UHGV virus genome: UHGV-0025827
Source of the DNA: a virus
Strand: one strand, 5' to 3'
DNA length: 59,104 nt
Part shown: one piece after another, positions 1 through 59,104 of the stretch
How the letters are laid out: each line of letters begins with the position of its first letter
Numbering within the stretch: the first letter of the stretch is position 1
Notes under the pieces: generated by a model
The model's input: only the letters and a program-made list of their open reading frames with translations
The model's database searches: none
What the model was told of the DNA's origin: nothing
Translations under genes and position numbers: made by a program

Positions 1-2
1 CG

Positions 3-158
3 CAGCCGGAGAACGGGGAGTACGGGTTCATCAACCCGGACCCGATGCGGATTAACACTCAGGTGGAGGGATACGGTAACCCGTTCACACCGTACACCAG
101 CAACAACTCAATCACTAGCGTAGTCGGCTCGCAGCAGCCGTCATCGTCAGGGGGCTAA
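3..158 (+). CDS. C-terminal end of an upstream late gene (partial at window edge)
   Basis: Open frame 3 from the window start to TAA at 156-158; adjacent to the downstream ATG at 160. Confidence 0.4.
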   Translation, partial: QPENGEYGFINPDPMRINTQVEGYGNPFTPYTSNNSITSVVGSQQPSSSGG

Positions 159-159
159 T

Positions 160-1023
160 ATGATTTTCGTACCAGTGGATTTATTCTCGCCGTATGTCAA
201 AGGCCGGGAGATGGCCATTGACCGCAACTGGAATGACCTCAATCAGTCGAACCAGGTAGAGCAGGGCTGGCTGAACAACGACGCACGTCAGCTGAACAAC
301 TGGTTCGCTGAAGATACCTACGGTGACCGTCTGTCGTCTTCCAATGCGCGTGGCCGCATCGACCAGAACAGCGCGACAGGCTCTGACCTGAACACGCAGA
401 TCGCCGTGGCTGGACAGCCTGGTGCGCTGGCGCAGGCCACGATGGCGTCGGACTACCAGCAGGCACTGCGTGACGCTACGCAGCCATACGTGGCTCCGAT
501 GGCGGGCAACAATGCGCTGTTCACCTACGGGCAGTCCGTTGACCGTGCCGCCCAGGGGAACGCAGCTATCGCCACCGCGCCGCAGTTCCGTACCGCGACA
601 GCGAACAACAACGTGGCGGCAGCTAACCTTCAGGGTCAGGTTATCCAGAACAACGCAGACTTGCTGCCACTCCAGCAGAACGTGCAGCGTGGGAACCTTC
701 AGCTACAGCAGGTGGTCAATGATCAACTCCAGCAGAACCCGCAGGTCTTGTTCCCGCAGACGCCAGCAGTTCCGGCAGCGACAGCAGGAGCACCAGCAGC
801 ATCCGGTGTACCAACTGGTAACACAGACTCCCAGGTTTATTCCCTGGCCGCACAGTTACCGCCTGGCCGTACTGTTCAGCTGAACATCGGTGGCGCACAG
901 GTCAATGCTGGCCGTGACAACAATGGCGTGTTCGTAGTGGAGAACGGGCAGAAGCGCTATGTCTCGCCCACCAGCACTACCACGACCACCAACACCACCT
1001 TTAGCTTCGGGGGTCTGAAGTAA
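160..1023 (+). CDS. Q/N-rich structural protein (hypothetical, probably tail or virion)
   Basis: 287-aa ORF; Gln/Asn/Thr-rich with a poly-Thr tail; precedes virion protein genes in the same orientation; stop overlaps the next start (TAATG). Confidence 0.6.
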   Translation: MIFVPVDLFSPYVKGREMAIDRNWNDLNQSNQVEQGWLNNDARQLNNWFAEDTYGDRLSSSNARGRIDQNSATGSDLNTQIAVAGQPGALAQATMASDYQQALRDATQPYVAPMAGNNALFTYGQSVDRAAQGNAAIATAPQFRTATANNNVAAANLQGQVIQNNADLLPLQQNVQRGNLQLQQVVNDQLQQNPQVLFPQTPAVPAATAGAPAASGVPTGNTDSQVYSLAAQLPPGRTVQLNIGGAQVNAGRDNNGVFVVENGQKRYVSPTSTTTTTNTTFSFGGLK

Positions 1024-1733
1024 TGGCCGACAAAGTAAACTACGATGCCCTGCGGACAAACCCGCAGGTGCAGGAGTTCCTGGGCCTGCTCAAGCAATCC
1101 GAGGGCACGGCTGGCAAGGGTGATAACGGGTACAACGTAGGCTTTGGCGGTAACCTGTTCTCCAGCTATAACGACCACCCGCGCCAGCGCAAGACGTTCC
1201 GGCAGACCGATGGCCGTAGCAATGTGACCACCGCAGCTGGCGCGTATCAGTTCCTCGGAAGCACCTGGGACGATGTGTCGAAGTCGCTCGGCCTAAAGGA
1301 CTTCAGCCCAGCGAACCAGGACAAGGCAGCTATCGAGCTTATCCGCCGTGGTGGCGCTCTGGACAACGTACTGACCGGAGACTTCCAGGGTGCGATCAAT
1401 AAGCTCGGCTCTACCTGGGCGAGCCTGCCCAGCTCACCCTACGCGCAGCCGAAAAGAACTATGAATGAGCTACTAGGTGGTGGTACTATGCCAACACAGA
1501 CTGTCTACAAGGATGGCCAGCAAATGGTCGCCGTACCGGAGACAGCCGGGGAACGCGAAAGCATGATGGCGTTCGACATGGCAGGGCACGACAACGCAAC
1601 GCAGTCTATGTTGACCAGCGCCCTGGCCAGAATCACCGAAGCACGGAACTCGCTGGTGACCGACGCCCCACTGTTCGAAGCGTACCCATCTGACCTGGAC
1701 AACCAGCTACTGGAATTGATTGATAGGGCATAA
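1023..1733 (+). CDS. virion-associated lysozyme-like / peptidoglycan hydrolase candidate
   Basis: 236 aa; motif SEGTAGKGDNGYNVGFGG...GAYQF..STW resembles the EGG...GG..G catalytic region of phage muramidases; lies immediately upstream of the giant virion protein. Confidence 0.5.
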   Translation: MADKVNYDALRTNPQVQEFLGLLKQSEGTAGKGDNGYNVGFGGNLFSSYNDHPRQRKTFRQTDGRSNVTTAAGAYQFLGSTWDDVSKSLGLKDFSPANQDKAAIELIRRGGALDNVLTGDFQGAINKLGSTWASLPSSPYAQPKRTMNELLGGGTMPTQTVYKDGQQMVAVPETAGERESMMAFDMAGHDNATQSMLTSALARITEARNSLVTDAPLFEAYPSDLDNQLLELIDRA

Positions 1734-1737
1734 TGTT

Positions 1738-4700
1738 ATGGCGAAAGCTCCTAACCTTTTCGGGCCAGCAGACTTCACGGGCGGTAATGCCGCCCCGATT
1801 GACGACCTGTTTGCCACACCAAAAACGGCCACTCCATCGACGGGTGGCCTTTCCGCATCTACGTCCGTGTCGCAGCGCATCATCAACCGGGCGACGACAC
1901 CGAAGCAGCCTACTCAAAAGCAACTCAAAGCACAGGCTGAAGCAGACCGTCAACGTCAGGTAGAGAGCGTGCGGCAGCAACTGCTCCAGATGCAGCAGTC
2001 ACCAGAGTGGGCAGGCGCTTCGCTTGACCGCCGCCGTGACCTGTACAGCAAATGGAAGGAGCAGAAATGGGACCCAATGCTCCGCTCTATTCAGGACAGC
2101 GATTTGCAGGAGGCACTGAGTATCCTCCCGGCTGAGACACTGAACGCGGACATTAAGAACCTGGAGCGTTCCATCTCCGACGCCAGCCGTCTGTCCGATA
2201 CCTGGCAGGGCGTGAAGGCGAACGCGCTCCAGACTGCACAAGGCATCGGTGACTATGCGCCTGCGGCGATTGACCAGGCTCGGATTGAGAACCTGCGCAA
2301 CATGCTGGCGATGGATGGCAAGCCGCTGGTGCTGGGCGGTGTCCCGCAGATGAATAGCGACGGCACACCGTTCATCCAGAAGTTCACGCCGGAACAGCGT
2401 GCAGAAGTCGAGGCGCAGATTGCCGAGCTGACTGGCTCCCGTAACGAGCAGATGAAGCAGGCAGCAGAGACGCAGAAAGATATCGACGCTATCCGCAACC
2501 AGCAGTCCATCGGCCAGATTGACCGTGACCGCGAGTTGCAGGAAGACATTGGTAACTACGGCGGCTTCGGCGGTACGATGCTCAACGCGCTGGCGCACCC
2601 ATCCAACGCACTCCAGCTGGCCACGGAACAGCTACCGAACGCAGGCGCTGCTATCGCGGCCACTACCATCGGTGGTCTGACTGGTGGCGCTCCTGGTGCA
2701 GTGGCAGGTGCTCGCCTGTCTGGTGGTCTTCTGTCCGCGCAGGATGCTATGTCCTCCGCTATCCAGCAGGTGCAGCAGATGCCAGCCGAACAGCTGGTGG
2801 CGCTGGACTCATACAAGCAGCTGGTGGCCCAGGGGCTTAACCCGGACCAGGCGCGTGACGAGCTGGCGCTCCGTGCTGGCTTCGACGCAGCCGGACTCGG
2901 CGCAGTGGTCGGTACTGTCACTGGTGGCCTGGGTGCTGAAGCTGGCCTGGGGCAGTCACTGTCCGCCATCCTCACCCGCGAGGCTGGCCCGGAAGCAGCG
3001 AGCAGTCTGCTGCGCACTGCCGCCCGTCAGTTACCAACCTTTGCCCGCGAGCTGGGTGTCGAAGGTCTGGAGGAAGGCGGCACACAACTGGTGGCCAACG
3101 TCGCACAGAACCGCCAGACCGGGAGCAACGTCGATATCCTCAACGATGTGGGCGAGTCCGCAGCGCAGGGTATCATCGCGTCCGCGCCTATCTCTGGCGT
3201 TACCGTAGCGCAGGAGACTTACCGTGCAGGAAGAAACAACGCCGCGCCTGCCGACGCCGGGGGAACTCCTGGTGTCAGTGGAGCGCCTAATGCTGACCAG
3301 AACACTGTCGCCCAGCCAGCTACAGGAGGTATTGACAATGAAGGAACGATCACCGTCCCGGATGCCACGCAAGCAGCCACCGCTGAACAGCCGTCAGCCG
3401 CGCCGGAAGCACCCGCCGAAGGTCAGCCCGCTGATACCAGTTCGCCAACTTCAGCGTTAGCGCAGCTGCGTCCTGTCTTCCAGGACATTAACAGCCGTGC
3501 GGGCCAGGCGTTCGAGGCTACCGAAGCCAACGCGTTCATCGACCAGCTCATCGCAGCTGAAGATAACGGTGCGCCCCGTAATGTTATTGAGAACGCACTG
3601 ACCAACATCACCCGCGTCGTGCCACCGGGCCTGGGCTACACCAGCATCCTGGATGGGTACAACCAGCGCCGCGCAGCCCGTGGCGAAGCAGCCGTGGATG
3701 AGATGGCCAGCGCGATTGTGACCAACGAGGAAGTCAACAATGGCACAACAGAACCTGTCACCGAAGCTGATAGCGGAAGCGCTGCAACTGTCGCTGACGT
3801 CAATAGCGCAATGGAAACCGCTACCGCAGCAAGCGAACCAGCTGCCACCACAGTACCTGAAGCTGCTCAGTCAGTTAGTGCAGAGCCTGAAGTCGCAGGG
3901 GTTAGCCGGACCGAGGGCGACAGTGCCGCAGAGAATGGCAGCACTACGCCAGCAGCTGAAACAGTGGGGGCTATTGACCGGGCCATCACAGCCGACAGCC
4001 GACCAGATAATCAGCCAGTATCCGACACAAGCGCGGCAGTCAGTGTTAGCGAACGAGTCGAACCTGGTGAGGCAAGACCGGGGCCAGCAGATGGTCGGAG
4101 CACAGACAGCGCTGCGGTTAGCGAGACGGGGCGTAACACTCGCGTAGGCGATACCGTTACCTATCAAGTCCCGGTGTTCGGGAACCACTTCACTGGTACG
4201 GTGACCTCCGTTAACCCGTCGCGTGCCACCTTCAGCATCCGCACTGACAGTGGCAACACGTTCGAGAACATCCCTATGGCCAACATCCGCCAGGAGCCGC
4301 TGACCGATTCGTTCGGCGACACTGACGTGCAGGCAGAGATGGCTCGTGACGACAACGCCGACGCGCTGGCGCGGGTGAACCAGGCTGTGGCCGATGGTCG
4401 TATGACCGCCGAGCAGGCAGAACGGCTGACACAGAACGCTATGCGCGAAGTCGAGCGTACCAATGACCGCTCCGCTGCTGGCGACTACATCACCGAACGG
4501 CTGAACCGCCTGGATGGCATCCTGCCAGAACGTCCGCAGGACTCCAGTACGATCACCCCCGGTGGTCGCGACATGCCTGCGCTGCGCGGTACTGCGTATG
4601 AAGCGCTGGGTTCGAAAGACCCTGCGTTGTTCCAGGCTGCGAGTGAGCTGACCAAGGCGCTGGTGAACAATGACCCGGTGGCCGCAGACAACGCGGCGCA

Positions 4701-7700
4701 GATTCTGGAGCAGGCAGGGTTCAACCGCGCCAGCCCAATCTACCAGGCACAGCCAGTGGCCAACCACGAGCAGGAACAGCTGGGCGTCACCAGTGCCCCT
4801 GGCCCTGCGGATGCGGCTATCATCCGTGACGCTGAAGCGAACACCACGCCGTCCGGGTACAATGCAGAGAACCTGGCAGCTCGTGCTGACCGCCTGGCAG
4901 AGAGTGACAGCGAGCACGCCTTCACTGGCATGGAGCTGTCCCAGGCGCTGGAGGATGGAGACTTTGTTAAGGCCGACGAGCTGGCACAGTATCTGTTCGA
5001 GCAGGGTTTGCGTCAGTTCCGTCCGCCGCAGCAGAGCACCGGACGCGCCGCCCGCACAATCGACGATGTGTTCCTGAACGAGCTGGAGCCTGCCGAACGT
5101 CTGGCGTTGCAGCGCGAGTACGCCGACATGGCTGACACACTGCCGCCTGAAGCAGATAGCTTCGCTGCATTCCGTGACACCGCCGTGCAGGACCAGCTGC
5201 TCATGAACGCTGGCGAGGCACCGAACTCCGACATTATGTTGCGCATGTCTAAGTTTGGCCGTGCGATCATCCAGAAGCTGGCACGGGCACTGGCCATCGT
5301 CCTGGCGGCAATCACCACCAACAACATGGTGCCTGTCAATGACGCGGTAGCTGCCACTGGCCAGGGCTATGTCCAGACGGTACAGCAGGTGCAGGGCTTG
5401 AGCCGTCCGGCCAGCGCTGTGAACTCCTGGGTACAGCAGAGCAAGGATAACGCAGGCCGTCCGTACATCATCGCTGACAAGCAGTCCGGCGAGATTCACA
5501 TCGTCGGTGCAGACGGCCAGGTGAAAGCCACGGCTCCTGCGCTGTATGGCCGCAAGATAGGCGATGGCATGACCATCGGTGAAACCCCTGCTGGTATCTT
5601 CACAATCCACCAGGAGGCCGCTCCTGCATCCTACGGCGGTGACCTGCAACAGTTCGCCACTGCACCGGACGGCGACGTGTACGCCATCCACCGTGTGCTG
5701 ACGAACAACAAACAGGACCGTCCTGGTCGCCTGGCCAGCCCGACTGCGGAAGACAACCGTATCAGCCTGGGCTGCATCAACATCCCGGCTGACCTCTACA
5801 ACAAGTACCTGTCCGGTAAGTTCGACGGTAAGCTCTATGTGCTGCCTGACCAGCGCAGCCTGGGTGACGTGTTCAAAGGTGTCGACGAGCAACGTGCGCA
5901 GCAGAACCTGACGCCGAGTGAGCAGATGCCAGAGAAGTTCGACTCCCCTGACGCGACGCAGTACCAGTCGAGCACCAGCACCATCGCCCCTGGCGACTTC
6001 CACGACACTGGCAGTAATGTTATGGACACTGGTGCGGCGGTGACCGAGGAAGCGCAGAACGGCGACATGTCTACGGCGACGGCGTTCACTGCCGCCCAGG
6101 GCAACGACCCGGCTGACAGCGGTATTGTCTATGCGGCGGCACTGCCATTCTTAGCGTTTGGCCGCAACCAGCGCCGTTCGCAGAAAGGCAAGAAGAACCA
6201 GTCTCCTGACCAGACGCTGGACCCGAACGCCACGCCACGCAGTGTGTCCGATAAGGACTACCACTCCGTTGACGCCGTGCTCGGTAAGCAGCAGTCAGCA
6301 GTGAATGACCAGCCTGCCCACAACGCATCACGCCTGGGCGACTGGACTGGCAAGCTGGCGCAGAAGCTGTCGGACTCCCAGCACGCGTTCATCTCCTGGA
6401 TGGATGACACTGGCCTCGTCCCTGCGAACGGCGAGCACGATGCACACGCTGCTATCTACGCGCTGAAGTCGCAGAACAACCGTATGCGCCAGCGCAACGA
6501 GGCACTGACGCAGCAGTACATGATGCCAATCTTCAACCACATCGTGTCTGTGGCCCAGCGTCTTGGCCGCAGCCCGGACCAGGTTGGGCTGGAGATGGGT
6601 TCATGGCAGACCTTCCGTCACATCCCGGAAGCGAACCGTGCCCTGCGCCAGAACCTGGAGAATGACCTGAACAACATCATCCTCACCGGGACCGAAGCAG
6701 AAGTGCAGGCCGCGCAGACTAAGCTGGCCACGTTCGACCAGGTGCAGAACGGCCAGGCAGATATCGGCGAGCTGCGTAAGGTAGGCGTGGGTGGTCTGGC
6801 TGGTGGCCTGACCGATGCCCAGGCACGAGCTGGTATCCAGAAGGTCGAAGCACTCGGCTACCGCCCGGAAGACCTGGCAGAGTTCCGTCGCCTCACCCGC
6901 GCCACCGTTGACGGTCTGGTGCAGGAGCGTGTGCGTAACGGCACGCTGCTCCAGGAGGAAGTTGACCAGTGGAACGCGCACGGCTTTAACGACTACGTGC
7001 CGCTGTACGTGAACCACGAACGCCAGGACGCAGGCAATGACGTGTACCTGGGCACCAGCAACTTCAACCCGGCTGGCGACTACACCCGTAATGGTTCTGT
7101 CACTCGCGCCAGCCACGCTATGATTACGTTGCAGCAGATGCTGTACCGGACGGCGGCAGGGATTGAGTCAATGCCATTTAAAGAGCAGCTGCACGCCATG
7201 TACCTGAATGACCGCCCAGCTGGTCTTCAGCGTGTGAACCTGGCTGACGCTCGCATGAACCCGCGCAGCGCTGTGTTCAACCAGGAAATCTACGACAAGC
7301 GTGGCTTCACCTACACCGTGCGCGGCGTGGATGAGAACCAGCAGCCGACCATTACCCGGTACAAGTATTACTTCGACGACGATGCGATCTCCCAGGGCAT
7401 CTTCGACAACCATGCAGAGCCGGACTGGAAAGTGGTCAAGCTGTTGAGCGGCGCGACTGCTGGCTTTGGCCGACTGCTGACGAAGTACAACCCACTGTTC
7501 CCGGTCAAGACCTGGTGGCGCGATGCTGGCGAACGTCGCCGCACACTGGCATCCCGTAAGATTACGGACTCCCAGGGCAACGTCATCCCGCTGCGCAAGC
7601 TGTACACGGGTATGATGGCCTCGCTCTACAACCCGGTACATGTGGCTAACCTCGGTGCTTATCTCATGACAGGGGGCCGCGCAGACACGCCTACGGTGCG

Positions 7701-9141
7701 TGCGTACCAGGAGCTGCAACGCCTGGGTGGTGTGTCCACTTACCAGCACGCGCTGGCGAAGTCTGTCACAGACATGCGCTCCACGCTGAAGTCCATGACC
7801 GGACTGCGCAAACACGCTAAGTCACTGGACCGCTTCTTCACCCACTGGAACGAGATGTGGGCGGCGGCTCCTGCGGTGGCTGGCTACATGGCGCTGCGGA
7901 ACATGGACGTGCCTGCCGACCAGGCCGCGTTCCGTACCCTGGATGTGATGAACGCCAGCAACAAAGGTGAGTGGCATGGCACGCTGTCTGTGTTCTATCC
8001 GTTCATCGCGCCGACCTTCGAAGGTGGCCGCAACATGCTGCGCAACCTGCGCTCGCGTCGTGGCCAGGCCATCTTCGCAGCGAACGTGGTGAGCAGCATC
8101 GCGCTCTACTCCATGCTCTACTCGCTGGCCAGCTCTATGGCCGGAGACGATGACGACCAGGGCAACCTGCTCGACAACATGAGCATGGATGACCTGTCCA
8201 TGAACATCCCGCTGATTATCGGCAAGAACGATATCATCAAGATTCCGGTAGCGTTCGGTATGTCCCGCGCATCCTGGATGATTGGTGCTGGCCTGCACCG
8301 CCTGTCTCGTGGCGTTGACACCCCAGGCAAAGTGATGGGTTCGACGACACTGGCCATACTGCGCGAGCTTCAACCTATCGAGCTGGAGACGCAGGTCATG
8401 TCCGATAATATTATGGCTGGCCTCACGCTCAGTGCCGCCCCGTCTATCCTGTCTCCGATGCTGGAAGTAGCCATGAACACCAACCACTTCGGTGGCATGA
8501 TTCACAGCAAGGCGGCACGAGAAGGGTTTGCCTCGGACGCTGCCATGTCGAACACGCCGCAGGTGTGGACCGATATCGCTAAGGCGCTGCGCAGCACCAC
8601 TGGCCTGGACACGTACCCGGAGAACATCCGCCATCTGTCCCAGGCATGGCTGGTAGGCCCGATGCGTGGCGTGAGCACCGCGCTGGAGAAAAGCTCGCTG
8701 TACACCACTGGCGGTAAGCTGACCTCCCGTCAGGAGATTGGCCCGGTGTGGGATGCTGTGGGTGTCGCGCAGTTTTGGGACAACGGTAGCCGTGGCGTGT
8801 CGCGCACGTACTGGAAGTACCAGGAGCAGGCAGATGACGTTCTCCGCAAGTATGGCCAGCTGCGTACCAAAGAAGGGACGAAGCCAGGCGATGCTGCGAC
8901 AGCTGCGTACCGCCGCGTTCTGGTAGCTGGTGGTTCCCCGCAGGAAGCTCTGCTGGTACAGTATGCTATCGAAGCAGACAAGGCTCGCGAGAAAGCGAAC
9001 CGTGAGCTGAAGGCCAGCGTGAAGGACTACAAACAGAAAGACCTTAGCCTGGAGCTGCTGAGTCCTAAGTACGAGCAGCATGTGGAAAGAGAAGAACGGA
9101 TGATGCGCGAGTTCATCCGCAGAGCGAGGGGGCTTAAATGA
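1738..9141 (+). CDS. giant virion protein (tape-measure or internal ejection protein) with an L,D-transpeptidase-like domain
   Basis: Uninterrupted 7.4-kb ORF (2467 aa from ATG 1738; the listed TTG at 1720 is rejected); Ala/Gln-rich helical regions; internal segment ...NRISLGCINIP... resembles a YkuD/L,D-transpeptidase catalytic Cys motif; start ATG is embedded in the motif CATAATGTTATG. Confidence 0.8.
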   Translation: MAKAPNLFGPADFTGGNAAPIDDLFATPKTATPSTGGLSASTSVSQRIINRATTPKQPTQKQLKAQAEADRQRQVESVRQQLLQMQQSPEWAGASLDRRRDLYSKWKEQKWDPMLRSIQDSDLQEALSILPAETLNADIKNLERSISDASRLSDTWQGVKANALQTAQGIGDYAPAAIDQARIENLRNMLAMDGKPLVLGGVPQMNSDGTPFIQKFTPEQRAEVEAQIAELTGSRNEQMKQAAETQKDIDAIRNQQSIGQIDRDRELQEDIGNYGGFGGTMLNALAHPSNALQLATEQLPNAGAAIAATTIGGLTGGAPGAVAGARLSGGLLSAQDAMSSAIQQVQQMPAEQLVALDSYKQLVAQGLNPDQARDELALRAGFDAAGLGAVVGTVTGGLGAEAGLGQSLSAILTREAGPEAASSLLRTAARQLPTFARELGVEGLEEGGTQLVANVAQNRQTGSNVDILNDVGESAAQGIIASAPISGVTVAQETYRAGRNNAAPADAGGTPGVSGAPNADQNTVAQPATGGIDNEGTITVPDATQAATAEQPSAAPEAPAEGQPADTSSPTSALAQLRPVFQDINSRAGQAFEATEANAFIDQLIAAEDNGAPRNVIENALTNITRVVPPGLGYTSILDGYNQRRAARGEAAVDEMASAIVTNEEVNNGTTEPVTEADSGSAATVADVNSAMETATAASEPAATTVPEAAQSVSAEPEVAGVSRTEGDSAAENGSTTPAAETVGAIDRAITADSRPDNQPVSDTSAAVSVSERVEPGEARPGPADGRSTDSAAVSETGRNTRVGDTVTYQVPVFGNHFTGTVTSVNPSRATFSIRTDSGNTFENIPMANIRQEPLTDSFGDTDVQAEMARDDNADALARVNQAVADGRMTAEQAERLTQNAMREVERTNDRSAAGDYITERLNRLDGILPERPQDSSTITPGGRDMPALRGTAYEALGSKDPALFQAASELTKALVNNDPVAADNAAQILEQAGFNRASPIYQAQPVANHEQEQLGVTSAPGPADAAIIRDAEANTTPSGYNAENLAARADRLAESDSEHAFTGMELSQALEDGDFVKADELAQYLFEQGLRQFRPPQQSTGRAARTIDDVFLNELEPAERLALQREYADMADTLPPEADSFAAFRDTAVQDQLLMNAGEAPNSDIMLRMSKFGRAIIQKLARALAIVLAAITTNNMVPVNDAVAATGQGYVQTVQQVQGLSRPASAVNSWVQQSKDNAGRPYIIADKQSGEIHIVGADGQVKATAPALYGRKIGDGMTIGETPAGIFTIHQEAAPASYGGDLQQFATAPDGDVYAIHRVLTNNKQDRPGRLASPTAEDNRISLGCINIPADLYNKYLSGKFDGKLYVLPDQRSLGDVFKGVDEQRAQQNLTPSEQMPEKFDSPDATQYQSSTSTIAPGDFHDTGSNVMDTGAAVTEEAQNGDMSTATAFTAAQGNDPADSGIVYAAALPFLAFGRNQRRSQKGKKNQSPDQTLDPNATPRSVSDKDYHSVDAVLGKQQSAVNDQPAHNASRLGDWTGKLAQKLSDSQHAFISWMDDTGLVPANGEHDAHAAIYALKSQNNRMRQRNEALTQQYMMPIFNHIVSVAQRLGRSPDQVGLEMGSWQTFRHIPEANRALRQNLENDLNNIILTGTEAEVQAAQTKLATFDQVQNGQADIGELRKVGVGGLAGGLTDAQARAGIQKVEALGYRPEDLAEFRRLTRATVDGLVQERVRNGTLLQEEVDQWNAHGFNDYVPLYVNHERQDAGNDVYLGTSNFNPAGDYTRNGSVTRASHAMITLQQMLYRTAAGIESMPFKEQLHAMYLNDRPAGLQRVNLADARMNPRSAVFNQEIYDKRGFTYTVRGVDENQQPTITRYKYYFDDDAISQGIFDNHAEPDWKVVKLLSGATAGFGRLLTKYNPLFPVKTWWRDAGERRRTLASRKITDSQGNVIPLRKLYTGMMASLYNPVHVANLGAYLMTGGRADTPTVRAYQELQRLGGVSTYQHALAKSVTDMRSTLKSMTGLRKHAKSLDRFFTHWNEMWAAAPAVAGYMALRNMDVPADQAAFRTLDVMNASNKGEWHGTLSVFYPFIAPTFEGGRNMLRNLRSRRGQAIFAANVVSSIALYSMLYSLASSMAGDDDDQGNLLDNMSMDDLSMNIPLIIGKNDIIKIPVAFGMSRASWMIGAGLHRLSRGVDTPGKVMGSTTLAILRELQPIELETQVMSDNIMAGLTLSAAPSILSPMLEVAMNTNHFGGMIHSKAAREGFASDAAMSNTPQVWTDIAKALRSTTGLDTYPENIRHLSQAWLVGPMRGVSTALEKSSLYTTGGKLTSRQEIGPVWDAVGVAQFWDNGSRGVSRTYWKYQEQADDVLRKYGQLRTKEGTKPGDAATAAYRRVLVAGGSPQEALLVQYAIEADKAREKANRELKASVKDYKQKDLSLELLSPKYEQHVEREERMMREFIRRARGLK

Positions 9142-9554
9142 TCGTCAGGCTGTGTGAAGACACGCCTAAGCTGGGGCTGCGAATTGTGCAGCCCGGCTGC
9201 TCAGGCAAACAACTCATGGACAGGCACGTTGACCTGGTTATCACCCCAGCCAGCTGCCCGTACCCGGACTACAAAGAACCCTATTGGGAAGACTGCGAAC
9301 TGAAGTGGCGTAGCATGAGGCCGGAAATTCCGGCTTTAACTTATCCAGCGTTCGAGGTTGACGACGATGGGAATGTGGTATTCTACTTTGACTTTAGATT
9401 GTGGAGTCTGCCACCGGGACGTTACCGTGGGCAGGTAATGTTGGAAGGTGTCTGCACGCAGACGTGTTTCGATATCGACCTGTGCAACAGGCCAGTTATC
9501 ATTGACCGTGCTGTTACCGTAGGCATCCCACCATGTGGAGAGTTCGAATGTTAG
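9138..9554 (+). CDS. hypothetical virion protein
   Basis: 138 aa; start overlaps the stop of the giant gene (ATGA); same orientation. Confidence 0.55.
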   Translation: MIVRLCEDTPKLGLRIVQPGCSGKQLMDRHVDLVITPASCPYPDYKEPYWEDCELKWRSMRPEIPALTYPAFEVDDDGNVVFYFDFRLWSLPPGRYRGQVMLEGVCTQTCFDIDLCNRPVIIDRAVTVGIPPCGEFEC

Positions 9555-10141
9555 TGACACCAGTACAGTTCGCTGCATCCCTGAATGCACGACTCGACAA
9601 GGGCGACAGGCAACTGCCGCTCTCATCTTCGGATGAAAGTAAATTGATGGCGGCAGTACCGGATGAAGGGTATACTTACCTGGTACTCCGTGACCCTACA
9701 GGCGCGGAGATTATCAAGGTAGAAAACACCTGCAATACGTTACTCGTCACTCGTGGCGAGGACGGCACAGACCCGCGTAACTTCCCTCGTGGTAGCTGCG
9801 TGCGGTTCGAGATGGTCCCTGCTGTGGTCAAAGATTTAATCTGTACCTATGACTGCTGCGACGGAGACTGTCCTTGCGTTGCAGTAGCAGCAGCTGGCAT
9901 TACGCTGCCTGCGGCGAAGTCCGGTGCGAGCTGGAGTGGTTCTGCCGTATTCACTGGTGACACACCAATGACCATTGCCGTGCAGGGCGCTCCGTCCTGG
10001 GTGAAGGTGGAAGTGGGTGCAAACTTCGTGAACTTTAGCGGGGTTGCTTCTGGCTCTGGCTCGTTCAGCATTTCGGTAGCAGCGACCAACTGCGATGGCC
10101 ATGTGGCCGTGCAGAACGGTATGCTGACTGTGACCGCATAA
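9548..10141 (+). CDS. hypothetical protein, possible Ig-like tail or virion protein
   Basis: ATG 9548 preceded by GGAGAG; Thr/Val/Gly-rich beta-type composition. Confidence 0.5.
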   Translation: MLVTPVQFAASLNARLDKGDRQLPLSSSDESKLMAAVPDEGYTYLVLRDPTGAEIIKVENTCNTLLVTRGEDGTDPRNFPRGSCVRFEMVPAVVKDLICTYDCCDGDCPCVAVAAAGITLPAAKSGASWSGSAVFTGDTPMTIAVQGAPSWVKVEVGANFVNFSGVASGSGSFSISVAATNCDGHVAVQNGMLTVTA

Positions 10142-10150
10142 GGGGGTTAC

Positions 10151-10510
10151 ATGCTGGGACTACTACCGGAGTGGCTGCGTGACAGAGTTGCGGAGCAACT
10201 TGACCGGATAATCCACGTCTCAATGACGTTAACAGTGGCGTTCACGGGAATGAGCTTAGAAGACCTTGTGCTGATTATCCCTGCTCTGGTAAGCGTCTCG
10301 ATCTCCATCCTCGCATGGATAGCGAAAAGAGAAGACCGGAAGCGTCGGATGAAGATTTATCGGCAGGAAGAAGAAAAGCGGACGGAGGCAATGCTGAAGT
10401 ACCTGGACGAAGTGAAGGACAGGCCGTCTGCCAGCACGGCAGTATTGGCCAGCCAGGCAATCAGTAAGGCATCGAAGATGGGAATGGGGGAAGGAGATGA
10501 ACAGGGCTAA
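10151..10510 (+). CDS. membrane protein, putative holin/pinholin
   Basis: 119 aa; one clear TM segment (LIIPALVSVSISILAWIA) followed by a charged C-terminus; AGGGGG RBS; directly upstream of the endolysin. Confidence 0.5.
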   Translation: MLGLLPEWLRDRVAEQLDRIIHVSMTLTVAFTGMSLEDLVLIIPALVSVSISILAWIAKREDRKRRMKIYRQEEEKRTEAMLKYLDEVKDRPSASTAVLASQAISKASKMGMGEGDEQG

Positions 10511-11069
10511 GAAGATTGTATGTTCCGTGGGGATCGTAATTGCTGCGGTCTTCGGAACGTACACGGTGCAGGACACACCTAAGCGTTCTGCACCAACGCA
10601 GCTCGCGCCGCAGGGTAACCCGCTGCGCTTCAGCAAAGAAGCTATGGAGATTATCGGGAACGCCGAAGGTTGCCGACAAGACCCATACATGTGTCCGGCC
10701 AACCGTCTGACGGCTGGCATTGGCCACGCCGGGAATGATGTGCGTGCGGGTGTCGGGGTGTACTCCCTGGCCACGATTGAGAAGTGGTTCGCCGAAGACT
10801 TGTTCGACGCGCAGAACTGCATTGAGAAGTACGTTGAGGACCAGCTGGGCAGGCAACTGCCGCAGGGCGTGTTCGATGCGTTCGGCTCCTTCGTGTTCAA
10901 CATGGGCTGCGCGAAGTTCCGTGGCTACCCGGTGTACAAGCTACTCATCCAGGGCCAGTACAAGGCGGCATGTGACAGGCTACCGCTGTACGTCTACGGC
11001 GGTGGCGTGAAGCTGCCTGGCCTGGAGACGCGGCGCGGTAAGGAGCGGACGCTATGTCTAGGGCGTTAA
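10497..11069 (+). CDS. SAR endolysin (T4-lysozyme-like muramidase with an N-terminal signal-anchor)
   Basis: AAGGAG RBS; N-terminal hydrophobic SAR-like segment (IVCSVGIVIAAVFGTY); catalytic motif EG....PY......TAGIGH typical of GH24 phage lysozymes. Confidence 0.8.
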   Translation: MNRAKKIVCSVGIVIAAVFGTYTVQDTPKRSAPTQLAPQGNPLRFSKEAMEIIGNAEGCRQDPYMCPANRLTAGIGHAGNDVRAGVGVYSLATIEKWFAEDLFDAQNCIEKYVEDQLGRQLPQGVFDAFGSFVFNMGCAKFRGYPVYKLLIQGQYKAACDRLPLYVYGGGVKLPGLETRRGKERTLCLGR

Positions 11070-11557
11070 AAGTATTAGCGATGGCCACCTTAGTTGTGGC
11101 CATATTCTTATGCGGATATCTCACCGCCCGTTGGCAGGTGGCCGAACGGGATAAGGGGGAGGCGGAGAAGTCGGTGGTCCATGTCCAGGAGACGAACCAG
11201 GACAGAGCAGATGCGAAGGACGCGAATCTCGCAAATCTCCGGGGCGCTGAGACGTTTTATAAAGATGGGGTATACGATGACACCACTAAAACTGACGAGC
11301 TGTTACATCGCGTTCTGCGCATTACTGACGGGGTGCGCTCAGAAGCCGCAGGTGATACAGCCGACGCCGATAACCTTGCCACCCGTCTCAAGCGAGCTGA
11401 AGCCCGTGAAGCCAGACTTCGTGGAGCGCTTCGAATCGCGCTTGACGGAAATAGAGAAGATGCTCGGCGAGCCAATGATGTAGCTCGCCAGCTTAACCTC
11501 TGCATCAGTCAGCAGTTACTTGACCGTCAGCAGCTGGCTGAGTCCCAGCGTCGGTAA
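11054..11557 (+). CDS. i-spanin (Rz-like)
   Basis: 167 aa; N-terminal TM (LAMATLVVAIFLCGYL) then a charged coiled-coil; overlaps the endolysin end; contains an embedded +1-frame lipoprotein gene. Confidence 0.65.
   Translation: MSRALKVLAMATLVVAIFLCGYLTARWQVAERDKGEAEKSVVHVQETNQDRADAKDANLANLRGAETFYKDGVYDDTTKTDELLHRVLRITDGVRSEAAGDTADADNLATRLKRAEAREARLRGALRIALDGNREDARRANDVARQLNLCISQQLLDRQQLAESQRR
11277..11483 (+). CDS. o-spanin (Rz1-like lipoprotein) embedded in Rz
   Basis: +1 frame entirely inside Rz; lipobox LLTGC then a Pro-rich mature peptide; alternative start at 11265. Confidence 0.55.
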   Translation: MTPLKLTSCYIAFCALLTGCAQKPQVIQPTPITLPPVSSELKPVKPDFVERFESRLTEIEKMLGEPMM

Positions 11558-14500
11558 ATTTCTCCAGGTCCATTTCCTCCGGTACGCGAATCACCCAGCA
11601 CTTCGCGGACACCGGAGGCAATGAGTTCACGCCCACTGACATACGCTTCGTCTTCTGGACATTCTCGACCAGGTGCTTGTTGACCACCAGCTCCGGCGTC
11701 AGGCCATGCTGTTTGCACCAGGTCCGCAGGTGGCCAGAACGGACGAACATCAGCCGCTCGGCCATCTCGATACGGATACCCAGGTCACCCACAGGGATGC
11801 GTCTCACATAGCTGTCCATGTGCGTCGGCATATCCATCTGGTTGGCGTTGTTCGCCGAGGAAACCATGAGGATATCGCGCAGGCTATCAGCCAGGTAATC
11901 GTTGAGGCAGCTCTCGATCTCTTTCTTCGACTCGACCATGCTGAAGCGCATCCGGCGAACCATGCCCATCGCATACTCAACCACCGCAGGAATGTCGATG
12001 TTGGTCAGGCCCATCGTGTTAGACAGCTTGGCGGCTACGACAGCCGCAGCGATGGTGTTCATCCAGTAGCGTTCGTCCTGGCTGGCGATGTGCTTCTCTA
12101 CCCATGCCGCCATCGCCTTCGGAATCATGGCCAGCAGGTCAGGGTTGTCCAGCAGGCGCTGAATGAATACCTCGCCAGCGTGGCCATAGTTCTTGTTCAT
12201 CGCCGCCGTCATCTCGTTCGCCAGCGCCGGAGCGATACCAGCCATGTCCACTTCGAGTTCCAGGACACGCTTAATCTCACCATCACGGTCACGGGACAGC
12301 GCCTGCATCTTATCGAAGACGGTGTTGTTCGCCGACATAATGGTGATGGTGGACCAGCTACCGGATGCCATCATGCTCTGGCCACCGTCAGACAAGCGGT
12401 CCTTCTCACGGCCTTCCGACATTTGGAACAGCATCTCTGACAGGTCCACGTCGCTCAGGTTGGTAATCTCGTTCAGACACACTGGCAGGTTGTGACGCAT
12501 ACCCATGATGGCGAAGCGGCTGTTCATCGTTGACTGGATGTTCAGCAGCTGTTCTTCCGGGTGGCCCCACACACTGTTCACTGCGTGCTGGAGTGTCGTC
12601 TTACCAGTACCGGACAGGCGTGACCAGAAGTTCACGATACCGTTCTTGGCGATGCCTGGCGCAAAGTTCATGAGTGGTGCCGCAAACGCAAGCGCGATAC
12701 CCATCTGGCCCCATATAATATTATGCTTCTCGTAAAACTGCGGCACTGCCTTCCAGCCGTCGAGCGAGCCAGCGGTGGTAACCTTGTGTTCGGAGTAGCG
12801 TTGCAGCCTGGTAGGTAGGGCAACTTCAGAACGCGGCTGGTTCGCAGACAGGATGCACTCACCTAACACGAAGGTGCGGCGTTCGTCGCCCTGCTGGTTC
12901 GTGGCCACAGACCAACCGAAGTGTTCGCGCATATCCATGCACGGAATTTTGCGCTGGAGTTTAGCGAGGTATGTACGCATACATTCAATGACCTTCTTCT
13001 CGTTGCCTGACGTTGGCAGCATCTGATTGTTGAACAGCCAGGTGCGGATAGACTGGTCACTACCGAAGTCTCTGGCCGACATGCTGGCCTGGCGAGGCTT
13101 ATCGAACGGGTTGGTAATCTGGAACATGTAGGTCATCTGCTGGTCTGTGCGTCCCATGTTGGTACGGACGGCGTACAGCAGATAGAAGCATGATTCCAGG
13201 ATGACCTTCTCTTTGCGGATAGGGTCGCCACCGTCAACGTCTTCTTCCCACACATGGACAAGCCCCTGGCCTTCGCGCATAACGAAGCGTGGGTCTTCCA
13301 GTGGGTAGGCGACGAACCCTTTAATGTCCAGCGTCTTCGCTGGTGGTGCTTTGATTGGTTCCTGGACGGCGATGACTTTGGATTCGACAGGAGCCGATGG
13401 GTCTGGCTGGGCCTGCTGGGTGCTGACTTCGCTGACCGGGATACGTCCCAGCTCCGCAGGGGTCACCACCTTCCCGAAGTACGGGCAGTTCACGCATACG
13501 CCTGGGTTGTTCGCGTCGAACGAACGGCAGGACGCAGGGCCGTTACTGCCATGCACCACATCGTGGTCGTACTTCTGGAAGAACTGCGCGTCGTTGTGGC
13601 GTGGGTCCGCAGCAGAAATCTCGCGTGCAGTCTCGCGGCCAGTCGGGCAGCAGTTCATCACGGTCATCATGTTGAACCAGTTCGGGTACAGCTGGGAGCC
13701 AGCCGTCGCGACCTGCTCGCAGTTACGCACGATACGGTCAGCGTCCTTGTTGCGCTCGGCCATCATCGCGTGACCCATCACCGCCTGGAAGTTGCCGTTG
13801 TTCCACAGCGCGGCCAGCACAGGGTTGTTCGCGATGTTGGCTGGTGCCTGGTTTTCCTGGCGCACAATGTTCACAGGCTTCACGCCGTTGGCCACAGCGT
13901 ATTGCTTCACCGCGCTGACGAACGCTACCGGGTCCACCAGCTTGAGCGGCGTCAGTGCCGCCACAGGCTTCAGCTGGCCATGCTTGTGGTTGTGCGTACC
14001 AACCGGGCGGAGTACACGCGCCTCATCGGTGGTACATTGTGAGTCGGTCAGGACGCCAACGTGCGATACAACGCCGGAGAACAGGCACGCTACCTTCTTC
14101 CACATGGCGGCAGAGATCGCCTTCTCCAGTACCCAATAGCAGTGGATACCGTTACCGGAGTTAACCACCAGCGGAGTCGGCAGACCTACTGTCTTAGTAA
14201 GCTGGACCACCGCCAGGCACGCAGCCTTCTGGTCCGGGTAGTCTTTGCCTACGCCGCAGTCCAGGTCGAGCCAGAACGACTTGATGGCCCTGGCGTTCTC
14301 CTGGGTACGGAAGACTTTCTTCGGCGAACCGTCAGCCTTCGTGCGTCCCATAGGGTCGTTGTGCCATCCCTTTTCAAATCCAGCCATCGCATAGAAAGCG
14401 TCCTGGCCATCGGCGTCGGCCTGCAAACAATACACCGCCACGTCACGCGGAGTGGACAGCGCCTTCTGTGATGGTTTGCGAGTAGCCGGGTCGATGGAAG

Positions 14501-14570
14501 TGGCAGCGTAAACCGCGCCTTCTGGAAGGATTTGAGAAAGGAATTGCTCAATAGATAATGTCATGTCCAT
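11505..14570 (-). CDS. bifunctional primase-polymerase (AEP) / SF3 (D5-like) helicase
   Basis: About 1020 aa; AEP-type acidic motif LDLDCG in the N-terminal region; Walker A SGTGKTT and SF3-like downstream motifs in the C-terminal half; ATG at 14570/14564 preferred over the TTG at 14621. Confidence 0.85.
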   Translation of the reverse strand: MDMTLSIEQFLSQILPEGAVYAATSIDPATRKPSQKALSTPRDVAVYCLQADADGQDAFYAMAGFEKGWHNDPMGRTKADGSPKKVFRTQENARAIKSFWLDLDCGVGKDYPDQKAACLAVVQLTKTVGLPTPLVVNSGNGIHCYWVLEKAISAAMWKKVACLFSGVVSHVGVLTDSQCTTDEARVLRPVGTHNHKHGQLKPVAALTPLKLVDPVAFVSAVKQYAVANGVKPVNIVRQENQAPANIANNPVLAALWNNGNFQAVMGHAMMAERNKDADRIVRNCEQVATAGSQLYPNWFNMMTVMNCCPTGRETAREISAADPRHNDAQFFQKYDHDVVHGSNGPASCRSFDANNPGVCVNCPYFGKVVTPAELGRIPVSEVSTQQAQPDPSAPVESKVIAVQEPIKAPPAKTLDIKGFVAYPLEDPRFVMREGQGLVHVWEEDVDGGDPIRKEKVILESCFYLLYAVRTNMGRTDQQMTYMFQITNPFDKPRQASMSARDFGSDQSIRTWLFNNQMLPTSGNEKKVIECMRTYLAKLQRKIPCMDMREHFGWSVATNQQGDERRTFVLGECILSANQPRSEVALPTRLQRYSEHKVTTAGSLDGWKAVPQFYEKHNIIWGQMGIALAFAAPLMNFAPGIAKNGIVNFWSRLSGTGKTTLQHAVNSVWGHPEEQLLNIQSTMNSRFAIMGMRHNLPVCLNEITNLSDVDLSEMLFQMSEGREKDRLSDGGQSMMASGSWSTITIMSANNTVFDKMQALSRDRDGEIKRVLELEVDMAGIAPALANEMTAAMNKNYGHAGEVFIQRLLDNPDLLAMIPKAMAAWVEKHIASQDERYWMNTIAAAVVAAKLSNTMGLTNIDIPAVVEYAMGMVRRMRFSMVESKKEIESCLNDYLADSLRDILMVSSANNANQMDMPTHMDSYVRRIPVGDLGIRIEMAERLMFVRSGHLRTWCKQHGLTPELVVNKHLVENVQKTKRMSVGVNSLPPVSAKCWVIRVPEEMDLEKFTDAGTQPAADGQVTAD

Positions 14571-14622
14571 GCCCTTATGTGTCGGAGGTGGTAGTCTAGA
14601 CCCCTCCCAATCGGGGTTCAAG

Positions 14623-14922
14623 TTACTCTGTGGCCCCGGTTACTACGTCTGCCTTAACCCCTAGTACCCGACGCAGCTCCGCGTCGTAGTCAAATACGAG
14701 TGGCAAATCTTCGTTTTCCAGCGCCACATTAATCTTTTCGGTCAGGGTAATCAGCAGCTTCTGCATGTCCTCGTTCGGCATGAAGCGCTGCTTCTCCCAA
14801 AAGTACGGGGTGCCCCGTGATACTCCCACTATCCGCGCTACCGAAGCAGCGGGGATGCCAGCCTTGCGGGTGGCATCCATAAATGGGAGCACAACATTAT
14901 CATAAATCTGTTGTGCTCGCAT
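14623..14922 (-). CDS. small HTH-like protein
   Basis: 99 aa; AGGAGG RBS; helix-turn-helix-like segment GIPAASVARIVGVSRGT. Confidence 0.5.
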   Translation of the reverse strand: MRAQQIYDNVVLPFMDATRKAGIPAASVARIVGVSRGTPYFWEKQRFMPNEDMQKLLITLTEKINVALENEDLPLVFDYDAELRRVLGVKADVVTGATE

Positions 14923-14934
14923 ACCTACCTCCTG

Positions 14935-16140
14935 TTACGCGAATGCGCCATCGTCCATCAGGCCAGCCAGAGCTGACTTCAGGGCGTCGTCTTCAACCGG
15001 AGCCTGCTGCTGTACCGGGGCCTGCTGCTGTACTGGCTGCTGGGCTACAGTTTCCTGCACCGGAGCCTGCTGCTGTACTGGCTGCTGTACTGGCTGCTGC
15101 TGTACTGGCTGCTGCACCGGAGCCTGCGCCTGCTGGACAGCCTGGGTCATCTCGTTCGCCAGGTTGTTCAGGTCACCAGCCACTTCCTGGCGGACAGTCT
15201 GCTGGACTGGCTGCTGGGCTACGGTCTGCTGCACAGGCTGCTGCTGGACGGCCTGCTGTACCGGAGCCTGCTGCTGTACTGGCTGCTGAACAACCTGCTG
15301 CGCTGGCTGCTGGACAACCTGCTGCGCGGCCTGCTGGATAGGAGCCTGCGCTGCTTCAGTGGCAGGTGCCGCCGCTGGTGCGCCACGACGCCAGTCAAGC
15401 AGCTCCGTGATTTTCGGGTCTTTGATGGTTTCCACCACACGCATCAGAGTGTTCGGGTCGAGCACCTGAATCTGGCCCTGCGCGTTCACGATAGGAACGA
15501 AGCGGATGACCGGAACAGACTGGCTCTGGTCGAACATCATCTTCGTCATGCAGGCGGCAGGGATCATTCCGTGGGTCTTCATCAGGCCCATGTAGTTGCT
15601 GAAGCTGTACGCCTTGCCGAACGCGAAGTTGCCGATGTTGATATCGTCACCGAAGGTAGTCATACCACCCATGTCGAACACGAACGGGTTCTCCAGGTCA
15701 ACGAATGGCTGGCCAGCCTGGTCAGCTGCGACGGCGGCGATAACAATACGGCGGCGAACGCTGAACTGGTTGCGGCCATCAGCATCTTTCACCATCACGG
15801 ACGCCGGAACGTTTGACGGTGGCTGCTCGCCCATCGCCCAGATAGCATCTGGCTCAACGCCTTCTTCGCCGTTGTACTTGTTCTGATACCAGACACAATA
15901 CTGGTCAGGGGAGATGCCCAGGATAACGAAGTCCAGAGCGTTAGGTTCCTGGCGAACCTCCTGGCCACCTACGATGAGGCGGATACGGTTGCCCTTCAGG
16001 CTGACGCGGTTAAAGCCACCGCCGAAGGTATCCATCGCCGGAGCAAAGTTAGCCAGCAGGATATCACGCATCTCTGCGGGCAGCGTCGGCATCAGGTTCT
16101 GTGCAAAGTTCGGCAGGGTTGCGAGTGCGTTAGTAGTCAT
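14935..16140 (-). CDS. SSB-like protein candidate with a Q/P-rich repetitive linker and an acidic C-terminal tail
   Basis: 401 aa; AAGAGGA RBS; C-terminal third is tandem QQPVQQ/QQAPVQQ repeats ending in an acidic tip (VEDDALKSALAGLMDDGAFA), as in SSB C-termini. Confidence 0.45.
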   Translation of the reverse strand: MTTNALATLPNFAQNLMPTLPAEMRDILLANFAPAMDTFGGGFNRVSLKGNRIRLIVGGQEVRQEPNALDFVILGISPDQYCVWYQNKYNGEEGVEPDAIWAMGEQPPSNVPASVMVKDADGRNQFSVRRRIVIAAVAADQAGQPFVDLENPFVFDMGGMTTFGDDINIGNFAFGKAYSFSNYMGLMKTHGMIPAACMTKMMFDQSQSVPVIRFVPIVNAQGQIQVLDPNTLMRVVETIKDPKITELLDWRRGAPAAAPATEAAQAPIQQAAQQVVQQPAQQVVQQPVQQQAPVQQAVQQQPVQQTVAQQPVQQTVRQEVAGDLNNLANEMTQAVQQAQAPVQQPVQQQPVQQPVQQQAPVQETVAQQPVQQQAPVQQQAPVEDDALKSALAGLMDDGAFA

Positions 16141-16150
16141 AATGGTCCTC

Positions 16151-16561
16151 TTACGCTTTAGTGAATTTCAGTGTTGGTTTCTCTACGACTTCGACGCCCA
16201 TGTTCACGGGGTCGTAGCCTTGCTCAATCAAACTAGTGATGGTGCCGAGTGCTGCACGCTGCTGGAACACAGCGGTAGCATCCGATACCGGACCACCGTT
16301 CTTCAGTGCTGACGCTGCCTGCATGACAACGAATCTCGCCAGCTTTTCCTTGTCCCGGATTTCTACGTGGTCACGCGAACCCGTTTCAAATCGTCCAACT
16401 CCTTCGAAGTTGATAGTCTTCATGCCCTGGACGCTCATCGCATTGATGATCATCCCCATCATTTTTTCTTCCAGCTCTTTCATCTGGTCGATGACCTTCT
16501 CACGCTCTTTGCGTTTCGCACGCAGAGCAGAGAATTTTTCCGCCAGCTCGTTAAGTTCCAT
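16151..16561 (-). CDS. hypothetical protein
   Basis: 136 aa from ATG 16561, preceded by GGGAGG; coiled-coil N-terminus. Confidence 0.65.
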   Translation of the reverse strand: MELNELAEKFSALRAKRKEREKVIDQMKELEEKMMGMIINAMSVQGMKTINFEGVGRFETGSRDHVEIRDKEKLARFVVMQAASALKNGGPVSDATAVFQQRAALGTITSLIEQGYDPVNMGVEVVEKPTLKFTKA

Positions 16562-16614
16562 CGTTACCTCCCGTTGTCCACGAATGAGAATGTACACCTA
16601 TATACAATACTTGT

Positions 16615-18339
16615 CTACACTTCATTTGGGTCAACCGTAAACATGTCGTTGATTGCCTCGTTGATACTGACGCCCAGCTTGATGCTGCGGAACAGCTTGC
16701 GTTCCTCCGCACACGCTGACTGGTGGACAATCTGAATGCTGTCCGCCTTCTGCTTCAGCGAACTCATACGCTCCACCGCCTGCTGGTACACGAACTCGCC
16801 AGAGATCGGTGGCCCGTAGAACACCATCGTGTCCGCCGCTGCCAGCTCGACGCCGAACGCGGTAGTCTTCGGATGGCATAATATTACGTGCGGGTCTTTC
16901 TCGTTCTGGAACGCGTTGAATATCTGGTCGCGCTTCGCCCCGGTCACGCGGCCATCGACAACGCCGACAGTGTAGCCACGCTGCTTCAGGTGCTTCTCTA
17001 CCAGGTCGATGACTGCGGTGAAGGCACAGAACACCACCACCTTCTGCGTCGCCGACTCGATAATCTCCACCAGCCCGTCGATGCGTGACTTCACATCCAG
17101 CTCCACCACCGCGTCGCCCTCGGCCTTCACAACACCCTGGGCAATCTGTAGCAGTTTGAAGGTCAGTGCCGCCTTCGTCGGTGCTTTGATTTCCTCACCG
17201 CTCGTGGCAAGCGCCACCATATCCTCACGGATTTTCTTATACAGCTTCGTCTGTTCGGTAGACATGTCTGCGTCAGCGCCACGGTTCGTGACAGGCGGCA
17301 GTGTCATAATGTCTTTCTTATCGAAGCGGATGCACGGCTGCATGTGCTGGAATATCTTGTCCTTGTATCCCTCGCGTGGCACCCACTTGAACCCGAACTG
17401 AATCATGGTGGAGTCGCGCCATGCCGTGAACGACATGCTCATGTTCTGCGGCGTCACCAGTTTAATCTGGCCGTACACCATCTCCGGGTCGCCTGGCGTA
17501 CCCGTCAGCCCCCACACATACTCGACTGCCCTGCCATCCTTCAGACGGCGGCGGCGGTCCTTCAGCTTAACTGTCTCGCCCTTACCGTTCCTGATAGTTT
17601 TGCCTGGGGTAATCTCCCAGCGCGTCCCGTTCAGTACCTGGTCGGCGGCGTCCCACAGCTGGCTGCGGGTGTTAGCGTAGTGGGTCAGCTCATCCGCAAT
17701 AGCGATGGATATGCGGCCACTCTCTACGCACTTAATCAGCTCATCCTTTACGATCTTAATGCCATCGTAGTTGATGATATAAAAGTCAGCGTCCTGCTTC
17801 AGCAGCTCCCGGCGCTTGCGCGGGTCTTTGTGGTGAACCACAACCACCGTAGCGTTCGGATACATCCCCAGGATTTCCTTCTCCCATACACCGCGCAGGT
17901 TCGTCTTCGTCGCGATGCAAAGGCACCCCGTCACGAGGCGACGCTCCTGTAAGAATCTCGCGGCCACGATACCGCTGGCCGTCTTCCCGGTACGCATGGT
18001 GTTCGTGCAGTAGCCACGGCGATTTTCTGACAGGAACGCCGCCGTGGTTATCTGGTGTGGCATCAGTGGGAACTCGCCCTCTACCAGTGGTAGCTGGCAG
18101 GCGTGGCGCAGTATCTCCAGCCCACGGGTGTTGCAGTTCAGGTTACGCAGCAGCTGTAGCGAGTCCATCTCGTATGGGATGCCGACCAGGTGCATACCCT
18201 GGAACGGAGCCACACGACAATGCGATGGTGGAAAGCTGTTCTGGAAACGTAGCGCTTCCCGTACCTTCAGCACCAGCATCTTCTTGTTGGGCGAAAGGTA
18301 CGCGCCCTCCTTCAGACGCGTCCAGTCGTTAGTTACCAT
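16615..18339 (-). CDS. SNF2/DEAD-like superfamily-2 helicase
   Basis: About 574 aa; DExH box (IADELTHY), GLTGTP motif and helicase C-terminal features; ATG 18339 with GGGGAAG RBS. Confidence 0.8.
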   Translation of the reverse strand: MVTNDWTRLKEGAYLSPNKKMLVLKVREALRFQNSFPPSHCRVAPFQGMHLVGIPYEMDSLQLLRNLNCNTRGLEILRHACQLPLVEGEFPLMPHQITTAAFLSENRRGYCTNTMRTGKTASGIVAARFLQERRLVTGCLCIATKTNLRGVWEKEILGMYPNATVVVVHHKDPRKRRELLKQDADFYIINYDGIKIVKDELIKCVESGRISIAIADELTHYANTRSQLWDAADQVLNGTRWEITPGKTIRNGKGETVKLKDRRRRLKDGRAVEYVWGLTGTPGDPEMVYGQIKLVTPQNMSMSFTAWRDSTMIQFGFKWVPREGYKDKIFQHMQPCIRFDKKDIMTLPPVTNRGADADMSTEQTKLYKKIREDMVALATSGEEIKAPTKAALTFKLLQIAQGVVKAEGDAVVELDVKSRIDGLVEIIESATQKVVVFCAFTAVIDLVEKHLKQRGYTVGVVDGRVTGAKRDQIFNAFQNEKDPHVILCHPKTTAFGVELAAADTMVFYGPPISGEFVYQQAVERMSSLKQKADSIQIVHQSACAEERKLFRSIKLGVSINEAINDMFTVDPNEV

Positions 18340-18724
18340 AGACTTCCCCGGTGTAGTAAATGCCCAGCGCCTGCGCACCTACGCGAACCATCAGCGGCGT
18401 GATGTATCCGGTGGCCGCAAGCATCTTGTCTGTGTCAGCGATGAGCTGCTCCAGCAAGTGGTAGTTCTTAATGTCCAGGACCAGGGTGATGCCGCCCGAT
18501 TCGCGAATCTCTTTCATCGCGTCACGCTGCAATGCAGTCGGCCCCTTCTCGTCAGTGTCATACTTCGCTTCGATGGTCAGGTAGATGCCACGGAACACCG
18601 TGTCGAAGTCTGGCCAGCCGGACTTCCCGTAGCCCATCGTAGTCTTCATGGAGTATTTGATCTTCGCTGCGTCAAGAATCTTCTTGACCTCATCCTTCAC
18701 GTAACCTTCAGGAGTCTTTGCCAT
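18329..18724 (-). CDS. VRR-NUC domain nuclease (PD-(D/E)XK)
   Basis: 132 aa; GWPDF...IEAK arrangement (D...E.K) typical of VRR-NUC; overlaps the helicase start. Confidence 0.7.
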   Translation of the reverse strand: MAKTPEGYVKDEVKKILDAAKIKYSMKTTMGYGKSGWPDFDTVFRGIYLTIEAKYDTDEKGPTALQRDAMKEIRESGGITLVLDIKNYHLLEQLIADTDKMLAATGYITPLMVRVGAQALGIYYTGEVYGN

Positions 18725-19100
18725 CGTCGTGCTCCAGCAGAACCTGTCCGGGCGGCAACTGCTCGCGTGCTGGGTAGCCGTACAGCCCCCGGTGCAGGCT
18801 GTCAATGAAGTGCTGCGCCAGTATCACCCTGCCATTAAGCACCAGGCTTACTGCGGCCAGGTTCGGTACTGGAATGCACAGCACGTTGAATAAGACTGCG
18901 TTGGTGGTGCCACTCACGCGCCTCTGCATATCGTACAGCGTCACGCCCTGACCTTCCGGGCGGTACGTGTTGATATACATCTTCAGCATTGGCACCATTG
19001 GTTCCGGTAGCAATGCAGCAGACAACAGAAAGCCGTGGAGTTCCGCACCCCTGCTTGCTTGTGCGATGAGGTCTACAACCTCATCCATATGCCCTGCCAT
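18708..19100 (-). CDS. hypothetical protein
   Basis: 130 aa; a motif copy (CATAACATTATAG on the minus strand) lies 18 nt upstream of its ATG. Confidence 0.55.
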   Translation of the reverse strand: MAGHMDEVVDLIAQASRGAELHGFLLSAALLPEPMVPMLKMYINTYRPEGQGVTLYDMQRRVSGTTNAVLFNVLCIPVPNLAAVSLVLNGRVILAQHFIDSLHRGLYGYPAREQLPPGQVLLEHDDGKDS

Positions 19101-19121
19101 GTCGTTTCTCCCACTATAATG

Positions 19122-19808
19122 TTATGCGTTCTTACCGTTGTGCGGGCAGCTCAGTACGTCGCACCACTGGCCACACAGGCCGTTGCGGATTGCCGGGAAC
19201 TGGTCAGCCGCGCAAGCCTGTTCGTAGCGTGCCACGTCCAGGAGCAAGCCCTGCACCGGAGCCAGGTCAACCAGGTCGAAGCTGTCCATCATCAGCTGGC
19301 CATGCTTCACATGCACCCACAGGTTCAACGTCTTCGTGTACCCCGTGTTGTGCTTGGCGCACAGGCTCAGGATACGCGACTGCGTTTTGTCGTGCTTTGG
19401 CTTCCCGGTCTTCCAGTCCACGTTGATGTTCAGCTGGTGCGTATCGTCCTTAAAGAACACGTCCGCAATCCCACGCAGCCACGGCTTCTTCGGCGGCTTC
19501 GCCAGCCAGGTGGTCGGCTCGAAGTTGCGCGTGATGCACATCTTGTGCTCGACGTACATCGTCATGCCTGGCTGCGCAGCCATCATCCGACACCAGTCTA
19601 CCATCGGTTGCATGAACTCCGCAGCAGGAATCAGTGCCGCCCCTTCCTTCAGTGTCTTCTCGACGCTCTTGTGAACCATGTCACCGAACAACGCCGCTTC
19701 GTTCTGCTGGAACACCACCTCTTTGGTGATGTACTTCGCCTGGTACTGACGCGGACACGTCAGGAATACGTTCAATAACGATGGCGTTATTGGTAATGGT
19801 GTAGCCAT
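19122..19808 (-). CDS. Cas4/RecB-like PD-(D/E)XK exonuclease with a Cys cluster
   Basis: ATG 19808 preceded by GGAGGG; N-terminal CPRQY Cys plus C-terminal CGQWCDVLSCPH, the one-plus-three Cys arrangement of Cas4/AddB-type nucleases. Confidence 0.75.
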   Translation of the reverse strand: MATPLPITPSLLNVFLTCPRQYQAKYITKEVVFQQNEAALFGDMVHKSVEKTLKEGAALIPAAEFMQPMVDWCRMMAAQPGMTMYVEHKMCITRNFEPTTWLAKPPKKPWLRGIADVFFKDDTHQLNINVDWKTGKPKHDKTQSRILSLCAKHNTGYTKTLNLWVHVKHGQLMMDSFDLVDLAPVQGLLLDVARYEQACAADQFPAIRNGLCGQWCDVLSCPHNGKNA

Positions 19809-19853
19809 AATCGTCCCTCCAGTGAATTGTCTGGCTATGTTAACACACAATGA

Positions 19854-22112
19854 CTACATGTCACCATACGATGGCCCGCTGGAGAACTCACAGTCCAGTG
19901 GCAGACCAGGCACGAACGGCGGCACTGTCTTCATTGCCAGCTCATAGACAGCTCTCACTTTGTCACGCAGCTCCTTGCGGAACACGCTAAACCATTCATC
20001 GTGTACGTTGCCTTTGACCGGGATAACGTCATGGATGCGCACTGCCTGCCAGGTAAGGATGGTAAACGCCAGCGCCTGGATCAAGTTCTCTGTCAGCGAG
20101 CCGCCATAGATATGCTTCGTCATACCGTTCTTACCTTTGTGCTCGCGGAACCGGAACTTCACATAGCCAGTGTCGTCTTCTTTGTACGTCTCCAGGTACG
20201 GGTACACCAGCCATTCGCCGTTCGGCAGCTGGATACCTGGTGCTGGCTCGCCAAAGATTTCGTGCTTGCCATCGAAGTAGAACAGGCAACCATCCGGGCC
20301 ACCGAAGTAACCCTGCTCGCCCTGGCACATCTTACCCAGCACCCACTCGCACATGTCCCAAAAGCCTTTGATGCGCTGGTGGGTCTGACGGTATACCCAG
20401 TTAATACGCTTCGATTCTTTGAGGTGGAAGTCCTGAAGATACTGGTTGTATTCCAGCTCCAGCACGCGCTTGTTGGCGATGATGTGTGACGGCTGTAGCT
20501 TCAGCCACTCCATCACCTGCTCGCGGGACGGCTTCAGTGTGATGCCTTCCTGGCGCAGCGTCAGGGCGAACTTGTTTCCGCTCATCTGATAGCCACTCCC
20601 TAGGATGGTCTTCTTACCCATGAAGCGCATGAAGAACAGGTCAGCCTGCTTCTTCTTGTCCTCACCTTCGAGGCCGTGCGAATCCATCTTAGCCCACTTG
20701 CGTATCTCAGCAGCCGGGACACCGTAGATGATCTCCCCCATGTGGGAGTACGGGTCACCGCCTGTGGCGAAGATGTTCAGCAGCGATGTTTCCTGTGCAG
20801 CGTAGGCCAGGCAACGTGCTTCAACCTGGCTGGAGTCAGCGCCGCCTATCTCGTATCCATCCGGTGCTTCCATCGAATAGCGCAGGGTCTTATCACCCTT
20901 GTGCTTCGGCAGGTTCTGCTGGTTCAGGCCATCGTCTGCACCGTAGCGGTGAGTACGGGCGTTCGCATACTGAAGCGCGAACACGAACAGGCCACGTTCA
21001 GCGCAGTCCAGGAAGCGCAGCGTGCGTGACTCTGCCTGGCTGCTGTTGTTATCCATGCGAGCGGTCACCAGTGCCTGCACGCGCTCGTCCCAATGGGTAG
21101 CCAGCTCGGCAAACGCGGTGTCTTTCACAGCGAAGGCGTAATCCATAACCGGTTCTGCCGCCCACTGGTCCCAGGTCTTGCCTTCCTTCTCCAGCTGCGC
21201 CAGGAACTTCGGCGTCTTCATCTTCGCTACCCAGGCCGGGTCGCTCAGGTTCGCCCGCTTCTTCTCCGTAGCCTTCAGCGACTCCTTCATCGGCGGCTCG
21301 ACACCAACGGCGCGGAGCAGCTCGGCGAACTTCGCCTTCGAACGCAGCAGCTTCATGAACGCTGGGACACCATCGCAGCCATGCTCGCGGGCCATGCTTG
21401 CCAGTGTCTCCTGGCGGCGCTTCATCAGCGCAGCATGGTAGTCCTTCAGCATCTGGCTGTTCAGCCGTATCGCAGGACGCGTGTACATCTGGAGCGTCAT
21501 GTTGCTGGCACGCAGTGTGTCCGGTGGACACTCAGGCAGAAGTATCATTGCCGCCGCGTATAATATTATGGTGTCCGTGCGGCAGTAGCCCATGTAACGC
21601 ATCTTGAATGCTTCGGTCATGTCCTCCAGGCGCAGCCCGTTCGCGTTCTCTACCTCGTGCCCCTTCGCGGGTATCGGGTAGCCCTTGCTACGCAGGAAGT
21701 CAGCCAGCGCACGCAGGCTCTCACCGATGATGCGGGACAGGCCAGTGATGCGCATCATGTGCATGGTGCAGACCAGCATGTTAAAGCGTATGCCCATCGC
21801 CATCTCACCAACACAGCCGTCGAAGCGGGCGTTGTGCGCCACCGTCAGGACGCCAGGCTGTTCAACACCCAGGTTAATCAGCAGCTGGTAACATGCGTCA
21901 TGCCCCCAGGCTTCGTAGACTGTCACACCATCCACGGTGGCCGTCACGCATATCGTCTGGAAGCGTGGGTCACGGACGTACTTCTCAGTCGTCATGTCCT
22001 TGCTGCCCAGGCTGTATTTGTCTGCGGTGTTGTAGTAGGTTTCAAAGTCGAGTGCGACTACCCGGTGTATCCCCAGGCTAATCAGGTTGTCCGGTAACTT
22101 TGGTTGGTTCAT
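19854..22112 (-). CDS. family A DNA polymerase
   Basis: 752 aa; Pol I motif A (GADSSQVEARCLAYAA, i.e. D.SQ.E.R) and a C-terminal HDE region. Confidence 0.85.
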   Translation of the reverse strand: MNQPKLPDNLISLGIHRVVALDFETYYNTADKYSLGSKDMTTEKYVRDPRFQTICVTATVDGVTVYEAWGHDACYQLLINLGVEQPGVLTVAHNARFDGCVGEMAMGIRFNMLVCTMHMMRITGLSRIIGESLRALADFLRSKGYPIPAKGHEVENANGLRLEDMTEAFKMRYMGYCRTDTIILYAAAMILLPECPPDTLRASNMTLQMYTRPAIRLNSQMLKDYHAALMKRRQETLASMAREHGCDGVPAFMKLLRSKAKFAELLRAVGVEPPMKESLKATEKKRANLSDPAWVAKMKTPKFLAQLEKEGKTWDQWAAEPVMDYAFAVKDTAFAELATHWDERVQALVTARMDNNSSQAESRTLRFLDCAERGLFVFALQYANARTHRYGADDGLNQQNLPKHKGDKTLRYSMEAPDGYEIGGADSSQVEARCLAYAAQETSLLNIFATGGDPYSHMGEIIYGVPAAEIRKWAKMDSHGLEGEDKKKQADLFFMRFMGKKTILGSGYQMSGNKFALTLRQEGITLKPSREQVMEWLKLQPSHIIANKRVLELEYNQYLQDFHLKESKRINWVYRQTHQRIKGFWDMCEWVLGKMCQGEQGYFGGPDGCLFYFDGKHEIFGEPAPGIQLPNGEWLVYPYLETYKEDDTGYVKFRFREHKGKNGMTKHIYGGSLTENLIQALAFTILTWQAVRIHDVIPVKGNVHDEWFSVFRKELRDKVRAVYELAMKTVPPFVPGLPLDCEFSSGPSYGDM

Positions 22113-22120
22113 GTTGCCCT

Positions 22121-22150
22121 CGAAAGAAAGGCAGGCCGAAGCCTGCCTGG
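22121..22150 (-). terminator. rho-independent terminator/attenuator between an early ORF and the DNA polymerase gene
   Basis: Minus-strand reading GGCAGGC-TTCG-GCCTGCC followed by TTTCTTTC, immediately after the TAA of the upstream gene. Confidence 0.65.
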
Positions 22151-22153
22151 TGG

Positions 22154-22366
22154 TTATACTCTGATAGCGTTGCGCAGTCGGATATCCAGGATAGTCCGGT
22201 ACTGTTCCATCGCCAGGTACTGCTGTCGTAACAGCATACGATCTTCTACCAGGAGCGCATCGAACGCCGGGTTGCGGAAGATATATTCATTCAGCTTACC
22301 CATCTTCGCCGACAACTCGTCTCGCTCCTGTCCGAGTCGAATCAACCAGTCTGGTACACCATCCAT
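22154..22366 (-). CDS. hypothetical protein
   Basis: 70 aa from ATG 22366 (AAGGAG RBS, overlapping the DHH gene stop); the longer 107-aa form is rejected. Confidence 0.55.
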   Translation of the reverse strand: MDGVPDWLIRLGQERDELSAKMGKLNEYIFRNPAFDALLVEDRMLLRQQYLAMEQYRTILDIRLRNAIRV

Positions 22367-22367
22367 A

Positions 22368-23411
22368 TCACGACTCCTTATTACCCGGCTCGTGGTGTAG
22401 CGCTCCGTAGAATGCCTGCGCTTCGTCTGACAGCATGTCGCTAAACTCCACGCCAGACGCTGCCTGGTGCCCGCCACCGCCGTACTGCTTCAGCAGGGTG
22501 GGCAGGTCAACGCCGTCCTTGCGTGCCCGGAACGACCACTTCACGCGGCCATACTCCGGTACGTGATACCCCGCCGCCGCGTCAATGTCCGGGTGCTTCT
22601 CCAGCAGCTGGTGACACACGTCGCTCACCATGAACCACGCACAGTTCACCACGGCGATGCGGATACCGTTGAAGGAGTAGAACGACACGTTGTTATCCTG
22701 GGTCAGCGCGTCAACGTTCTTGTTGTGCGCACGCAGGATAGCCATGCCTTCTGTCTCCAGGTCCACGCAGCCATCGTCGCCCGTGTCGAACTGGTCCCAT
22801 ACACGGAAGTCCATGTCGTAGCTGTACACTGCCGCCGCCACAGCTTTCGTATCGGGGAACTGGAAGCGCCACAGGTCACGGTCTTCGATACGAATCAGGA
22901 ACGCGGGCGGCACTGTGCCGTTGTGATAGTGCTTCCACGCCAGCACGCAGCCGCTGTAGTCGTTATCGAACACGATATGCTCAGGGATACCCTGGCCGAT
23001 GCACGCCTGCCGTGCTGCCTCCAGCTCGCTCTCAGCGCCCTTGTGGTGGTCCAGGTATGTCACGCAGCGCATGACGTTGGTCAGCCTGTTGAACAGCTCG
23101 TAGGGCAGACTGAAGTCCACGATGTGGATATCCACATGGAAGGTGTCCAGTCCGGTCACCAGCTTCTCTACCACTGACTCCCGGTCACCATAAGTCACAG
23201 GCACGTACAAGATATCTGCATTGCCAAAGTGCTCGGCCAGCGCAGCCTGGTGGATAGCCCACGCAGCACCGAAGCCATCCGCACAGAACGCGTGGTAGAT
23301 GACAACATGCTGGCGCGGGCGCGACTCGCCTTCGTTGGCGTAGCTAACCAGACGGGAGCCAGTCAGCTCCCCCTCCAGGTTAACCAGATTCATTAATGCA
23401 CTCTCGCGCAT
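22368..23411 (-). CDS. DHH-family phosphoesterase (probable exonuclease)
   Basis: 347 aa from ATG 23411 (GAGG RBS); contains DHH (YLDHHKG) and Asp-rich motifs. Confidence 0.7.
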   Translation of the reverse strand: MRESALMNLVNLEGELTGSRLVSYANEGESRPRQHVVIYHAFCADGFGAAWAIHQAALAEHFGNADILYVPVTYGDRESVVEKLVTGLDTFHVDIHIVDFSLPYELFNRLTNVMRCVTYLDHHKGAESELEAARQACIGQGIPEHIVFDNDYSGCVLAWKHYHNGTVPPAFLIRIEDRDLWRFQFPDTKAVAAAVYSYDMDFRVWDQFDTGDDGCVDLETEGMAILRAHNKNVDALTQDNNVSFYSFNGIRIAVVNCAWFMVSDVCHQLLEKHPDIDAAAGYHVPEYGRVKWSFRARKDGVDLPTLLKQYGGGGHQAASGVEFSDMLSDEAQAFYGALHHEPGNKES

Positions 23412-23418
23412 GGTTACC

Positions 23419-23697
23419 TCACAGGTCAACGCGGCGAATAACCGCGTCCAGGTTAGTGATGACACTCTCCACTTCGCGCTCCAGCACACGGAGATCTTCA
23501 TACAGCGGAGACAGTGGTTGGTACGGAGCCTTCGGCGCTTCTGCACAGCCCACTGGCTCAGGGAGCGGCTCAAGCAGCACCGGGTTAATCTTCTGCACCA
23601 GCGCACTGGACACGCTGCTCAGGCTGTTGATTGTGTTGCGCAGACGGTCAAGCTGCTGCGCTACGTTACCCACTTTCATGTCGTTACATTCCATCAT
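23419..23697 (-). CDS. hypothetical coiled-coil protein
   Basis: 92 aa; start overlaps the ParB-like gene stop (ATGA). Confidence 0.5.
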   Translation of the reverse strand: MMECNDMKVGNVAQQLDRLRNTINSLSSVSSALVQKINPVLLEPLPEPVGCAEAPKAPYQPLSPLYEDLRVLEREVESVITNLDAVIRRVDL

Positions 23698-24638
23698 TTG
23701 CTCGCCTCATGTTTGCTAAGAAAGTCCAGGATGATCTCCTGCATCCCACGCAACTCGCGCCAGCTGCCAGCAGGACAACGGAGCGTCAGGCTCTGGTCCG
23801 CCGCAGCCGTCTCGACGTTTGCGTTACTACCCTGGTCCACCAGCTCGACGTTCGGCAGGTGAGCCATCAGTGCCTTCAGGTAGACACGGGCGCGGCGTTC
23901 TTCTGCCTCGTCCTCTACCTCTGCCTGCACACGCTTCAGGCGCTTCTCTGTGATGCGCTCCTTACGTGTCTTGAACTTCTGTCCCTCCTGCTTCTCAGCA
24001 GGCTTCTTGCTCTTGCCAGCAGGCGCTGGTGCCGCCGCAGCGTTGACCTGCTTCGCTTCCTTCAGTGCGGCCAGCACCTTGTCCGGCCCCAGGCTACGCG
24101 CCATGTTGATAACTGGAGTGGCGGCAACATCCCCCGCCTCAATCATCGCCATGACTTCCTCGCCGGACATAGCCAGCAGCAGGTGGTTGGCTACGGTGCC
24201 TTCGGAAGCGCCAGTCTCGCGGGCGATCTCCGCATTGCTGTAGCCAGCATTACGCATACGCAAGAACGCGGTGGCGTTCTCTACTGCGGTGCCCTTGCTG
24301 CCCTGGTTGAAACGCCATGCGGCGAACAGGCGTTCCTTCTTCGAGCCAGAAAACTCCGTCATCGGAATCTTCTTCACGCCCGCCTCGATAGCAGCACGCA
24401 CACGGTGCTCACCATCGACCAGCTCCAGCTCGTCATTGTCACCCAGCGCCACCAGGACAGGCGGTACATCCTTACCGTCCAGGTACATCTGCTTGAACAT
24501 CTCGACGCGCTCCGGGTCTACCTTACGGTAGTTGTGCCCGGTCACAATCTTAATGTTCTTCGGTGGCGCAGAGAATGCCTTCGCTGCGGTCATGCCCTGC
24601 TTGTCGCCCTTGTCGTATTTGGTTCCCAGCTTCGCCAT
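23694..24638 (-). CDS. ParB/Srx-like nuclease-domain protein with a C-terminal HTH-like region
   Basis: 314 aa; GGAGAAG RBS; ParB N-terminal motif VDGEHRVRAA (DGxHR); Lys/Ala-rich C-terminus. Confidence 0.75.
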   Translation of the reverse strand: MAKLGTKYDKGDKQGMTAAKAFSAPPKNIKIVTGHNYRKVDPERVEMFKQMYLDGKDVPPVLVALGDNDELELVDGEHRVRAAIEAGVKKIPMTEFSGSKKERLFAAWRFNQGSKGTAVENATAFLRMRNAGYSNAEIARETGASEGTVANHLLLAMSGEEVMAMIEAGDVAATPVINMARSLGPDKVLAALKEAKQVNAAAAPAPAGKSKKPAEKQEGQKFKTRKERITEKRLKRVQAEVEDEAEERRARVYLKALMAHLPNVELVDQGSNANVETAAADQSLTLRCPAGSWRELRGMQEIILDFLSKHEASK

Positions 24639-25015
24639 TATTCTTCTCCGTCTTCTTCGACTTCGAAGTTGATACCTTCAGGCAGCGCCGCTACCTCGTC
24701 CGGTGTCATCTTCGCATACTTACGTGCGGTGGATGCAGGCACACCAGATGCCTTCGCCACCTCCGACCAGCTGGCCGCGCCGCCTTCATCGTTCAGGCAA
24801 GCCTGCACGCGGGACCAGTCTGCCTTGTTCAGCGGACGGCGCGTGTGCTTTTTCTTCTCGACGAACGGCCCTTCTTTCTTCTCGTACATATCCAGCAGGG
24901 GCATCAGTCGTGCGATGACTTCCTTCTGGTTCTTGTACGGGATGCTCATGAACTTAACGAAGGTATCCGTCAGCTGGGTAACCTTCTTCTCAAGCTCGGC
25001 TATGCGTTGTTCCAT
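24638..25015 (-). CDS. hypothetical protein
   Basis: 125 aa; GAGGA RBS; acidic C-terminus. Confidence 0.55.
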   Translation of the reverse strand: MEQRIAELEKKVTQLTDTFVKFMSIPYKNQKEVIARLMPLLDMYEKKEGPFVEKKKHTRRPLNKADWSRVQACLNDEGGAASWSEVAKASGVPASTARKYAKMTPDEVAALPEGINFEVEEDGEE

Positions 25016-25025
25016 CGTGGTGTCC

Positions 25026-25391
25026 TCAGTTCAGTGTCTTGTTAATAACCTGTGCAGTAGCACGACGCACGTCACGGTTGGTTGCCTTGTTCACATAGAA
25101 CACAACCTTCGTGTCGCTGTAGAGTCGAGCAACCTTAGCCAGCCACAGCATCGCCGCCACGTAACGCTCCGCAGGAACGGTAGCAGCCATGACAGTCTCA
25201 ACACTCCAGGCAGGCGAACCATCCGGCGTGGTCAACGGCTCGGCGTTGCCCTCCAGAATCATCTTCAGCTTATCCAGTTCGCCAGCCATGAGTGGCAGTG
25301 CAGTTGGTGGCAGGTCGCCCTTTGTAGCAATTGCTACGTGCCCTGACGCCCACATGTAGGCGACGGGTACGGAAGGTTTCTTCTCAGCCAT
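25026..25391 (-). CDS. hypothetical protein
   Basis: 121 aa; start overlaps the upstream stop. Confidence 0.55.
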   Translation of the reverse strand: MAEKKPSVPVAYMWASGHVAIATKGDLPPTALPLMAGELDKLKMILEGNAEPLTTPDGSPAWSVETVMAATVPAERYVAAMLWLAKVARLYSDTKVVFYVNKATNRDVRRATAQVINKTLN

Positions 25392-25639
25392 CAGTGTTTC
25401 CTGTATTCCTTGTTGTAGGTTTCGTGTGAGTACAGCGTGAACATCTCACACCCGGTACGGCGGTACAGGCGATAGCGTGGTCCAACATTCAGTGACTCGC
25501 CACGACCAGAACCGTGCCGCTTGGGGCGGCATTCACCTGTCACTACTGCACGTAGAACTTCGCGTGCCTTCTGGTGAACTCGTTCCGGTATGCCCTTACC
25601 GTGTTCGTAAACTATACACTCTGTGTTTACCATAATCAA
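25391..25639 (-). CDS. RelE/ParE-like toxin candidate
   Basis: 82 aa; C-terminal ...GPRYRLYRRTGCEMFTLYSHETY... resembles the RelE/ParE core (G.YRLvY...vgHRkdvY); lies downstream of an XRE-type HTH gene. Confidence 0.4.
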   Translation of the reverse strand: MIMVNTECIVYEHGKGIPERVHQKAREVLRAVVTGECRPKRHGSGRGESLNVGPRYRLYRRTGCEMFTLYSHETYNKEYRKH

Positions 25640-25662
25640 TTGCCCTTTGTGTCTGTGCCCAT

Positions 25663-25691
25663 AATCTTATGGGGGCCGCAACCCCCATAAT
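25663..25691. promoter_or_regulatory. intergenic hairpin (9-bp G5/C5 stem) flanked by motif copies
   Basis: TTATGGGGG-ccgcaa-CCCCCATAA; CATAATGTTATG at 25686..25697 and CATAATCAATTG at 25631; sits between the HTH gene and the RelE-like gene. Confidence 0.5.
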
Positions 25692-25692
25692 G

Positions 25693-25911
25693 TTATGACC
25701 GCAGCTTCTCTACTTCAGTCGCCAGCTCGCCCGGTGTCATGTCCAGTGCTTCAGCCAACTTAAAGAACGTGGACAGGCGAACGTCACGCTTCAGTGTGGT
25801 GTCAAACCCCTGCGGGTGAACGCCCATCTTTTTCGCCAGCCCGTACTTGGACTCGCCGCGCCTGTTTAGCACTGCCTGTACGGCTTCGCGCAGGGGCAGA
25901 CCCTTCTCCAT
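25693..25911 (-). CDS. XRE-family HTH regulator (Cro/antitoxin-like)
   Basis: 72 aa; HTH segment YGLAKKMGVHPQGFDTTLK. Confidence 0.65.
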   Translation of the reverse strand: MEKGLPLREAVQAVLNRRGESKYGLAKKMGVHPQGFDTTLKRDVRLSTFFKLAEALDMTPGELATEVEKLRS

Positions 25912-26206
25912 ATACTTCTTCTCCCGGTTGCAATTTGTAGCGCATCATTAACCCGTTGCTCATATCGCACAGGTTATGCACACGCTGTTCGTTCGAGAAC
26001 GTCTCGACTACAGTCGCCAGCTCACGCGCTGTGTTTACCAGCTCAGTGGGTACGTTCCATACCGCGTAACGACTAAGCATCGCTGGCTTACCACCCTGCG
26101 CAACGCCGACCAGCAGCTCGCGGCGGTTGGCCGCAAGCTCGACGCGCACATAATACCCGTCAAAGCGGGGTGCTTCTCTGTCCATTACAATCATTCTTCT
26201 GCACAC
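25802..26206 (-). CDS. hypothetical protein (3' end overlaps the HTH gene in another frame)
   Basis: 134-aa ORF; about 110 nt overlap with 25693..25911 makes the exact extent uncertain. Confidence 0.35.
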   Translation of the reverse strand: MCRRMIVMDREAPRFDGYYVRVELAANRRELLVGVAQGGKPAMLSRYAVWNVPTELVNTARELATVVETFSNEQRVHNLCDMSNGLMMRYKLQPGEEVYGEGSAPARSRTGSAKQARRVQVRAGEKDGRSPAGV

Positions 26207-26451
26207 CCTAGTTCTTCAATCGCGTTGTCAATGTAGCCGCTGGCGCTCTCCATATAAGAGATCGCATTCTCAGCAGCCTGCCCTTTGTCGCCGTTCTGAA
26301 ACGACTCTGGCATGTTGTCGTAGTAGTCCTGTTCCTCATTAAGCAACGACTCCACTTCATCACGCAGTGTCTCCAGCTTGGCGGCGATCTCCCGGATAGC
26401 TTTGCGTCTTGCCTTATTCATAGACTTCTCCGTGTACGATAGTCTCGGCAT
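26191..26451 (-). CDS. hypothetical protein
   Basis: 86 aa; acidic. Confidence 0.5.
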   Translation of the reverse strand: MPRLSYTEKSMNKARRKAIREIAAKLETLRDEVESLLNEEQDYYDNMPESFQNGDKGQAAENAISYMESASGYIDNAIEELGCAEE

Positions 26452-26656
26452 TCAGTACCACCACAGAAGTCAGGTCCGGCCAGCGGAACCATGCGCCGTC
26501 CTGCAAACGAATCACTTCCGTCTGCCCTTCTGTGCCCTGGTCCGTAGCGATGTACACCTGCTCAAGTGTGTCGTCCAGCTTACGGAGTGGTGTTCCCGGC
26601 TCCGCTTCGTGCAAGTCGATGACCTTGCGTTGTTTATCAGCACGAGTAACTTTCAT
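26414..26656 (-). CDS. hypothetical protein
   Basis: 80 aa from ATG 26656. Confidence 0.45.
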   Translation of the reverse strand: MKVTRADKQRKVIDLHEAEPGTPLRKLDDTLEQVYIATDQGTEGQTEVIRLQDGAWFRWPDLTSVVVLNAETIVHGEVYE

Positions 26657-26657
26657 G

Positions 26658-27335
26658 TTATGCCTTCTTCGTGGTAGGTAAGCCACGCGCTTCGCGCACC
26701 GCGTTCATCGCACGGCGGAAACGCTCCGTTGTCTCAGTCAGCAGGTCAGCCGCGTCGAGTACAGACTGTCCAGCCTCAAGCATCTGGCGCAGCAGCTCCG
26801 GGTCCAGCTCACGCTTCTTAGCCTCGGCCATCTTCTGCATCTGTGCGGCCATCTCAAGCATCTGGTCCGGCGTCAGCTTAGATAAATCCATGTCGTTCTC
26901 CTTCTGGTCTTCAGTGCATTCGTCTACCCACACCGTCATCTCTGGTGCAGGCTCGTTCATGATGTTGTTCGCGGCCACCAGCGCTTCGAGTGGCAGCTCC
27001 AGTGCCGCCTGCTTGCCGATGGTACGCAGCTCGTGAGCACGCTGTGCCCGTTGCATTTCCTCCGCCAGTGTGTGGCGTACCGGACGTTGCGGCACTGGCT
27101 CGTCTTCTGTTATCAGGCGATGCACGCCCTTGCGTGTCGCCACCTTCCCGGCCACGGTCAGCGCGGTAACGATCTCCCGCATCATCCCCTGTCCTTCTTT
27201 CCAGCCGCGCTTACGCAGCACTTCAAACAGCGAGCGGTCATCCGTTGGTCCTGCCTCCAGAATCTTCAGCACCAGTGTTGCTGTGTGGTGACGCTGTTTG
27301 ATGATCTGCCTGGCACGGCGCACGTTCATTGTCAT
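26658..27335 (-). CDS. hypothetical protein
   Basis: 225 aa; helical, charged. Confidence 0.55.
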   Translation of the reverse strand: MTMNVRRARQIIKQRHHTATLVLKILEAGPTDDRSLFEVLRKRGWKEGQGMMREIVTALTVAGKVATRKGVHRLITEDEPVPQRPVRHTLAEEMQRAQRAHELRTIGKQAALELPLEALVAANNIMNEPAPEMTVWVDECTEDQKENDMDLSKLTPDQMLEMAAQMQKMAEAKKRELDPELLRQMLEAGQSVLDAADLLTETTERFRRAMNAVREARGLPTTKKA

Positions 27336-28189
27336 AACTTAAAGTCCTGGTATTCTTGTGGTGCTTCTGGTGAACCACTGTTCGGTAAGATGTGCAGCGC
27401 AGCCTCCCAACGGTTCTCAGCAATCACCATCCTGTCCTTACACAGATGACTACGGCGATAGAAGTCAGCCATCCCCGGTGTCATCGCCCATCGCATCCCC
27501 TCACCGTTCGGTGACCACGGAGCGTGGTCACGCGCCAGCACTTCCCGCCAGTCCGCACGGTCAACACGAGCAACGATGCGGTGGCGGCGTGATATAATCG
27601 CGTACCCTTCGAAGCGGAGTTGGTGAAGCGACCTGTTCGGGTCACGTACCAGCCGCTCTATCTCTCGGACATGCCTGTTGGTGCTGCGTGCGCTCTGTAG
27701 TTTACCCACATGGACAGGTAAGTTAGCCAGCCAGTCCGGCAACATGAAGCGATGGCGGTCTTCCAGCCACCCCATGCCACGCAGCACATCACACAGGTCG
27801 ATGGCGTGTCCGCCCTTGCCTGCCAGCTTAGGCCGCAGCCGTGTCTTATAAACATAGTTGGTCCACTTGGCACGCCAGCCGATGGTGTCCTTGTGTACCA
27901 GCCCCAGCAATTGCAGGCGTGCCTCAATCGAACCAACGGTACGCCCCTGCACCCGCGCCAGCTCCGCCAGCGACACGCCCGGATGGATGCCCGCCAGCAG
28001 GTCACGGTAATCCTTCTCCGTCCAGTAGCTGTTAACCCGGCAGGCAGTACCGCCAGCAGGTAACCCCTTCACCTTCTTCTGTGATGCCTGAAACGCCAGC
28101 CACTTCAGGTTCTCAACCACACGCCCGCGTGGCTGTTTGTTGCCTGCCCTGTATGCCGCTATCAATACAGATAGTATAGTCCCGGCCAT
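27332..28189 (-). CDS. hypothetical protein
   Basis: 285 aa; Arg/Trp-rich. Confidence 0.55.
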   Translation of the reverse strand: MAGTILSVLIAAYRAGNKQPRGRVVENLKWLAFQASQKKVKGLPAGGTACRVNSYWTEKDYRDLLAGIHPGVSLAELARVQGRTVGSIEARLQLLGLVHKDTIGWRAKWTNYVYKTRLRPKLAGKGGHAIDLCDVLRGMGWLEDRHRFMLPDWLANLPVHVGKLQSARSTNRHVREIERLVRDPNRSLHQLRFEGYAIISRRHRIVARVDRADWREVLARDHAPWSPNGEGMRWAMTPGMADFYRRSHLCKDRMVIAENRWEAALHILPNSGSPEAPQEYQDFKL

Positions 28190-28192
28190 GTC

Positions 28193-28381
28193 TTACTCCG
28201 CTGGTTCGCACTTGTGTACCATGCTGGAGGTGTCCACCCCAGCGCCCACGGCGTTAACGCCAGTCATCACCCATGCTGTAGGGTCCAGACTCGTCGTGCA
28301 TTTCTCACCCTTACTGTTGGTGTAGTTCACGCAACCAGTAAGGGCGATGGCAAGCACTGCCACCATCGCCATCTTAAACAT
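28193..28381 (-). CDS. small lipoprotein (superinfection-exclusion candidate)
   Basis: 62 aa; signal peptide plus lipobox (AIALTGC) then a Cys-containing mature peptide. Confidence 0.55.
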   Translation of the reverse strand: MFKMAMVAVLAIALTGCVNYTNSKGEKCTTSLDPTAWVMTGVNAVGAGVDTSSMVHKCEPAE

Positions 28382-28444
28382 GCTGCCTCCTATGTGGTCA
28401 GCCCGCTAATGATAAGCAGGATAACCAGTGTGATAATCACCGCC

Positions 28445-28690
28445 TCAAGCGGCGGAAGAATCGGTTTCTTTTTCATCCAGCATCCCCTGCTCGTGCAGTT
28501 TCAGGAGCAGCGTGTACTGTGACCGCACGCTGCAAATCAGGAGATACCGCACCACGTTCGCGAACGCAGACGTGTCGTCATCGTGCAGCAGCTCCACCAC
28601 ATCGTTGCCGCCCGTGTTGTTGAACATCAGGAAATACTTTTCCATCCACGGATGCACCGGGTACAGCTCACTTGCTCTTGGCATCGCCAT
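28445..28690 (-). CDS. hypothetical protein
   Basis: 81 aa from ATG 28690, overlapping the upstream gene end. Confidence 0.45.
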   Translation of the reverse strand: MAMPRASELYPVHPWMEKYFLMFNNTGGNDVVELLHDDDTSAFANVVRYLLICSVRSQYTLLLKLHEQGMLDEKETDSSAA

Positions 28691-29558
28691 GCTCGTTGTC
28701 CTCATACACAACCACACCAGCCAGATACACGATGGCACCCAGCAGCTCACGGCGACGGGCGGCACGGTCCTTCATGTTCATTGCCTCAACCACCTTCTTG
28801 CACACCTGATAGGTCATCCCGGTAGGGTTACCCAGCAGGCGGCTGATAGTCTGCATCGGCTGGTGGTCGAACGGCAGGTCGTTAGCGTGGCGCTCCTTGC
28901 CTTTGCCGAACGCCGCTTGTGCATACGCATCCTTCAGCACCGCCGCCAGATGTTCATACCCAGGCGCGTCCATCACACGCTCAGGCTGGCGCAGCTTGGC
29001 GTTGTTGTCCAGCAGCTCGAACGCCTCAACCAGCGCGTCAACGTTCACGCCACCGGGACCACCGAACGCTCTGTGCATCAGCATGTTGAAGCGCTGGTTC
29101 CCGTCGAGCAGTGTCTTAACTTTGCGTGGGCACGGCTCCGGCGTGTTCATGCGGATGACTTCCCGCTCAATCGCTTCGTGAACACGCTGGCCTGCTTCCA
29201 CCGCAGACTTCGGCGCGGGGCCGTTGTCCAGTGCTTCGCGGATAACCTTCTCAATATCCATCCCAGCAGGCACACGGAACGCCTGCATGAGAACATCAGC
29301 CTGCTCGTCCTTCGGTTCTTCCTGACGCCAGCCACGCTTCGCTGCCCATACCCGGATGTAATCCGCTACCGCCTCGTGCGGCTCGCCGTACGGTGAGTTG
29401 GTGGTGCCCCCCATGTACTCCGCACGGATGCCACGGTCACTATGACCAGCCAGCCAGCGACGGCAAATGTCTTTCAGGTGCTCCGCGTTACGCGCCGTTG
29501 CTGTGCGGCGCTCGCTGTCCTGTCCTTTGATACGCAGGGTAAGTTTAATTCCAGCCAT
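28668..29558 (-). CDS. hypothetical protein (296 aa, possible nucleotide-metabolism enzyme)
   Basis: Start ATG embedded in the motif AATAATATTATGG (minus-strand reading); no confidently recognisable catalytic motif. Confidence 0.65.
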   Translation of the reverse strand: MAGIKLTLRIKGQDSERRTATARNAEHLKDICRRWLAGHSDRGIRAEYMGGTTNSPYGEPHEAVADYIRVWAAKRGWRQEEPKDEQADVLMQAFRVPAGMDIEKVIREALDNGPAPKSAVEAGQRVHEAIEREVIRMNTPEPCPRKVKTLLDGNQRFNMLMHRAFGGPGGVNVDALVEAFELLDNNAKLRQPERVMDAPGYEHLAAVLKDAYAQAAFGKGKERHANDLPFDHQPMQTISRLLGNPTGMTYQVCKKVVEAMNMKDRAARRRELLGAIVYLAGVVVYEDNEHGDAKSK

Positions 29559-29562
29559 AATA

Positions 29563-29901
29563 TTATTGGTTAACCTCTCTCAACCATTCGTTAGTAAGTT
29601 CGACGGCCTTCGCTACCGCCTCGCTAAACGTGACTTCAATACCAGACGCCGCAGCCTCCGCTATGAATGTACCCAACGGCTCCGCAACATCGTAATGCCA
29701 GATGCCCGGCCCGTCTTTCTCAGCCAGAAGCGGAGTAACCGCCGCGTCTACCTTCTCCGCCAGAAGCTCTATGTTCTCCACTGCCTCCAGCTCGCCGCCG
29801 TAGCAGAAGACTTCACAGATATTGTGCGCTTCCTTCGCGCCGTCCTGTTTTGTCAGCACGTCACGGAACCCGCCGTAAATAAACATCGCTGTAGTGCTCA
29901 T
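29563..29901 (-). CDS. hypothetical protein
   Basis: 112 aa. Confidence 0.5.
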   Translation of the reverse strand: MSTTAMFIYGGFRDVLTKQDGAKEAHNICEVFCYGGELEAVENIELLAEKVDAAVTPLLAEKDGPGIWHYDVAEPLGTFIAEAAASGIEVTFSEAVAKAVELTNEWLREVNQ

Positions 29902-30305
29902 GCCCTAGCCCTCTTGTTTCTCAGTTTAGTGATGCGGGACTTCACCGCCCGCCGCTCTGCGTCCGTGTCCGCCACCTTCAGCGCATACTTCAGCGCCTGT
30001 AATGGTGTGGTGAACAGGTAACCCGGTAGCCCGTTCGCGGCAATGAACTGCCGCCGACAACACGCCGGGATTGATTTCATCCATGCGCCTGTCTTCCTGT
30101 GGATAGTCAGGTCAACCACACGCTGTGTCAGGTTCACGTACACCGTGTTGTCCGGCGTGAACTTCGGTACACCCCAGCGCTGTTGGCTGTTGCGTTTCTT
30201 CTGGACGGACCGAACCACCCACTCGTCAACGGTAATCTCTACCCGTCCGGTGTCGTCGGTGTACGGCCAGCACCCATAGAACACTTGCCCTCGCTTAAAC
30301 TCCAT
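29898..30305 (-). CDS. hypothetical protein
   Basis: 135 aa; basic C-terminus. Confidence 0.5.
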   Translation of the reverse strand: MEFKRGQVFYGCWPYTDDTGRVEITVDEWVVRSVQKKRNSQQRWGVPKFTPDNTVYVNLTQRVVDLTIHRKTGAWMKSIPACCRRQFIAANGLPGYLFTTPLQALKYALKVADTDAERRAVKSRITKLRNKRARA

Positions 30306-30353
30306 AGCTCCCCCCGTGTAATCGACAAGGCACCCCGCAGGATGCCTTAGCTA

Positions 30354-30731
30354 TTACGCGTCCAGCTTAGTCGGCATAGTCTCCAGCCCGTTCGCGATCT
30401 CCAGCGAGTCGAATCGCTCCGCCAGCTTACGCAGCGCCGCCGCTACCCCAGCACAATGCCCCGCCTCACTGCTCGCCAGCAGGCAGACGTTATCAAAGCG
30501 CCCGCCCGGTTCGTCACGGACCAGCTCAGGGTTAGCCGTCGCCAGTGTGTACAGCTTGTGCCCACTCTGCCCGGTAGACTCCATCAGGAACAGCGCGTTG
30601 GTTGTCCCGTCGCGCTCTACATACGGCGTGGTGAAGATGATATCGCCAGTCGTGCAACCTACACCCAGCATCCCCGGCTCAATCACCATAGTTACTTCGC
30701 GACCAATCAGACTTTCCATCTCAGACCTCAC
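30354..30731 (-). CDS. hypothetical protein
   Basis: 125 aa. Confidence 0.5.
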   Translation of the reverse strand: MRSEMESLIGREVTMVIEPGMLGVGCTTGDIIFTTPYVERDGTTNALFLMESTGQSGHKLYTLATANPELVRDEPGGRFDNVCLLASSEAGHCAGVAAALRKLAERFDSLEIANGLETMPTKLDA

Positions 30732-30969
30732 AGATATTAGTTGTCACTTCGGCCTCGCCTTTGTGGTTCGTGCCGATTTGTTTAAAGAATGTGCCCCCGC
30801 AATAAGGGCAGGTGCTGAAGCTGTCCCACGTCACACCCGCCGCTGGCTTCAGCGTCACCAGCGAATGCTTACAGTGCGGGCAAGCGTATGTCACACGCGG
30901 TTCCCCGCTTCGGCGTGCCGCCGCCAGCCATAACTCGTAGCGATTAATCGCCTGTTGTCTTGTGCTCAT
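30721..30969 (-). CDS. zinc-ribbon protein
   Basis: 82 aa; CPHC...CPYCGG four-Cys pattern. Confidence 0.55.
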   Translation of the reverse strand: MSTRQQAINRYELWLAAARRSGEPRVTYACPHCKHSLVTLKPAAGVTWDSFSTCPYCGGTFFKQIGTNHKGEAEVTTNICEV

Positions 30970-31378
30970 CCTTCCCCCGTTCGGTTAGTGAATAGTCCAG
31001 CCCGGTGCGCTTATAGTTACAGTGCAACCACGCAGCCCAGGCGGCGGCATAGCCATCGCCTTCCCACGGCTCCGCCAGACTGTCCCACCACTCGTTAAAC
31101 TCACGGTACAGCGCTTCCCGCTCGCGTGCTGTCAGGTGCTTGGCTATCTCCGCACCCTTGCACCACTCCGCATACGTCTCATGCACTTTGTGCCCTGCCT
31201 GAAGCGTGCGGTGTGCTTCGCCTTCAGTCATCCCGTGGTCCGCCGCAAAGGCCATCACGGTCAGGTAGTTGTTCACGTAGTCGAGGTACAATTCCTGCAA
31301 CTCGCCCGCGCCTGTTCCTCTCGCTCGCATAGCTAGTCCTCCCCCGCAGCCGGATAGCTCCGGCAAATGTCTTCCCAT
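30944..31378 (-). CDS. hypothetical protein
   Basis: 144 aa; Trp-rich. Confidence 0.5.
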   Translation of the reverse strand: MGRHLPELSGCGGGLAMRARGTGAGELQELYLDYVNNYLTVMAFAADHGMTEGEAHRTLQAGHKVHETYAEWCKGAEIAKHLTAREREALYREFNEWWDSLAEPWEGDGYAAAWAAWLHCNYKRTGLDYSLTERGKDEHKTTGD

Positions 31379-31617
31379 GCTTCCACGGCGGTATCGAATG
31401 CGCCCTTGCTGTCTACCGCCTCATACTTCGCCGCCCAATACCAGCGCCACGGCTCCCCATAGATGAGGAACCCGGCGTTACTGGCGCGGGCGATGGCGTC
31501 CGCGTCGGTCATCGTTACCCCCGATAGTAATACGTTGCAGCCTCGCCGCCTTCTTCCATCGGCTTCAGGTCTACCGTGCTGTAGTCCTGCTGCAACTCGT
31601 TCGCCGCAGCCTCCCAA
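31333..31617 (-). CDS. hypothetical protein
   Basis: 94 aa. Confidence 0.45.
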   Translation of the reverse strand: MGGCGERVAAGLQHGRPEADGRRRRGCNVLLSGVTMTDADAIARASNAGFLIYGEPWRWYWAAKYEAVDSKGAFDTAVEAWEDICRSYPAAGED

Positions 31618-32003
31618 TCAATGTGGCGGTAAGGCCACGCCGCATCACGCATACCCGGCTCCGCCATTTCTTCGGCCAGCTCTTGCGCATACTCAGTGAA
31701 GTGATCGGAGTTGACCAGCGTCACCGGATACCAGTCGCCTTCCCATTGCTCGTCGCCGCCGTAGCCTTTCAGGTCAGACAGGAAGTCTTCCAGTATCGCC
31801 AGCTCGCGGGCCTCGTCCGGGTTATCCTCCGCCCACTTCGCCTCGCCCTCGTCCCACTCTGCCTCGCCGCCTTTGGCTTCGCAGTAGTCCAGATAGTCTT
31901 GCGCTCCGCTGTCACGCTCGCCGCGTAAATCTTCCACGCGTTCTATAATGTCGCGCACGTCGATCACATCGTCGTTGAAGTTGTCGGAAAGTTCAAAGCT
32001 CAT
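31515..32003 (-). CDS. highly acidic protein (DNA-mimic / anti-restriction candidate)
   Basis: About 162 aa from ATG 32003 (GAGGG RBS); very high Asp/Glu content with aromatic residues, like Ocr/ArdA-type DNA mimics. Confidence 0.55.
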   Translation of the reverse strand: MSFELSDNFNDDVIDVRDIIERVEDLRGERDSGAQDYLDYCEAKGGEAEWDEGEAKWAEDNPDEARELAILEDFLSDLKGYGGDEQWEGDWYPVTLVNSDHFTEYAQELAEEMAEPGMRDAAWPYRHIDWEAAANELQQDYSTVDLKPMEEGGEAATYYYRG

Positions 32004-32139
32004 AGTCATGCCCTCGTGTTGTCGGTTCGGATAGTGTAGACACAACACGCCTACACTGTCAATCTGATATACCTGATACCATAATCATATGGCCTGCTAC
32101 TCACGGCCTCGCGGCTTCCATATTTCACAGGCCATATTG

Positions 32140-32604
32140 TTATGATGGGTCGAAGTCTGCTACCCGGTCCAGTATCTGGTGCCCCTTCAGATGGTCCACC
32201 AGCTCCGCGAACTTGCGCACCACGTAACCCACATGCGCATTCATTTCGACGACGCTGGACACGCCCGCGTACCAGTCCAGACAAAGCAACTCCGGCCTGA
32301 TACTGTTCACCCACACCTGCACCCGTGGCGAACTCAAGTCCTCATCCGTGGAGAACTCATTGAGATCGGACCGCAAGAACGTGCGCACGTTATGCGCCAG
32401 CTCATCAAGCGCCGTCTCTTGTGTCGTCGCCCAAAACTCTATGTCGATGACGCACGCGCCGCGCTCGTCGGACCATTCGTCCTCGCCACCCCGCCGCCAG
32501 TCAAGCCGGAACAACGTCAACCCTTCGCGCTCCGTCAGTGTGTAGTTGGCGCTGTTCAGCCCGCGCCCCGTGTCCTCTACTGCTACCGCCCTAAGTTCTA
32601 TCAT
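32140..32604 (-). CDS. hypothetical protein
   Basis: 154 aa; acidic. Confidence 0.5.
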   Translation of the reverse strand: MIELRAVAVEDTGRGLNSANYTLTEREGLTLFRLDWRRGGEDEWSDERGACVIDIEFWATTQETALDELAHNVRTFLRSDLNEFSTDEDLSSPRVQVWVNSIRPELLCLDWYAGVSSVVEMNAHVGYVVRKFAELVDHLKGHQILDRVADFDPS

Positions 32605-32897
32605 TCGCCCTCCGGTATCTCTATGAACGTGTACCCCAGCGCCCGGTTAAGCTCCGCAAAGAACTCGCGGAACATCGGGTTACGGTCCACCAGCCACGGC
32701 GCTATGTATCGACGTTGCGCCGCCGTCAGTTTCTTATGCTCAACCCCGCGCACGGCTATCTCGTACAGCATATGCAGTGCCTGTGTGCGGAACATCGCCA
32801 GCCCCCAGCCAACTTCCCCGGCCTTGTACATGGTGATCACTTTGCGGGTACGCGTCACGCCCTCGTCAGTGAACACACTTTCTATAGTTGGTTTCAT
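32601..32897 (-). CDS. hypothetical protein
   Basis: 98 aa from ATG 32897 (GGAG RBS); the Arg-rich N-terminal extension of the listed ORF is rejected. Confidence 0.5.
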   Translation of the reverse strand: MKPTIESVFTDEGVTRTRKVITMYKAGEVGWGLAMFRTQALHMLYEIAVRGVEHKKLTAAQRRYIAPWLVDRNPMFREFFAELNRALGYTFIEIPEGE

Positions 32898-33054
32898 GGT
32901 CAGTGCTCCAGCCATGCCGCCACAACATCGGCGGCGTAGTTGTCTTTGTCGCCCTCGTCTGTCCAGAACTCCGGCGCTTCGCTGTCTGGTATGCCACGAC
33001 ATAACAGACTTTTAATATCAGGAGCGCGGCACATCTCCGCGCTTTCGTTTGCTG

Positions 33055-33618
33055 TCATGCGTCCGCCTTAAAGACCGTTGCCCCCGTGTAAAGTTTCGCC
33101 ACGTCGCGCAGCTGGTCAACCATCTTCACCAGCTCATGACACGTTTTCGCCACGTTCTCTATGGCATCCGGCAAACAGCAGTCCCGGAACAATCTGATCC
33201 CTTCCTCCTGCAAATCAGTGTCGTCATGATAGGACCAGTCGAACCCAAAGCCGCACGTCTCCCCCGTGGTTATCCACTCCGTGCCAACCTTCGCGGAGTA
33301 GATGAACCCATAATCGCCCGCGTCAAGGTCGCGCTCCAGCTCATTCTGTAGCGACTCGTATGCTTCGCGGCTCGGATTCTCCCGGCCTTGCTTCGCGTAG
33401 TCGCGGGTCAGTTCAGCAAGCGAGTAATGGCGCGGCTCGTAATACTTCCAGCCGTTGCGGTCCGCGTTGCGGTTGCGTATATACACCCCGCCTTTGTGCT
33501 CATCGGTCCCGCTCCACTTGTCACGGAAGTTTTCCTCCGCGCCACCAAACAGCACCACGTTCACGCGAAAATCTATCCCGTTCTCAGTCAGTTCGAAAGA
33601 CTCGATAGTGTCAGACAT
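33055..33618 (-). CDS. hypothetical protein
   Basis: 187 aa; start ATG embedded in GGGGATAATATTATG (minus-strand reading). Confidence 0.6.
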   Translation of the reverse strand: MSDTIESFELTENGIDFRVNVVLFGGAEENFRDKWSGTDEHKGGVYIRNRNADRNGWKYYEPRHYSLAELTRDYAKQGRENPSREAYESLQNELERDLDAGDYGFIYSAKVGTEWITTGETCGFGFDWSYHDDTDLQEEGIRLFRDCCLPDAIENVAKTCHELVKMVDQLRDVAKLYTGATVFKADA

Positions 33619-33681
33619 AATATTATCCCCATCAGTTACTAAACATAATCGGACGCCGCACCCGGCGACGCCCTGTTATAT

Positions 33682-34206
33682 TCAGTAGTCCTCTAACAGC
33701 TCGTTAAGTTTCGCCCGCTCGTCACCCGTGAACATGCGCAGCTGTGCGGCGGTCTTCTGGCATTCCTCATATATAGCCAGCGCCTTTCTGCTGTCCTCGT
33801 CGTACCCCATATCGGCGCAGAAGTCCGCGAACAACTCCGCGCCTAAGCTGGCATCACTCAGCAGGCAGTAAAGCACACTTGCCGCGCTCGGTTTCTTAAC
33901 ATAGGTCTTAACAACTTTCGCCCCCTTGTAAGCCGTCTCCAGATACTTAGGCGCGCCCGCTCCAGCCTGCTCCGCTTCAGCCCCCAGCCCGTTAAGATTC
34001 GCGCTCACCCGGTGACCTATGCCCTGCCGATAGCTGGTTTCTATCTCGGACTTGCCGCGCACAAAGCGCACAGTAAAGAGATCGTGCTCCCACTTGTGCC
34101 CGTTGTCGTTGTCTACGCGCCCGCCGTGGTACACACTTTCGAACTTAACCCCGATGGATTGCAGGTATGCCCACACTGATTTATCTTTGTCGCTATAGTG
34201 TCTCAT
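33682..34206 (-). CDS. hypothetical protein
   Basis: 174 aa. Confidence 0.55.
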   Translation of the reverse strand: MRHYSDKDKSVWAYLQSIGVKFESVYHGGRVDNDNGHKWEHDLFTVRFVRGKSEIETSYRQGIGHRVSANLNGLGAEAEQAGAGAPKYLETAYKGAKVVKTYVKKPSAASVLYCLLSDASLGAELFADFCADMGYDEDSRKALAIYEECQKTAAQLRMFTGDERAKLNELLEDY

Positions 34207-34268
34207 CGTCTTAACTCCAGTTGATTAACATAACGGGCGGCACTCTCCCACGAATGCCGCCGATTCTG

Positions 34269-34541
34269 TCAATGAACGAAATGCTTTTCCCCCTTAACCA
34301 GCACGTAGCACGTCCCGGCGTTGCCTATCGCGTCACAATATATGCGGCGCTCCCGTCCCATGTATCGAACAACCCAGGACGTGGGAACTTTCTTCTTGCC
34401 GTAGTTGTCCGGTCCGAAAGGCATAGCCGCCAGCGCCGCCATTCTCGGCGTAATACTCTCGTGTGCGGTGTAGTCCGCATACTCACACCAGCCGCCCGGC
34501 TTCCCGTTTGGCGTCCCAATCATTACAGTTTTAGTGCTCAT
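34269..34541 (-). CDS. hypothetical protein
   Basis: 90 aa. Confidence 0.5.
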   Translation of the reverse strand: MSTKTVMIGTPNGKPGGWCEYADYTAHESITPRMAALAAMPFGPDNYGKKKVPTSWVVRYMGRERRIYCDAIGNAGTCYVLVKGEKHFVH

Positions 34542-34951
34542 ACAGTCGCCCCCTTTACAGCTATCTCAATCAATGCACATTTGAGCAGGTCACTACTCAC
34601 CCGGAACGCCTCGCTTGCTGGCATCCCGTTAAACTTTGCGCCCTCCATCAGCGCCCGGTGATGCGTCACCAGTGCGCGGCGCTCCACCACTGACAACCCG
34701 CGCCAACCTTGCGATACCAGATACGCCGCCAGAATCCCCGCCACCCGCGCCGCGTTATTGCGGGCAAAGTCGCTTTTCTCGTCCTGCATTGCCCACAATA
34801 TTTCATTACGGACGTAGTTCACCACACGCATAAAGTGATCCCCGCAATCCTCCATCGCATGATGGACGCGGGCATTAGTCACGCAGCAACCCGTTGCCGC
34901 AATAATGCGCTCGTGCATCGCTTCTACCTGCTGTTGTGTCACGGTCTGCAT
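34538..34951 (-). CDS. first gene of the leftward early operon (hypothetical)
   Basis: 137 aa; SD-like GGGTGAG; an operator-like inverted repeat lies just upstream. Confidence 0.55.
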   Translation of the reverse strand: MQTVTQQQVEAMHERIIAATGCCVTNARVHHAMEDCGDHFMRVVNYVRNEILWAMQDEKSDFARNNAARVAGILAAYLVSQGWRGLSVVERRALVTHHRALMEGAKFNGMPASEAFRVSSDLLKCALIEIAVKGATV

Positions 34952-34986
34952 AGTCTCACCCTATTATGTTCACTAGTTAATCTGAC

Positions 34987-35026
34987 AATGCCGCCATAAT
35001 GTTATGCTTCAGACTATGGCGGCATT
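34987..35026. promoter_or_regulatory. operator-like 12-bp perfect inverted repeat enclosing a motif copy
   Basis: AATGCCGCCATA (34987..34998) and TATGGCGGCATT (35015..35026), with the family motif CATAATGTTATG at 34995..35006 spanning the junction of the left arm and the loop; about 35 bp upstream of the first early gene. Confidence 0.55.
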
Positions 35027-35089
35027 AGCTCATTAACCCTATGCGCCCGACTTATCAGCCTCCCCCTTGCCACCCGTAGACACTAGCAC

Positions 35090-35145
35090 TACTTAACGTT
35101 TCCGCTTCGTGCTATCCCCGGCGCATTACTTAACGTTTCCGCTTC
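35090..35145. repeat. 19-bp perfect direct repeat TACTTAACGTTTCCGCTTC, two copies
   Basis: Copies at 35090..35108 and 35127..35145. Confidence 0.7.
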
Positions 35146-35640
35146 ATGCGCTTTTGTGCGTCCGCCTCTTTTCGGTCTCATCGCTTCGGTTAGTATGCAC
35201 CCGGTTACCCGGTATCTATAGCCCTTAAGCCTCTCAGGGACTAACCTCACTGCAACGGATGGCGGTAAGATATCCATATTGTTAAAGAACATTCGCTCCC
35301 CTGTCGTCGGGTCACTAGCGCGTTTCAGTGTTGCGCCTCACTTGAGTAGTAGCGGTAAGTCGTTTTGTGTGTCTCGCCTTACCGTGATTCAAAGTTAACG
35401 CCACGCCCCGGAAATGTCAAGCGGATTCGATTGATAGTCTGCATTGCACGTTAGGCAGGGAAACGCGCATTGCGCACTACGCACGCCCACGCGAGCACAG
35501 CCCACAATGCAAGGCGGTGCACACTAGCACACAGGCCGCGCCCCGCCTGCCTTGCACGCAATGTAAGCCCCGCCGGATTAACCCGCGCACATGCCGCAAT
35601 AGCAAGGGGGATTCGGTGGATTATGCTAGATAGGGGGGAT

Positions 35641-35704
35641 GTAACCGTGTAACCGTTTTGTAACCACGTAAGTTATTGATGTTACGCCTGTTACCGTGTA
35701 ACCG
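35641..35704. repeat. iteron-like repeats GT(A/T)ACCGTGTAACCG
   Basis: Copies at 35641..35655 and 35690..35704 plus the partial GTAACCACGTAAG at 35660. Confidence 0.6.
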
Positions 35705-35800
35705 GGAAAAGCGGCGCTCTGTGGGTTGCGCGTCGTGTCGTGTACACACACGCAGTAAAGGCGGCAAAGTGTCGCGTACGAGATATACCCCTGTAAATCC

Positions 35801-36047
35801 GGTTACAAAGTTACATTATGATTAAGCTAATAAGATTAAATTAATTAAAAACAACAACTTGCCGCCCCTTATCGGTACAGAATTTGGTTACATCGCGGTT
35901 ACATTGCACAAAATATCGTGCTGCTATTGCGCGGGCAGTGTGGGCAAGGCCAGGCGTGGCGCGGCTTGCGGGCGTGGCTGCTATTGCACGCGCAGTAAAT
36001 CGTGCTGGGCTAAGTGATTGATAACTAACAAAGGTTACAAAGTTACA
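35801..36047. repeat. GGTTACAAAGTTACA iterons (two copies) flanking an AT-rich island (35811..35862)
   Basis: Exact 15-mers at 35801..35815 and 36033..36047; an AT-rich stretch ttacattatgattaagctaataagattaaattaattaaaaacaacaa between them; numerous ATTGCAC/GCAATG and AATCGTGCTG repeats around it. Confidence 0.6.
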
Positions 36048-36362
36048 CGGCGCGGCTTGCGGTAGCATTGCACTAGCACGCACCATGCACATGTAATGAT
36101 TTCAATAACTTAGGCTAGTGAATCGTGCTGAATGGCGGCGCGTTCTGTGATGCGGCGCACGCAATGCAGCGACGGCGGAGGAAATAACGCAGCACGCCCC
36201 GCGCCGCCTGGGAAATTGGCACGCATAGCAAGCCCCGCCCCCTTTGGACCGCCGAAAACGCAGGGGGCCACTCACTACTACATAGTATTCCTCTCGACCG
36301 TTGCGCATTTTTATTTTTTCTGCCACACTCGGAGCAGTGCAAGCAAGACAACGGGAGTCTAC

Positions 36363-36656
36363 ATGAAATACATTGCAATCGTAACCGCAGGCGAACAGAG
36401 CGAGAACCTTCTCCGGCTACTGCGGGAAGTCTATCAGTATGGCAAGCGCAGTTTTATGCGCGACGAAATCAGTAACGCAGATGAGTACAACCGCTCGTTC
36501 GACGTTAAGGCAATTTCCACCGGGCGTATTGTGTTCGGACTTGCGTTTGAAGATGAGAACGAGGCGATAGTGATGGCCATCGCGCAGCGGCACTTCGCAG
36601 GAGTTGAGGCGAAACCTTACACGGCGGGCGAGCTGGTAACCTTCCAGGAGCTGTAG
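36363..36656 (+). CDS. first rightward gene (hypothetical, 97 aa)
   Basis: GGGAG RBS; ATG 36363. Confidence 0.55.
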   Translation: MKYIAIVTAGEQSENLLRLLREVYQYGKRSFMRDEISNADEYNRSFDVKAISTGRIVFGLAFEDENEAIVMAIAQRHFAGVEAKPYTAGELVTFQEL

Positions 36657-36741
36657 TTGACAAAGGCCACATGATGAGTAAGATTACTCCCAGGAACGGT
36701 ATGACATTGCGACCAGCCAGCTGGGAGAGTTAGTGCTCCGG

Positions 36742-36779
36742 GGCGACCAGGGGGGATGTACCAGGTCGCCAATTTTTTT
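36742..36779 (+). terminator. rho-independent terminator
   Basis: GGCGACC...GGTCGCC stem followed by AATTTTTTT. Confidence 0.6.
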
Positions 36780-36800
36780 CTGGTAATTTTTCACGAATGC

Positions 36801-36829
36801 TTGCACCACCAGCTGCCATCCGCTATAGT
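36801..36829 (+). promoter_or_regulatory. sigma70-like promoter candidate (TTGCAC, 17-bp spacer, TATAGT)
   Basis: Near-consensus -35 and -10 elements with 17-bp spacing, immediately downstream of the terminator T-tract. Confidence 0.45.
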
Positions 36830-37022
36830 TCATTCGTCGGGTGGTCGCTGGTTTCCCAAAGCTAATGCCCTAGCGTGTCGGACTGGCACCACCTCGACAA
36901 CCCCCACACCTCGTACCGGGTCGAGCCTCGCGGCGACAATACTGCGGACGTTGCTGTGGGGGTATGCTTGCACCCCGCCGAAGTTTGTTGCATACTCCTG
37001 GTACGGCACAACAGGAGGGCAT

Positions 37023-37286
37023 ATGCAGAACACCCCACGTACAGTAGAGCAAATCGTTGAAGAACATGTTGACGCGCTGCGCCACCTGGTTCTCGACTAC
37101 CGCGCCAAGCATGGCGAGATTCCCGATACCGTAAACTTCCAGCTGTCAGTAGCTGAAGATACTGCCGCCCATCCGTTGGCGCTACGTCTTCGCCAGTCTG
37201 GATGGGTGCTGGTCATGCAGGGCCACAAGCCTGGACAAGCGACGATCTCCATGACGTTCTCCACCCAGGGTGGTATCCCATCATGA
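37023..37286 (+). CDS. hypothetical protein (87 aa)
   Basis: AGGAGG RBS then ATG 37023; the long N-terminal extension of the listed ORF (from 36756) is rejected. Confidence 0.55.
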   Translation: MQNTPRTVEQIVEEHVDALRHLVLDYRAKHGEIPDTVNFQLSVAEDTAAHPLALRLRQSGWVLVMQGHKPGQATISMTFSTQGGIPS

Positions 37287-37756
37287 CCGACCTCACTGAC
37301 TACAAACCGACTATCCTCACACTGCACCCCTACGAGATGGACGTTATCTTTGTGTGGTCGCCGGACGAGCAGCAGGCGCTGGCGAACTACCTGCGCGAGC
37401 ACCATGACGATGACTGGAAACGCTGGGGTGACTTCGTTGGTGAGAGCGAGTGGAAGTGTCGCGGCCTGAGCTGGGTCGGCGGCTTCGAGGTTCCCACGGT
37501 TATTGGCGTGAACCTCCCACTGTACTGCTCCGGGGAGGATGGCCAGGAGATGTTCCGTGGTGCGATGGCCACACTGTCGCACGAGATATTCCATAGTATT
37601 ATGGCCCTGTGTAAGAACATCATGCAGTACCCGGAGTGGGACCATGACGAGCCGATGGCTTACATGACAGGCTACATCATGAAGCACGCGCTGGAGCTTA
37701 TGCCAGCAGAAATGCCCAGCCTGATGGAGATGGTGGAGAAGGCCGCTACCAAATGA
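37283..37756 (+). CDS. small HExxH zinc-metallopeptidase-like protein
   Basis: 157 aa; HEIFH motif followed by a downstream Glu/Asp cluster (EWDHDE); Trp-rich. Confidence 0.55.
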   Translation: MTDLTDYKPTILTLHPYEMDVIFVWSPDEQQALANYLREHHDDDWKRWGDFVGESEWKCRGLSWVGGFEVPTVIGVNLPLYCSGEDGQEMFRGAMATLSHEIFHSIMALCKNIMQYPEWDHDEPMAYMTGYIMKHALELMPAEMPSLMEMVEKAATK

Positions 37757-37812
37757 CTTGCTGGTAGGCGTATGCTATCTTCCAGCTGGGCATCCCAACT
37801 GGAGGATTTTTT

Positions 37813-39207
37813 ATGGCTCACAAGAATCCTGTCGTCCTATCTACGGACGGCAAGAAACATGAAACGCTGGGCAGCAGTGATACGCTGGCACCCGGCAGCA
37901 TTCCAATCTCGGCGGAGTCCGGTAACGGGCTGTCCGTCAAATCAGATGGCCTGTTCGCAGAACCGGGTGGTGGCGGTGGCGGGCTAACCGAAGTCGCGCA
38001 CAACAACAGTCTGTCCGGCGCGGGCACCACTGCTTCCCCACTCGCCGTCCGTGTCAGCGGGCGTGCTGGCAATGCTATCCAGTTCCTGGACCTGGCAACC
38101 AGTGAGGGCGGCTTGTTCGCGGCGCTGGCCAGCGCTGGTGGTATCCCAGGGTTCGGCGAACCGAACATCATTCCAGACCCGACTGATATTGGGATCGTGG
38201 AAGCAAAATATTATGACCTGCTCATGGACAGCTCCATCACGGAAGGGGTGATGTATCACTACCCGACCCTGACTTCTGGTGGTGAGACACTGGAGAATGT
38301 CGGACAAGGCGTGCTGCTTTACGCTATTCCGGCAGGCGATGGAGTTATCGCTTCATACTCCGGCGTGTTCGCCGGGTCGAACCAGCAGGGGCTTCGCGTT
38401 CGTTACATGGATTCCGGCAACACGGTGTTGCTGGTGGAGAACATGCGCGGCCTGGTACTGAACACTGATGGCACACTAACCGGATGGGGGGAACTGTCCA
38501 ACCAACTGGCAGTTCAGGTATCAGCTGACTCGCAGAACGAACTGACTGTTCTCCAGCCAGAGAACTCTGATAACCCTGGGCTGTATGCGCGGCCTATCAG
38601 CGCCATGCTGTTTGCGGCAGACGACTCAATCGTTAAGACCTCGAACTACGAGGGCAACCCGAAGAATGCCGCCATCGCAGCACGGATTAGTACGCGGGCA
38701 AACAACAACCTGCGCCTCATCCCGAACAGCGAGTCAACAGCAGAACGCGGTTTGTTTGCGTCGAAGATGACCCGTGGCACTGGTGGCGGTAACTGGTCGT
38801 TTGGCTACCCTGACTCCCCCGGCGCGAAGAACGCTTGCGGGAAGATTGGTAGCGGCGTCTACTGGAAATCTACCATCGAGATGAGCAACGCTAATGCTGG
38901 CGATGTGAACGTGAAGGTGGATGTGTGGGTCAAGAACTTGCCTTGCATGGAAGATGGCACACTGGTTTCGCACCGGGTTCTGGTTGACTATGCCAGCGCC
39001 ACAACCTCGGCTAAACCGACTGCGGCTATCTGGCTAATCTGCGACACCGCTCCGACTCACATGATTAACATCGAGACGAAGACGATCACTAAACTCCAGC
39101 GTAGCCCTGACTCGCCGACCACTGGCCTGCCAGATTATCCGACTGCACCGGACGGAGAGTATGCCCAGGAGTTCTCATACTCGCGTCAGTATTTCTACAT
39201 GGCGTAA
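37813..39207 (+). CDS. tail fibre / tailspike paralog 1
   Basis: 464 aa; GGAGG RBS; N-terminal about 50 aa conserved with the two downstream paralogs (MA.K.PVV.S.D.K.H..LG..D...SIP.S..SGN.L....DGL); poly-Gly hinge; divergent C-terminus. Confidence 0.75.
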   Translation: MAHKNPVVLSTDGKKHETLGSSDTLAPGSIPISAESGNGLSVKSDGLFAEPGGGGGGLTEVAHNNSLSGAGTTASPLAVRVSGRAGNAIQFLDLATSEGGLFAALASAGGIPGFGEPNIIPDPTDIGIVEAKYYDLLMDSSITEGVMYHYPTLTSGGETLENVGQGVLLYAIPAGDGVIASYSGVFAGSNQQGLRVRYMDSGNTVLLVENMRGLVLNTDGTLTGWGELSNQLAVQVSADSQNELTVLQPENSDNPGLYARPISAMLFAADDSIVKTSNYEGNPKNAAIAARISTRANNNLRLIPNSESTAERGLFASKMTRGTGGGNWSFGYPDSPGAKNACGKIGSGVYWKSTIEMSNANAGDVNVKVDVWVKNLPCMEDGTLVSHRVLVDYASATTSAKPTAAIWLICDTAPTHMINIETKTITKLQRSPDSPTTGLPDYPTAPDGEYAQEFSYSRQYFYMA

Positions 39208-39269
39208 CCTACTTGCCACGGACGGCGAATATCTATACACTCAGTGTAGATATCAAAAGGAGATGGGAC

Positions 39270-39578
39270 ATGCGTAAATTTGAGTATGAAGATACACCGA
39301 TGGCTGACGGGTATCCGTCCGTAACATTAGGGGATGTTGAGCGTGCGGTGGCAGATGTATCGTACACCGTGCTGTGCAACTCCCAGGGCCGCGCCTCGAC
39401 CACCACTGTCTGCATGATTACGCTGGACAATGGCCACAGCGTGATTGGTTCCTCGGCCTGCGTTGTGGCTGAGAAGTTCAATCGCGAGATGGGTGAGCAG
39501 TGTGCCTACGAGAAAGCGATGGACGAGGTGTGGGCTTTACTCGGATACGAGCTGCGGCTTAAACTGTCGTCGCAATAA
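39270..39578 (+). CDS. hypothetical protein (102 aa), possible fibre assembly factor
   Basis: AAAGGAG RBS; lies between fibre genes. Confidence 0.45.
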   Translation: MRKFEYEDTPMADGYPSVTLGDVERAVADVSYTVLCNSQGRASTTTVCMITLDNGHSVIGSSACVVAEKFNREMGEQCAYEKAMDEVWALLGYELRLKLSSQ

Positions 39579-39600
39579 CGAGCGACTGACGCCCCGGACA

Positions 39601-39634
39601 AACCCCTGACGGCCTCGGTCGCGGGGGTTTTTTA
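39601..39634 (+). terminator. rho-independent terminator candidate
   Basis: Imperfect GC-rich stem (CCCC-GAC / GTC-GGGG) followed by TTTTTT. Confidence 0.5.
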
Positions 39635-39647
39635 TTAGGAGACAGCT

Positions 39648-40697
39648 ATGGCCCAACGTAAACCCGTTGTCATGAGCAGTGACAACAAACGACATAACCC
39701 ACTGGCGGACGGCGACAAGCTGGAAGCCTCAAGCATCCCACTTAGCTCCGGGAGCGGTAACCTGCTGGAGACGCGTGAGGACGGGCTGTACTACGGTATC
39801 CAGGCTCCGGCAGATATCTCTAACCTGTATGTTGATAGTACGGGTGGCCTGGACACTAACGCCGGGACGAAGGCTGCGCCGCTGAAGACCATTGCCGCAG
39901 CACTATCGAAAGTCCGTGCTGACCAGAGTAATACCATCCATCTCCGTGCTGGCAGGCGCTACGCGTGGCCTAACGGTAATGTGACAGCAGGTGCTACTCG
40001 CACGTTCCGCGTGTGGGATGACCCGTTCATTGACGGAGACAAAGTTCCGACTGCTACACCAGAGAAGACTTCGTACAATGGCTATCTCCGCGCAGCGTTG
40101 AACCGTCCGGTTGTGTACCTGGATTTCGTGTATAACGAGACTATCCATGTGTTCAGTAACAAGGTCATCACTGCCACGAACGGCGGCGTTGTCCAGGTCA
40201 ACGGACTCCGGTTTGAAGCGAAAGGTTTCAACCAGCCAGGTTCCGGCAGCGAGCCAGCTGACTTCACCACGGCATGGGGTATGTGGGAAGGCATGTCCTT
40301 CTTCAGCGGTGATGCGGCTGGTGTAGTGCAGCTGCTGGGGTGTGAGTTTGAGATGTTCTACCGACCAGATGTTTATGGGGAAGGAAACAAATCAACGTGG
40401 CGATACATTGCTGAAGCATATACCTGGGGCCGTGGTGCGCCGTCTATCACGTTTACCAGCTGTTCGCATGTGAACGCTGCACGCGGCGACACCGACCTGG
40501 GCACACCACTGGTGCAGGTAGCTCCGGCAAACATGCAGATTAACGTCACGAACCCAGGTGACTCATGGAGCCAGGAACCGGGGTATGAGTACCTGAACTT
40601 CAATATCCACACCATTGCACGCGATGCGATCGCCAGCGATATCACCCGTGACAGCAACGGCGTGCCCCGTAACTTAATGTCTAACCTGGTTTTCTAA
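39648..40697 (+). CDS. tail fibre / tailspike paralog 2
   Basis: 349 aa; AGGAG RBS; shares the N-terminal anchor with 37813 and 40708. Confidence 0.75.
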   Translation: MAQRKPVVMSSDNKRHNPLADGDKLEASSIPLSSGSGNLLETREDGLYYGIQAPADISNLYVDSTGGLDTNAGTKAAPLKTIAAALSKVRADQSNTIHLRAGRRYAWPNGNVTAGATRTFRVWDDPFIDGDKVPTATPEKTSYNGYLRAALNRPVVYLDFVYNETIHVFSNKVITATNGGVVQVNGLRFEAKGFNQPGSGSEPADFTTAWGMWEGMSFFSGDAAGVVQLLGCEFEMFYRPDVYGEGNKSTWRYIAEAYTWGRGAPSITFTSCSHVNAARGDTDLGTPLVQVAPANMQINVTNPGDSWSQEPGYEYLNFNIHTIARDAIASDITRDSNGVPRNLMSNLVF

Positions 40698-40707
40698 GGA
40701 GTAGCAA

Positions 40708-41751
40708 ATGGCTCAGAGAACTCCTGTTGTTCTTAACCCGAACAACAAGCAACATATCCCGCTGGGGGATACTGACACCATCCGGCCATCGGATGTGCCC
40801 GTGTCCACCGACTCTGGAAACACCGTCCAGGTCCGCAGCAACGGTATTTATGTCGGCACGGAAGCCGTACCGGAGTATGCGCAGCAGTACGTCGATAGCG
40901 TCAACGGCGATGACACTGCTGGTGATGGAAGCAGGGCGAATCCGTACAAGACGATTGGCCGTGCGGTACAGAACATGGTTGCCGGGACGCGTGGCTATAC
41001 TGTGTACTGCTACGAGAACCAGGAGCATGTTCTCCCGTCACGAGTTTTGCAGGGTGTGTCTATGACCATCACCAGCTATCCGTCATTGCAGGACAACGCA
41101 GAACTCTTGCAGCGTATCGCGGAAGCATGGTTTGTTAAATACCCAGGCTCTATTCTGACACGCAACACTATCGGCAACGCGTTCGATATGGCCACTCTTA
41201 TCCCGGACCGTGTTAACCCAATCAACAATACAGACCCTGGAGGTCCGTATGGGTTTGTTCAGGGTCTTGTCATGGTCAATGGTTCATTGAACTTGTCAAC
41301 AATCAAGCTGCGCTGTGGCTCACGTTCTATGGACGTCCCGGTAAACGGCCTACTCCGTGGAGCGATGCTCTGCGACAACGACCTGGTAGGACCAGCATCA
41401 TACACGCTCAACTACTGTGAAGTGACACTCGGCAGTATGCCGCTCATGGTGCAGCGTGGTGCAGGCTCTAACGCCACGCTTAACCTGTACGGCACGAGCG
41501 TGACAGGCGTTACGGATTCTGTAGGTGACCCGGTGTATATCAGGGGATGGGGTAGTGATGCCCCACGCGTGACAGCCATGATTGGTGGGGAATCTGAAGG
41601 CACTATGTTTGTGACCGTAGATGGCGTTGACTATTACCAGCGCAAGACTATCGGGGCATCTGACTACGCCCGCGACCACACTACAGGCGTGGTGTATCAT
41701 GGTGATATCCCGGTGACAATCGACGCTGCGTTCCTGTATAAGAACGGCTAA
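40708..41751 (+). CDS. tail fibre / tailspike paralog 3
   Basis: 347 aa; AAGGAG RBS; shared N-terminal anchor; distinct C-terminal domain. Confidence 0.75.
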   Translation: MAQRTPVVLNPNNKQHIPLGDTDTIRPSDVPVSTDSGNTVQVRSNGIYVGTEAVPEYAQQYVDSVNGDDTAGDGSRANPYKTIGRAVQNMVAGTRGYTVYCYENQEHVLPSRVLQGVSMTITSYPSLQDNAELLQRIAEAWFVKYPGSILTRNTIGNAFDMATLIPDRVNPINNTDPGGPYGFVQGLVMVNGSLNLSTIKLRCGSRSMDVPVNGLLRGAMLCDNDLVGPASYTLNYCEVTLGSMPLMVQRGAGSNATLNLYGTSVTGVTDSVGDPVYIRGWGSDAPRVTAMIGGESEGTMFVTVDGVDYYQRKTIGASDYARDHTTGVVYHGDIPVTIDAAFLYKNG

Positions 41752-41859
41752 ACGAAAGCGCCCCACTCTGACCGATGGAGCCTGGTGGGACATGCCAGGT
41801 GAGGTGAACAGAGCAGGGCGCAAATGAATAGTAAAGTGTTTTGTGAGAGGTAGCAACTG

Positions 41860-42423
41860 ATGGATGGCAAACTTATCGTTCAACCGGAGGATCGTAAAGA
41901 CCTCATGCGCCTCCGTCCACTCTGGTCTAACATCGCCCAGGACATTGTGATGACCAATGTTCCGAACGCGGAAGGGACGGGGCCACTCATCACGCCGCAG
42001 GAAATCTGCGAGAACTATAATATTACGGCCAACGAATGCCTGGCCCTGCTGAAGCTGCCAGAGTTCCGGCGACTGGTGAAGGACTATCGCAAGCGTGTCG
42101 ATGCGATGGGCGATAATGCGTCCATAACATTACGGGCACAAATGCTGGCGTCCTCGCTTATGGAGACGGTGTACCTGGATGTGATGAAGGCTGGCTCCGA
42201 CACGAAGGACCGCATCAAGGTGATGGAGCGACTGTTCCAGTACGGCGGTCTGGACCCGGCAACCAACGGCCAGAACAAACAGAAGTCCGGCGATGGCGGT
42301 GGCGGGAACGCTGCGGCGATTGGCCAGGTTATCATCAACGTCCCGGCTGGTATCCCTGGCATGGAACATGTGCAGCAGCGTGCCCCGGTGACCCTGGACG
42401 CGGAGGTGCAGAGTGGCGACTAA
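41860..42423 (+). CDS. small terminase subunit candidate
   Basis: 187 aa immediately upstream of and overlapping the large terminase; HTH-like N-terminal region; contains two direct ATAAYATTACGG repeats. Confidence 0.5.
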   Translation: MDGKLIVQPEDRKDLMRLRPLWSNIAQDIVMTNVPNAEGTGPLITPQEICENYNITANECLALLKLPEFRRLVKDYRKRVDAMGDNASITLRAQMLASSLMETVYLDVMKAGSDTKDRIKVMERLFQYGGLDPATNGQNKQKSGDGGGGNAAAIGQVIINVPAGIPGMEHVQQRAPVTLDAEVQSGD

Positions 42424-43876
42424 GCATCTCAACTACATCCCATACCCCACGCCGATGGAGTTCCATTGCGCGACGAACATGTTCGTGCGTGCCATCTGCG
42501 GGCCGTTCGGCTCCGGTAAGTCGGTGACCTGTGTGCAGGAGCTGATGTACATCGCCATGCGCCAGGCACCTGCCGCCGATGGCAATCGCTACACCCGCTT
42601 CGGCATTGTGCGTGCATCATATCCGAACCTGCGTACCACCACTAAAAAGACAATGGAGATGTGGTATCCGTCCGAGTGCGGTTCAATCAAAGAGACTGCG
42701 CCGATGGAGGGCAAGTTCCGTATCCCGTTACCGGACGACACGGTGGTGGTCATGGAGCTGTTGCTCATCGCGGTAGAGACGGCAGAGGATGTTAAGAAAC
42801 TTCGCTCGACTGACTTCACCGCCATCTGGATTAACGAGGCCACAGAGGTGGCGCAGGAAGTCCTGACGGCAGCTACCGAACGTGTGGGTCGTTATCCATC
42901 TGACCGCTTTGGTACATGCTCCTGGAAGGGCGTGCTGCTTGACTACAACAAACCACCGCGTGGCCACTGGCTGCGTAAGCTGTTTGAGTCTGTCGATACG
43001 CCAGAGAACTATGCGTACTTCGAGCAGCCACCAGCGGCGTACAAGCACACGTCCGAGGACGGCATTGTTACGTATACGTTCAACCCTGATGCGGATAACC
43101 TGAAGGTGCTGGGGCCGAACTACTACCCTGACCAGGTGGCAGCGAAACGACTGGTCGGCGCGTTCGACGAGATTGACCAGCTGCTCTGTATGATGGACGT
43201 GGACTCTAAACCCGGTAAGCCAGTCTTCATCAACTTCAGTCGTGAGACGCATGTGGCTAAGGCCGTGCTCCAGCCTATCGAGGGGCAGGACACTATCATC
43301 GCAATCGACACCTCCGGTATCCACCCGGCAGCGCTTATCGCGCAGTTCATGGGGAGACAGTGGGGCGTCATTGACGAGCTGTATGGTGACGGCACAGGCT
43401 TCGAAGACTTTATCTACAGTGCGCTCCTGCCTGTCCTGACCCAGCGATATCGTGGTTCACGCATCCTGGCGGTGTGTGACCCGGCGAACGCACGCAACGG
43501 ATTCAACGCGACGACACCTGTGGCCAACCTGATTGACGCCCGTATCCCGGCTATCGTCGCACCGACGAACGCCATCAAAGCGCGTATCGAAGCAGGTAAC
43601 CAAATCCTGTCGAAGAACGTGGGCGGCGTCCTGATATCTCCGGCGTGTGAGCTGCTCATCGCTGCACTGGCTGGTGGGTATAGATTCAAAAAGACTACAA
43701 TCGCTGGTACTATTGACCAGACCTACTCGACCACACCGGAGAAAAACGAGCACTCTCACCCGGCTGACGCGTTCGAGTACCTGAGCCTGCACATCCTCCG
43801 TGCGGGGGAACTGGACCAGAACAGCGACGATGTGCGTAGGCAGATGCAGAAGCGAACAAAGAGAAGGGTGATGTGA
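42413..43876 (+). CDS. terminase large subunit
   Basis: 487 aa (GTG start, GGAGG RBS); Walker A GPFGSGKS; C-terminal nuclease-like acidic residues. Confidence 0.85.
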   Translation: MATKHLNYIPYPTPMEFHCATNMFVRAICGPFGSGKSVTCVQELMYIAMRQAPAADGNRYTRFGIVRASYPNLRTTTKKTMEMWYPSECGSIKETAPMEGKFRIPLPDDTVVVMELLLIAVETAEDVKKLRSTDFTAIWINEATEVAQEVLTAATERVGRYPSDRFGTCSWKGVLLDYNKPPRGHWLRKLFESVDTPENYAYFEQPPAAYKHTSEDGIVTYTFNPDADNLKVLGPNYYPDQVAAKRLVGAFDEIDQLLCMMDVDSKPGKPVFINFSRETHVAKAVLQPIEGQDTIIAIDTSGIHPAALIAQFMGRQWGVIDELYGDGTGFEDFIYSALLPVLTQRYRGSRILAVCDPANARNGFNATTPVANLIDARIPAIVAPTNAIKARIEAGNQILSKNVGGVLISPACELLIAALAGGYRFKKTTIAGTIDQTYSTTPEKNEHSHPADAFEYLSLHILRAGELDQNSDDVRRQMQKRTKRRVM

Positions 43877-45783
43877 TGAAAGAACCAGCTGTCGAGATTG
43901 AGGTGCCGAACAAATCGGTAGACCCCATCGCTGCCATTGTGTCGCAGCGGTGGAACAATGCTGTGTTCTGGCGCTCGCAAGAGAAGGTCGGGGGTAAGTC
44001 CCTGCGCACCGTACTCAGTGACTGCTACGACCAGCGCGAGGGTATCCTGGCTCCATGTGACCAGGAGATCGTTGACATGCTTGGCGTCGATATGTACGTC
44101 AACATCTCCGGGCTGAAGTCCTCCGCCCTGGTAGCATGGATGCGTGACCTGCTGATTAACACGGCAGAGTTACCGTTCACGCTATCGCCGACGCCGCTGC
44201 CAGAAATGTCTGACGCGTCGCGTCTGCGTATTCTGAACCAGGTGAAGCGCCAGCTCTATGGCCAGGGATTCGATGGTGACCTGCTGTCGCTGGTGCGCGA
44301 GCTGAAGTTCCAGCAGCGCGAGGCAGAGATGAACGAGGCGACTCATGCCGCCGACGCGATGTATACGCTCATCAAAGACCAGTGCTGGCAGGGTGGCTTC
44401 CGTCGCGCCATGCTGAAGATGATTAACGATTTCGCCACGTATCCGTTCGCCGGGATGCACGGGCCGATTCCAACGATGGTCACACAGATGGAGTGGTCTG
44501 GTTCCCAGCTGCGTCCGAAGAACTCGGTGCAGTTCCAGTTCCGTCCGCTGTCTGTGTTTGACACGTTCTGGACGCCTGATAGTCGTGATGCGCAGAGCGG
44601 GACAGCTGTCATGGTTCGTGAACGCATCACGAAGCAGGAGCTGTATAAGTGCCTGAACATGAAGTCCTACATCAAAGCCAACGTACTGAAGGTGCTGGAA
44701 GGCTGTGTGACTGGCCGCATCGACAGTATGTGGATGAGCCGCAACCGTGAGCAGCCAGACTCGTTCGCATGGGGATGGGGCAACGGAGAGACGGTGGAAG
44801 TTCTCCGCCATTACGGCATCCTGTCCGGGCGCGAGCTGATGATGTACGGCATCACTGGCCTGGAGGCCAATGACTATTACGAGTCAACGGTGTCCATGAT
44901 TGGTCCGTACACCATCCAGGTATTCATCAACCCGAACCCGGCAGTAAACATTCGTCCGGTGTACCTGGCCAGCTTTGAACAGGCTGGGGATCGCATCCCA
45001 GGTGTGAGCATCTGCCAGAAGGTTCGTGACGTAGAGCGTGCGTACCTGGCCACCCTGCGCTTCATGATGGTGAATATGGGGTACGCCGCAGGTCCGATTG
45101 GCGAAGTGGACTACAGCCGCGTACAGCGCTATATGACGCCAGAGGATGTTGGCCAGCTGGCTGCGTTGACCATGTACCCGGTTGACCCGGACATGAGTGC
45201 TGGTGGCCGTCCGGCGCACTACTTCCATAATGTTCCGGCTAACGTTGGTGCGTTCATGAACGTGGGCCAGTTCTTCATGGACCTGGCGGACCGCATCACA
45301 CAGATTCCGGCATCCATCCACGGCGAGCCTGTGGGCACCGGGGCGAACCGTACCTTCCGTGGCATGGCTATGCTGTACGGTAACGCCATCAAGCCTATCC
45401 AGTCCGGCATTGCAAACCTGGATGAGATGGTGTTCGCCCCGCTCGGTAACCTGATGTATAACTACAACATGCGTTACTGGCCAGACGAGTCTGTGAAGGG
45501 CGATGCGAAGATTCTGGCGCAGGGTTCCACGGGCCTCATCCAGAAAGAGGTTGCAAAACAGACAGCGCTGGATACTCTACAGCTCGTGGCGACAGCGGGC
45601 AGTGCCGCGCAGGGCATGGTCAACCCACGCGCGGTACAGTGGGCCGTCGATACCGCACTGCGGGCGTCTGGCGTTCCGGCAGAAGTATTGGAAGGCGGGA
45701 CTCCGGCAGCTGCTGGTGCGCCGCAGCAACAACAACAGCAGCCACCAGCTGCACCTGAACAGGCTATGGAGGTACAACAATGA
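43876..45783 (+). CDS. portal protein
   Basis: About 635 aa directly after the terminase; size and position. Confidence 0.7.
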   Translation: MKEPAVEIEVPNKSVDPIAAIVSQRWNNAVFWRSQEKVGGKSLRTVLSDCYDQREGILAPCDQEIVDMLGVDMYVNISGLKSSALVAWMRDLLINTAELPFTLSPTPLPEMSDASRLRILNQVKRQLYGQGFDGDLLSLVRELKFQQREAEMNEATHAADAMYTLIKDQCWQGGFRRAMLKMINDFATYPFAGMHGPIPTMVTQMEWSGSQLRPKNSVQFQFRPLSVFDTFWTPDSRDAQSGTAVMVRERITKQELYKCLNMKSYIKANVLKVLEGCVTGRIDSMWMSRNREQPDSFAWGWGNGETVEVLRHYGILSGRELMMYGITGLEANDYYESTVSMIGPYTIQVFINPNPAVNIRPVYLASFEQAGDRIPGVSICQKVRDVERAYLATLRFMMVNMGYAAGPIGEVDYSRVQRYMTPEDVGQLAALTMYPVDPDMSAGGRPAHYFHNVPANVGAFMNVGQFFMDLADRITQIPASIHGEPVGTGANRTFRGMAMLYGNAIKPIQSGIANLDEMVFAPLGNLMYNYNMRYWPDESVKGDAKILAQGSTGLIQKEVAKQTALDTLQLVATAGSAAQGMVNPRAVQWAVDTALRASGVPAEVLEGGTPAAAGAPQQQQQQPPAAPEQAMEVQQ

Positions 45784-46061
45784 TTAACGGAACCGCACCC
45801 GTAGTGGGTAAGCAGGTTTACGACATGAACCTGGGCTATGGGAAGATCATCTCCGTAGAGCCAGACCTGTCATTCGTCGTGGATTTCGGCGCGGGTCGTC
45901 GCCAGCGCTTTTCAACTGGCGGGTTCGTCGGTAACATTCGCCGTGTCTATTGGGAGAACCCGGTAGTCGTGGAGCCGATGGCTGACGATACCAGCTGGCA
46001 GACGTTCGTCAGCGTGGCACGCCAGATGTATCAGATGGTGCGTAAGTTACGGGGGCTGTGA
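45780..46061 (+). CDS. hypothetical protein (93 aa)
   Basis: Translationally coupled (ATGA) to the portal. Confidence 0.5.
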   Translation: MINGTAPVVGKQVYDMNLGYGKIISVEPDLSFVVDFGAGRRQRFSTGGFVGNIRRVYWENPVVVEPMADDTSWQTFVSVARQMYQMVRKLRGL

Positions 46062-46351
46062 TGGCAGAGCGCAAACCTATCAAACTGGAAGAAGTCGAGT
46101 GGGATGGCCTCCTGCTCGACCTGGTGATGGTGGCCAACAAAGTGTTGCCGATGGAACGTATCCTGAACAGTCGCTGGTTCCAGCGGCTTTCTGGTTTTGT
46201 GCGCCGTCACAATCCCTGCCACAGCGATGAGGAATCATTCGCCTGGCGTGTGATGTGTTATCTGTTCCCTGACTGCTGGTGTTGCTCCGGTATCCGGGGC
46301 TTTATCTATGGCGTAGTGTTTATGCTTATCGTGTGGGGAGTATTCTTATGA
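46061..46351 (+). CDS. small membrane protein
   Basis: C-terminal TM segment GFIYGVVFMLIVWGVFL. Confidence 0.5.
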   Translation: MAERKPIKLEEVEWDGLLLDLVMVANKVLPMERILNSRWFQRLSGFVRRHNPCHSDEESFAWRVMCYLFPDCWCCSGIRGFIYGVVFMLIVWGVFL

Positions 46352-46863
46352 GCAGCATGATTGATACTGGTGGCCACTACACCGGGAGAGGATCGTCCTG
46401 TGACGACAACCGCCCGGTACAGGGCGAGCACCAGGTACTGTTTGACCAGTCCAGCACGTTCCTGCAATCGGGACTTATCATTGTACGTGCTGACCAGCCT
46501 GTGATGCTGGTAGCGTACATGGTCCCGGAGGGGGCAGAGTTCGTCGTCGAAGGTGTGAGCGTCGGTAGCCGTGCAGTCCAGCAGGGTGGCGGTTGTTGTT
46601 CTCCATGTGGTCCGACACTCATGGGCCAGGGCGCGGCGGACATTCGCTTCCGCGAGCCGATGGCGCTGGGTGGCAATACCTGGTCCATCAACCCGAATAA
46701 CCGCCGTCTGGTTATCACGCTGCCTGGCACTTACATGCTGGTGCTGAACGATGACCAGTATCTCGGCAGCGTTCACGTCGAGCTGGTGGAGCTGGGTAAA
46801 GTTAAGACCACCATCCCGGATGGGTATGTCGCGGGCCTTAATATTATGACCGCTCCGGTGTAA
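46348..46863 (+). CDS. hypothetical head-region protein
   Basis: 171 aa from ATG 46348 (GGGGAG RBS). Confidence 0.55.
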   Translation: MSSMIDTGGHYTGRGSSCDDNRPVQGEHQVLFDQSSTFLQSGLIIVRADQPVMLVAYMVPEGAEFVVEGVSVGSRAVQQGGGCCSPCGPTLMGQGAADIRFREPMALGGNTWSINPNNRRLVITLPGTYMLVLNDDQYLGSVHVELVELGKVKTTIPDGYVAGLNIMTAPV

Positions 46864-46872
46864 GGGGGTAGT

Positions 46873-47331
46873 ATGCGTTACCTGCAACTTTTCGATGAAT
46901 TTAGTGAGAGCGAATACAGTGTCGCGTTCACTATCTTCCCTGGCAGCATCGGCGTGCTGTCTGCGTATAACCTCGGAAACAAGGTGCTGCGCGAGCCGAA
47001 CGAGCCGAAGAACACCCCGCAGATGTTTATCATCCAGAAGCTGGCGTTCCGTGGGGGCGGCATCTTCACGAAGGACATGTGCGACTGCAACTGTGACGAC
47101 GAAGACATTGGCCTGGGCTTCGAGCCGGAGTATGCTTATGCCGAAGACGTGACACAGTGCGGGATGTGGAACCTCAACGCGTGTCAAAACCTGGGCGCGA
47201 TTATGTTGCCCGGAACCTACCGCGTGCGGTTAAATGACCGTGGTGGATTGGGCAATGTTATTCTCGGCCTGGTTCGCTACAACGCGAAAGAGTCGGGGCA
47301 AGTGCCGCGCAACATTATTTTTGGGGAGTAA
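46873..47331 (+). CDS. hypothetical protein
   Basis: 152 aa; Cys-containing acidic region. Confidence 0.55.
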   Translation: MRYLQLFDEFSESEYSVAFTIFPGSIGVLSAYNLGNKVLREPNEPKNTPQMFIIQKLAFRGGGIFTKDMCDCNCDDEDIGLGFEPEYAYAEDVTQCGMWNLNACQNLGAIMLPGTYRVRLNDRGGLGNVILGLVRYNAKESGQVPRNIIFGE

Positions 47332-47334
47332 CCT

Positions 47335-48528
47335 ATGAACAACTGCTGTGAAAACGCGTACCAGGACGGCGGCACTATCAACCAGCCGCAAATCCTGGAC
47401 CCGGAAATCATCGGCGGCGTGTTGAAGGGTGTCACGCTTAATGATGGCGTGACACTCGACGATACTACAGCCAGCCAGCTGGCTAACCGCTTGTGCCCAA
47501 TCCTGCACGACTGCATCCTGGAAGCTGTTGAGGGGGCTACCCTGACGGGTATGACCCTGATTAACACCCAGCTGAAAGGTGCAGTAATGATGGATGCGGA
47601 CGCCATCAATTCTGTCATCTCTAACATCTGCGTCGGAATGAAGGACTGCATCATCACTGCGGTCCAGGACAACCTGCTGACAGGTCTGGAAGTCGATGGG
47701 ATGAAGGTTACGGGGCTGTCTGTTACTGGTGCTGTGACGCTGGACCTCGACGCCTCGAAAGCTATCGCTTCGGCAGTGAGCCAGCACCTGGACGACTACG
47801 TTCTCAGCGTGCTTACCGCAGGCATCATCGACGCCATCCGTCTGAGCAATGCGAGCATCAACGGTCTGAACCTGAAGGGTTCTGTGTCTCTGGATGATAC
47901 CGCTGCGCAGAGCATCGTGGACGGCATCTGTTCTAAGCTGACTGATTGTGTTCTGGATATCGTCAAGAACAACAGTCATGAAGGGCTGAAGCTGGTCGCC
48001 CCGGATATCTCTGGTGCGGTCAAGTTGGACCTGGATGCGGCGAACGCGATTGGCGAGGCACTGGCGCAGAAAATCACCGATGTGGTGAACGACGCGCTGA
48101 CCAGCGGTAAGCTGTGCTGCCTGCACATCGAAGGCGCAGAGATCAATAACAGCCACGGGACCAACAACACCTGGACCAACACCACGTTGAATGGTGATAC
48201 CACCATCAACGGCAACCTTACGCTGGATGCTGATGCAATTGGCAACCTGTGTACTGCATTGCAGCCGTGCATTGACGCACGGTTCGAAGAACTGCTGAAC
48301 ACTCGTGGCCGTGTGGTGACCGATAAGGAAACCATCCTGGGTAAAGGTACTGACGACGACCCGCTCCGCGCTAACCTGGAGACGGATATCGACGAGCGTC
48401 TGTTGCCTGCTGTGACTACGCAGACAGAGCTTCCGACGACCATCGTGGGTGGCCGTGACCAGCTGCTCGGCAAGCCGGATTATTATGTTCGCATCGGCAA
48501 ACATATCATCCCGGCTTGGAAGGGCTGA
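47335..48528 (+). CDS. repeat protein with about five tandem 55-aa repeats
   Basis: 397 aa; repeated unit L.G..L.GAV.LD.DA...I...IC..L.DC.L..V; GGGGAG RBS. Confidence 0.65.
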   Translation: MNNCCENAYQDGGTINQPQILDPEIIGGVLKGVTLNDGVTLDDTTASQLANRLCPILHDCILEAVEGATLTGMTLINTQLKGAVMMDADAINSVISNICVGMKDCIITAVQDNLLTGLEVDGMKVTGLSVTGAVTLDLDASKAIASAVSQHLDDYVLSVLTAGIIDAIRLSNASINGLNLKGSVSLDDTAAQSIVDGICSKLTDCVLDIVKNNSHEGLKLVAPDISGAVKLDLDAANAIGEALAQKITDVVNDALTSGKLCCLHIEGAEINNSHGTNNTWTNTTLNGDTTINGNLTLDADAIGNLCTALQPCIDARFEELLNTRGRVVTDKETILGKGTDDDPLRANLETDIDERLLPAVTTQTELPTTIVGGRDQLLGKPDYYVRIGKHIIPAWKG

Positions 48529-48551
48529 TAAATCTCTGTTAGTATATAAGC

Positions 48552-48578
48552 GCCCCCTGTTTATGGGGGCTTAACTGG
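48552..48578 (+). terminator. hairpin terminator candidate
   Basis: GCCCCC-tgtttat-GGGGGC followed by TTAACT (weak U-tract). Confidence 0.4.
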
Positions 48579-48586
48579 AGGCAGTT

Positions 48587-48760
48587 ATGGCAAGACGACC
48601 AATGGCAATGCCGCTCTTTGAGCCGACTTGTGATCGTCGTCAGTTCCTGGCCGAGCGGGATGAGATGCGTGAGATGGTGCGGCAAGACAAGCGTTGCCAC
48701 AAAATCAACACCCGCCCAGGTTTTCAGAAGCTGGCTAACATGAAATTCAATCGGGGATAA
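48587..48760 (+). CDS. small ORF (57 aa)
   Basis: Strong GGAGG RBS; below the 60-aa cut-off of the supplied track. Confidence 0.4.
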   Translation: MARRPMAMPLFEPTCDRRQFLAERDEMREMVRQDKRCHKINTRPGFQKLANMKFNRG

Positions 48761-48764
48761 TATT

Positions 48765-48920
48765 ATGGCTTGTGCAGCATGTGGTAACAAAGCGCGTCGC
48801 CCAATGCGTAGTACCGTTGGAAAACCCGTTAACCAGTCCCAGCCTGCTCGTTCTGGTTCCACCAGCAACAATGACCGTGGACGCAGCCGTGTGACTGGCT
48901 TGCGCTGGAACAGCAAATGA
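48765..48920 (+). CDS. small basic ORF (51 aa)
   Basis: ATG embedded in GGGGATAATATTATGG; Arg/Lys-rich; stop overlaps the next start. Confidence 0.4.
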   Translation: MACAACGNKARRPMRSTVGKPVNQSQPARSGSTSNNDRGRSRVTGLRWNSK

Positions 48921-49174
48921 TTAAGCCTGGCAAACGCGAAGCGGACCTTATGCTTACCCTGCCCCGTAATGAGGCAGGGTTCGGTGCGTTTGTCACGGCG
49001 CTCAAGCAACACCGGGACAAATGTGTACAGGAGTTTAACGTCGCTGCATCGCGAACTGTGTTCGACGAGTCAGTGCGTCCGGCAGCACTCACTGCTTCTG
49101 GACAGGTTAAAGCTCTGAATGATGTAATTGAACTACTCGACAGACTTACTGTGGGAGGCACCGATGGTAGATGA
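48917..49174 (+). CDS. hypothetical protein (85 aa)
   Basis: Coupled to neighbouring genes. Confidence 0.5.
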   Translation: MIKPGKREADLMLTLPRNEAGFGAFVTALKQHRDKCVQEFNVAASRTVFDESVRPAALTASGQVKALNDVIELLDRLTVGGTDGR

Positions 49175-50192
49175 AGTGAAGATCGCCCCACGCCGTCATC
49201 ATGGCGTAGAAGCGGCAAAACAATTCCGTGAGCAGAATGCTGCGGTATATAGCGAACCTGGCGCAGAGCCAGCGGCCCCGGCACCAGCAGAGCCAGCAGC
49301 ACCAGCTCCGGCACCTGCACCAGCTCCGGCAGAGCCAGCAGCACCAGCTCCGGCAGCACCTGTTGACCTCAACATCTTTGACTTCGGGCTGGACCCAGCT
49401 GCTCCGGCAGCAGCGGACCCGACCCAGCCGAGCGAGCGCGAACTCCAGCTCCAGCAGGAGATTGAACAGCTTCGCGCACAGAACGGGCAGCTGACTGCCG
49501 CACAGCAGCAGGCACTGGAACATCACCAGGCAGAACAACAGGAGCTGGAAGAACTCCGCGCACTGCGTCGTCAGCTGGAAGTTGACAAGCTGATGAGCCT
49601 GGAAGGTCTGGAGATGGAAACCATCGACCCGGCAGCAGCACAGGAGATTGGTGCGAAGGTTATTCGTCCGGTACTGGAACGCCAGCAGCAGGCGTTTGAG
49701 AAACGTCTTGCCGAAGTGCAGAGCACGCTGGAAGCTGACCGCAAAGAGCGTGAGCAGCTGGTGTCTCGCATGACTGAAGGTGAGCGTAACGCTATGCGTA
49801 ACGCCACGAACGAGAAGATTTTTGCGGCGCATCCTGACTTCGCACAGCTGCGCGGCACTAATGAATTTAACCAGTTCTTGAACTCAACCGTGCGTGGTTC
49901 TTCATTAAAGCTGGAGAAATTGATTGCAGATGAGTACCATAGCGGCAATGCCGAGTTTGTTATTCAGGCAATCAACGAGTTTAAGAAAGGGCGTCCGAGC
50001 CTCGAAGATGTAGCGTCTGTACAGGCGGCGGGCACAGGGTCTGAACCAGCGAGCGGCGCGGATGATGAACCGCAGTTCACTGAGGATGATGTGGCAAAGT
50101 GGAACCAGATGGTTGTTACGGGTGATATGACTCGTGCTGAGTTCCGTGAAAACATGGCTAAGTATCGGGCAGCACGCGCTCCCGCCAAATAA
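49164..50192 (+). CDS. scaffolding protein candidate
   Basis: 342 aa from ATG 49164 (GGAGG RBS); N-terminal PAPAPA/EPAAPAP repeats then a long coiled-coil; located just upstream of the capsid gene. Confidence 0.6.
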   Translation: MVDEVKIAPRRHHGVEAAKQFREQNAAVYSEPGAEPAAPAPAEPAAPAPAPAPAPAEPAAPAPAAPVDLNIFDFGLDPAAPAAADPTQPSERELQLQQEIEQLRAQNGQLTAAQQQALEHHQAEQQELEELRALRRQLEVDKLMSLEGLEMETIDPAAAQEIGAKVIRPVLERQQQAFEKRLAEVQSTLEADRKEREQLVSRMTEGERNAMRNATNEKIFAAHPDFAQLRGTNEFNQFLNSTVRGSSLKLEKLIADEYHSGNAEFVIQAINEFKKGRPSLEDVASVQAAGTGSEPASGADDEPQFTEDDVAKWNQMVVTGDMTRAEFRENMAKYRAARAPAK

Positions 50193-50209
50193 GCTAAATA
50201 GGAGTTATT

Positions 50210-51163
50210 ATGCCTGGCTTTAAATCTGCATCGGGTTATGGTGGCCTGGAGTCTACCCCGTTAGCGCAAATTGGTTATTACAACCAGATTATTGCGCAGG
50301 CGTGGGAGCGCGACTTCCTTCCAGAAATCACCAATACCGAAATCGACGAGCGTCTGACTGAGTGTAATCAGACGGTTCAATTCGTTCGCCAGCCGAAAGT
50401 CGGCAAATGGCGTCGTTACGAAAAGAACCAGGAACTGATCGCTAACCAGCTGACGCCTGAAGGCTTCACTCTGGAAATCTGCAACGCGGCGTACCAGGAT
50501 ATCAAAATCGACAAGATGGATATCAAGCGTGCGTGCGAACGCTGGTCTGCCTGGGAAGCATCATTCCTGGAATCCACCTACCAGTCTCTGACTGAGATGT
50601 GGCGTACCTGGGTTCTGACTGCGATGGTGCTGGAAGCCTCGCCGGAGAACAAAGGTAACAACGCGGGTATCCGTGGTGACGTACAGCTGGGACAGCCTGG
50701 TGCTCCGCTGACCGTGACACCGGACAACGTACAGCGTGCGTTTGCGCGTCTGCAACGTATCCTGCGTGACCGCCACCGTTGGGAAGAAGACAAGATGTTC
50801 GTCATCATCCCGACTGCACTGAAAGAAGTGCTGTCCATGTCTCCGTATGCACGCGCAGACTGGATGGGCGATTGCGTGTCCTGCTCCATGAACATCGACG
50901 GTCTACTGCCGCGTAAGCTGTGGGGCTTCAACGTGATTGAATCCACCTACGCGCCGACTGCTGTCGATAGCACTGGCGAGCTGGCGTACTACATCATCGC
51001 TGGTCACCGTGAAGCGTATGCCTTCGCCGCCGATATTATCGAAGGCCGTCTGGTAGAACCTTCTCGTACCTTCGGCGTTGAGTATCAGATGCTGGCGGTG
51101 TGGGGCGGCAAGGCGATCTTTGACGACGCCCTGGCGATTGGCTACTGGACCTTCGGAGAGTAA
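50210..51163 (+). CDS. major capsid protein candidate
   Basis: 317 aa; AGGAG RBS; position after the scaffold; part of the abundant-transcript block ended by the strong terminator at 51865. Confidence 0.55.
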   Translation: MPGFKSASGYGGLESTPLAQIGYYNQIIAQAWERDFLPEITNTEIDERLTECNQTVQFVRQPKVGKWRRYEKNQELIANQLTPEGFTLEICNAAYQDIKIDKMDIKRACERWSAWEASFLESTYQSLTEMWRTWVLTAMVLEASPENKGNNAGIRGDVQLGQPGAPLTVTPDNVQRAFARLQRILRDRHRWEEDKMFVIIPTALKEVLSMSPYARADWMGDCVSCSMNIDGLLPRKLWGFNVIESTYAPTAVDSTGELAYYIIAGHREAYAFAADIIEGRLVEPSRTFGVEYQMLAVWGGKAIFDDALAIGYWTFGE

Positions 51164-51167
51164 TATT

Positions 51168-51833
51168 ATGGCCGATGTAAAACTGTTTATTGGCGGTACA
51201 CCTAACCCGCTGTTCCCTAACCCGGATGGCCGTAACCAGTATCGTGAGCCGCACGCACGCCGTGTGGCATACGAATACGCGAACGGCGAGTTCACCCTGG
51301 GTTGGCCGCTGAACCCGAAAGAGCAGAACTACCAGCGCGTTGAGCTGGGTGACGCTGACCTGAAGGTAGGCGACTTGATCATGCTGTACGTTGTACCGCA
51401 GGAACACCTGCTGACCAGCGTACTGGCGCGTGTGGACGACATTGACGCCCGCTTTGCTGGTGCTACGCTGAAGCCTTCTGCGAAGCTGTACGACTCCGCC
51501 ACCGGAGAGTACACCGACTCAGACGTGCTTGACGCACTGTTCGACAACCTGACTCTCGTAGAGAAGCATGTTGCCTTCGCGCAGCTCAAAGCATCCAGCA
51601 TCACCATCCCGGCTGCGGATGTGAAAGCAACGGACGGCACTGTAGTTGGCCGTACCCCGGAGCAGACCATTACCACTGAAGGCGGTTACTTCGTACCGAC
51701 TGGTAAGACTCTGGTCCTGGGCTTCAAAGTCACTGCCCTGCCTACCGACACCACGCAGAAGTTCTCGCTCATGCAGGCTTCAGCTTCCCTGGTGGCGAAA
51801 GTGTCTGGCTTTGACATTCCGTCCGCTGTCTAA
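51168..51833 (+). CDS. head protein (decoration or second capsid component candidate)
   Basis: 221 aa; ATG embedded in GTAATATTATGG; followed by the strongest terminator in the window. Confidence 0.55.
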   Translation: MADVKLFIGGTPNPLFPNPDGRNQYREPHARRVAYEYANGEFTLGWPLNPKEQNYQRVELGDADLKVGDLIMLYVVPQEHLLTSVLARVDDIDARFAGATLKPSAKLYDSATGEYTDSDVLDALFDNLTLVEKHVAFAQLKASSITIPAADVKATDGTVVGRTPEQTITTEGGYFVPTGKTLVLGFKVTALPTDTTQKFSLMQASASLVAKVSGFDIPSAV

Positions 51834-51864
51834 TGTAGACGGTGAGTGTGAAGTGAGCTATATT

Positions 51865-51892
51865 GGGAGCTGTCACAGGCTCCCTTTTTATT
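51865..51892 (+). terminator. rho-independent terminator
   Basis: GGGAGC-tgtcacag-GCTCCC followed by TTTTTATT. Confidence 0.8.
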
Positions 51893-51903
51893 GAGGAAAG
51901 GCT

Positions 51904-52104
51904 ATGAAAACGATTGGTCTGACTGCGACACAAGCGCATACCCCGAAAGGTCGTCCGTCTACTAAGCTCCGCGCTGGCGGAATGGGCAGCAGTTCGCTGG
52001 GTACAAAGAGCACAGTAGTTACCCGCCTGAAGGCTGGTAACATGGGACATAAATCACAGCGTCGTAATCCGAAAGCAGTGACCGGGTTACGCGCACCGAA
52101 GTAA
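51904..52104 (+). CDS. small very basic protein (66 aa)
   Basis: GAGGAAAGG RBS; Lys/Arg/Thr-rich. Confidence 0.5.
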   Translation: MKTIGLTATQAHTPKGRPSTKLRAGGMGSSSLGTKSTVVTRLKAGNMGHKSQRRNPKAVTGLRAPK

Positions 52105-52116
52105 GAGGTGACAACG

Positions 52117-52812
52117 ATGGTACAACCAGTATCCCGCGCAGAAGAACTTGAACGTAGCAACAGCTCAGTATTCGCTGAACGTCAGGAAGAACTCGAAGCG
52201 ATGGCGGACAAGATGCCTAAGCGCGTCGCTGGCCAGTTCCCGTATCTGATGGAGAAGAACACTGGCGTTATCCACCCATACACCGAAGCGATGGCCGAGC
52301 GCTCTGACCTGGTGATTGGGTGCTATAACCTGGAAGGATCGCGCAACCCCGACGACGCTGACCCGTACTACAACCCGCAGGCTATTGTCATGCGTGAAGA
52401 ACGTGCGCGTCGTGTAGAGTCGGTTGGCCCGCGCAATGCCGCCGAGGCGAAAGCTGCGGCAGCAGAAGAAACGGGTCGTATCCGCCGCGAAGAACGTGCG
52501 CGTGCTGACGCTGAACTGGAAGAACGTTTGGCTGCTGAACGCGAACGTATCCGCCAGGAGCTGCTTGCGGAGATGCAACCGACACCAGCTCCTGTCCAGG
52601 ATGAGCCACAGACTACTGAGAAGAAGGCTACGGCTAAGAAGGGCAGTGCCAAGAAAGGCGCAGCTGCTAAGAAGGACCAGGCCACCACGGCTGCTCCAGA
52701 CGCGCCAGCTGCTCCTGAGACTCCAGCAGTCGAGCAAGTGGCTGACACCCAGGCCACTGAGGCTGGCGGTGAACCTGACCTGAATGCTGCGTTCCAGGCG
52801 GCTATGGAATAA
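52117..52812 (+). CDS. hypothetical head/neck protein with a Lys/Ala-rich tail
   Basis: About 231 aa; AAGAGG RBS; KKATAKKGSAKKGAAAKK histone-H1-like segment. Confidence 0.55.
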   Translation: MVQPVSRAEELERSNSSVFAERQEELEAMADKMPKRVAGQFPYLMEKNTGVIHPYTEAMAERSDLVIGCYNLEGSRNPDDADPYYNPQAIVMREERARRVESVGPRNAAEAKAAAAEETGRIRREERARADAELEERLAAERERIRQELLAEMQPTPAPVQDEPQTTEKKATAKKGSAKKGAAAKKDQATTAAPDAPAAPETPAVEQVADTQATEAGGEPDLNAAFQAAME

Positions 52813-52821
52813 GGAGTTGCT

Positions 52822-53493
52822 ATGTCTTTAGAGTCGCTAGTCGAGCAAATCACTAGCGACCTCAATGACAGCGAAAATGGCCACGAGAATACTACGTGGT
52901 CAGCAGACGATATCCGGGTGTGGGTCGGCGAGGGCGTTAGCCTTGTGTACGACAAACGCCCGGATTTGTTTATGGAGCGCGTAATCATTGAGGTCGAGAA
53001 CTGTTCTATCATCCAGGACAGTTGTGATTGCGATATTTTCCGCCGCGTGATTGGCCAGGTGAATGAGAAGGGTCGCCTGCTTCGCACGCTGCGTCAACGT
53101 GGGCTGGAGATTTCGTTCCAGTGGACTGGCAAGCCGTGTCGCCCGAAGCACACTCCAGGGCAGACTGACTTCAAACTTGAGAGTTATGCCATTGACACTG
53201 TGACCGATACCTTATATCTCTGGCCTGAAGTCCCACCTGGCTTCAAAGTATGGGTAGAGGTTGAGTGCTCCCATCGTCCCAGCCAGGAAGAACTGGAGTC
53301 GGGCAGCTACGAGATTCCTTCGGGGGCGCTGGTGGCCGTTAAGCAATGGGCATTGTGGCGAGCGAAAAGTGTGGATATGGAAATCTCCACAGGCGCAACC
53401 GCCGCAGCACAACTGCACTATCGTGCGTTCTTCGAAGCACTCGGACTGTCCGCAGAAACTACCACCGTTATCCATAAACGGGAGAGAGACTGA
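52822..53493 (+). CDS. hypothetical structural protein
   Basis: 223 aa; AAGGAG RBS. Confidence 0.55.
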   Translation: MSLESLVEQITSDLNDSENGHENTTWSADDIRVWVGEGVSLVYDKRPDLFMERVIIEVENCSIIQDSCDCDIFRRVIGQVNEKGRLLRTLRQRGLEISFQWTGKPCRPKHTPGQTDFKLESYAIDTVTDTLYLWPEVPPGFKVWVEVECSHRPSQEELESGSYEIPSGALVAVKQWALWRAKSVDMEISTGATAAAQLHYRAFFEALGLSAETTTVIHKRERD

Positions 53494-54134
53494 TGGATGC
53501 CGTAGTGTACGACGCATACCCGAAAGTCGAGCTGTCAGTGTTCTTGCCGGAACTACAGCTCGAAATTCCAGAGCTGCCCGATGACATTCTTATGCACTAT
53601 GTCAGGAAGGCAGCGATTGAGTTCTGCGAACGCAGCCACGTATTGCAGCGGGAGATTACAATCTGCCTCCAGCAATGCGTGCCCAACTACCTGCTGGAGT
53701 CGCCAGACTGTACCCGCATCGTGAGCGTCAGTGGCATCTGCCGCGCCTGTGGTGCGCCGTATGAACGTGTGACGAGTAAGCCCTGCCACATCCCCTGCCT
53801 GAATCGTATGGCGTGGTGGGACCGTAACGAGGGAAGTATCTGGTTACACCCCGCGCCAGCGGAAGGCAGTAATATTATGGTTCGTGTATCTGTAGCCCCG
53901 GAGCAGGACGCCTGCGAGGTGGATGCCATACTGCATGATAAGTTCCACGAAGCCATCCTGGCAGGCGCACGCCATTTTCTGTACGCTATCCCCCGCAGAG
54001 CCTGGACCAGCCAGACATTCTCCGACAGCTGTCGGCAAGAGTTCGACAGGCGCATCGCATCGGCTGGCATTGACAGATTGTTTGGCGGGCAGCAGGGCAC
54101 TGTCCGCATGAAGAATATCTTCCACCGGAGGTAA
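53493..54134 (+). CDS. hypothetical structural protein
   Basis: 213 aa; ATGA coupling. Confidence 0.55.
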   Translation: MDAVVYDAYPKVELSVFLPELQLEIPELPDDILMHYVRKAAIEFCERSHVLQREITICLQQCVPNYLLESPDCTRIVSVSGICRACGAPYERVTSKPCHIPCLNRMAWWDRNEGSIWLHPAPAEGSNIMVRVSVAPEQDACEVDAILHDKFHEAILAGARHFLYAIPRRAWTSQTFSDSCRQEFDRRIASAGIDRLFGGQQGTVRMKNIFHRR

Positions 54135-54136
54135 GA

Positions 54137-55423
54137 ATGAATAAGTGTCGGACTACCAGAAAGAACCAGCACTGTGGTGTCGAGGTTGTGCAGGAGCCAT
54201 CCCGCACACCATGTGACCCCATCAATGTGTGCCTGGGCTTTGGTCGTTCACTCGTGTGGTCCGGTAACTGCCCCGAAGTCAGGGGCACCCCCACCATTGA
54301 GGATGGGTGGTATGGCCAGGTGCATGTGGTGGACGGGTGTATCGTGGATGCAAGGGACGCGCAGATTCCGGTGTACACGCCTGCGCCCTGTGCCCCTGCC
54401 GCCTCACCGTGTGAAGATGGTGGCTCGTCCAGCGTTGTCCTGAATCCGGCAGCGTGCAACCTGCTGACCTTCACCAGCGGTATGCTGGATGCGCGGCTCC
54501 ACTTCGGTGACTCGACTGGCGTGACAGTAACCGGGTGCGGCACTGCGAACGACCCGCTGCGCTTCTCGGTGGAAGTGGATAGTGGCAGCGTGTTCGTGAA
54601 GTCTGGTTCCCCGCAAGTCATCGGTGTCGAGGGTGATGGCACTATGGCGAATCCGTTCACGATCTCCCTGGCCAACGGACCACTCGACGCCGGATGGCAT
54701 GGTGCCTACGAGATTGACATGTATGGCCGTGTCATCGGTTTCGACGCAACGCGTACCGGACTTATTGAGGGCGTGAACGATGGCGAGGGTATCGAGCTGA
54801 AGGTAGAGGCTGGTATCCTCACCGCCAACCTGAAGGATGTGAACGTGGTAGCGGGCCAGTACACCACTGGTGGCTACACCTACACGGTTAACTCGAAAGG
54901 GCAGGTGACCAACATCCGCCGTGATATCACCATCACCGAGGATACCTACCAGCTGGGTAGCTATAATGTTACGGTCAATGCCTACGGTTCTATCACGCGG
55001 ATTGAGCCAGTTAACGTCGATAACTCCGCTATCCCGGATACATTCGTAGGCTCATTCCGTGGCCAGTCCAGTTCGACAGACACAGAGCGCGAGATGACCT
55101 TCACGACTGAGCTGGATGGCCCGCTTCATGTCGAGTACCGTGGGTTGCTCGGACGGACTGACCTCGACCCTGGTATGGCTATGACGTTCCCCAGCGGGTA
55201 CAGCATCGCCGTAGACGGGATTATGATGACCGACCCGCTCATCGAAGTGGTGGGTGTGTTCACCAGTGATGGAGTTGGCGGGAACGCTATCGTAGCCATC
55301 CGTGCGACAACCATGAACGCCGTGGCTGCTGGCCAGCATACCATCACCGTCACCGCGCCGACAGCGACGATCACCCAGCGCGACGGCTTCATGCGTGCGC
55401 AGATTGTGGGCAGGGGGGCATAA
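54137..55423 (+). CDS. hypothetical structural protein (428 aa, beta-rich)
   Basis: Gly/Thr/Val-rich, typical of tail or tube-like proteins. Confidence 0.6.
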   Translation: MNKCRTTRKNQHCGVEVVQEPSRTPCDPINVCLGFGRSLVWSGNCPEVRGTPTIEDGWYGQVHVVDGCIVDARDAQIPVYTPAPCAPAASPCEDGGSSSVVLNPAACNLLTFTSGMLDARLHFGDSTGVTVTGCGTANDPLRFSVEVDSGSVFVKSGSPQVIGVEGDGTMANPFTISLANGPLDAGWHGAYEIDMYGRVIGFDATRTGLIEGVNDGEGIELKVEAGILTANLKDVNVVAGQYTTGGYTYTVNSKGQVTNIRRDITITEDTYQLGSYNVTVNAYGSITRIEPVNVDNSAIPDTFVGSFRGQSSSTDTEREMTFTTELDGPLHVEYRGLLGRTDLDPGMAMTFPSGYSIAVDGIMMTDPLIEVVGVFTSDGVGGNAIVAIRATTMNAVAAGQHTITVTAPTATITQRDGFMRAQIVGRGA

Positions 55424-57051
55424 TGATTATCGACACGTTCCGTGGTATCTCGCCGCGTACTCCAGAGCATGTCCTGGGGCGCGGCCTCGCCACCAGAGCG
55501 CACAACGTTGACCTGTCTCATGGCTCCCTGCACGCGTGGCGGGAACCGCTCCCTGTGCGCCAGCTGCCAGCAGGGACGATGACCCTGGAGATGTACGGCT
55601 GCTGCGCCTACGGGTGGGACTCGTGCGTTAGCGTAGCGCGTTGGCTACCGGACTGCCCGCGTCTGTACGTCACCGGGCGTGAGGACTACCCGGAGGTCGG
55701 GCTTGTGTCGCTGAACGACTGTGGCATTGAGTACCAGCGCCTGGGCGTTCCGATGCCGAGCACACTGCCGCTCGTGTCGTACATCACTGTCCCGGACAAA
55801 ACCGTGGAGTCTGCCATCCGCTACTACGTCTTCACCTACGTGAACAACCTGGGCGAAGAAAGCGCACCGTCCTATCCCAGCTCGGCGCTGACCGTCAACG
55901 ATGGCCAGGCTGTGACCGTATCGGGGTGGGCAGCGCAGTCACCGGAGTACAAGGTCGAGAAGGTCCGCATCTATCGCCTGGCCACCGGGTTCCGTACTGG
56001 CGCAGAGAAGGAGCAGGAGTTCACCAGCGACTACCTCCTGGTCGATGAAGTGCCTGTGACGCAGGGGCAGTATGTGGACAGCAAGAAAGACCTGGACCTC
56101 CAGTGGGCGCTGAACACCAGGGAAGTGCGCGAGCCACCAGCGAACCTCCAGCAGATCACCGCCATCGACGGCGTGGCCACGCTGGTTGGGTTCGTCGGTA
56201 ACAAGCTGTACTTCACGAAGAACGGTCAGCCGTGGAACTGGCCACTGGAGCTGGAGGTCACGCTGGACGATAACATTGTCGGGCTGGCAGCGGATGACGG
56301 TAAGCTCTATATCACCACTACCGGGCGTCCATACGTGGTCGATGGCATCGCAGATTGCGGCGACAGGCCATGCCGCCCCGTTGTTAAGTCGGATTACCCG
56401 TTCGCGGATATCGGCTGTGGCTATGCGCATTCGCGTACCATCACGCCGTTCGGCCTCGTTTACGCATCCGCCGAGGGGTTGGTACTGCTAAACAGCCGCG
56501 AGGCTCCTACGGTGCTTACAGACCCCGTACTGGCGGCAAGGGATTGGGCTGTACTCCGCCCTGACACGACTCGCCTTGCGTACTGGCGCGGCTGGATTAT
56601 CTGCGTGACCGATGAGGTGTCGTTCATGTTCCTCATGGACCGACGCACCTACCAGGAGCAGGCGTCTATTGCGGACATGACCACCATCTCGGACACTCCG
56701 GTGGATATGGTGCTGAGTGATTCAGGTGCGTTACTTCTACTAGGCAGTGATGGTATAGTGTCGCAGTGGGATGCCGGGACGACCTACAGGCCATACGAAT
56801 GGGTATGCCCAATCTATGTAGGCTCGCATCACTGGTGGCCCGCCGCAATGGTGGAGGTGGATGGCTCAACGGTGATTACCATTGAGGGCGAGAACGGAGC
56901 ACTGTTCTCCCGCACTATCTCCAGCAACAGAGCATTCAGGACAAAGCGCCTGGGACGAAACAGAAAACACTACGTCCGTCTGGCCGGGACAGGTGAGGTA
57001 ACATTCATCCGCATGGGCGAGACGATGGTAGAGGAAAGCAACGGGAGATAA
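55423..57051 (+). CDS. hypothetical structural protein (542 aa)
   Basis: Start overlaps the upstream stop within GGGCATAATGATTATC. Confidence 0.6.
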   Translation: MIIDTFRGISPRTPEHVLGRGLATRAHNVDLSHGSLHAWREPLPVRQLPAGTMTLEMYGCCAYGWDSCVSVARWLPDCPRLYVTGREDYPEVGLVSLNDCGIEYQRLGVPMPSTLPLVSYITVPDKTVESAIRYYVFTYVNNLGEESAPSYPSSALTVNDGQAVTVSGWAAQSPEYKVEKVRIYRLATGFRTGAEKEQEFTSDYLLVDEVPVTQGQYVDSKKDLDLQWALNTREVREPPANLQQITAIDGVATLVGFVGNKLYFTKNGQPWNWPLELEVTLDDNIVGLAADDGKLYITTTGRPYVVDGIADCGDRPCRPVVKSDYPFADIGCGYAHSRTITPFGLVYASAEGLVLLNSREAPTVLTDPVLAARDWAVLRPDTTRLAYWRGWIICVTDEVSFMFLMDRRTYQEQASIADMTTISDTPVDMVLSDSGALLLLGSDGIVSQWDAGTTYRPYEWVCPIYVGSHHWWPAAMVEVDGSTVITIEGENGALFSRTISSNRAFRTKRLGRNRKHYVRLAGTGEVTFIRMGETMVEESNGR

Positions 57052-57053
57052 CG

Positions 57054-57506
57054 ATGGCAGCGTGCAAACTGATGTGGTGTCCGAAAGACCCGGAGGAACT
57101 GGCGAAGTTCCTCACCGACGACTTCGGTCCACTTCTGGCAGAGCATTGGGACAAAGAGACAGCGCGTACAGGCGTGCCACACGGGCTGGATGTTCCGGCC
57201 TTCATGGCAGCGTGGGAGCAGCGTGGCGTGGCGCTCATCATGGCGTATGACGGCGATAAGGCGGTGGGCTTCATGCCACTGTATATCTTCCGTCCGCTGT
57301 TCATGATGGTGACCGCAGTGACCGTCGAGCGCTGGTACTCGCAGACGCTTGAGGCGGAGCAATCCATGTTCGACTATCTGGTGTCAGTGTTGCCAGTGCT
57401 CGGCGTGGACCAGGTGCATGTGGCCCAGCATAGTGGCCAGCGCATCCCGGCCAACGTCCCACTCGACAGCTCGGACCAATACCAGATGTGCAGACTGAAG
57501 GTATAA
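57054..57506 (+). CDS. hypothetical protein (150 aa)
   Basis: Coupled start. Confidence 0.5.
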   Translation: MAACKLMWCPKDPEELAKFLTDDFGPLLAEHWDKETARTGVPHGLDVPAFMAAWEQRGVALIMAYDGDKAVGFMPLYIFRPLFMMVTAVTVERWYSQTLEAEQSMFDYLVSVLPVLGVDQVHVAQHSGQRIPANVPLDSSDQYQMCRLKV

Positions 57507-57510
57507 TATT

Positions 57511-58275
57511 ATGGCTGTATTGGGTATCACCGATGATGGAGTAGTCACCGCCGCTAACCTCGCCAGGCTGGCGGCGGTTGCCGTTGCAGTAATCAACACG
57601 GCAGCTGCTATCGAGATGGCAGAGAAGCAGGAGAAGCTGGCTAAGAACTACCTCAAAATCGCGCAGGAACAGAACCAGTATTACTACGATGTGTATGTGC
57701 CTTGCGAAGATGCCGAGCTGGAAGAAGCCTGTAGTGCCGCCCTGTACGAGCAACACACTGACGTGCAGGTTGGCCGCTACAAAAACTCTGTGCGTCACGA
57801 CCTGGCCCGCCAGCCACAGAAAGCACTGGAGTGCTTGAGCCGCTACTGCACCGGGAAGAAGGCCGCGCTCATCAAGGATGCTGTGATGGCTGAAGCGCAG
57901 GCGCTGTCGGCGGCAGGTAACCTGGGGCGTCGGTACGAAGAACAGTACGCGGATGCGAAGGATGACCTGCGCTGGGCACGTCGCGCACAGGCACTGGCTC
58001 GTGGTCGTGACATGATGGCACAGGCTGTGAACTTCGCTGGCTTCGCGTATGGCCTGTTCGGCAGGCTGGGTGACCAGGCAGCGAAAGGGGCAGCAGGTGC
58101 CATTGGCTACCTGGGCTATGCGAGTGCGCGGAACGAGACTATCTATCCGAACCGTACTCCGCTATCTCGCCCGACGCAGCAGGCACCGCTTGGCGAATCT
58201 TACCCGCTCCCGCAGCCGGAGATTCAAACTATCCAGCCAGAGACTCCGCGTCCTAAACGCCGTATCAGGGGGTAA
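57511..58275 (+). CDS. hypothetical structural protein, paralog A
   Basis: 254 aa; ATG embedded in GTATAATATTATGG; paralogous to the next gene. Confidence 0.6.
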   Translation: MAVLGITDDGVVTAANLARLAAVAVAVINTAAAIEMAEKQEKLAKNYLKIAQEQNQYYYDVYVPCEDAELEEACSAALYEQHTDVQVGRYKNSVRHDLARQPQKALECLSRYCTGKKAALIKDAVMAEAQALSAAGNLGRRYEEQYADAKDDLRWARRAQALARGRDMMAQAVNFAGFAYGLFGRLGDQAAKGAAGAIGYLGYASARNETIYPNRTPLSRPTQQAPLGESYPLPQPEIQTIQPETPRPKRRIRG

Positions 58276-58278
58276 CGT

Positions 58279-59104
58279 ATGGCATGTGCATGTTCAATGG
58301 GCAACTGGAGCACCGGGAAGGTAACCACGAACACGGTCAACACCGAGAACGTGAAGACCTTCCTGGGCATGAAGTCGAAGTATGCAGATGATGACAGCTC
58401 TGGTTTCTACCCGAACCCGAAGGTGACCGACAGCGGCGTTGAGGGTAACGCGCAGTGGTCCAGCCTGGCGGCTACAGCTGTGGCCACCATCAACACGCTC
58501 GCTGCGATTAAGATCGCCAACAAGCAGTACGATATCGCCCGCTCCTACTACAAGATGGCGCAGCAGAAGTGGGACCGATTCAAGAACAAGTACATGCCGT
58601 GCGAACGCACCGAGATGAACGAAGCGTGCAACACGCCAGAGTACACGAAGCGCTACGACAGCTCGGCGCAGACCTGGATGAACGAAGTGGAGCGCAACTT
58701 CGCCCAGGCCCGCAGCCGCATCGACGTGCTGAACGCGCTGTACTGTGTGTGCCCGGACCCGTCGCTGGCGCAGGACATGTCGCTCATGACCAGCCTGGCC
58801 GCAGGGGATACCGGGAACTTCGCGTACCGTTACGAAGAACACCGTAAGGATGCGAAGGACGATGTGCGCTGGACGCGCAGGCAGCAGGCGCTCAACCGTG
58901 GGCGTGACCTCCAGTCAACTGCCGCACGTTATGCTGAAGCAGCTGCCAATGCGTATGGTGATGTGGGTAACAAGATTGGCCAGGCAGCGGAAGGTGCCAT
59001 GTCAGCGATTGGGTATTTTATGAATCGTAATGATACAATCTACCCACAACGTCAGCCGCTGCAACGTCCGGCCAACCAATACCTGGGTGGCGCGTTCATC
59101 GGAG
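58279..59104 (+). CDS. hypothetical structural protein, paralog B (partial, runs off the window end)
   Basis: Shares ...ATINT.AAI..A.KQ.......Y...Q...Y...Y.PCE..E..EAC.. and YEE...DAKDD.RW.RR.QAL.RGRD with 57511..58275. Confidence 0.55.
   Translation, partial: MACACSMGNWSTGKVTTNTVNTENVKTFLGMKSKYADDDSSGFYPNPKVTDSGVEGNAQWSSLAATAVATINTLAAIKIANKQYDIARSYYKMAQQKWDRFKNKYMPCERTEMNEACNTPEYTKRYDSSAQTWMNEVERNFAQARSRIDVLNALYCVCPDPSLAQDMSLMTSLAAGDTGNFAYRYEEHRKDAKDDVRWTRRQQALNRGRDLQSTAARYAEAAANAYGDVGNKIGQAAEGAMSAIGYFMNRNDTIYPQRQPLQRPANQYLGGAFIG

Follow-up and report, generated by a model that had tools for sequence, protein, structure and literature searches.

KorB acts genome-wide from about 12 OB sites on RK2, Noc acts from dispersed NBS sites, and single-strand nicks at specific sites are known from T5, phiKMV-like, and tf/LUZ24-like phages. 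The C1 repressor of P1 has 22 dispersed operators (PMC8546580), the SAS of Cluster K is another analogue (PMC3203893), and the nick motif TACT/RTGMC, often found at CDS starts, occurs in ~13 to 14 copies per 45-kb genome, at positions conserved across 61 phages (PMC3517423, PMC11780129). Here, we analyzed an AT-rich palindrome of 12 bases, CATAAT·ATTATG, which occurs once per ~3 kb around the complete, circular, 59-kb genome of an enterobacterial phage (UHGV-0025827; the whole stretch of 59,104 nucleotides is referred to as the window). The original prediction that no phage signal of this form has been described was too strong, since close analogues are known in KorB OB sites, P1 C1 operators, Cluster K SAS, the nick motif TACT/RTGMC, and the phiEco32 gp36 motif tAATGTAtA (PMC4281155). 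Sites of the parS, OB, and NBS types span 13 to 16 bp and are of mixed composition, whereas the phage motif comprises 12 bp with an AT-only core.

The over-representation of the palindrome proved to be real. Allowing up to one mismatch, CATAATATTATG was found 15 times where 0.01 was expected (0 of 100 shuffles reached 15) and ATAATRTTATG gave 40 strand matches at ~21 loci (0.46 expected), while ATAATATTAT was by far the most over-represented 10-mer of the window. When the motif was scored as a 12-bp palindrome, the window held no perfect copy, 15 copies with one mismatch (0.05 expected), and 8 with two (0.5 expected), which makes 23 loci with up to two mismatches (0.55 expected); at three mismatches there was no excess over background (11 in the window, 8.25 expected). 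All motif coordinates given in the original prediction were correct when rechecked, and three sites can be added to them, namely, a perfect 10-mer (8405) and the copies at 6014 and 38205 (Table 1). Chance probably explains the TTACG variants (42016 and 54963), which are not conserved in relatives, and the copy at 55419 (ATAATGATTAT) is in a different register, with the ATG at motif positions 4 to 6.

Table 1. Motif copies and the ParB-family gene in the window, with the state of copies in related genomes.
Coordinates	Strand	Sequence	Location	Relatives
1729-1740	both strands read TTATG	CATAATGTTATG	TAA (1731-1733) stops gene 1023-1733; ATG (1738) starts 2467-aa virion gene	G-variant junction retained at giant-gene start of pSTEC648_2
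6013-6024	+	AGTAATGTTATG	within giant gene, ATG in frame	no change in 95% relative
8404-8415	+	GATAATATTATG	within giant gene, in frame (D N I M A)	
12714-12725	+	TATAATATTATG	within DUF927 helicase gene, antisense	kept in c076607 and L031
16877-16888	-	CGTAATATTATG	within SNF2 gene, out of frame; codons GTA ATA TTA (rare codons)	kept in c076607, L028, and L031; perfect 12-mer in L028
19115-19126	+	TATAATGTTATG	intergenic, 16-26 nt upstream of minus-strand ATG at 19100	
21559-21570	+	TATAATATTATG	within PolA, antisense; codons ATA ATA TTA	kept in c076607 and L028 despite diverged flanks
23694-24638	-		ParB-family protein: N-terminal ParB/Srx domain with GEHR box, then HTH; Pfam and PHROG matches	
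25660-25697	.	CATAATCTTATG-GGGGCCGCAACCCC-CATAATGTTATG	composite site; GC hairpin, 16 bp, with two motif copies as outer stem; between Cro/C1-type HTH gene (25693-25911) and toxin-like ORF (25391-25633); upstream of operon whose last gene is the ParB-like gene	kept in c076607 and L031
29556-29567	-	AATAATATTATG	TAA stops 29563-29901; ATG starts 28668-29558	conserved
32133-32144	+	CATATTGTTATG	2-mismatch variant, 3' end of gene 32140-32604; inverted-repeat arm pairing with 32080-32092	
33616-33627	-	GATAATATTATG	ATG starts 33055-33618	absent in c076607
34995-35006	.	CATAATGTTATG	within inverted repeat 34976-35037 (23-nt arms); 46 nt upstream of first minus-strand gene (ATG at 34951)	absent in c076607
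37592-37603	.	CATAGTATTATG	within gene 37283-37756, in frame	CATATTATTATG in c076607
38204-38215	+	CAAAATATTATG	weak copy within gene 37813-39207	no alignable counterpart in c076607
42123-42134	-	CGTAATGTTATG	within small-terminase-like gene 41860-42423, antisense	kept in c076607 and L024
46837-46848	+	CTTAATATTATG	27 nt upstream of start at 46873	degenerate in c076607
48756-48767	+	GATAATATTATG	TAA stops 48602-48760; ATG (48765) opens 51-codon ORF	kept in c076607 and L024
51159-51170	+	AGTAATATTATG	TAA stops likely capsid gene 50210-51163; ATG starts 51168-51833	perfect in c076607 (ATAATATTATG); equivalent junction of motif-less L025, GGAGAGTAATATG, shorter by 3 nt
53868-53879	+	AGTAATATTATG	within 53493-54134, in frame	perfect in c076607
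57502-57513	+	TATAATATTATG	TAA stops 57054-57506; ATG starts 57511-58275	

Mismatches are distributed unevenly over the half-site: positions o1, o2, and o6 carried 24, 24, and 20, respectively, and o3 to o5 just 4, 0, and 5, so that the TAA core is near-invariant and variation falls on the outer and central positions. This pattern is dimer-like. None of 56 loci lacked the outer C on both halves. In 11 of the 12 sites with a perfect TAATATTA core, one side but not the other had the outer TG, which fits a directional element and a rule that one good half-site is enough equally well. By analogy with KorB-OB, Noc-NBS, and the P1 C1 operators, the copies may be sites, scattered over the genome, at which a dimeric DNA-binding protein of the phage binds or loads, with its ParB-family HTH protein as the leading candidate. 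This reading, close to the KorB/ParB-like regulator of the original prediction, is the one that we tentatively favor on indirect evidence, namely, the half-site pattern, an even spacing regardless of orientation, and the shared ParB-family protein. Our observations comprise the enrichment, conservation, and regular spacing of the motif, its half-site pattern and junction anatomy, and a conserved ParB-like protein; binding by a protein, the identity of that protein, and the effect of binding are inferred. A phage-encoded dimer would read two CATAAT half-sites at the DNA level, and the phage would maintain one copy per ~3 kb round its whole genome, writing the motif into coding sequence at codon cost wherever no junction is near.

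The even spacing is a new observation. The gaps between 20 loci round the circle ranged from 612 to 4721 bp (coefficient of variation [CV], 0.38), and none of 100,000 random placements was equally regular; a weight matrix trained on the pSTEC648_2 sites alone likewise found 20 loci (0.125 expected), again evenly spaced (P<5e-5). Since minus-only sites occupy the largest gaps between plus-oriented ones, this regularity is independent of orientation. For pSTEC648_2, the spacing of sites with up to one mismatch was not significantly regular (CV, 0.77; P=0.27), and weaker matches filled its gaps only partly. Gaps of 2 to 4.7 kb are on the scale of Okazaki fragments, and each genome has an excess of copies on one strand, as might be seen if the copies were strand-specific replication signals, e.g., sites at which the phage primase-helicase starts on the lagging-strand template. 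They could also be nucleation sites for a host nucleoid protein such as H-NS, which prefers sites of this kind, with 10 bp of AT only, several TpA steps, and surrounding DNA of 57% GC; an AT-rich relative that lacks the motif has its own H-NS-like protein. Nevertheless, a role of either kind seems improbable, given that neither the skew-defined origin (~35.5 kb) nor the terminus (~12 kb) coincides with a change in motif orientation, that the regular spacing depends on minus-only sites, and that the flanking C/G and each core base are conserved more strictly than H-NS would need. To our knowledge, there is also no precedent for a general priming signal of 11 to 12 nt.

Sites with a single orientation are moderately skewed toward one strand (window, 12:4; pSTEC648_2, 7:1), which could alternatively mark the copies as targets of a site-specific nicking enzyme, with virion DNA carrying a single-strand break at each. 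The motif TACT/RTGMC is likewise short, contains RTG, and has a similar density of about 1 per 3 kb. Genes are present for a protein with a ParB/Srx-fold N domain, for a PD-(D/E)XK nuclease, and for a small protein (18329-18724) whose translation, read by eye, contains a putative nuclease-like motif, GWPDF...EAK. However, known nick motifs are confined to one strand, a rule broken here by 4 of the 16 single-orientation sites, and the favored strand in pSTEC648_2 is the opposite one relative to the gene layout. Known nick motifs are, moreover, neither palindromic nor evenly spread (PMC11780129), and none of their consensus sequences resembles the motif, which leaves the nickase suggested by the original prediction unlikely.

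Comparison with related genomes suggests that the DNA of the motif is itself under purifying selection, even at codon cost. In a relative at ~77% nucleotide identity, 9 of 15 alignable sites were identical, compared with 12% of background 11-mers (P=1.6e-5), and two sites that are imperfect in the window were perfect. Three more diverged relatives also contain the motif, among them the E. coli "plasmid" pSTEC648_2 with two perfect palindromes, both intergenic and upstream of late and packaging genes; it was missing from one diverged relative in both regions compared and from another in the late region. At the internal sites of PolA and SNF2, the rare codons ATA ATA TTA were kept over 3 to 4 lineages. 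Kept in relatives even at this cost, the copies look like docking sites and not like a start-codon signal.

As for start codons, the motif ATG begins a gene at 5 to 6 of ~21 window loci, namely, at 1738, 51168, 57511, 29558(-), 33618(-), and probably 48765, as had been predicted; other motif ATGs of the window open ORFs of just 5 to 31 codons. In the window and pSTEC648_2 together, start codons coincide with 13 of ~33 sites (by our estimate, <0.01 expected by chance), and the motif TAA doubles as the upstream stop at five window and three pSTEC648_2 junctions. The ATG is invariant, internal sense copies are mostly in frame, and hairpins at 25660-25697 and 34984-35023 present bases complementary to the motif. 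These features could reflect an RNA-level motif, be it an initiation or termination-reinitiation cassette (UAA-UAUU-AUG), an RNase site, an antisense-RNA target, or a leaderless start. We consider this very improbable, and the translation-initiation element of the original prediction is disfavored: starts account for only about a third of the sites, and there are conserved copies that run antisense to PolA, the DUF927 helicase, and the small-terminase-like gene, as well as one that is out of frame within SNF2. Non-start copies in the window and pSTEC648_2 have no orientation bias (~10 sense, 6 antisense), several motif ATGs open ORFs of 5 to 13 codons, and one pSTEC648_2 copy reads ATGTGA. The in-frame bias is expected anyway, because TAA falls in one of the frames and a second would require rare codons (ATA and TTA). 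Genes starting at the motif retain an upstream Shine-Dalgarno (SD)-like G-run, which argues that they are read from run-through mRNA, with an SD geometry that the motif worsens (spacer of ~9 nt versus a median of 7). There was no -10 hexamer at leaderless-start distance, no Rfam family matched, and the even spacing has no RNA-level rationale. Coincidence with start codons is probably a by-product of a DNA-level site. Because the motif holds TAA and, 4 nt on, ATG, a stop-start junction is the cheapest place for it, with no amino acid cost, whereas long genes hold internal copies, some of which use rare ATA/TTA codons. The longer SD spacer at motif starts and the shorter junction in L025 suggest that the motif costs translation.

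The G variants were predicted to sit at regulatory spots, which we confirmed for the inverted repeat 34976-35037, the hairpin 25660-25697, and the site upstream of 19100. It is possible, although we do not favor it, that the motif serves as the -10/initiation core in a -35-less class of phage promoters, read by host RNA polymerase alone or with an unrecognized sigma-like factor of the phage. The AT-only block resembles a -10 region, packing the overlapping TAnnnT hexamers xATAAT, TAATRT, and TATTAT, and T2, A3, and T7 are kept in every tolerated variant. In the promoter motif of phiEco32 gp36, tAATGTAtA, the six leading bases match the G variant TAATGT (PMC4281155, PMC12276001), and the virion module includes the SU10_adaptor family, found in kuraviruses. 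Copies in pSTEC648_2 precede functional modules at distances of 40 nt (first late gene), 91 nt (small-terminase-like gene), and 149 nt (a toxin-antitoxin operon) or lie at the holin and giant-gene starts, and further copies are 12 to 46 nt upstream of starts. With sigma-70 geometry, transcripts would begin with the G of the ATG or immediately downstream of it. In TATG, the late promoter of phiKZ, G is the start site (PMC5312081). Yet such a start would remove the start codon of about one-third of the associated genes, including the 7.4-kb giant gene, of which 7 kb would be left untranslated. The original argument against a conventional -10 is fair for leaderless starts but does not extend beyond them. 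In addition, 78 aligned sites showed neither a -35 element nor flanking conservation of any kind; searches of Pfam, PHROGs, NCBIfam, and phmmer found no homologue of RNA polymerase, sigma factor, or gp36; about one-fourth of the window sites are antisense and yet conserved; and neither palindromy nor even spacing is expected of promoters.

Returning to a dimeric reader of the motif, the strongest sites lie at control points: the perfect palindromes of pSTEC648_2 and the composite site before the ParB-like operon. The predicted ParB-domain protein is genuine, matching Pfam, PHROG, and structures (Spo0J, E=4.6e-10; Noc, 6e-4), and is among the very few DNA-binding proteins common to all motif-bearing genomes; the window and pSTEC648_2 share only the motif, the replication core, this protein, a 99-amino-acid HTH protein, and structural genes. 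Motif-bearing genomes have SEGTVANHLLLA or SAGDVANHLLLA as the recognition helix of the ParB-like protein, and the motif-less relative has SRTHVDQMLLLA, but the latter genome is also the most distant, so the difference may reflect phylogeny alone. Box II is GEHR, not GERR, which makes CTP-dependent clamping uncertain. No canonical parS is present, and the protein could instead target the iterons at 35.6 to 36.05 kb. If it binds at the motif, or loads there and spreads, lytic operons might be silenced genome-wide, or a plasmid-like prophage might be organized or partitioned. The lifestyle of the motif-bearing elements appears plasmid-like: one relative is deposited as a circular E. coli plasmid of 60.5 kb, toxin-antitoxin and ParB genes are present on these elements, and, among the contigs read that carry the PolA protein of the relative, 24 blocks had contigs in the 50- to 200-kb class, with the retrieved examples coming from E. 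coli assemblies.

The 12-bp near-palindrome built from two CATAAT half-sites is a real, strongly selected and clade-specific signal. In the window, CATAATATTATG occurs 15 times with up to one mismatch against 0.01 expected, and the pattern ATAATRTTATG gives 40 strand-hits at the same tolerance against 0.46 expected, so the over-representation reported in the original prediction is genuine. Counted as palindromes, 15 loci carry one mismatch (0.05 expected) and 8 carry two (0.5 expected), with copies carrying three mismatches at background level; the motif is the top over-represented word of the genome. The search of related phages proposed at the same time found it enriched in several of them, within the limits of one clade: relatives L002 and L003 hold 7 strand-matches each (0.2 expected) and the first half of pSTEC648_2 holds 16 (1.2 expected), whereas L030, a relative of 43% GC, holds none (1.3 expected). 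Since the relatives are enriched and the AT-richer L030 is empty, the signal is specific to the clade rather than a by-product of base composition. Searching the literature for the motif string returned irrelevant matches only.

The genome that carries the motif measures 59,104 bp at 57% GC, with late and structural genes on the plus strand from about 36.4 kb across the window end to 11.5 kb, and replication and early genes on the minus strand between 11.5 and 35 kb. The alignment with a 95% relative runs unbroken over the window's end and start, indicating a complete, circularly permuted genome. No near-identical phage was found among 50,697 phage records, and protein-level matches lead to distant relatives only (Rhizobium RHph_TM3_14A, Pseudomonas phiR18/KPP25 and HMO-2011-type phages); the virion module shows distant kinship with phiEco32/SU10 through the SU10_adaptor family. 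Known RNA families and tRNAs were not found in the window.

Main features of the phage genome (window coordinates)
Feature	Position	Strand	Remarks
Virion protein, 2467 aa (giant gene)	1738-9141	+	LPD38 and YkuD domains
DUF927/SaPI-Rep-like helicase	11505-14570	-	
99-aa HTH protein	14623-14922		
SNF2	16615-18339	-	
PD-(D/E)XK nuclease	within 11.5-35 kb early block	-	
PolA	19854-22112	-	
ParB-like protein	23694-24638	-	
Noncoding control region, 1.4 kb	34952-36362		GTAACC/GGTTACA iterons around AT-rich stretch
Large terminase	42413-43876	+	
Portal	43876-45783	+	

Relatives of the phage and occurrence of the motif in them
Relative	Similarity to the window	Motif
IMG/VR contig 100715	~95% nt	present
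IMG/VR contigs 076607 and 104531	~77% nt	present
ENA scaffold, 58.7 kb (L024, L028)	portal 77%	present
ENA contig, 60.5 kb (L031)	PolA 70%	present
E. coli group (L023, L029)	portal 66%, PolA 53%	present
L025/L030, 43% GC (motif-less relative)	portal 59%	early-region locus, none; late-region locus, no perfect copy
L026 (late region only)	portal 50%	one perfect copy

The E. coli group has also been deposited as a circular 60,552-bp "plasmid", pSTEC648_2 (CP061838.1), which encodes a full podovirus-like virion module, holin, lysozyme, PolA, ParB, RelE/ParE-HigA and ArdA. Among the contigs read, its PolA protein gave 24 blocks with contigs of 50 to 200 kb, and the examples retrieved were E. coli assemblies. 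Together, the ParB, toxin-antitoxin and ArdA genes, the plasmid deposit and the E. coli contigs point to a plasmid-like prophage lifestyle in Enterobacteriaceae, and the pSTEC648_2 group is probably an unrecognized group of phage-plasmids.

To describe the site itself, we tallied half-sites, read from the outside inwards, over 56 loci in four genomes. Mismatches fall on the first position (24), the second (24, mostly A to G) and the sixth (20, mostly T to C), and the central TAA is nearly invariant (4, 0 and 5 mismatches); at none of the 56 loci is the outer C missing from both halves. Such a profile is expected if each site is recognized through its two halves. The outer C:G is usually one-sided in copies whose 8-bp core is perfect and two-sided in copies with a central G, which fits a simple rule of enough matches overall. 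The tally also softened the idea of a strictly one-sided, directional motif, the apparent A-to-G bias having come from orienting sites by their better half. Beyond 12 to 14 nt, the 78 aligned sites contain no flanking information and no -35-like element; scans with the sigma-70 consensus stay at chance level, and the number of -10-like hexamers is unremarkable. A Fur box, an Xer/dif half-site, a sigma-28 -10 element and a galP-type extended -10 were dropped by eye as inconsistent across sites.

The layout x-TAA-TRT-T-ATG gives the motif both a stop and a start codon. At 1738, 48765, 51168, 57511 and 29558 (minus strand), the TAA ends the upstream gene and the ATG begins the next, and pSTEC648_2 has three such junctions, including the starts of the giant gene and of the holin. 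About 13 of the 33 loci in these two complete genomes are start codons (5 to 6 of about 21 in the window, 5 to 7 of 13 in pSTEC648_2), against an estimated chance expectation below 0.01; the proposed coincidence with gene starts holds for only about one-third of copies. The start at 55423, also listed originally as a copy, sits in another register: the junction 55418-55430, GGGGGCATAATGATTATC, is a palindrome one base longer (ATAAT-G-ATTAT) that resembles a Fur box, and its TAATG overlaps the stop of gene 54137-55423 with the start of 55423-57051. Other motif ATGs open reading frames of just 5 to 31 codons.

Could the motif then be a signal in the mRNA? Genes that start in it have a G-rich, Shine-Dalgarno-like run directly upstream, which nonstart copies lack; their spacer measures about 9 nt, compared with a genome-wide median of 7, and the orthologous junction in the motif-less relative, GGAGAGTAATATG, is shorter by 3 nt. 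The retained run, longer spacer and shorter motif-less junction imply that these genes are read from run-through mRNA and that the motif makes the geometry of initiation worse, not better. Cluster K mycobacteriophages do have a short conserved motif, SAS, at the translation starts of many unrelated genes within one clade (PMC3203893); however, SAS (GGGATAGGAGCCC) is asymmetric, contains the Shine-Dalgarno sequence and lies upstream of the start in one orientation at nearly all its copies, whereas our motif includes the ATG and is at starts in only about one-third. Once start-codon sites are set aside, the sense-strand bias vanishes: start and intergenic sites do lie upstream in the sense orientation, and nonstart sites in the window and pSTEC648_2 are unbiased, at about 10 sense to 6 antisense, with several of the antisense copies conserved. 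With conserved copies antisense and out of frame, RNA-level signals are highly improbable.

A class of promoters without a -35 element is a stronger competitor, if still a doubtful one. The motif contains overlapping TAnnnT hexamers, copies precede modules in pSTEC648_2, and the gp36 promoters of phiEco32/SU10 (tAATGTAtA) are likewise AT-rich, phage-specific and devoid of a conserved -35, sharing TAATGT with our central-G variant (PMC4281155, PMC12276001). However, their 3' half reads ATA in place of TATG, and phiEco32 has only about six such promoters, all in front of genes (PMC4281155, PMC12276001), whereas the window has at least 20 copies, including antisense and intragenic ones. Direct phmmer comparison with gp36 gave E>1, thus no homologue here, and no phage RNA polymerase or sigma factor was found with Pfam, PHROGs, NCBIfam or PDB sequences, searches that could miss a very divergent factor. 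Moreover, sigma-70 geometry would put the transcription start at or after the G of the ATG, decapitating one-third of the associated genes, among them the 7.4-kb giant gene; a -10 hexamer for leaderless mRNA, ending 6 to 7 nt upstream of the A of the ATG, is absent, positions -12 to -9 being GC-rich and not conserved. Conserved antisense copies speak against promoters as well, and palindromy and spacing would be left unexplained.

Selection acts on the DNA sequence of the sites. In the 77% relative 076607, 9 of 15 alignable sites are unchanged, compared with 12% of background 11-mers (P=1.6e-5), and sites 51168 and 53877, which read GTAAT in the window, are perfect ATAAT copies there. Inside genes, the rare codons ATA ATA TTA of the PolA copy are kept in three lineages and (G/A)TA ATA TTA of the SNF2 copy in four. 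An in-frame bias of internal copies is expected in any case, because one frame reads TAA and another needs ATA and TTA. By contrast, the two look-alikes with TTACG (42016 and 54963) give way to synonymous codons in the 77% relative and are therefore probably not functional.

The spacing of the motif around the window is significantly regular, a property newly noticed here. Placed on the circle, 20 loci leave gaps of 612 to 4721 bp (mean, 2955; CV, 0.38), and 100,000 random placements never matched this regularity or produced a largest gap this small. A weight matrix built from pSTEC648_2 sites only again recovered 20 window loci (0.125 expected; CV, 0.43; P<5e-5). Long genes contain copies within them, the giant gene having two and DUF927, PolA and SNF2 one apiece. 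The four minus-only copies are placed in the largest gaps between plus copies, and partial relatives have similar gaps of 2.3 to 5 kb. The strong copies of pSTEC648_2 alone are not significantly regular (CV, 0.77), and weaker matches partly fill their gaps.

Comparable density is known from the nick motif TACT/RTGMC of tf/LUZ24-like phages, which also keeps its positions in related phages, includes RTG and is frequent at CDS starts (PMC3517423, PMC11780129). The likeness is striking; still, that motif is strictly confined to one strand, nonpalindromic and unevenly spread, whereas single-orientation loci in the window divide 12:4, so that both strands are used, and pSTEC648_2 favors the opposite strand with respect to its gene layout. 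Nick sites are accordingly quite unlikely, and priming or H-NS nucleation is very unlikely, given the orientation pattern or the strictness of the sequence.

Palindromy with its half-site profile, spacing independent of orientation, conservation within genes at a cost in codons, and the presence of the strongest copies in control regions lead us to favor, tentatively and at less than even confidence, a DNA-level site for a sequence-specific, dimeric protein that would be required over the whole length of the genome. Two perfect palindromes of pSTEC648_2 lie upstream of the late and packaging genes; in the window, a double site with a hairpin (25660-25697) precedes the operon of the ParB-like gene, and an inverted repeat (34976-35037) encloses another control-region site. 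The window and pSTEC648_2 have the motif in common and few genes, and the evident DNA-binding proteins among these are only the ParB-family and the 99-aa HTH protein. No gene is exclusive to motif-bearing genomes, all shared early genes occurring in the motif-less relative too. The ParB-domain protein of the original prediction is indeed encoded, with weak Pfam matches to ParB_N and HTH_ParB, a PHROG 1033 match (1.7e-36), a match to Spo0J (1vz0, 4.6e-10) and matches to Noc structures. It is conserved in all relatives, and motif-bearing genomes agree in its recognition helix, which is different in the motif-less one; a homologue search for unrelated elements with the same helix returned this clade only.

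KorB, Noc and parS are systems of dispersed palindromic sites read by a ParB-family HTH protein of the same element. It is tempting to speculate that the phage-plasmid would similarly keep some 20 parS-like sites at even spacing to load its own ParB-family protein, whose clamps might slide a few kilobases from each site and so cover, silence or organize the entire 59-kb genome, the sites being engineered into stop-start junctions and, where needed, into coding sequence. This specific scenario is unlikely as it stands. The motif resembles KorB OB sites (RK2, IncP), parS and NBS in being a palindrome with a dozen or more copies dispersed over a replicon of about 60 kb, some at promoters and others distant or inside genes, on an element that encodes a ParB-family protein. 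It differs in being 12 bp with an AT-only core instead of 13 to 16 bp of mixed sequence, in doubling as a stop-start junction in about one-third of copies and in its significantly regular spacing; canonical parS (TGTTNCACGTGAAACA) has one match with three mismatches, below chance expectation and hence no similarity, and the ParB-type CTP box II, which aligns as VDGEHRVRA in motif-bearing genomes, has GEHR rather than GERR. The phage-plasmid P1 also disperses operators across its genome, 22 for C1 at about one per 4 kb (PMC8546580), although these are asymmetric 17-mers (ATTGCTCTAATAAATTT) and no C1 homologue was identified in the window. By analogy, KorB-OB, Noc-NBS and P1 C1 serve as working precedents, and from sequence the motif is best filed as a putative new variant of a dispersed operator or loading site.

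If the copies were ParB/KorB-like docking points, a partition-family protein would control a whole phage genome, and the phage would offer a clean natural system for the distance that clamps travel from a loading site, because gaps larger than about 4.7 kb seem not to be tolerated. A promoter or nick site would be an ordinary new member of its kind. The junctions reconcile a DNA signal with protein coding, as the signal itself supplies a stop and a start codon. The uncharacterized clade is accessible to experiment, since genes closely related to its own are found on pSTEC648_2 and on contigs from E. coli assemblies.

Several other features of these genomes deserve mention. Chi, GCTGGTGG, occurs 27 times in the window (13 plus, 14 minus; e.g., 2793-2800, 2820-2827 and 45199-45206) against 4.05 expected and at most 10 in 100 shuffles, and 0 times in pSTEC648_2, which suggests that the host is an enterobacterium with RecBCD and that only the window's lineage has been under selection for Chi. 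In the control region, the AT-rich stretch at 35800-35860 has GTAACC/GGTTACA iterons on either side (35640-36047; e.g., TGTAACCGTGTAACCG and GGTTACAAAGTTACA, the latter present twice). The iterons resemble an origin or a centromere and offer the DUF927 helicase or the ParB-like protein another target. The control region also contains a duplicated 27-nt direct repeat, GCAYTACTTAACGTTTCCGCTTCRTGC, at 35086-35149, with 37 nt between its copies. The second most enriched word family, without a clear orientation bias, comprises GGCGGCA (58 against 18.7 expected) and RTGCCGCC (33 on the two strands together); pSTEC648_2 and L023 have 34 copies of the related ATGCCGCA (6.8 expected), mostly co-oriented with genes.

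Just after the double motif and hairpin, an 80-codon ORF (25391-25633, minus strand), the RelE-like gene of the original prediction, begins with AAAGGGCAATTGATTATGG; L031 has a ParE_like gene in the matching place. The 401-aa core protein at 14935-16140 (minus strand) has no family match; its long tail, rich in Q, P and V, closes with DDGAFA, and the protein has the look of an acidic-tipped single-stranded-DNA-binding protein. Breakpoints between blocks aligned with relatives, at 19112-19129 and 25640-25653, coincide with motif sites 19116 and 25661, a hint, from 2 of about 20 breakpoints, that motif sites might mark borders of exchanged modules. The motif-less relative encodes an H-NS-like protein (PF00816; L030, 13406-13708) in its replication module. 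In L026 (3074-17076), where the AT-rich motif is largely absent, another palindrome, GTGTACAC, occurs 7 times in 17 kb (about 0.6 expected), always inside genes, and the same relative carries a collagen-like gene of CAAGGTCC repeats.

Follow-up and report, generated by a model that had tools for sequence, protein, structure and literature searches.

An orphan ParB/KorB-type protein heading the replication module of a virulent, uncultured phage, and a dispersed palindrome as its candidate target

ParB-fold CTP switches do more than segregate DNA, as is known for Noc, KorB and VirB. For KorB of the IncP plasmid RK2 (about 60 kb), 12 dispersed 13-bp palindromic operators are present on the plasmid, Noc has a 14-bp palindromic site that recurs at dispersed chromosomal positions, and N15 carries palindromic centromere sites dispersed over its genome near promoters. 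Many orphan ParB-like genes are found in phages, and we know of none from a virulent phage with a known role. VirB of Shigella is an orphan ParB-like CTP switch which acts as an anti-silencer (PMC10770331).

In this study, we analyzed an orphan ParB-like protein of a virulent, uncultured phage (UHGV-0025827) within a stretch of 59,104 nucleotides, here called the window. The phage genome is GC-rich. An earlier note on this DNA had described a 314-aa protein in the early region and suggested it as the partner of a dispersed 12-bp palindrome. The reading frame was found exactly as described (Table 1) and within the leftward early/replication block. Loci of relatives, designated by L and a number, were collected by an exhaustive HMMER search and a helicase-anchored search; a pattern-based search with ParB alignment gave only three close loci.

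The protein has the layout of a full ParB, comprising an N-terminal ParB/Srx nucleotide-pocket domain, a ParB-type helix-turn-helix (HTH), a flexible basic linker and a C-terminal domain. In the family alignment, the box I-like positions G34-x-N36-x-R38 of the N-domain are invariant, reading N-Y-R versus QPR. The DGEHR motif, correctly recognized before, comprises residues 75-79 inside LELVDGEHRVRAA and is part of box II, LELVDG(E/H)HR, a GxxR phosphate-binding box in which G76-E-H-R79 is invariant except for E/H at position 77 and is aligned to GERR of Spo0J. In box III (R109..Q112-G113), ENLQR is replaced by RFNQG, whereby Glu and Arg are gone and Asn/Gln are kept. Due to the loss of this Glu and Arg and to GEHR instead of GERR, CTP binding and hydrolysis are uncertain; the nucleotide specificity of ParB-fold proteins is not predictable from sequence (PMC12704722). 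Between the N-domain and the C-terminus an HTH was found in the AF2 model (pLDDT ~90 for residues 21-200), for which ParB, Noc, Spo0J and KorB were the best PDB matches; the structural check proposed in the earlier note was thereby passed. The Pfam matches in this region were HTH_ParB (E 1e-4) and Sigma70_r4_2, which exceeded its cutoff, and the recognition helix SEGTVANHLLL is near-invariant across the family alignment. The basic C-terminal region of the earlier note exists as an internal linker (pLDDT <50 for residues 201-227), whereas the C-terminal domain proper is slightly acidic. The latter was modelled with helices and two short strands (pLDDT 60-81), gave no fold match and has its SLTLRCPAGSWREL block in common with ep3_0056.

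The protein belongs to PHROG 1033 by its match (Table 1). The family profile matched Spo0J (1vz0) over residues 42-196 with E 6e-14 and also matched Noc and ParB. The best Foldseek matches were ParB, Noc, Spo0J and KorB, aligned over 170-210 columns through the HTH (E ~1e-8), and the ParB/Srx fold of the N-domain was supported by matches to ParB, Noc, Spo0J, KorB, sulfiredoxin and SbnI. The protein missed the gathering threshold of Pfam PF02195 (20.1 bits vs 26.3), for which a precomputed match is present on several homologues, as well as the cutoff of the partition ParB model TIGR00180 (35.7 bits vs 58.45), and reached 32 vs 315 with the Noc model. Very probably, it is a ParB-family DNA-binding protein and not a partition protein.

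Best profile and fold matches over N-domain and HTH were thus obtained with chromosomal ParB/Spo0J and Noc, with which the protein shares the box I Arg, the box II G-E-x-R and the box III Asn/Gln. It differs from them by the changes of GERR to GEHR and of ENLQR to RFNQG, and it has neither a ParA, nor the LG(R/K)GL peptide, nor a Noc-type membrane-targeting context. With KorB of RK2 it has in common the ParB-family N-domain plus HTH (fold match to 8qa8/8qa9, E ~1e-7), action at operators without a tie to partition as the role in question, dispersed palindromes on the own replicon (here 19 of 12-14 bp in 59 kb, a co-occurrence only) and, as for KorB/KorA, a small HTH protein encoded directly upstream, here gp125. 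In contrast, KorB comes with the ParA protein IncC and interacts with ParA, for which this phage has no counterpart, and it belongs to a plasmid and not to a virulent phage. The phage protein has a divergent box III, and the phage sites fall on start/stop junctions or within genes, with no -35 partner above background that would mark them as sigma-70 promoters. A KorB-specific sequence relationship was not found: the HTH alone matches (E 0.09), and the fold match to KorB is no better than those to ParB and Noc. The KorB analogy of the earlier note is reasonable with respect to an orphan ParB, 19 dispersed symmetric palindromes in 59 kb and a small HTH protein upstream. Against a pairing with the palindrome, real counter-evidence is provided by the subclade L014/L006, by gp125, by the start and stop contexts of many copies and by two other phages of the same ParB-like family.

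VirB, by description, is likewise an orphan ParB-type protein, with AT-rich inverted repeats as loading sites and a long-range effect on transcription; it opposes H-NS on a virulence plasmid, whereas here 19 sites are spread evenly over a GC-rich phage genome. N15 SopB/sopC and P1 ParB/parS also involve ParB-family proteins encoded by phages, but these are temperate plasmid-prophages with ParA/SopA, while neither ParA nor lysogeny genes were detected in the present phage. The "ParB-like partition protein" of lytic phages in PHROG 1033 (Jilinvirus ep3, Skatevirus, Webervirus-like) is of the same family, and the alignment with ep3_0056 covers 95% of the query and takes in the C-terminal domain; identity to these proteins is at most 32%, and their recognition helices are different. 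No functional characterisation of them was found in the literature.

The ParB-like gene is a core gene of a clade of uncultured phages (~55-60 kb), in which it heads the replication module, and in all relatives it is embedded in this lytic module. No ParA family member was found by PHROGs/Pfam in the neighbourhood, in the genome or in the loci of relatives, and no deviant ParA-type Walker A in any frame of the window. By regular expression, the ParA-binding peptide (L/F/I)G(K/R)G(L/F/I) was not detected in the protein and six relatives. The protein is hence an orphan without all that links ParB to partition. Its gene is translationally coupled to that of gp125, a coiled-coil protein with weak HTH matches. 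By tblastn, gp125 was detected beside ParB in every ParB-positive relative tested apart from L018, which has an aligned homologue of 124 aa in its place. Residues T96, R98 and Y100 of gp125 are invariant, its HTH is as conserved as that of ParB, and gp125, DHH and the ParE-like gene follow the same presence/absence pattern as ParB. It is possible that gp125 is a KorA-like partner or a rival binder.

For the palindrome, the claim of about 20 copies of the 12-mer CATAATATTATG had to be modified: a degenerate motif occurs far above chance, while the exact 12-mer has zero copies in the window, and the motif was redefined from the data. The 10-bp core ATAATATTAT with at most one mismatch occurs at 19 sites in the window (0.24-0.32 expected), TAATATTA 12 times (0.1 expected), and 34 sites are at most three mismatches away from CATAATATTATG (9 expected). 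The consensus pooled across relatives is the palindrome CCATAATATTATGG, and the exact 12-mer is present five times in L016. The degenerate palindrome (C)CATAATATTATG(G) of 12-14 bp is real and represents the only repeated palindrome family in the genome. At 47 non-start pooled sites the flanks are symmetric, with C at -1 in 57% vs G at +11 in 72% and C at -2 in 49% vs G at +12 in 51%. Copies are evenly spaced at about one every 3.3 kb (CV 0.42-0.50 vs 0.93 for random placement; P 0.0002-0.002), and this was replicated in relatives (combined P 0.0004). Gene boundaries hold 10 of the 19 sites, with only 13% of the window being non-coding, and many copies double as stop/start junctions: about 30% of the pooled copies (19/66) lie in SD-ATG start contexts, and others provide the TAA stop of the upstream gene. 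Some copies flank GC hairpins.

Several copies are kept in position among relatives (Table 1), including 25661, which is conserved in L001, L003, L004 and L007. The PD-(D/E)XK junction has a copy also in L003/L004 and L016, but in another register to the ATG. The copy at 21560 encodes Ile-Ile-Leu by the rare codons ATA-ATA-TTA (ATA 7% of Ile codons, TTA 3% of Leu codons); the copies in the polymerase and helicase genes are held against codon bias.

Table 1. Coordinates of the ParB-like gene, its domains, gp125 and the 19 palindrome copies in the window.
Feature	Position	Strand	Remarks
Orphan ParB/KorB-type protein gene	23694..24638	minus	314-aa ORF; PHROG 1033 E 2e-36; profile and Foldseek matches
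ParB/Srx-type N-terminal (NTP-pocket) domain, residues 21-112	24303..24578	minus	boxes I-III; pLDDT 78-93
ParB-type HTH region, residues 118-183	24090..24287	minus	Pfam HTH_ParB, Sigma70_r4_2; aligned to Spo0J/Noc HTH
Variable Lys/Ala/Pro-rich basic linker, residues 196-243	23910..24053	minus	14 K+R, net +7; alignment variable
C-terminal domain, residues 244-314, putative dimerisation	23697..23909	minus	moderate conservation
gp125, coiled coil and C-terminal HTH protein, 125 aa	24638..25015	minus	weak HTH matches; stop overlaps ParB start
Palindrome copy (CATAATGTTATG)	1730..1739		TAA is stop of gene 1023-1733; ATG is start of 2467-aa ORF
Palindrome copy	8405..8414		within giant ORF
Palindrome copy	12715..12724		within DUF927 primase-helicase gene
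Palindrome copy	16878..16887		within 3' end of SNF2 helicase gene; position kept in L001, L004, L005, L007, L016, L017
Palindrome copy	19116..19125		PD-(D/E)XK stop/next-gene junction
Palindrome copy	21560..21569		within DNA polymerase gene, 550 nt in; kept in L001, L003, L004, L005
Palindrome copy	25661..25670		intergenic, right of GC hairpin (-28.6 kcal/mol) heading ParE-like...ParB operon
Palindrome copy	25687..25696		overlaps HTH_26 gene stop; with 25661 the only closely paired sites
Palindrome copy	29557..29566		stop/start junction; conserved in L001, L004
Palindrome copy	33617..33626		includes start codon of gene 33055-33618
Palindrome copy	34996..35005		loop of conserved long hairpin, control region
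Palindrome copy (CATAGTATTATG)	37593..37602		within gene 37550-37756
Palindrome copy	38205..38214		within gene 37813-39207
Palindrome copy	42017..42026		within gene 41860-42423
Palindrome copy	46838..46847		within gene 46348-46863
Palindrome copy	48757..48766		stop/start junction
Palindrome copy	51160..51169		major head gene stop/next gene start
Palindrome copy	53869..53878		within structural gene 53493-54134
Palindrome copy	57503..57512		stop/start junction

The palindrome is conserved in most relatives. Enrichment was observed in 9 of 11 ParB-positive lineages and in 0 of 23 more distant relatives which share the synteny of the replication core and have no ParB at the syntenic position; the latter possess own weakly enriched palindromes, CTGTACAG/CAGTACTG. 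As enrichment is restricted to the clade with the ParB module, the comparative data lean towards a pairing of protein and palindrome. This link is a correlation among genomes that are not phylogenetically independent, as those with ParB all belong to one clade. The subclade L014/L006 has the same recognition helix SEGDVANHLLLA and no enrichment of the motif (2 vs 1.6 and 2 vs 0.5 expected), and L018 has retained the motif despite a change of the helix to TEGDVGNHLLLW. A search among relatives for an accessory gene tracking motif density found none. The control-region iterons (GGTTACA) were rejected as a ParB target, as they differ in every genome while the helix stays constant. In lytic ep3, which has a full-length homologue with a different helix, an own dispersed palindrome, AACAAnnnTTGTT, was found in 7 copies (0.08 expected), and the ParB gene of ep3 has three of these around it; ep3_0054 was discarded as a second ParB due to lack of similarity.

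Based on these data, we tentatively favour, as somewhat short of probable, the reading that this virulent phage encodes an orphan protein of ParB/KorB type which binds duplex DNA sequence-specifically and pairs with the palindrome. The binding itself, judged from sequence, is possible rather than probable. The protein would dimerise via its C-terminal domain, and the two HTHs would read a palindromic site, for which (C)CATAATATTATG(G) is the best candidate, being the only repeated palindrome, with 19 copies and many of them at gene boundaries. Closure of an NTP-gated clamp, followed by sliding or spreading, might be possible because GxxR, the box I Asn/Arg and the box III Asn/Gln are retained; we regard NTP-gated sliding as doubtful. 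From its loading sites the protein would act on the whole phage chromosome, as do KorB, Noc and VirB, and would most likely coordinate phage transcription or organise the replicating phage DNA, perhaps with gp125 in a KorA-like role. The most far-reaching version, in which a nucleotide-gated orphan ParB clamp loads at the ~19 palindromes and coats, organises or globally regulates the whole chromosome in lytic growth with gp125 as a KorA-like lock, is unlikely.

Alternatively, the palindrome could be a protein-binding site read by gp125 or a host factor, while the ParB-like protein would bind another site and act locally, e.g. by assisting or regulating the replication module. With its coiled coil, which would allow dimerisation, its HTH and the three invariant residues, gp125 would be as good a candidate reader as ParB; it is adjacent to ParB, and its clade-level co-occurrence with the motif equals that of ParB. 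Also, L014/L006 keep an unchanged ParB helix without motif enrichment, and no dispersed palindrome was found in Skate and VLCpiS13f, two other phages with ParB-like proteins of the same PHROG family. However, gp125 is present in motif-poor L014/L006 as well and thus meets the same exception. No other repeated palindrome is available for ParB, the iterons vary while its helix does not, and a symmetric site of 12-14 bp has the size of ParB-family sites. We consider a reader other than ParB rather unlikely. The HTH_26 protein (Cro/C1-type, 25693-25911) was rejected as a universal reader of the motif, as it was not detected in motif-rich L005, L016 and L018.

Slightly less likely still, the AT-rich element could mainly be an expression signal unrelated to ParB, either a -10-like element without -35, used by the RNA polymerase of the host, alone or together with a phage factor, or an RNA signal at translation initiation, for instance a processing site or RegA-like operator. 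Such a signal would fit the enrichment at 5' boundaries of genes and the SD-ATG contexts mentioned above, the GC hairpins beside some copies and one perfect sigma-70 promoter which has TAAGAT(TA) as its -10. In L018 the -10-like motif is located upstream of the SD, with the arrangement TATAATATTAC-GGGGGT-N4-6-ATG found four times, and in L014 the extended -10-like TGATTATATTAAC lies upstream of early genes. A standard sigma-70 promoter was rejected, since no -35 partner was found above background near the sites, and a TG extension was not found either. A transcript begun after the motif would lose SD and ATG in the window clade, where the SD precedes the motif. The start-codon context as sole explanation was likewise rejected: it applies to only 19 of the 66 pooled copies; the others have the symmetric CC...GG flanks, required by neither sigma-70 nor an RNA signal; the register to SD/ATG is not the same in different clades or at orthologous junctions; and the polymerase and helicase genes contain conserved internal copies. 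Internal starts, in frame in 5 of 6 cases, were not significant, as TAA within the motif forbids one of three reading frames (P ~0.11). No Rfam families or tRNAs were matched.

A ParB-like nuclease or NTPase enzyme for DNA processing, host takeover or anti-defence, instead of a site-specific regulator, is improbable, and this alternative of the earlier note found poor support. The DG(E/H)HR motif is similar to the DGQHR/DGxxR boxes found in ParB-fold NTPases of the DndB and DUF262 types, and very weak Pfam matches were obtained to DndB (E 0.11) and PF08857 ParBc_2 (E 0.22), but both are far below the cutoffs, PADLOC gave no match, and no enzymatic domain is fused. Srx, SbnI and SerK match only the ParB/Srx N-domain of ~80-120 residues (some aligned spans being longer) with E 1e-3 to 1e-2, whereas ParB, Noc and KorB align through the HTH. 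For ParB-fold proteins of phages, a part in anti-defence is often suspected (PMC12704722). A plasmid-prophage that uses this protein for true partition and the palindromes as dispersed centromeres would have the precedent of N15 and the full ParB architecture on its side, but is highly improbable in view of the missing ParA Walker A and ParA-binding peptide, the score below the TIGR00180 cutoff, the placement of the gene within a lytic replication module in every relative and the absence of any integrase, protelomerase or repressor detected by PHROGs.

The locus offers a concrete case of an orphan ParB with full architecture, a defined palindrome of 12-14 bp and a candidate partner protein, together with natural controls, namely relatives with ParB and motif, with ParB but few motifs, and with neither. 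If the ParB pairing is false, the evenly spaced palindrome is an unexplained genome-wide element needing a reader. If it is true, the chromosome of a lytic phage would be controlled or organised as a whole by a ParB-type clamp. Should the clamp reading hold, this would be KorB-style control of a whole replicon in a lytic virus, with loading sites placed within gene junctions and coding sequences.

The ParB/KorB-like gene encodes 314 aa from an ATG start with GGAG ahead, and its coordinates and DGEHR motif (residues 75-79) agree exactly with the earlier note. Of the basic C-terminal region claimed there, the basic stretch exists (14 K+R, net charge +7), but it is an internal linker (residues 196-243), and the C-terminal domain is slightly acidic. 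As a single sequence, the protein matched the Pfam families ParB_N (E 7e-4) under and HTH_ParB (E 1e-4) slightly under threshold, and Sigma70_r4_2 slightly over it; residues 6-241 matched PHROG 1033 'ParB-like partition protein' (E 2e-36). An alignment of 14 homologues (97-36% identity) showed strong conservation over residues 1-195, including invariant G34-x-N36-x-R38, LELVDG(E/H)HR, R109...Q112-G113 and HTH (EIA..G.SEG.VANHLLLA) motifs; the basic linker that follows is variable, and conservation of the C-terminal domain is moderate. The family profile matched Thermus Spo0J (1vz0; E 6e-14, residues 42-196) and also Noc and the ParBs of Caulobacter, Bacillus, Helicobacter and Myxococcus, while KorB was matched through the HTH only (E 0.09). 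In the profile alignment with the Spo0J/ParB boxes, phage GEHR stands opposite GERR and RFNQG opposite ENLQR. The AF2 model was confident for residues 21-200 (pLDDT about 86-94), with a disordered linker and an intermediate C-terminal domain. In a Foldseek search against the PDB, the top 29 hits were ParB, Noc, Spo0J and KorB chains (E about 1e-8; 170-210 columns covering N-domain and HTH), so that the HTH sought between N-domain and C-terminus is present; sulfiredoxin, SbnI and serine kinase matched the N-domain only (E 1e-3 to 1e-2). We conclude with high confidence that the gene product is a true DNA-binding protein of the ParB/KorB type, an orphan, and that it belongs to a novel clade of lytic phages.

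Several results speak against a partition protein. The TIGR00180 score is 35.7 bits (cutoff 58.45). The protein has no LG(K/R)GL ParA-binding peptide, and no reading frame of the window contains a ParA-type Walker A motif. PHROG and Pfam annotation of the genome gave terminase, portal, major head and internal virion proteins, two lysins, a replication module and a 2467-aa virion-type giant protein, and no ParA, integrase, repressor or RNA polymerase. Partition and the nuclease role named earlier as an alternative both have little support. The giant ORF follows a lysozyme-like gene, matches only PHROGs of unknown function (including a 3427-residue family) and may encode an internal virion protein that is ejected. 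The phage has no close cultured relative: Megablast gave no match at all, and identity was ≤32% for ParB against GenBank phages and ≤28% for the DNA polymerase.

The dispersed palindrome proved to be real; its copies are symmetric, conserved and spaced evenly. About 20 copies of a 12-bp palindrome had been proposed; the exact 12-mer CATAATATTATG is missing from the window, but 19 sites match the 10-bp core ATAATATTAT with at most one mismatch, compared with 0.24-0.32 expected from a second-order Markov model (window G+C 57.6%). TAATATTA occurs 12 times (0.1 expected), and no second repeated palindromic family was found in the window. The consensus of 47 pooled non-start sites is the 14-bp palindrome CCATAATATTATGG, with C at -1 (57%) and G at +11 (72%) as inner and C at -2 (49%) and G at +12 (51%) as outer flanks (background about 27%). 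Random placement would give an interval CV of about 0.93; in the window it is 0.42-0.50 (P 0.0002-0.002), and even spacing recurs in relatives (P 0.007 for L016 by itself, 0.0004 when combined). Among other repeats, the octamer GTGCCGCC has 18 copies on both strands (roughly 4 expected from base composition) and CAGTGCCGCC has 8, being frequent in L004 and L005 as well; both are mostly intragenic and in both orientations. Five copies of a 16-19-mer, GCTGCTGTACTGGCTG..., were rejected as regulatory, as they form a coding Gln/Pro/Val-rich low-complexity repeat.

Many palindrome copies, read along the gene direction, have the form SD-TAATATT-ATG-G. In 4 to 7 of the 19 window copies, a number that varies with the choice of gene calls, a called or plausible ORF begins at the ATG; in five of these junction copies, the TAA also ends the upstream gene. 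At the PD-(D/E)XK nuclease junction, 21 nt separate the window copy from the next start, whereas the copy's own ATG serves as start codon in L004 and L016. A mere start context was rejected because non-start flanks are symmetric, the register varies and the copies within the polymerase and helicase genes are conserved, in divergent relatives at the nucleotide level. The polymerase copy encodes Ile-Ile-Leu as ATA-ATA-TTA, with ATA being 7% of Ile and TTA 3% of Leu codons. An excess of in-frame internal ATGs was not significant, as the motif's TAA rules out one frame. In the helicase-internal copy, an out-of-frame ATG that is conserved in relatives begins an 82-aa ORF nested within the gene's 3′ end. 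The palindrome is not a standard promoter or known RNA: -35 partners did not exceed background, and no Rfam family matched it. Because it is symmetric, evenly dispersed and tolerant of coding sequence, it suggests a site on duplex DNA that a dimeric protein recognises. The sites of Noc (14 bp), KorB (13 bp) and parS (16 bp) are of similar size.

Coordinates of features in the window and in related phages
Feature	Genome	Position	Strand
ParB	window	23694-24638	-
gp125 (overlaps ParB start)	window	24638-25015	-
ParE-like ORF	window	25391-25639	-
crAss001_48-related gene	window	22154-22477	-
Giant ORF	window	1738-9141	+
Helicase-embedded ORF	window	16631-16879	-
GTGCCGCC, examples	window	8432, 13955, 17166, 19634, 27002	
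GCTGCTGTACTGGCTG repeat	window	15024-15285	
Gene containing it	window	14935-16140	-
Non-coding region	window	34832-36362	
Iteron array	window	35640-36050	
Hairpin/cruciform	window	34976-35037	
Hairpin/cruciform	L004	about 55-120	
Hairpin/cruciform	L003	about 1357-1422	
Sigma-70 promoter	window	36657-36684	+
TGATTATATTAAC elements	L014	3150-3180, 4836-4866, 5575-5605	
AACAAnnnTTGTT palindrome	ep3	1468, 14969, 16288, 33461, 37339, 38720, 39277	

Among ParB-positive relatives, the palindrome is enriched (observed/expected) in L001 (6/0.17), L004 (7/0.19), L005 (6/0.67), L007 (2/0.24), L016 (13/0.65, the exact 12-mer five times), L017 (4/0.08), L018 (9/2.1) and L020-L022 (5-7/0.1). Enrichment is absent in L014 (2/1.6) and L006 (2/0.5), whose recognition helix is identical, and this clade is a genuine exception; L018 retains the palindrome though its helix is altered. 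We also collected 23 distant loci via the SNF2 helicase (35-47% identity, same PolA...primase order), including 2-7 kb upstream of PolA. They contain no ParB-like ORF (HMM E < 1e-5) and no palindrome enrichment (9 sites, about 10 expected), and the whole ParE-like/gp121/gp125/ParB/DHH module is missing. Escherichia phage ep3 (KM360178) encodes a ParB-like protein (95% of the query aligned) with a different helix and carries a different dispersed 13-bp palindrome, AACAAnnnTTGTT (7 copies, 0.08 expected); three of the seven surround ep3_0054 and the ParB-like ep3_0056. Phages Skate and VLCpiS13f have no dispersed palindrome. These comparisons speak for a connection of the ParB module with the palindrome; they are correlative and phylogenetically non-independent, and they do not separate ParB from gp125.

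All ParB-positive relatives examined keep the order ParE-like, gp121, gp125, ParB, small ORF, DHH/DHHA1 phosphoesterase, family A DNA polymerase, PD-(D/E)XK nuclease, SNF2 helicase and DUF927 primase-helicase around ParB. The 82-aa ParE-like toxin-domain ORF (E 5e-11) is kept in most of them and was undetected in L005 and L006; the clade is apparently lytic. Between DHH and polymerase lies a small crAss001_48-related protein (E 6e-15), replaced in L001, L003 and L005 by a Tad2-like (anti-Thoeris family) gene.

In gp125, an N-terminal coiled coil is followed by a basic stretch and then by a C-terminal HTH in which T96, R98 and Y100 are invariant. Alternatively to ParB, gp125 or a host factor may be the palindrome's reader, with another role for ParB. 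The palindrome may also be an expression signal: copies lie at gene boundaries and flank GC hairpins, and in L018 the palindrome precedes the SD four times (TATAATATTAC-GGGGGT-N4-6-ATG). The extended -10-like element TGATTATATTAAC (variant TGATTATACTAAC) lies some 25 nt ahead of the start codons of several early genes in L014, of the ParB-positive clade without palindrome enrichment. One near-consensus sigma-70 promoter (TTGACA-N16-TAAGAT), located at the start of the rightward gene block, has a -10 overlapping the motif-like TAAGATTA. ParB carriers are not alone in having dispersed palindromes, because ParB-negative relatives have their own, weakly to moderately enriched (CTGTACAG, up to 8 with 1.2 expected, or CAGTACTG, 6 with 0.8, in L036, L039, L040 and L045). 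An HTH_26 protein beside paired sites was rejected as reader, being undetected in motif-rich L005, L016 and L018.

The 1.5-kb non-coding region contains an iteron-type array, probably an origin or master control region, in which 10 of the window's 17 (G)GTTACA copies fall within 410 bp: a very AT-rich core has four TGTAAC(C) copies to its left and six (G)GTTACA copies to its right. The iteron differs in every relative (GGAAACA in L003, GTGCGCA in L016, CACTATGC in L014), while ParB helix and palindrome stay constant. A long imperfect hairpin or cruciform with a palindrome copy in its loop is conserved (-25 to -33 kcal/mol) and shows compensatory changes between relatives (CAATGCC/GGCATTAG and CAGTGCC/GGCACTAG).

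In the literature, we found nothing on this palindrome or on the function of any lytic-phage orphan ParB. The pairing of ParB with the palindrome is our best single hypothesis, held tentatively as something short of probable. Orphan ParB-like proteins on mobile elements are a described class, in which box III is often divergent and CTP/ATP/GTP specificity is not predictable from sequence (PMC12704722); the phage ParB matches this class.

Follow-up and report, generated by a model that had tools for sequence, protein, structure and literature searches.

A probable composite control region of a novel enterobacterial phage family, with a T7-type hairpin and boxA in the early leader and an origin-like iteron array

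The window, which is the whole 59.1-kb stretch of DNA analyzed here, contains a gene-free gap of 1.4 kb (34952-36362) between two divergent gene blocks. On balance, we favor the view that several cis-acting control elements are combined in this gap, and that the genome is that of a novel ~59-kb enterobacterial phage, probably a phage-plasmid, transcribed by the host RNA polymerase. The region falls into three parts, namely the leader of the leftward early operon, an origin-like module in the middle, and a right third that faces the rightward operon. The elements are of known kinds, within a new phage family.

Extent of the gap and the phage family

The gap is bordered by a minus-strand gene start at 34951 and a plus-strand gene start at 36363. 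Strand-aware ORF calling placed the runner-up gap of the window at ~330 nt, which bears out the statement of the initial annotation that this is the sole long non-coding stretch. The minus-strand genes span 34951 to 11505, and the plus-strand genes span 36363 to 59104 and then 160 to 11557. The gene orientation on both sides therefore confirms that transcription diverges at the gap, and the earlier description of a non-coding, cis-acting control region at this position is supported. On the left, the region is bordered by the first gene of the early operon (34538..34951, minus strand), which encodes a 137-aa protein of no known family with 16 homologue clusters on contigs of ~58-60 kb. On the right, it is bordered by the first plus-strand gene (36363..36656, plus strand; 97 aa), which is less well conserved than the adjoining non-coding DNA of the gap. 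The cumulative GC-skew minimum also falls in the gap; because it coincides with the switch in gene orientation, it does not provide independent evidence for an origin.

No close relative of the window was present among 50,697 phage records, and a megablast search with 20 kb of the window against phages returned nothing. The genome encodes a family A polymerase, a DUF927 primase-helicase, a 2473-aa polyvalent LPD38/YkuD protein, and small HTH proteins, and the proteins scanned included neither a phage RNA polymerase nor a sigma factor. The window represents an uncultivated ~58-60-kb enterobacterial phage family, the sister clade of which occurs in isolates of E. coli, one of them a Shiga-toxin-producing (STEC) strain. 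This sister clade takes the form of a circular E. coli plasmid of 60.5 kb (pSTEC648_2), which forms stand-alone contigs in at least 24 isolate assemblies, is kept as a plasmid with an addiction module, and shows the same architecture as the gap module. Neither a classical Rep, a replicon type, an integrase, nor any other visible replicon was found in this plasmid, and a comparison of the sister clade with E. coli complete genomes yielded no match.

Early promoter and leader RNA

A leftward sigma-70 promoter with the sequence TTGACA-17 nt-TAACTT is located at 35392..35420 on the minus strand. With a score of 11.8, it is among the six top-scoring promoter sites of the window, and its position is conserved in the relatives, which supports the leftward early promoter proposed for the gap in the initial annotation. 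Most relatives have a second, proximal promoter (TTGACA-17-TATGAT) that is deleted in the window. The early transcript would start near 35385, and the left third of the gap (34952 to ~35420) is therefore predicted to be the transcribed 5' leader of the 23-kb minus-strand early operon.

This leader carries a compact RNA module. Hairpin 1 (35317..35337, minus strand) consists of a 5-6 bp stem and an invariant loop, (A)ACACUGAAA(C), and is preceded by a conserved GUGA. It is followed by the small hairpin 2 (CCC-GACGACA-GGG; 35299..35311, minus strand) and by the boxA element GTTCTTTAACA (35280..35290, minus strand), which perfectly matches the gamma-proteobacterial boxA consensus GYTCTTTAANA (PMC5725501). 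BoxA is present in one copy in the 59-kb window versus 0.1 expected, and it is conserved in the relatives. It lies on the sense strand in the predicted transcribed 5' part of the early operon, ~95 nt 3' of the inferred start and 339 nt 5' of the first early ATG. The order of promoter, hairpin, and boxA, followed by ~300-360 nt to the ATG, is shared by all family members but one lineage, and the E. coli plasmid relative has the promoter and then boxA.

The same module was found in T7-like phages. By blastn, the 75-nt block at 35268-35342 (minus strand) matches 90 T7-like phage records with 79-87% identity and E values down to 1e-14. In these phages, the block is located just 3' of an A3-type sigma-70 promoter and 5' of the first early gene, in the same orientation, and T7 itself has the same hairpin and boxA after A3. 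Hairpin 2 is common to the Kayfunavirus-type T7-like phages, where it reads GGC-GACGACA-GCC, and helix 2 is paired only in that subtype. Hairpin 1 has 12 or more stem variants that all close the same invariant loop. Its core pairs are 89-100% paired with 3-4 pair types each, and pairs 9-25, 10-24, and 11-23 are 100% paired. The covariation score of 0.561 compares with 0.172 for shuffles (0/500) and with values of ≤0.12 in slid registers. A covariance model detected a single copy in the window at 84 bits, the second-best match being at 12 bits.

Beyond boxA, the leader contains further conserved segments and hairpins. The segment 3' of boxA (35150..35266, minus strand) shows family-wide conservation and includes GGATATCTTACCGCCATCCGTTGCAGT; the conserved block UGGAUAUCUUACCGCCAUCCGUUGCAGU also comes after boxA, and the block TAGTGTCTACGGGTGGCAAGGGGGAGGCTGATAA (35052..35085, minus strand) is invariant. 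Comparison of the leader block with E. coli complete genomes gave no match. Two tandem RNA hairpins (35086..35149, minus strand), which are confined to the sub-lineage of the window, share a common 19-nt loop region, GAAGCGGAAACGUUAAGUA, with an inner GAAA tetraloop and differ in their outer stems (GCGCAU/AUGCGC versus UAGCAC/GUGCUA). The direct repeats underlying them (35086-35112 and 35123-35149) are 27 nt long and 93% identical. A long hairpin (34976..35037, minus strand) is located directly 5' of the ribosome-binding site GGGTGAG (34962-34956). The two arms of its inverted repeat, 34976-34998 and 35015-35037, are 23 nt each with a 12-bp perfect core, and the hairpin is retained in the centroid fold. 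Between sub-lineages its core stem is invariant, its loop is wholly different, and pairing of its outer stem is preserved in the minus-sense RNA by a G-U pair. The long hairpin is a candidate RNase III site or mRNA 5' stabilizer by analogy with R0.3 of T7, and the leader hairpins in general would probably serve RNA processing or stability.

The initial annotation had taken the left third for operator or iteron DNA and had listed a 12-bp inverted repeat and 19-bp direct repeats as DNA sites. This is not what we find, as these repeats correspond to RNA hairpins within a structured leader that carries a T7-type hairpin and boxA. For annotation in general, this implies that palindromes and direct repeats close to a first gene can be leader RNA elements rather than operators.

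Taken together, these features suggest how the early operon could be transcribed. Host sigma-70 RNA polymerase would initiate leftward at 35420-35392. Approximately 45 nt into the transcript, a distance that results from loss of the promoter-proximal promoter copy in the window, the hairpin with loop ACACUGAAA would emerge, followed by the small second hairpin and boxA. By analogy with rrn operons, the lambda nut sites, and the T7 early leader, the boxA RNA would bind NusB/NusE (S10), which together with NusA and NusG would make the polymerase termination-resistant. The polymerase would then read through the ~340-nt untranslated leader and the 23-kb early operon. We also considered the leader as a Rho-loading site; beyond its first ~130 nt it is G-rich (C/G below 1), a composition that gives no support to this idea. 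Since the leader is not an obvious Rho-loading site, the need for boxA would have to arise further along the operon or in elongation rate.

Origin-like module, right third, and rival readings

Judging from its sequence, the middle part of the gap (35640-36047) is origin-like. The repeats given in the initial annotation are all present with correct coordinates, including TGTAACCGTGTAACCG at 35640 and 35689, GGTTACAAAGTTACA at 35801 and 36033, and the families AATCGTGCTG, GCAGTAAA, and ATTGCAC. The heptamer GGTTACA/TGTAACC occurs 8 times in the region versus 2 times in the other 57.7 kb (Poisson P ~8e-16), and the corresponding counts for the region and the rest of the window are 5 versus 0 for CGGTTACA, 4 versus 1 for ATTGCAC, and 5 versus 2 for CACTAGC. 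One GGTTACA outside the region, at 10145, was discarded as a distant iteron because it is part of a ribosome-binding-site/ATG context.

The arrangement of the iterons is strict. The left cluster (35640..35704) contains four TGTAACC and two variants (TGTTACC and TGTTACG), all in '-' orientation. It is followed by the pair GGTTACAAAGTTACA (35801..35815, '+' orientation), which abuts an AT-rich island (35816..35856), a candidate DNA-unwinding element. The conserved block AACAACAACTTGCCGCC (35848..35866) forms the right edge of the island, and its TGCCGC core is retained even in the E. coli plasmid relative. To the right of the island are the pair GGTTACATCGCGGTTACA (35886..35903) and a third pair, again GGTTACAAAGTTACA (36033..36047), both in '+' orientation. 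Orientation is thus split strictly into 4 '-' and then 6 '+' copies, and there are 10-12 GGTTACA-type 7-mers when variants are included. The island is flanked on both sides by same-orientation pairs, those at 35801-35815 and 35886-35903, and the opposed cluster lies 97 nt away; contrary to the earlier proposal, the copy of GGTTACAAAGTTACA at 36033 does not flank the island. With 7-8 nt repeats at irregular spacings (8, 11, 38, 85, and 146 nt), the array is not a CRISPR, in agreement with the initial annotation. At 84% A+T, the stretch 35807-35856 is richer in A+T than any other in the window and has the lowest duplex stability, -64.9 kcal/mol per 60 nt versus a mean of -90.3 (sd 4.7).

This architecture is conserved. 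The order of a '<' cluster, a '>>' pair with the AT island, and two further '>>' pairs is kept in 12 relatives, in which the position and composition of the island are conserved and its sequence is not. The most divergent lineage (contigs ERZ28587509 scaffold_76 / PPYF01654101.1) retains the architecture with a different iteron, AATCCCAG/CTGGGATT, and the retention of the layout despite the iteron swap points to a phage-encoded binder. No DnaA box (TTATCCACA, ≤1 mismatch) was found in the region. A DnaA box beside the AT island is present in the L029 lineage only and is therefore not a feature of the family, and an IHF consensus in the island was matched by eye in one lineage only. Of the origin claimed previously, the conserved origin-like architecture of GGTTACA iterons and AT island stands, and origin function is predicted from it. 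In such an origin, a phage-encoded sequence-specific protein would bind the iterons and melt the AT island, the primase-helicase of the phage would load onto the melted DNA, and replication would run bidirectionally, co-directional with both transcription blocks.

Two proteins are candidates for the iteron binder, a Cch/SaPI-Rep-like primase-helicase and a ParB-like protein. The primase-helicase (DUF927; 11505..14621, minus strand; 1038 aa) is a candidate trans-acting initiator encoded 21 kb from the iteron region. Its helicase domain is homologous to PDB 5DGK (E = 1.4e-7), an entry named 'Active helicase' that presumably belongs to the Cch paper of matching title. A relative with identical iterons has the same C-terminal 160 residues (100% identity), and in a GGCTACA-iteron relative the identity over this segment is 42-52%, versus ~85% for the rest of the protein. 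However, this domain is the fastest-evolving segment in every pairing, the comparison across four lineages does not discriminate, and between two GCTACA-type genomes it is only 26% identical, no more similar than elsewhere. An AlphaFold2 model of the domain from a 4-sequence alignment was unusable (pLDDT 39), and a winged-helix fold, with which initiators of the Rep/Cch kind read their iterons, could not be recognized in it. The ParB-like (Spo0J/Noc-type) HTH protein (23694..24638, minus strand) is the alternative repeat binder and was identified by matches to PHROG 1033 (2e-36) and PDB 1VZ0 (5e-10) and by a GEHR N-domain motif. The recognition helix of this protein, S-G-VANHLLLA, does not vary among four lineages whose overall identity falls to ~45%, and the three of these lineages with known iterons all share a GYTACA core, which fits the ParB-like protein at least as well as the helicase. 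The natural specificity swap between GGTTACA and CTGGGATT could be used to find the iteron binder. Searches for the ParB and primase-helicase genes of the CTGGGATT lineage through P0014 in IMG/VR, the polymerase homologues P0025 and P0022, and a metagenome scan with a mid-operon protein returned other lineages only.

A bolder reading, which we put forward tentatively and hold to be possible rather than probable, concerns both the leader and the iteron module. The hairpin and boxA would form a self-contained antitermination cassette, independent of any phage N-type protein and exchanged horizontally between lytic T7-like phages and an unrelated family of ~59-kb phage-plasmids. This cassette would represent an uncatalogued class of antitermination RNA, while the ParB-like protein and not the helicase would read the iterons. 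If so, the conserved loop of hairpin 1 would be the docking site for a host factor, and the module would define an RNA class of processive antitermination distinct from a simple boxA. In addition, recognition of the iterons by a ParB-like CTPase-family protein would tie the firing of the origin to partition and to silencing of the two divergent operons, all through one 400-bp array.

In the right third, no sigma-70-like rightward promoter was detected in 35420-36362, where the best plus-strand score is ≤5.8 and at background level; the first strong plus-strand promoter sites are at 36657 and 39213. Of the divergent early and late promoters suggested in the initial annotation, the leftward one is thus supported, and a rightward sigma-70 promoter is not. 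A conserved segment beside the first rightward gene (36232..36351, plus strand), which contains GCCCCGCCCCCTTTGGACCG, CTACATAGTATT, and ATTTTTATTTTTTCTGCCAC and lacks a sigma-70 consensus, may act as a factor-dependent promoter or leader. A sigma-54 promoter at TGGCACGCATAGCAAG (36217) was rejected by eye, as the GG-to-GC spacing is 8 nt and not 10. Quasi-palindromic, operator-like sites (35920..35996) comprise CTGCTATTGCR at 35920 and 35977, with an inverted copy at 35595, and the related GCAWTGC is present at 35441, 35467, 36065, and 36161. The short dyads differ in other lineages, with 16 copies of GCGCAATGC in L029 and GCGTAWTACGC in pSTEC648_2. We propose that the rightward operon would be controlled by lineage-specific dyads together with the conserved proximal block, through a factor-dependent promoter unlike the sigma-70 consensus.

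Other readings of the region have to be weighed against a control region with an origin. The iteron and AT-island module could mainly be a partition or ParB-loading site, i.e. a centromere-like parS array, and might silence the flanking promoters, a reading that we regard as unlikely. A precedent is parS of P1, in which heptamer and hexamer boxes of either orientation surround an AT-rich IHF site; the phage encodes a Spo0J/Noc-type protein, the invariant recognition helix of which accompanies the shared GYTACA core; no canonical 16-bp parS (TGTTTCACGTGAAACA, ≤3 mismatches) is present in the window; and the sister clade is maintained as a plasmid. However, no ParA was detected among the ~45 window proteins scanned or annotated in pSTEC648_2, and Spo0J-type ParBs normally read 16-bp palindromes rather than tandem 7-8-mers. 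Moreover, the least stable DNA with flanking short iterons is a classic origin signature, and the plasmid relative, which must have an origin, shows no other region that could provide it. One array could also serve both roles. It is distinctly improbable that the repeats are only transcriptional operators of an early/late switch, with the AT island serving as a promoter/UP element or DNA-bending site and the origin located elsewhere, for example in a gene as in lambda and N15. Such operators would suit a region between divergently transcribed blocks in a phage that encodes small HTH proteins, and the dyads CTGCTATTGCR and GCAWTGC, which vary between lineages, look like sites for a dimeric HTH protein. 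The iteron core GTTACA also weakly resembles a -35 hexamer, and weak promoter-like matches overlap the iteron pairs. Nevertheless, 35421-36362 contains no sigma-70-like promoter scoring >6.7 on either strand, and the iterons form two opposed sets of tandem direct repeats, not dyads over promoter hexamers. In addition, the iteron sequence changes between lineages and the architecture does not, and the array adjoins a unique AT island, which is the arrangement of iteron origins.

It is very unlikely that the region holds a packaging site or the physical genome ends (pac/cos, terminal repeats). Several short-read contigs of relatives end within the region, one of them exactly at the AT island, and position arithmetic places the starts of three sister-clade E. 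coli draft contigs near the homologous island. These ends are scattered, though, and extreme A+T content and repeats are ordinary causes of assembly breaks, whereas the window, which has no terminal overlap, and other full-length contigs are unbroken here. The terminase genes are 5.5-6 kb away, and pSTEC648_2 was deposited as a circular molecule. The last reading, to which we attach the least weight of all, is that a small protein or a free-standing non-coding RNA is encoded in the gap. Gene callers place short ORFs in the homologous gap of some relatives, and the predicted folding of the leader is somewhat better than that of its shuffled versions (z = -2.2). Yet none of the 17 gap ORFs of ≥30 aa is intact across divergent relatives, in which the matches run in overlapping frames on both strands with stops or frameshifts. 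Searches of the gap at gathering and permissive Rfam thresholds gave no relevant family (the lone match, a snoRNA with E = 0.87, was put down to chance), and no tRNA or tmRNA gene was found in it. The sole well-supported RNA structure is sense to, and continuous with, the early operon. Of the findings that the initial annotation had named as contradicting its reading, a structured RNA is present over part of the region, in the left third, and a conserved ORF is absent; the control-region reading is the one we retain.

Comparison with known systems

The early leader of T7-like phages (Studiervirinae), from A3 to gene 0.3, and that of the window share the same order of sigma-70 promoter and, within tens of nucleotides of it, GUGA, hairpin ACACUGAAA, hairpin 2, and boxA (G[C/U]UCUUUAACAAU). 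With phages of the Kayfunavirus type, the identity amounts to 79-87% over 75 nt. In both, the module precedes the first early gene and a further hairpin is located just before that gene, where T7 carries the R0.3 RNase III site. However, the window is an unrelated ~59-kb genome with divergent operons and without a detected phage RNA polymerase, and its leader continues for much longer beyond boxA (~340 nt), with conserved blocks of its own. Moreover, the host RNA polymerase must here transcribe the whole genome and not the early region alone. By analogy, this phage, which lies outside the T7 group, seems to depend on host Nus factors for antitermination via a module shared with T7, which bears on how host-polymerase-dependent phages transcribe 20-30-kb operons. 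The conserved hairpin in the early leader of T7 itself is absent from Rfam.

BoxA/Nus-factor targets in gamma-proteobacteria include suhB and CRISPR leaders. The leader described here resembles the boxB-boxA-boxC arrangement of rrn operons in having a perfect boxA, a hairpin before it, and a location in the 5' untranslated part of a long operon. In the sister lineage L004, boxA reads TGCTCTTTAACAA, which we take to be the rrn form. Unlike in rrn operons, the element is phage-borne, its dependence on Nus factors is proposed by analogy, and its hairpin loop is strictly conserved, a property that rrn boxB is not known to have.

Phage-like elements of Enterobacteriaceae that replicate in the plasmid state are also known from P4 and N15, to which the likeness is one of general design. 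P4 alpha and N15 RepA are each one large protein with primase, helicase, and a C-terminal origin-binding domain. The P4 iterons are of the octamer type TGTTCACC and form two separated repeat regions (ori/crr), and the N15 origin is located inside repA. With P1 parS, the module shares heptamer-type boxes in both orientations around an AT-rich site, a ParB-family protein, and plasmid relatives. Unlike P1 parS, the array extends over ~400 bp with 10-12 copies, the ParB is Spo0J/Noc-like, and no ParA was found.

The iteron module can finally be compared with the origins of SaPI and SCCmec elements, the Rep/Cch initiator-helicases of which are self-loading. SaPI origins contain 6-12 short iterons of 5-6 bp in opposed sets with an AT-rich region among them, and they lie immediately downstream of the gene for the rep initiator-helicase (PMC9371898). 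Similarly, the window has at least six short iterons with an AT-rich region among them, the iteron sequence varies between lineages while the layout is kept, and the helicase, with its domain homologous to PDB 5DGK, is fused to a primase as in PriRep5. Opposed sets are present as well, with '-' copies at 35640-35704 and '+' copies from 35801, but the AT island is directly flanked by same-orientation pairs. However, the iterons are 7-8 bp long, the origin-like region is 21 kb from the helicase gene, and the host is Gram-negative. The module would be a compact candidate origin for a Cch/SaPI-Rep-type primase-helicase in a Gram-negative phage-plasmid.

The gap and the genome around it

By its genes, the window represents a tailed phage, and no close relative was found among 50,697 phage records. 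It encodes a large terminase and a portal-like protein, lysis-type genes (holin-, lysozyme- and spanin-like) and a replication module of DUF927 primase-helicase, SNF2 helicase, family A polymerase, DHH phosphoesterase and exonuclease. A 2473-aa polyvalent protein (1720-9141, plus strand), with an L,D-transpeptidase (YkuD) domain at residues 1248-1358 and an LPD38 domain at residues 2162-2320, is probably an injected or virion protein and is no RNA polymerase. As no RNA polymerase or sigma factor was detected in the about 45 window proteins scanned, the phage appears to rely on host RNA polymerase throughout. Compared with the related contig IMGVR_UViG_3300045988_100715, the primase-helicase and SNF2 helicase are 99.7% and 100% identical, whereas the adjoining 401-aa protein is 82% and a 112-aa protein 64% identical. 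This patchwork indicates that genomes of the family are strongly mosaic, with recent recombination among members.

Minus-strand genes run from 34951 to 11505 and plus-strand genes from 36363 to 59104 and then from 160 to 11557. Between the two sets lies the non-coding gap (34952-36362), which is indeed the only long one in the window, the next largest being about 330 nt. All the repeats listed in the initial annotation are present where it had placed them, and several are concentrated in the gap: GGTTACA/TGTAACC occurs 8 times there and twice in the other 57.7 kb (P about 8e-16), CGGTTACA 5 times against 0 elsewhere in the window, ATTGCAC 4 times against 1, and CACTAGC 5 times against 2. CTAG is scarce genome-wide (21 sites), yet 7 of the 21 fall within the gap (34973-36115), mostly inside CACTAGC. 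The AT island at 35807-35856 (84% A+T) is both the most AT-rich and the least stable duplex in the window by a wide margin, lying 5.4 sd away from the mean. This island had been described as flanked by two copies of GGTTACAAAGTTACA; the island is real, but its flanks are iteron pairs at 35801 and 35886.

The observations of the initial annotation were thus confirmed, and its interpretation of the gap as a control region with an origin and divergent promoters is partly supported. We found an early promoter and an origin-like module of iterons and AT island, whereas the left third reads as an RNA leader and no late promoter of sigma-70 type was found. The gap does not support a hidden gene or a free-standing RNA gene, since none of its ORFs is conserved intact in relatives and neither a tRNA nor an Rfam family was found in it.

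The iteron/AT module and its possible roles

Iterons of the GGTTACA type are strictly separated by orientation. Four copies and two variants lie on the left in minus orientation (35640-35704), and six copies lie on the right in plus orientation, as pairs at 35801, 35886 and 36033, the first pair abutting the AT island. At the right edge of the island is a block, AACAACAACTTGCCGCC, that is conserved in relatives, which were gathered from IMG/VR and from ENA, Logan and NCBI assemblies. The same order of iterons and AT island is found in 12 relatives. Conservation of the non-coding region is 0.7-0.9, versus 0.4-0.5 for the adjacent 97-aa gene. In the lineage whose first early protein is ~73% identical to that of the window the iteron is GGCTACA, and in the most divergent lineage, represented by L029 (2268-4000; ENA ERZ28587509 scaffold_76) and with a further contig under GenBank PPYF01654101.1, the architecture is kept with AATCCCAG/CTGGGATT as the iteron. 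That the layout persists although the repeats change in sequence points to a sequence-specific binder encoded by the phage rather than to a host factor. The region has no DnaA boxes except in L029, where a perfect one, TGTGGATAA, adjoins the AT island.

A sister clade, with 53% polymerase identity to the window and replication genes in the same order, occurs as stand-alone contigs of ~60.5 kb in at least 24 E. coli isolate assemblies at NCBI (among them GCA_012236785.1, GCA_015190565.1 and GCA_021558175.1, the sources of contigs L166-L168). It includes the complete circular plasmid pSTEC648_2 (CP061838.1, 60,552 bp), which carries phage structural and lysis genes, a ParB-family protein, a HigB/HigA module, a DUF927 protein and ArdA, and in which no integrase, classical Rep or replicon type was found. 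No cultured phage matches this clade, which is apparently an undescribed group of phage-plasmids. At its divergence point pSTEC648_2 has a 2.4-kb gap with TTGACA-17-TTTAAT, then boxA CGCTCTTTAACAAT, four copies of CTGTAGCA in one orientation, TGCTACAGTGCTACAG abutting an AT island, TGCCGC and one further copy. The presence of the same module in a plasmid-maintained replicon without another visible origin is the strongest indirect support for origin function, and it suggests that the phage of the window may itself be a phage-plasmid. Accessory genes for anti-defence and addiction differ by lineage, as seen from ArdA, from a Tad2-like (anti-Thoeris) gene just upstream of the polymerase in some members (L165, 9688-9954; L171, 7784-8044) and from a ParE-like toxin gene, also in L171.

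We prefer to read the module as a replication origin, with a confidence at or slightly above even odds. The main rival is a partition site at which ParB is loaded, and the two roles could coexist. That the gap instead marks genome ends or a packaging site is unlikely: although breaks in relatives' short-read contigs are frequent at or beside the AT island or iteron clusters (starts of L032, L037, L040 and L166-L168), contig ends are scattered overall, the window has no terminal overlap, and its terminase genes lie 5.5-6 kb from the gap. The breaks are probably an artefact of assembly and coverage caused by extreme A+T content and repeats.

Candidate iteron-binding proteins

One candidate binder is the primase-helicase, whose helicase domain is similar to PDB 5DGK ('Active helicase', E = 1.4e-7). 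We take this structure to be Cch of SCCmec, its name agreeing with the title of the Cch paper. Cch is a homologue of SaPI Rep with a DNA-binding C-terminal winged helix, and SaPI origins consist of 6-12 short iterons in opposite orientations around an AT-rich centre, read by the Rep C-terminal domain (PMC9371898). The C-terminal ~160 residues of the primase-helicase, a domain spanning residues about 880-1038, are 100% identical between the window and a relative with identical iterons, and 42-52% identical between the window and the GGCTACA lineage, where the rest of the protein is ~85% identical. However, this domain is the fastest-evolving part of the protein in every comparison and is no more alike between two GCTACA-type genomes. 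Its fold prediction was unusable (pLDDT 39).

The second candidate is a ParB-like protein of Spo0J/Noc type. The recognition helix of this protein, S-G-VANHLLLA, does not vary among four lineages whose identity falls as low as ~45%, and the core GYTACA is common to the three of these with known iterons. No canonical parS was found in the window, nor a ParA partner among the about 45 proteins scanned or in the annotation of pSTEC648_2. Upstream of the HTH/ParB-like gene pair is a perfect 14-nt palindrome, GTAGCAATTGCTAC (25324-25337). The half-site is similar to the GCTACA iteron core as well as to the GCAAT dyad motif, so the palindrome may serve in autoregulation. The natural swap of iteron specificity between lineages makes the question of the binder directly testable.

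Promoters, leader and the T7-type hairpin

No promoter of sigma-70 type exists anywhere in 35421-36362, so the rightward ('late') promoter is probably factor-dependent. The plus strand has its first strong sites at 36657, just past the first rightward gene, and at 39213. With 32062 and 25639 on the minus strand, these are near-consensus matches (scores 11.7-13.0) lying in sense orientation inside both operons, which suggests internal promoters for host polymerase. The quasi-palindromes CTGCTATTGCR and GCAWTGC recur in the right third and near the early promoter, enriched 7-11-fold, and have lineage-specific counterparts in L029 (GCGCAATGC, with 16 copies of the GCAWTGC core) and pSTEC648_2 (GCGTAWTACGC). 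These sites are the strongest candidates for genuine operators. Blocks conserved family-wide lie in the final ~120 nt before 36363, namely CCCCCTTTGGAC, CTACATAGTATT and a T-rich run followed by CTGCC.

Leftward, a sigma-70 promoter, TTGACA-17-TAACTT (35420-35392, minus strand), precedes a hairpin and boxA. It is among the six top-scoring sigma-70 sites of the window, was missed by a stricter consensus scan because of its weak -10 hexamer, and is retained in relatives. Most relatives have a second, canonical promoter (TTGACA-17-TATGAT) directly before the hairpin, which the window lacks through a ~70-nt deletion. The order of promoter(s), hairpin, boxA, ~300-360 nt and ATG is kept in all members but the most divergent lineage (L029 and L030), whose leader has neither hairpin and boxA nor any TTGACA; in this lineage a DUF7249 gene is inserted ahead of the first early gene. 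Leader DNA 3' of boxA is conserved even where the first early protein is only ~73% identical. Two of the repeats listed initially are leader hairpins. The 12-bp inverted repeat forms a long hairpin, 14 nt ahead of the Shine-Dalgarno sequence, with an invariant core stem and a loop that is replaced between sub-lineages. The 19-bp direct repeats are two tandem hairpins (35086-35149, minus strand) with identical 19-nt loops, including an inner GAAA tetraloop, and different stems; limited to the window-type sub-lineage and missing from the GGCTACA lineage, they may represent a duplicated RNA site for protein binding. We therefore interpret the stretch from 34952 to ~35385 as the early operon's transcribed 5' leader. 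By analogy with rrn operons and lambda nut sites, we infer Nus-factor-dependent processive antitermination as its function. Past its first ~130 nt the leader is rich in G, and it offers no obvious Rho-loading site, so the benefit of boxA may lie farther down the 23-kb operon or in elongation rate.

Distant blastn of the gap against phages gave 90 records, all to one 75-nt block (35268-35342; 79-87% identity). The great majority of the listed matches are T7-like enterobacterial phages of ~37-40 kb. At the end of the block stands GTTCTTTAACA, which fits the boxA consensus of gamma-proteobacteria, GYTCTTTAANA (PMC5725501), perfectly and occurs once in the window against 0.1 expected. Upstream of boxA, 35 non-identical instances from this phage family, T7 and T7-like IMG/VR contigs share a hairpin in which the loop is invariant and the stem takes at least 12 different forms. 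In the core of the stem, the three innermost pairs form in 100% of the sequences and the fourth in 89%, with 2-4 pair types each, and the covariation score of the hairpin is 0.56, compared with 0.17 for shuffled data (0/500) and at most 0.12 for slid registers. A covariance model recovered a single copy from the window, at 84 bits against 12 bits for the next best match, implying that there is no cryptic rightward copy.

All components of the gap are known kinds of element, and the novelty is the phage family. Of interest are the conserved hairpin, which is uncatalogued, and the sharing of its module between T7 and an unrelated phage(-plasmid). In T7-like phages the block is unannotated, begins directly after an A3-type sigma-70 promoter and precedes the first early gene (0.3/SAMase) by about 130 nt, in the orientation of the early genes; the window copy, on the minus strand, is likewise directed toward the early genes. 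T7 itself has the same arrangement as the T7-like phages, with A3 followed by the hairpin TCACC-ACACTGAAA-GGTGA and then GACGCTCTTTAACAATCTGG.
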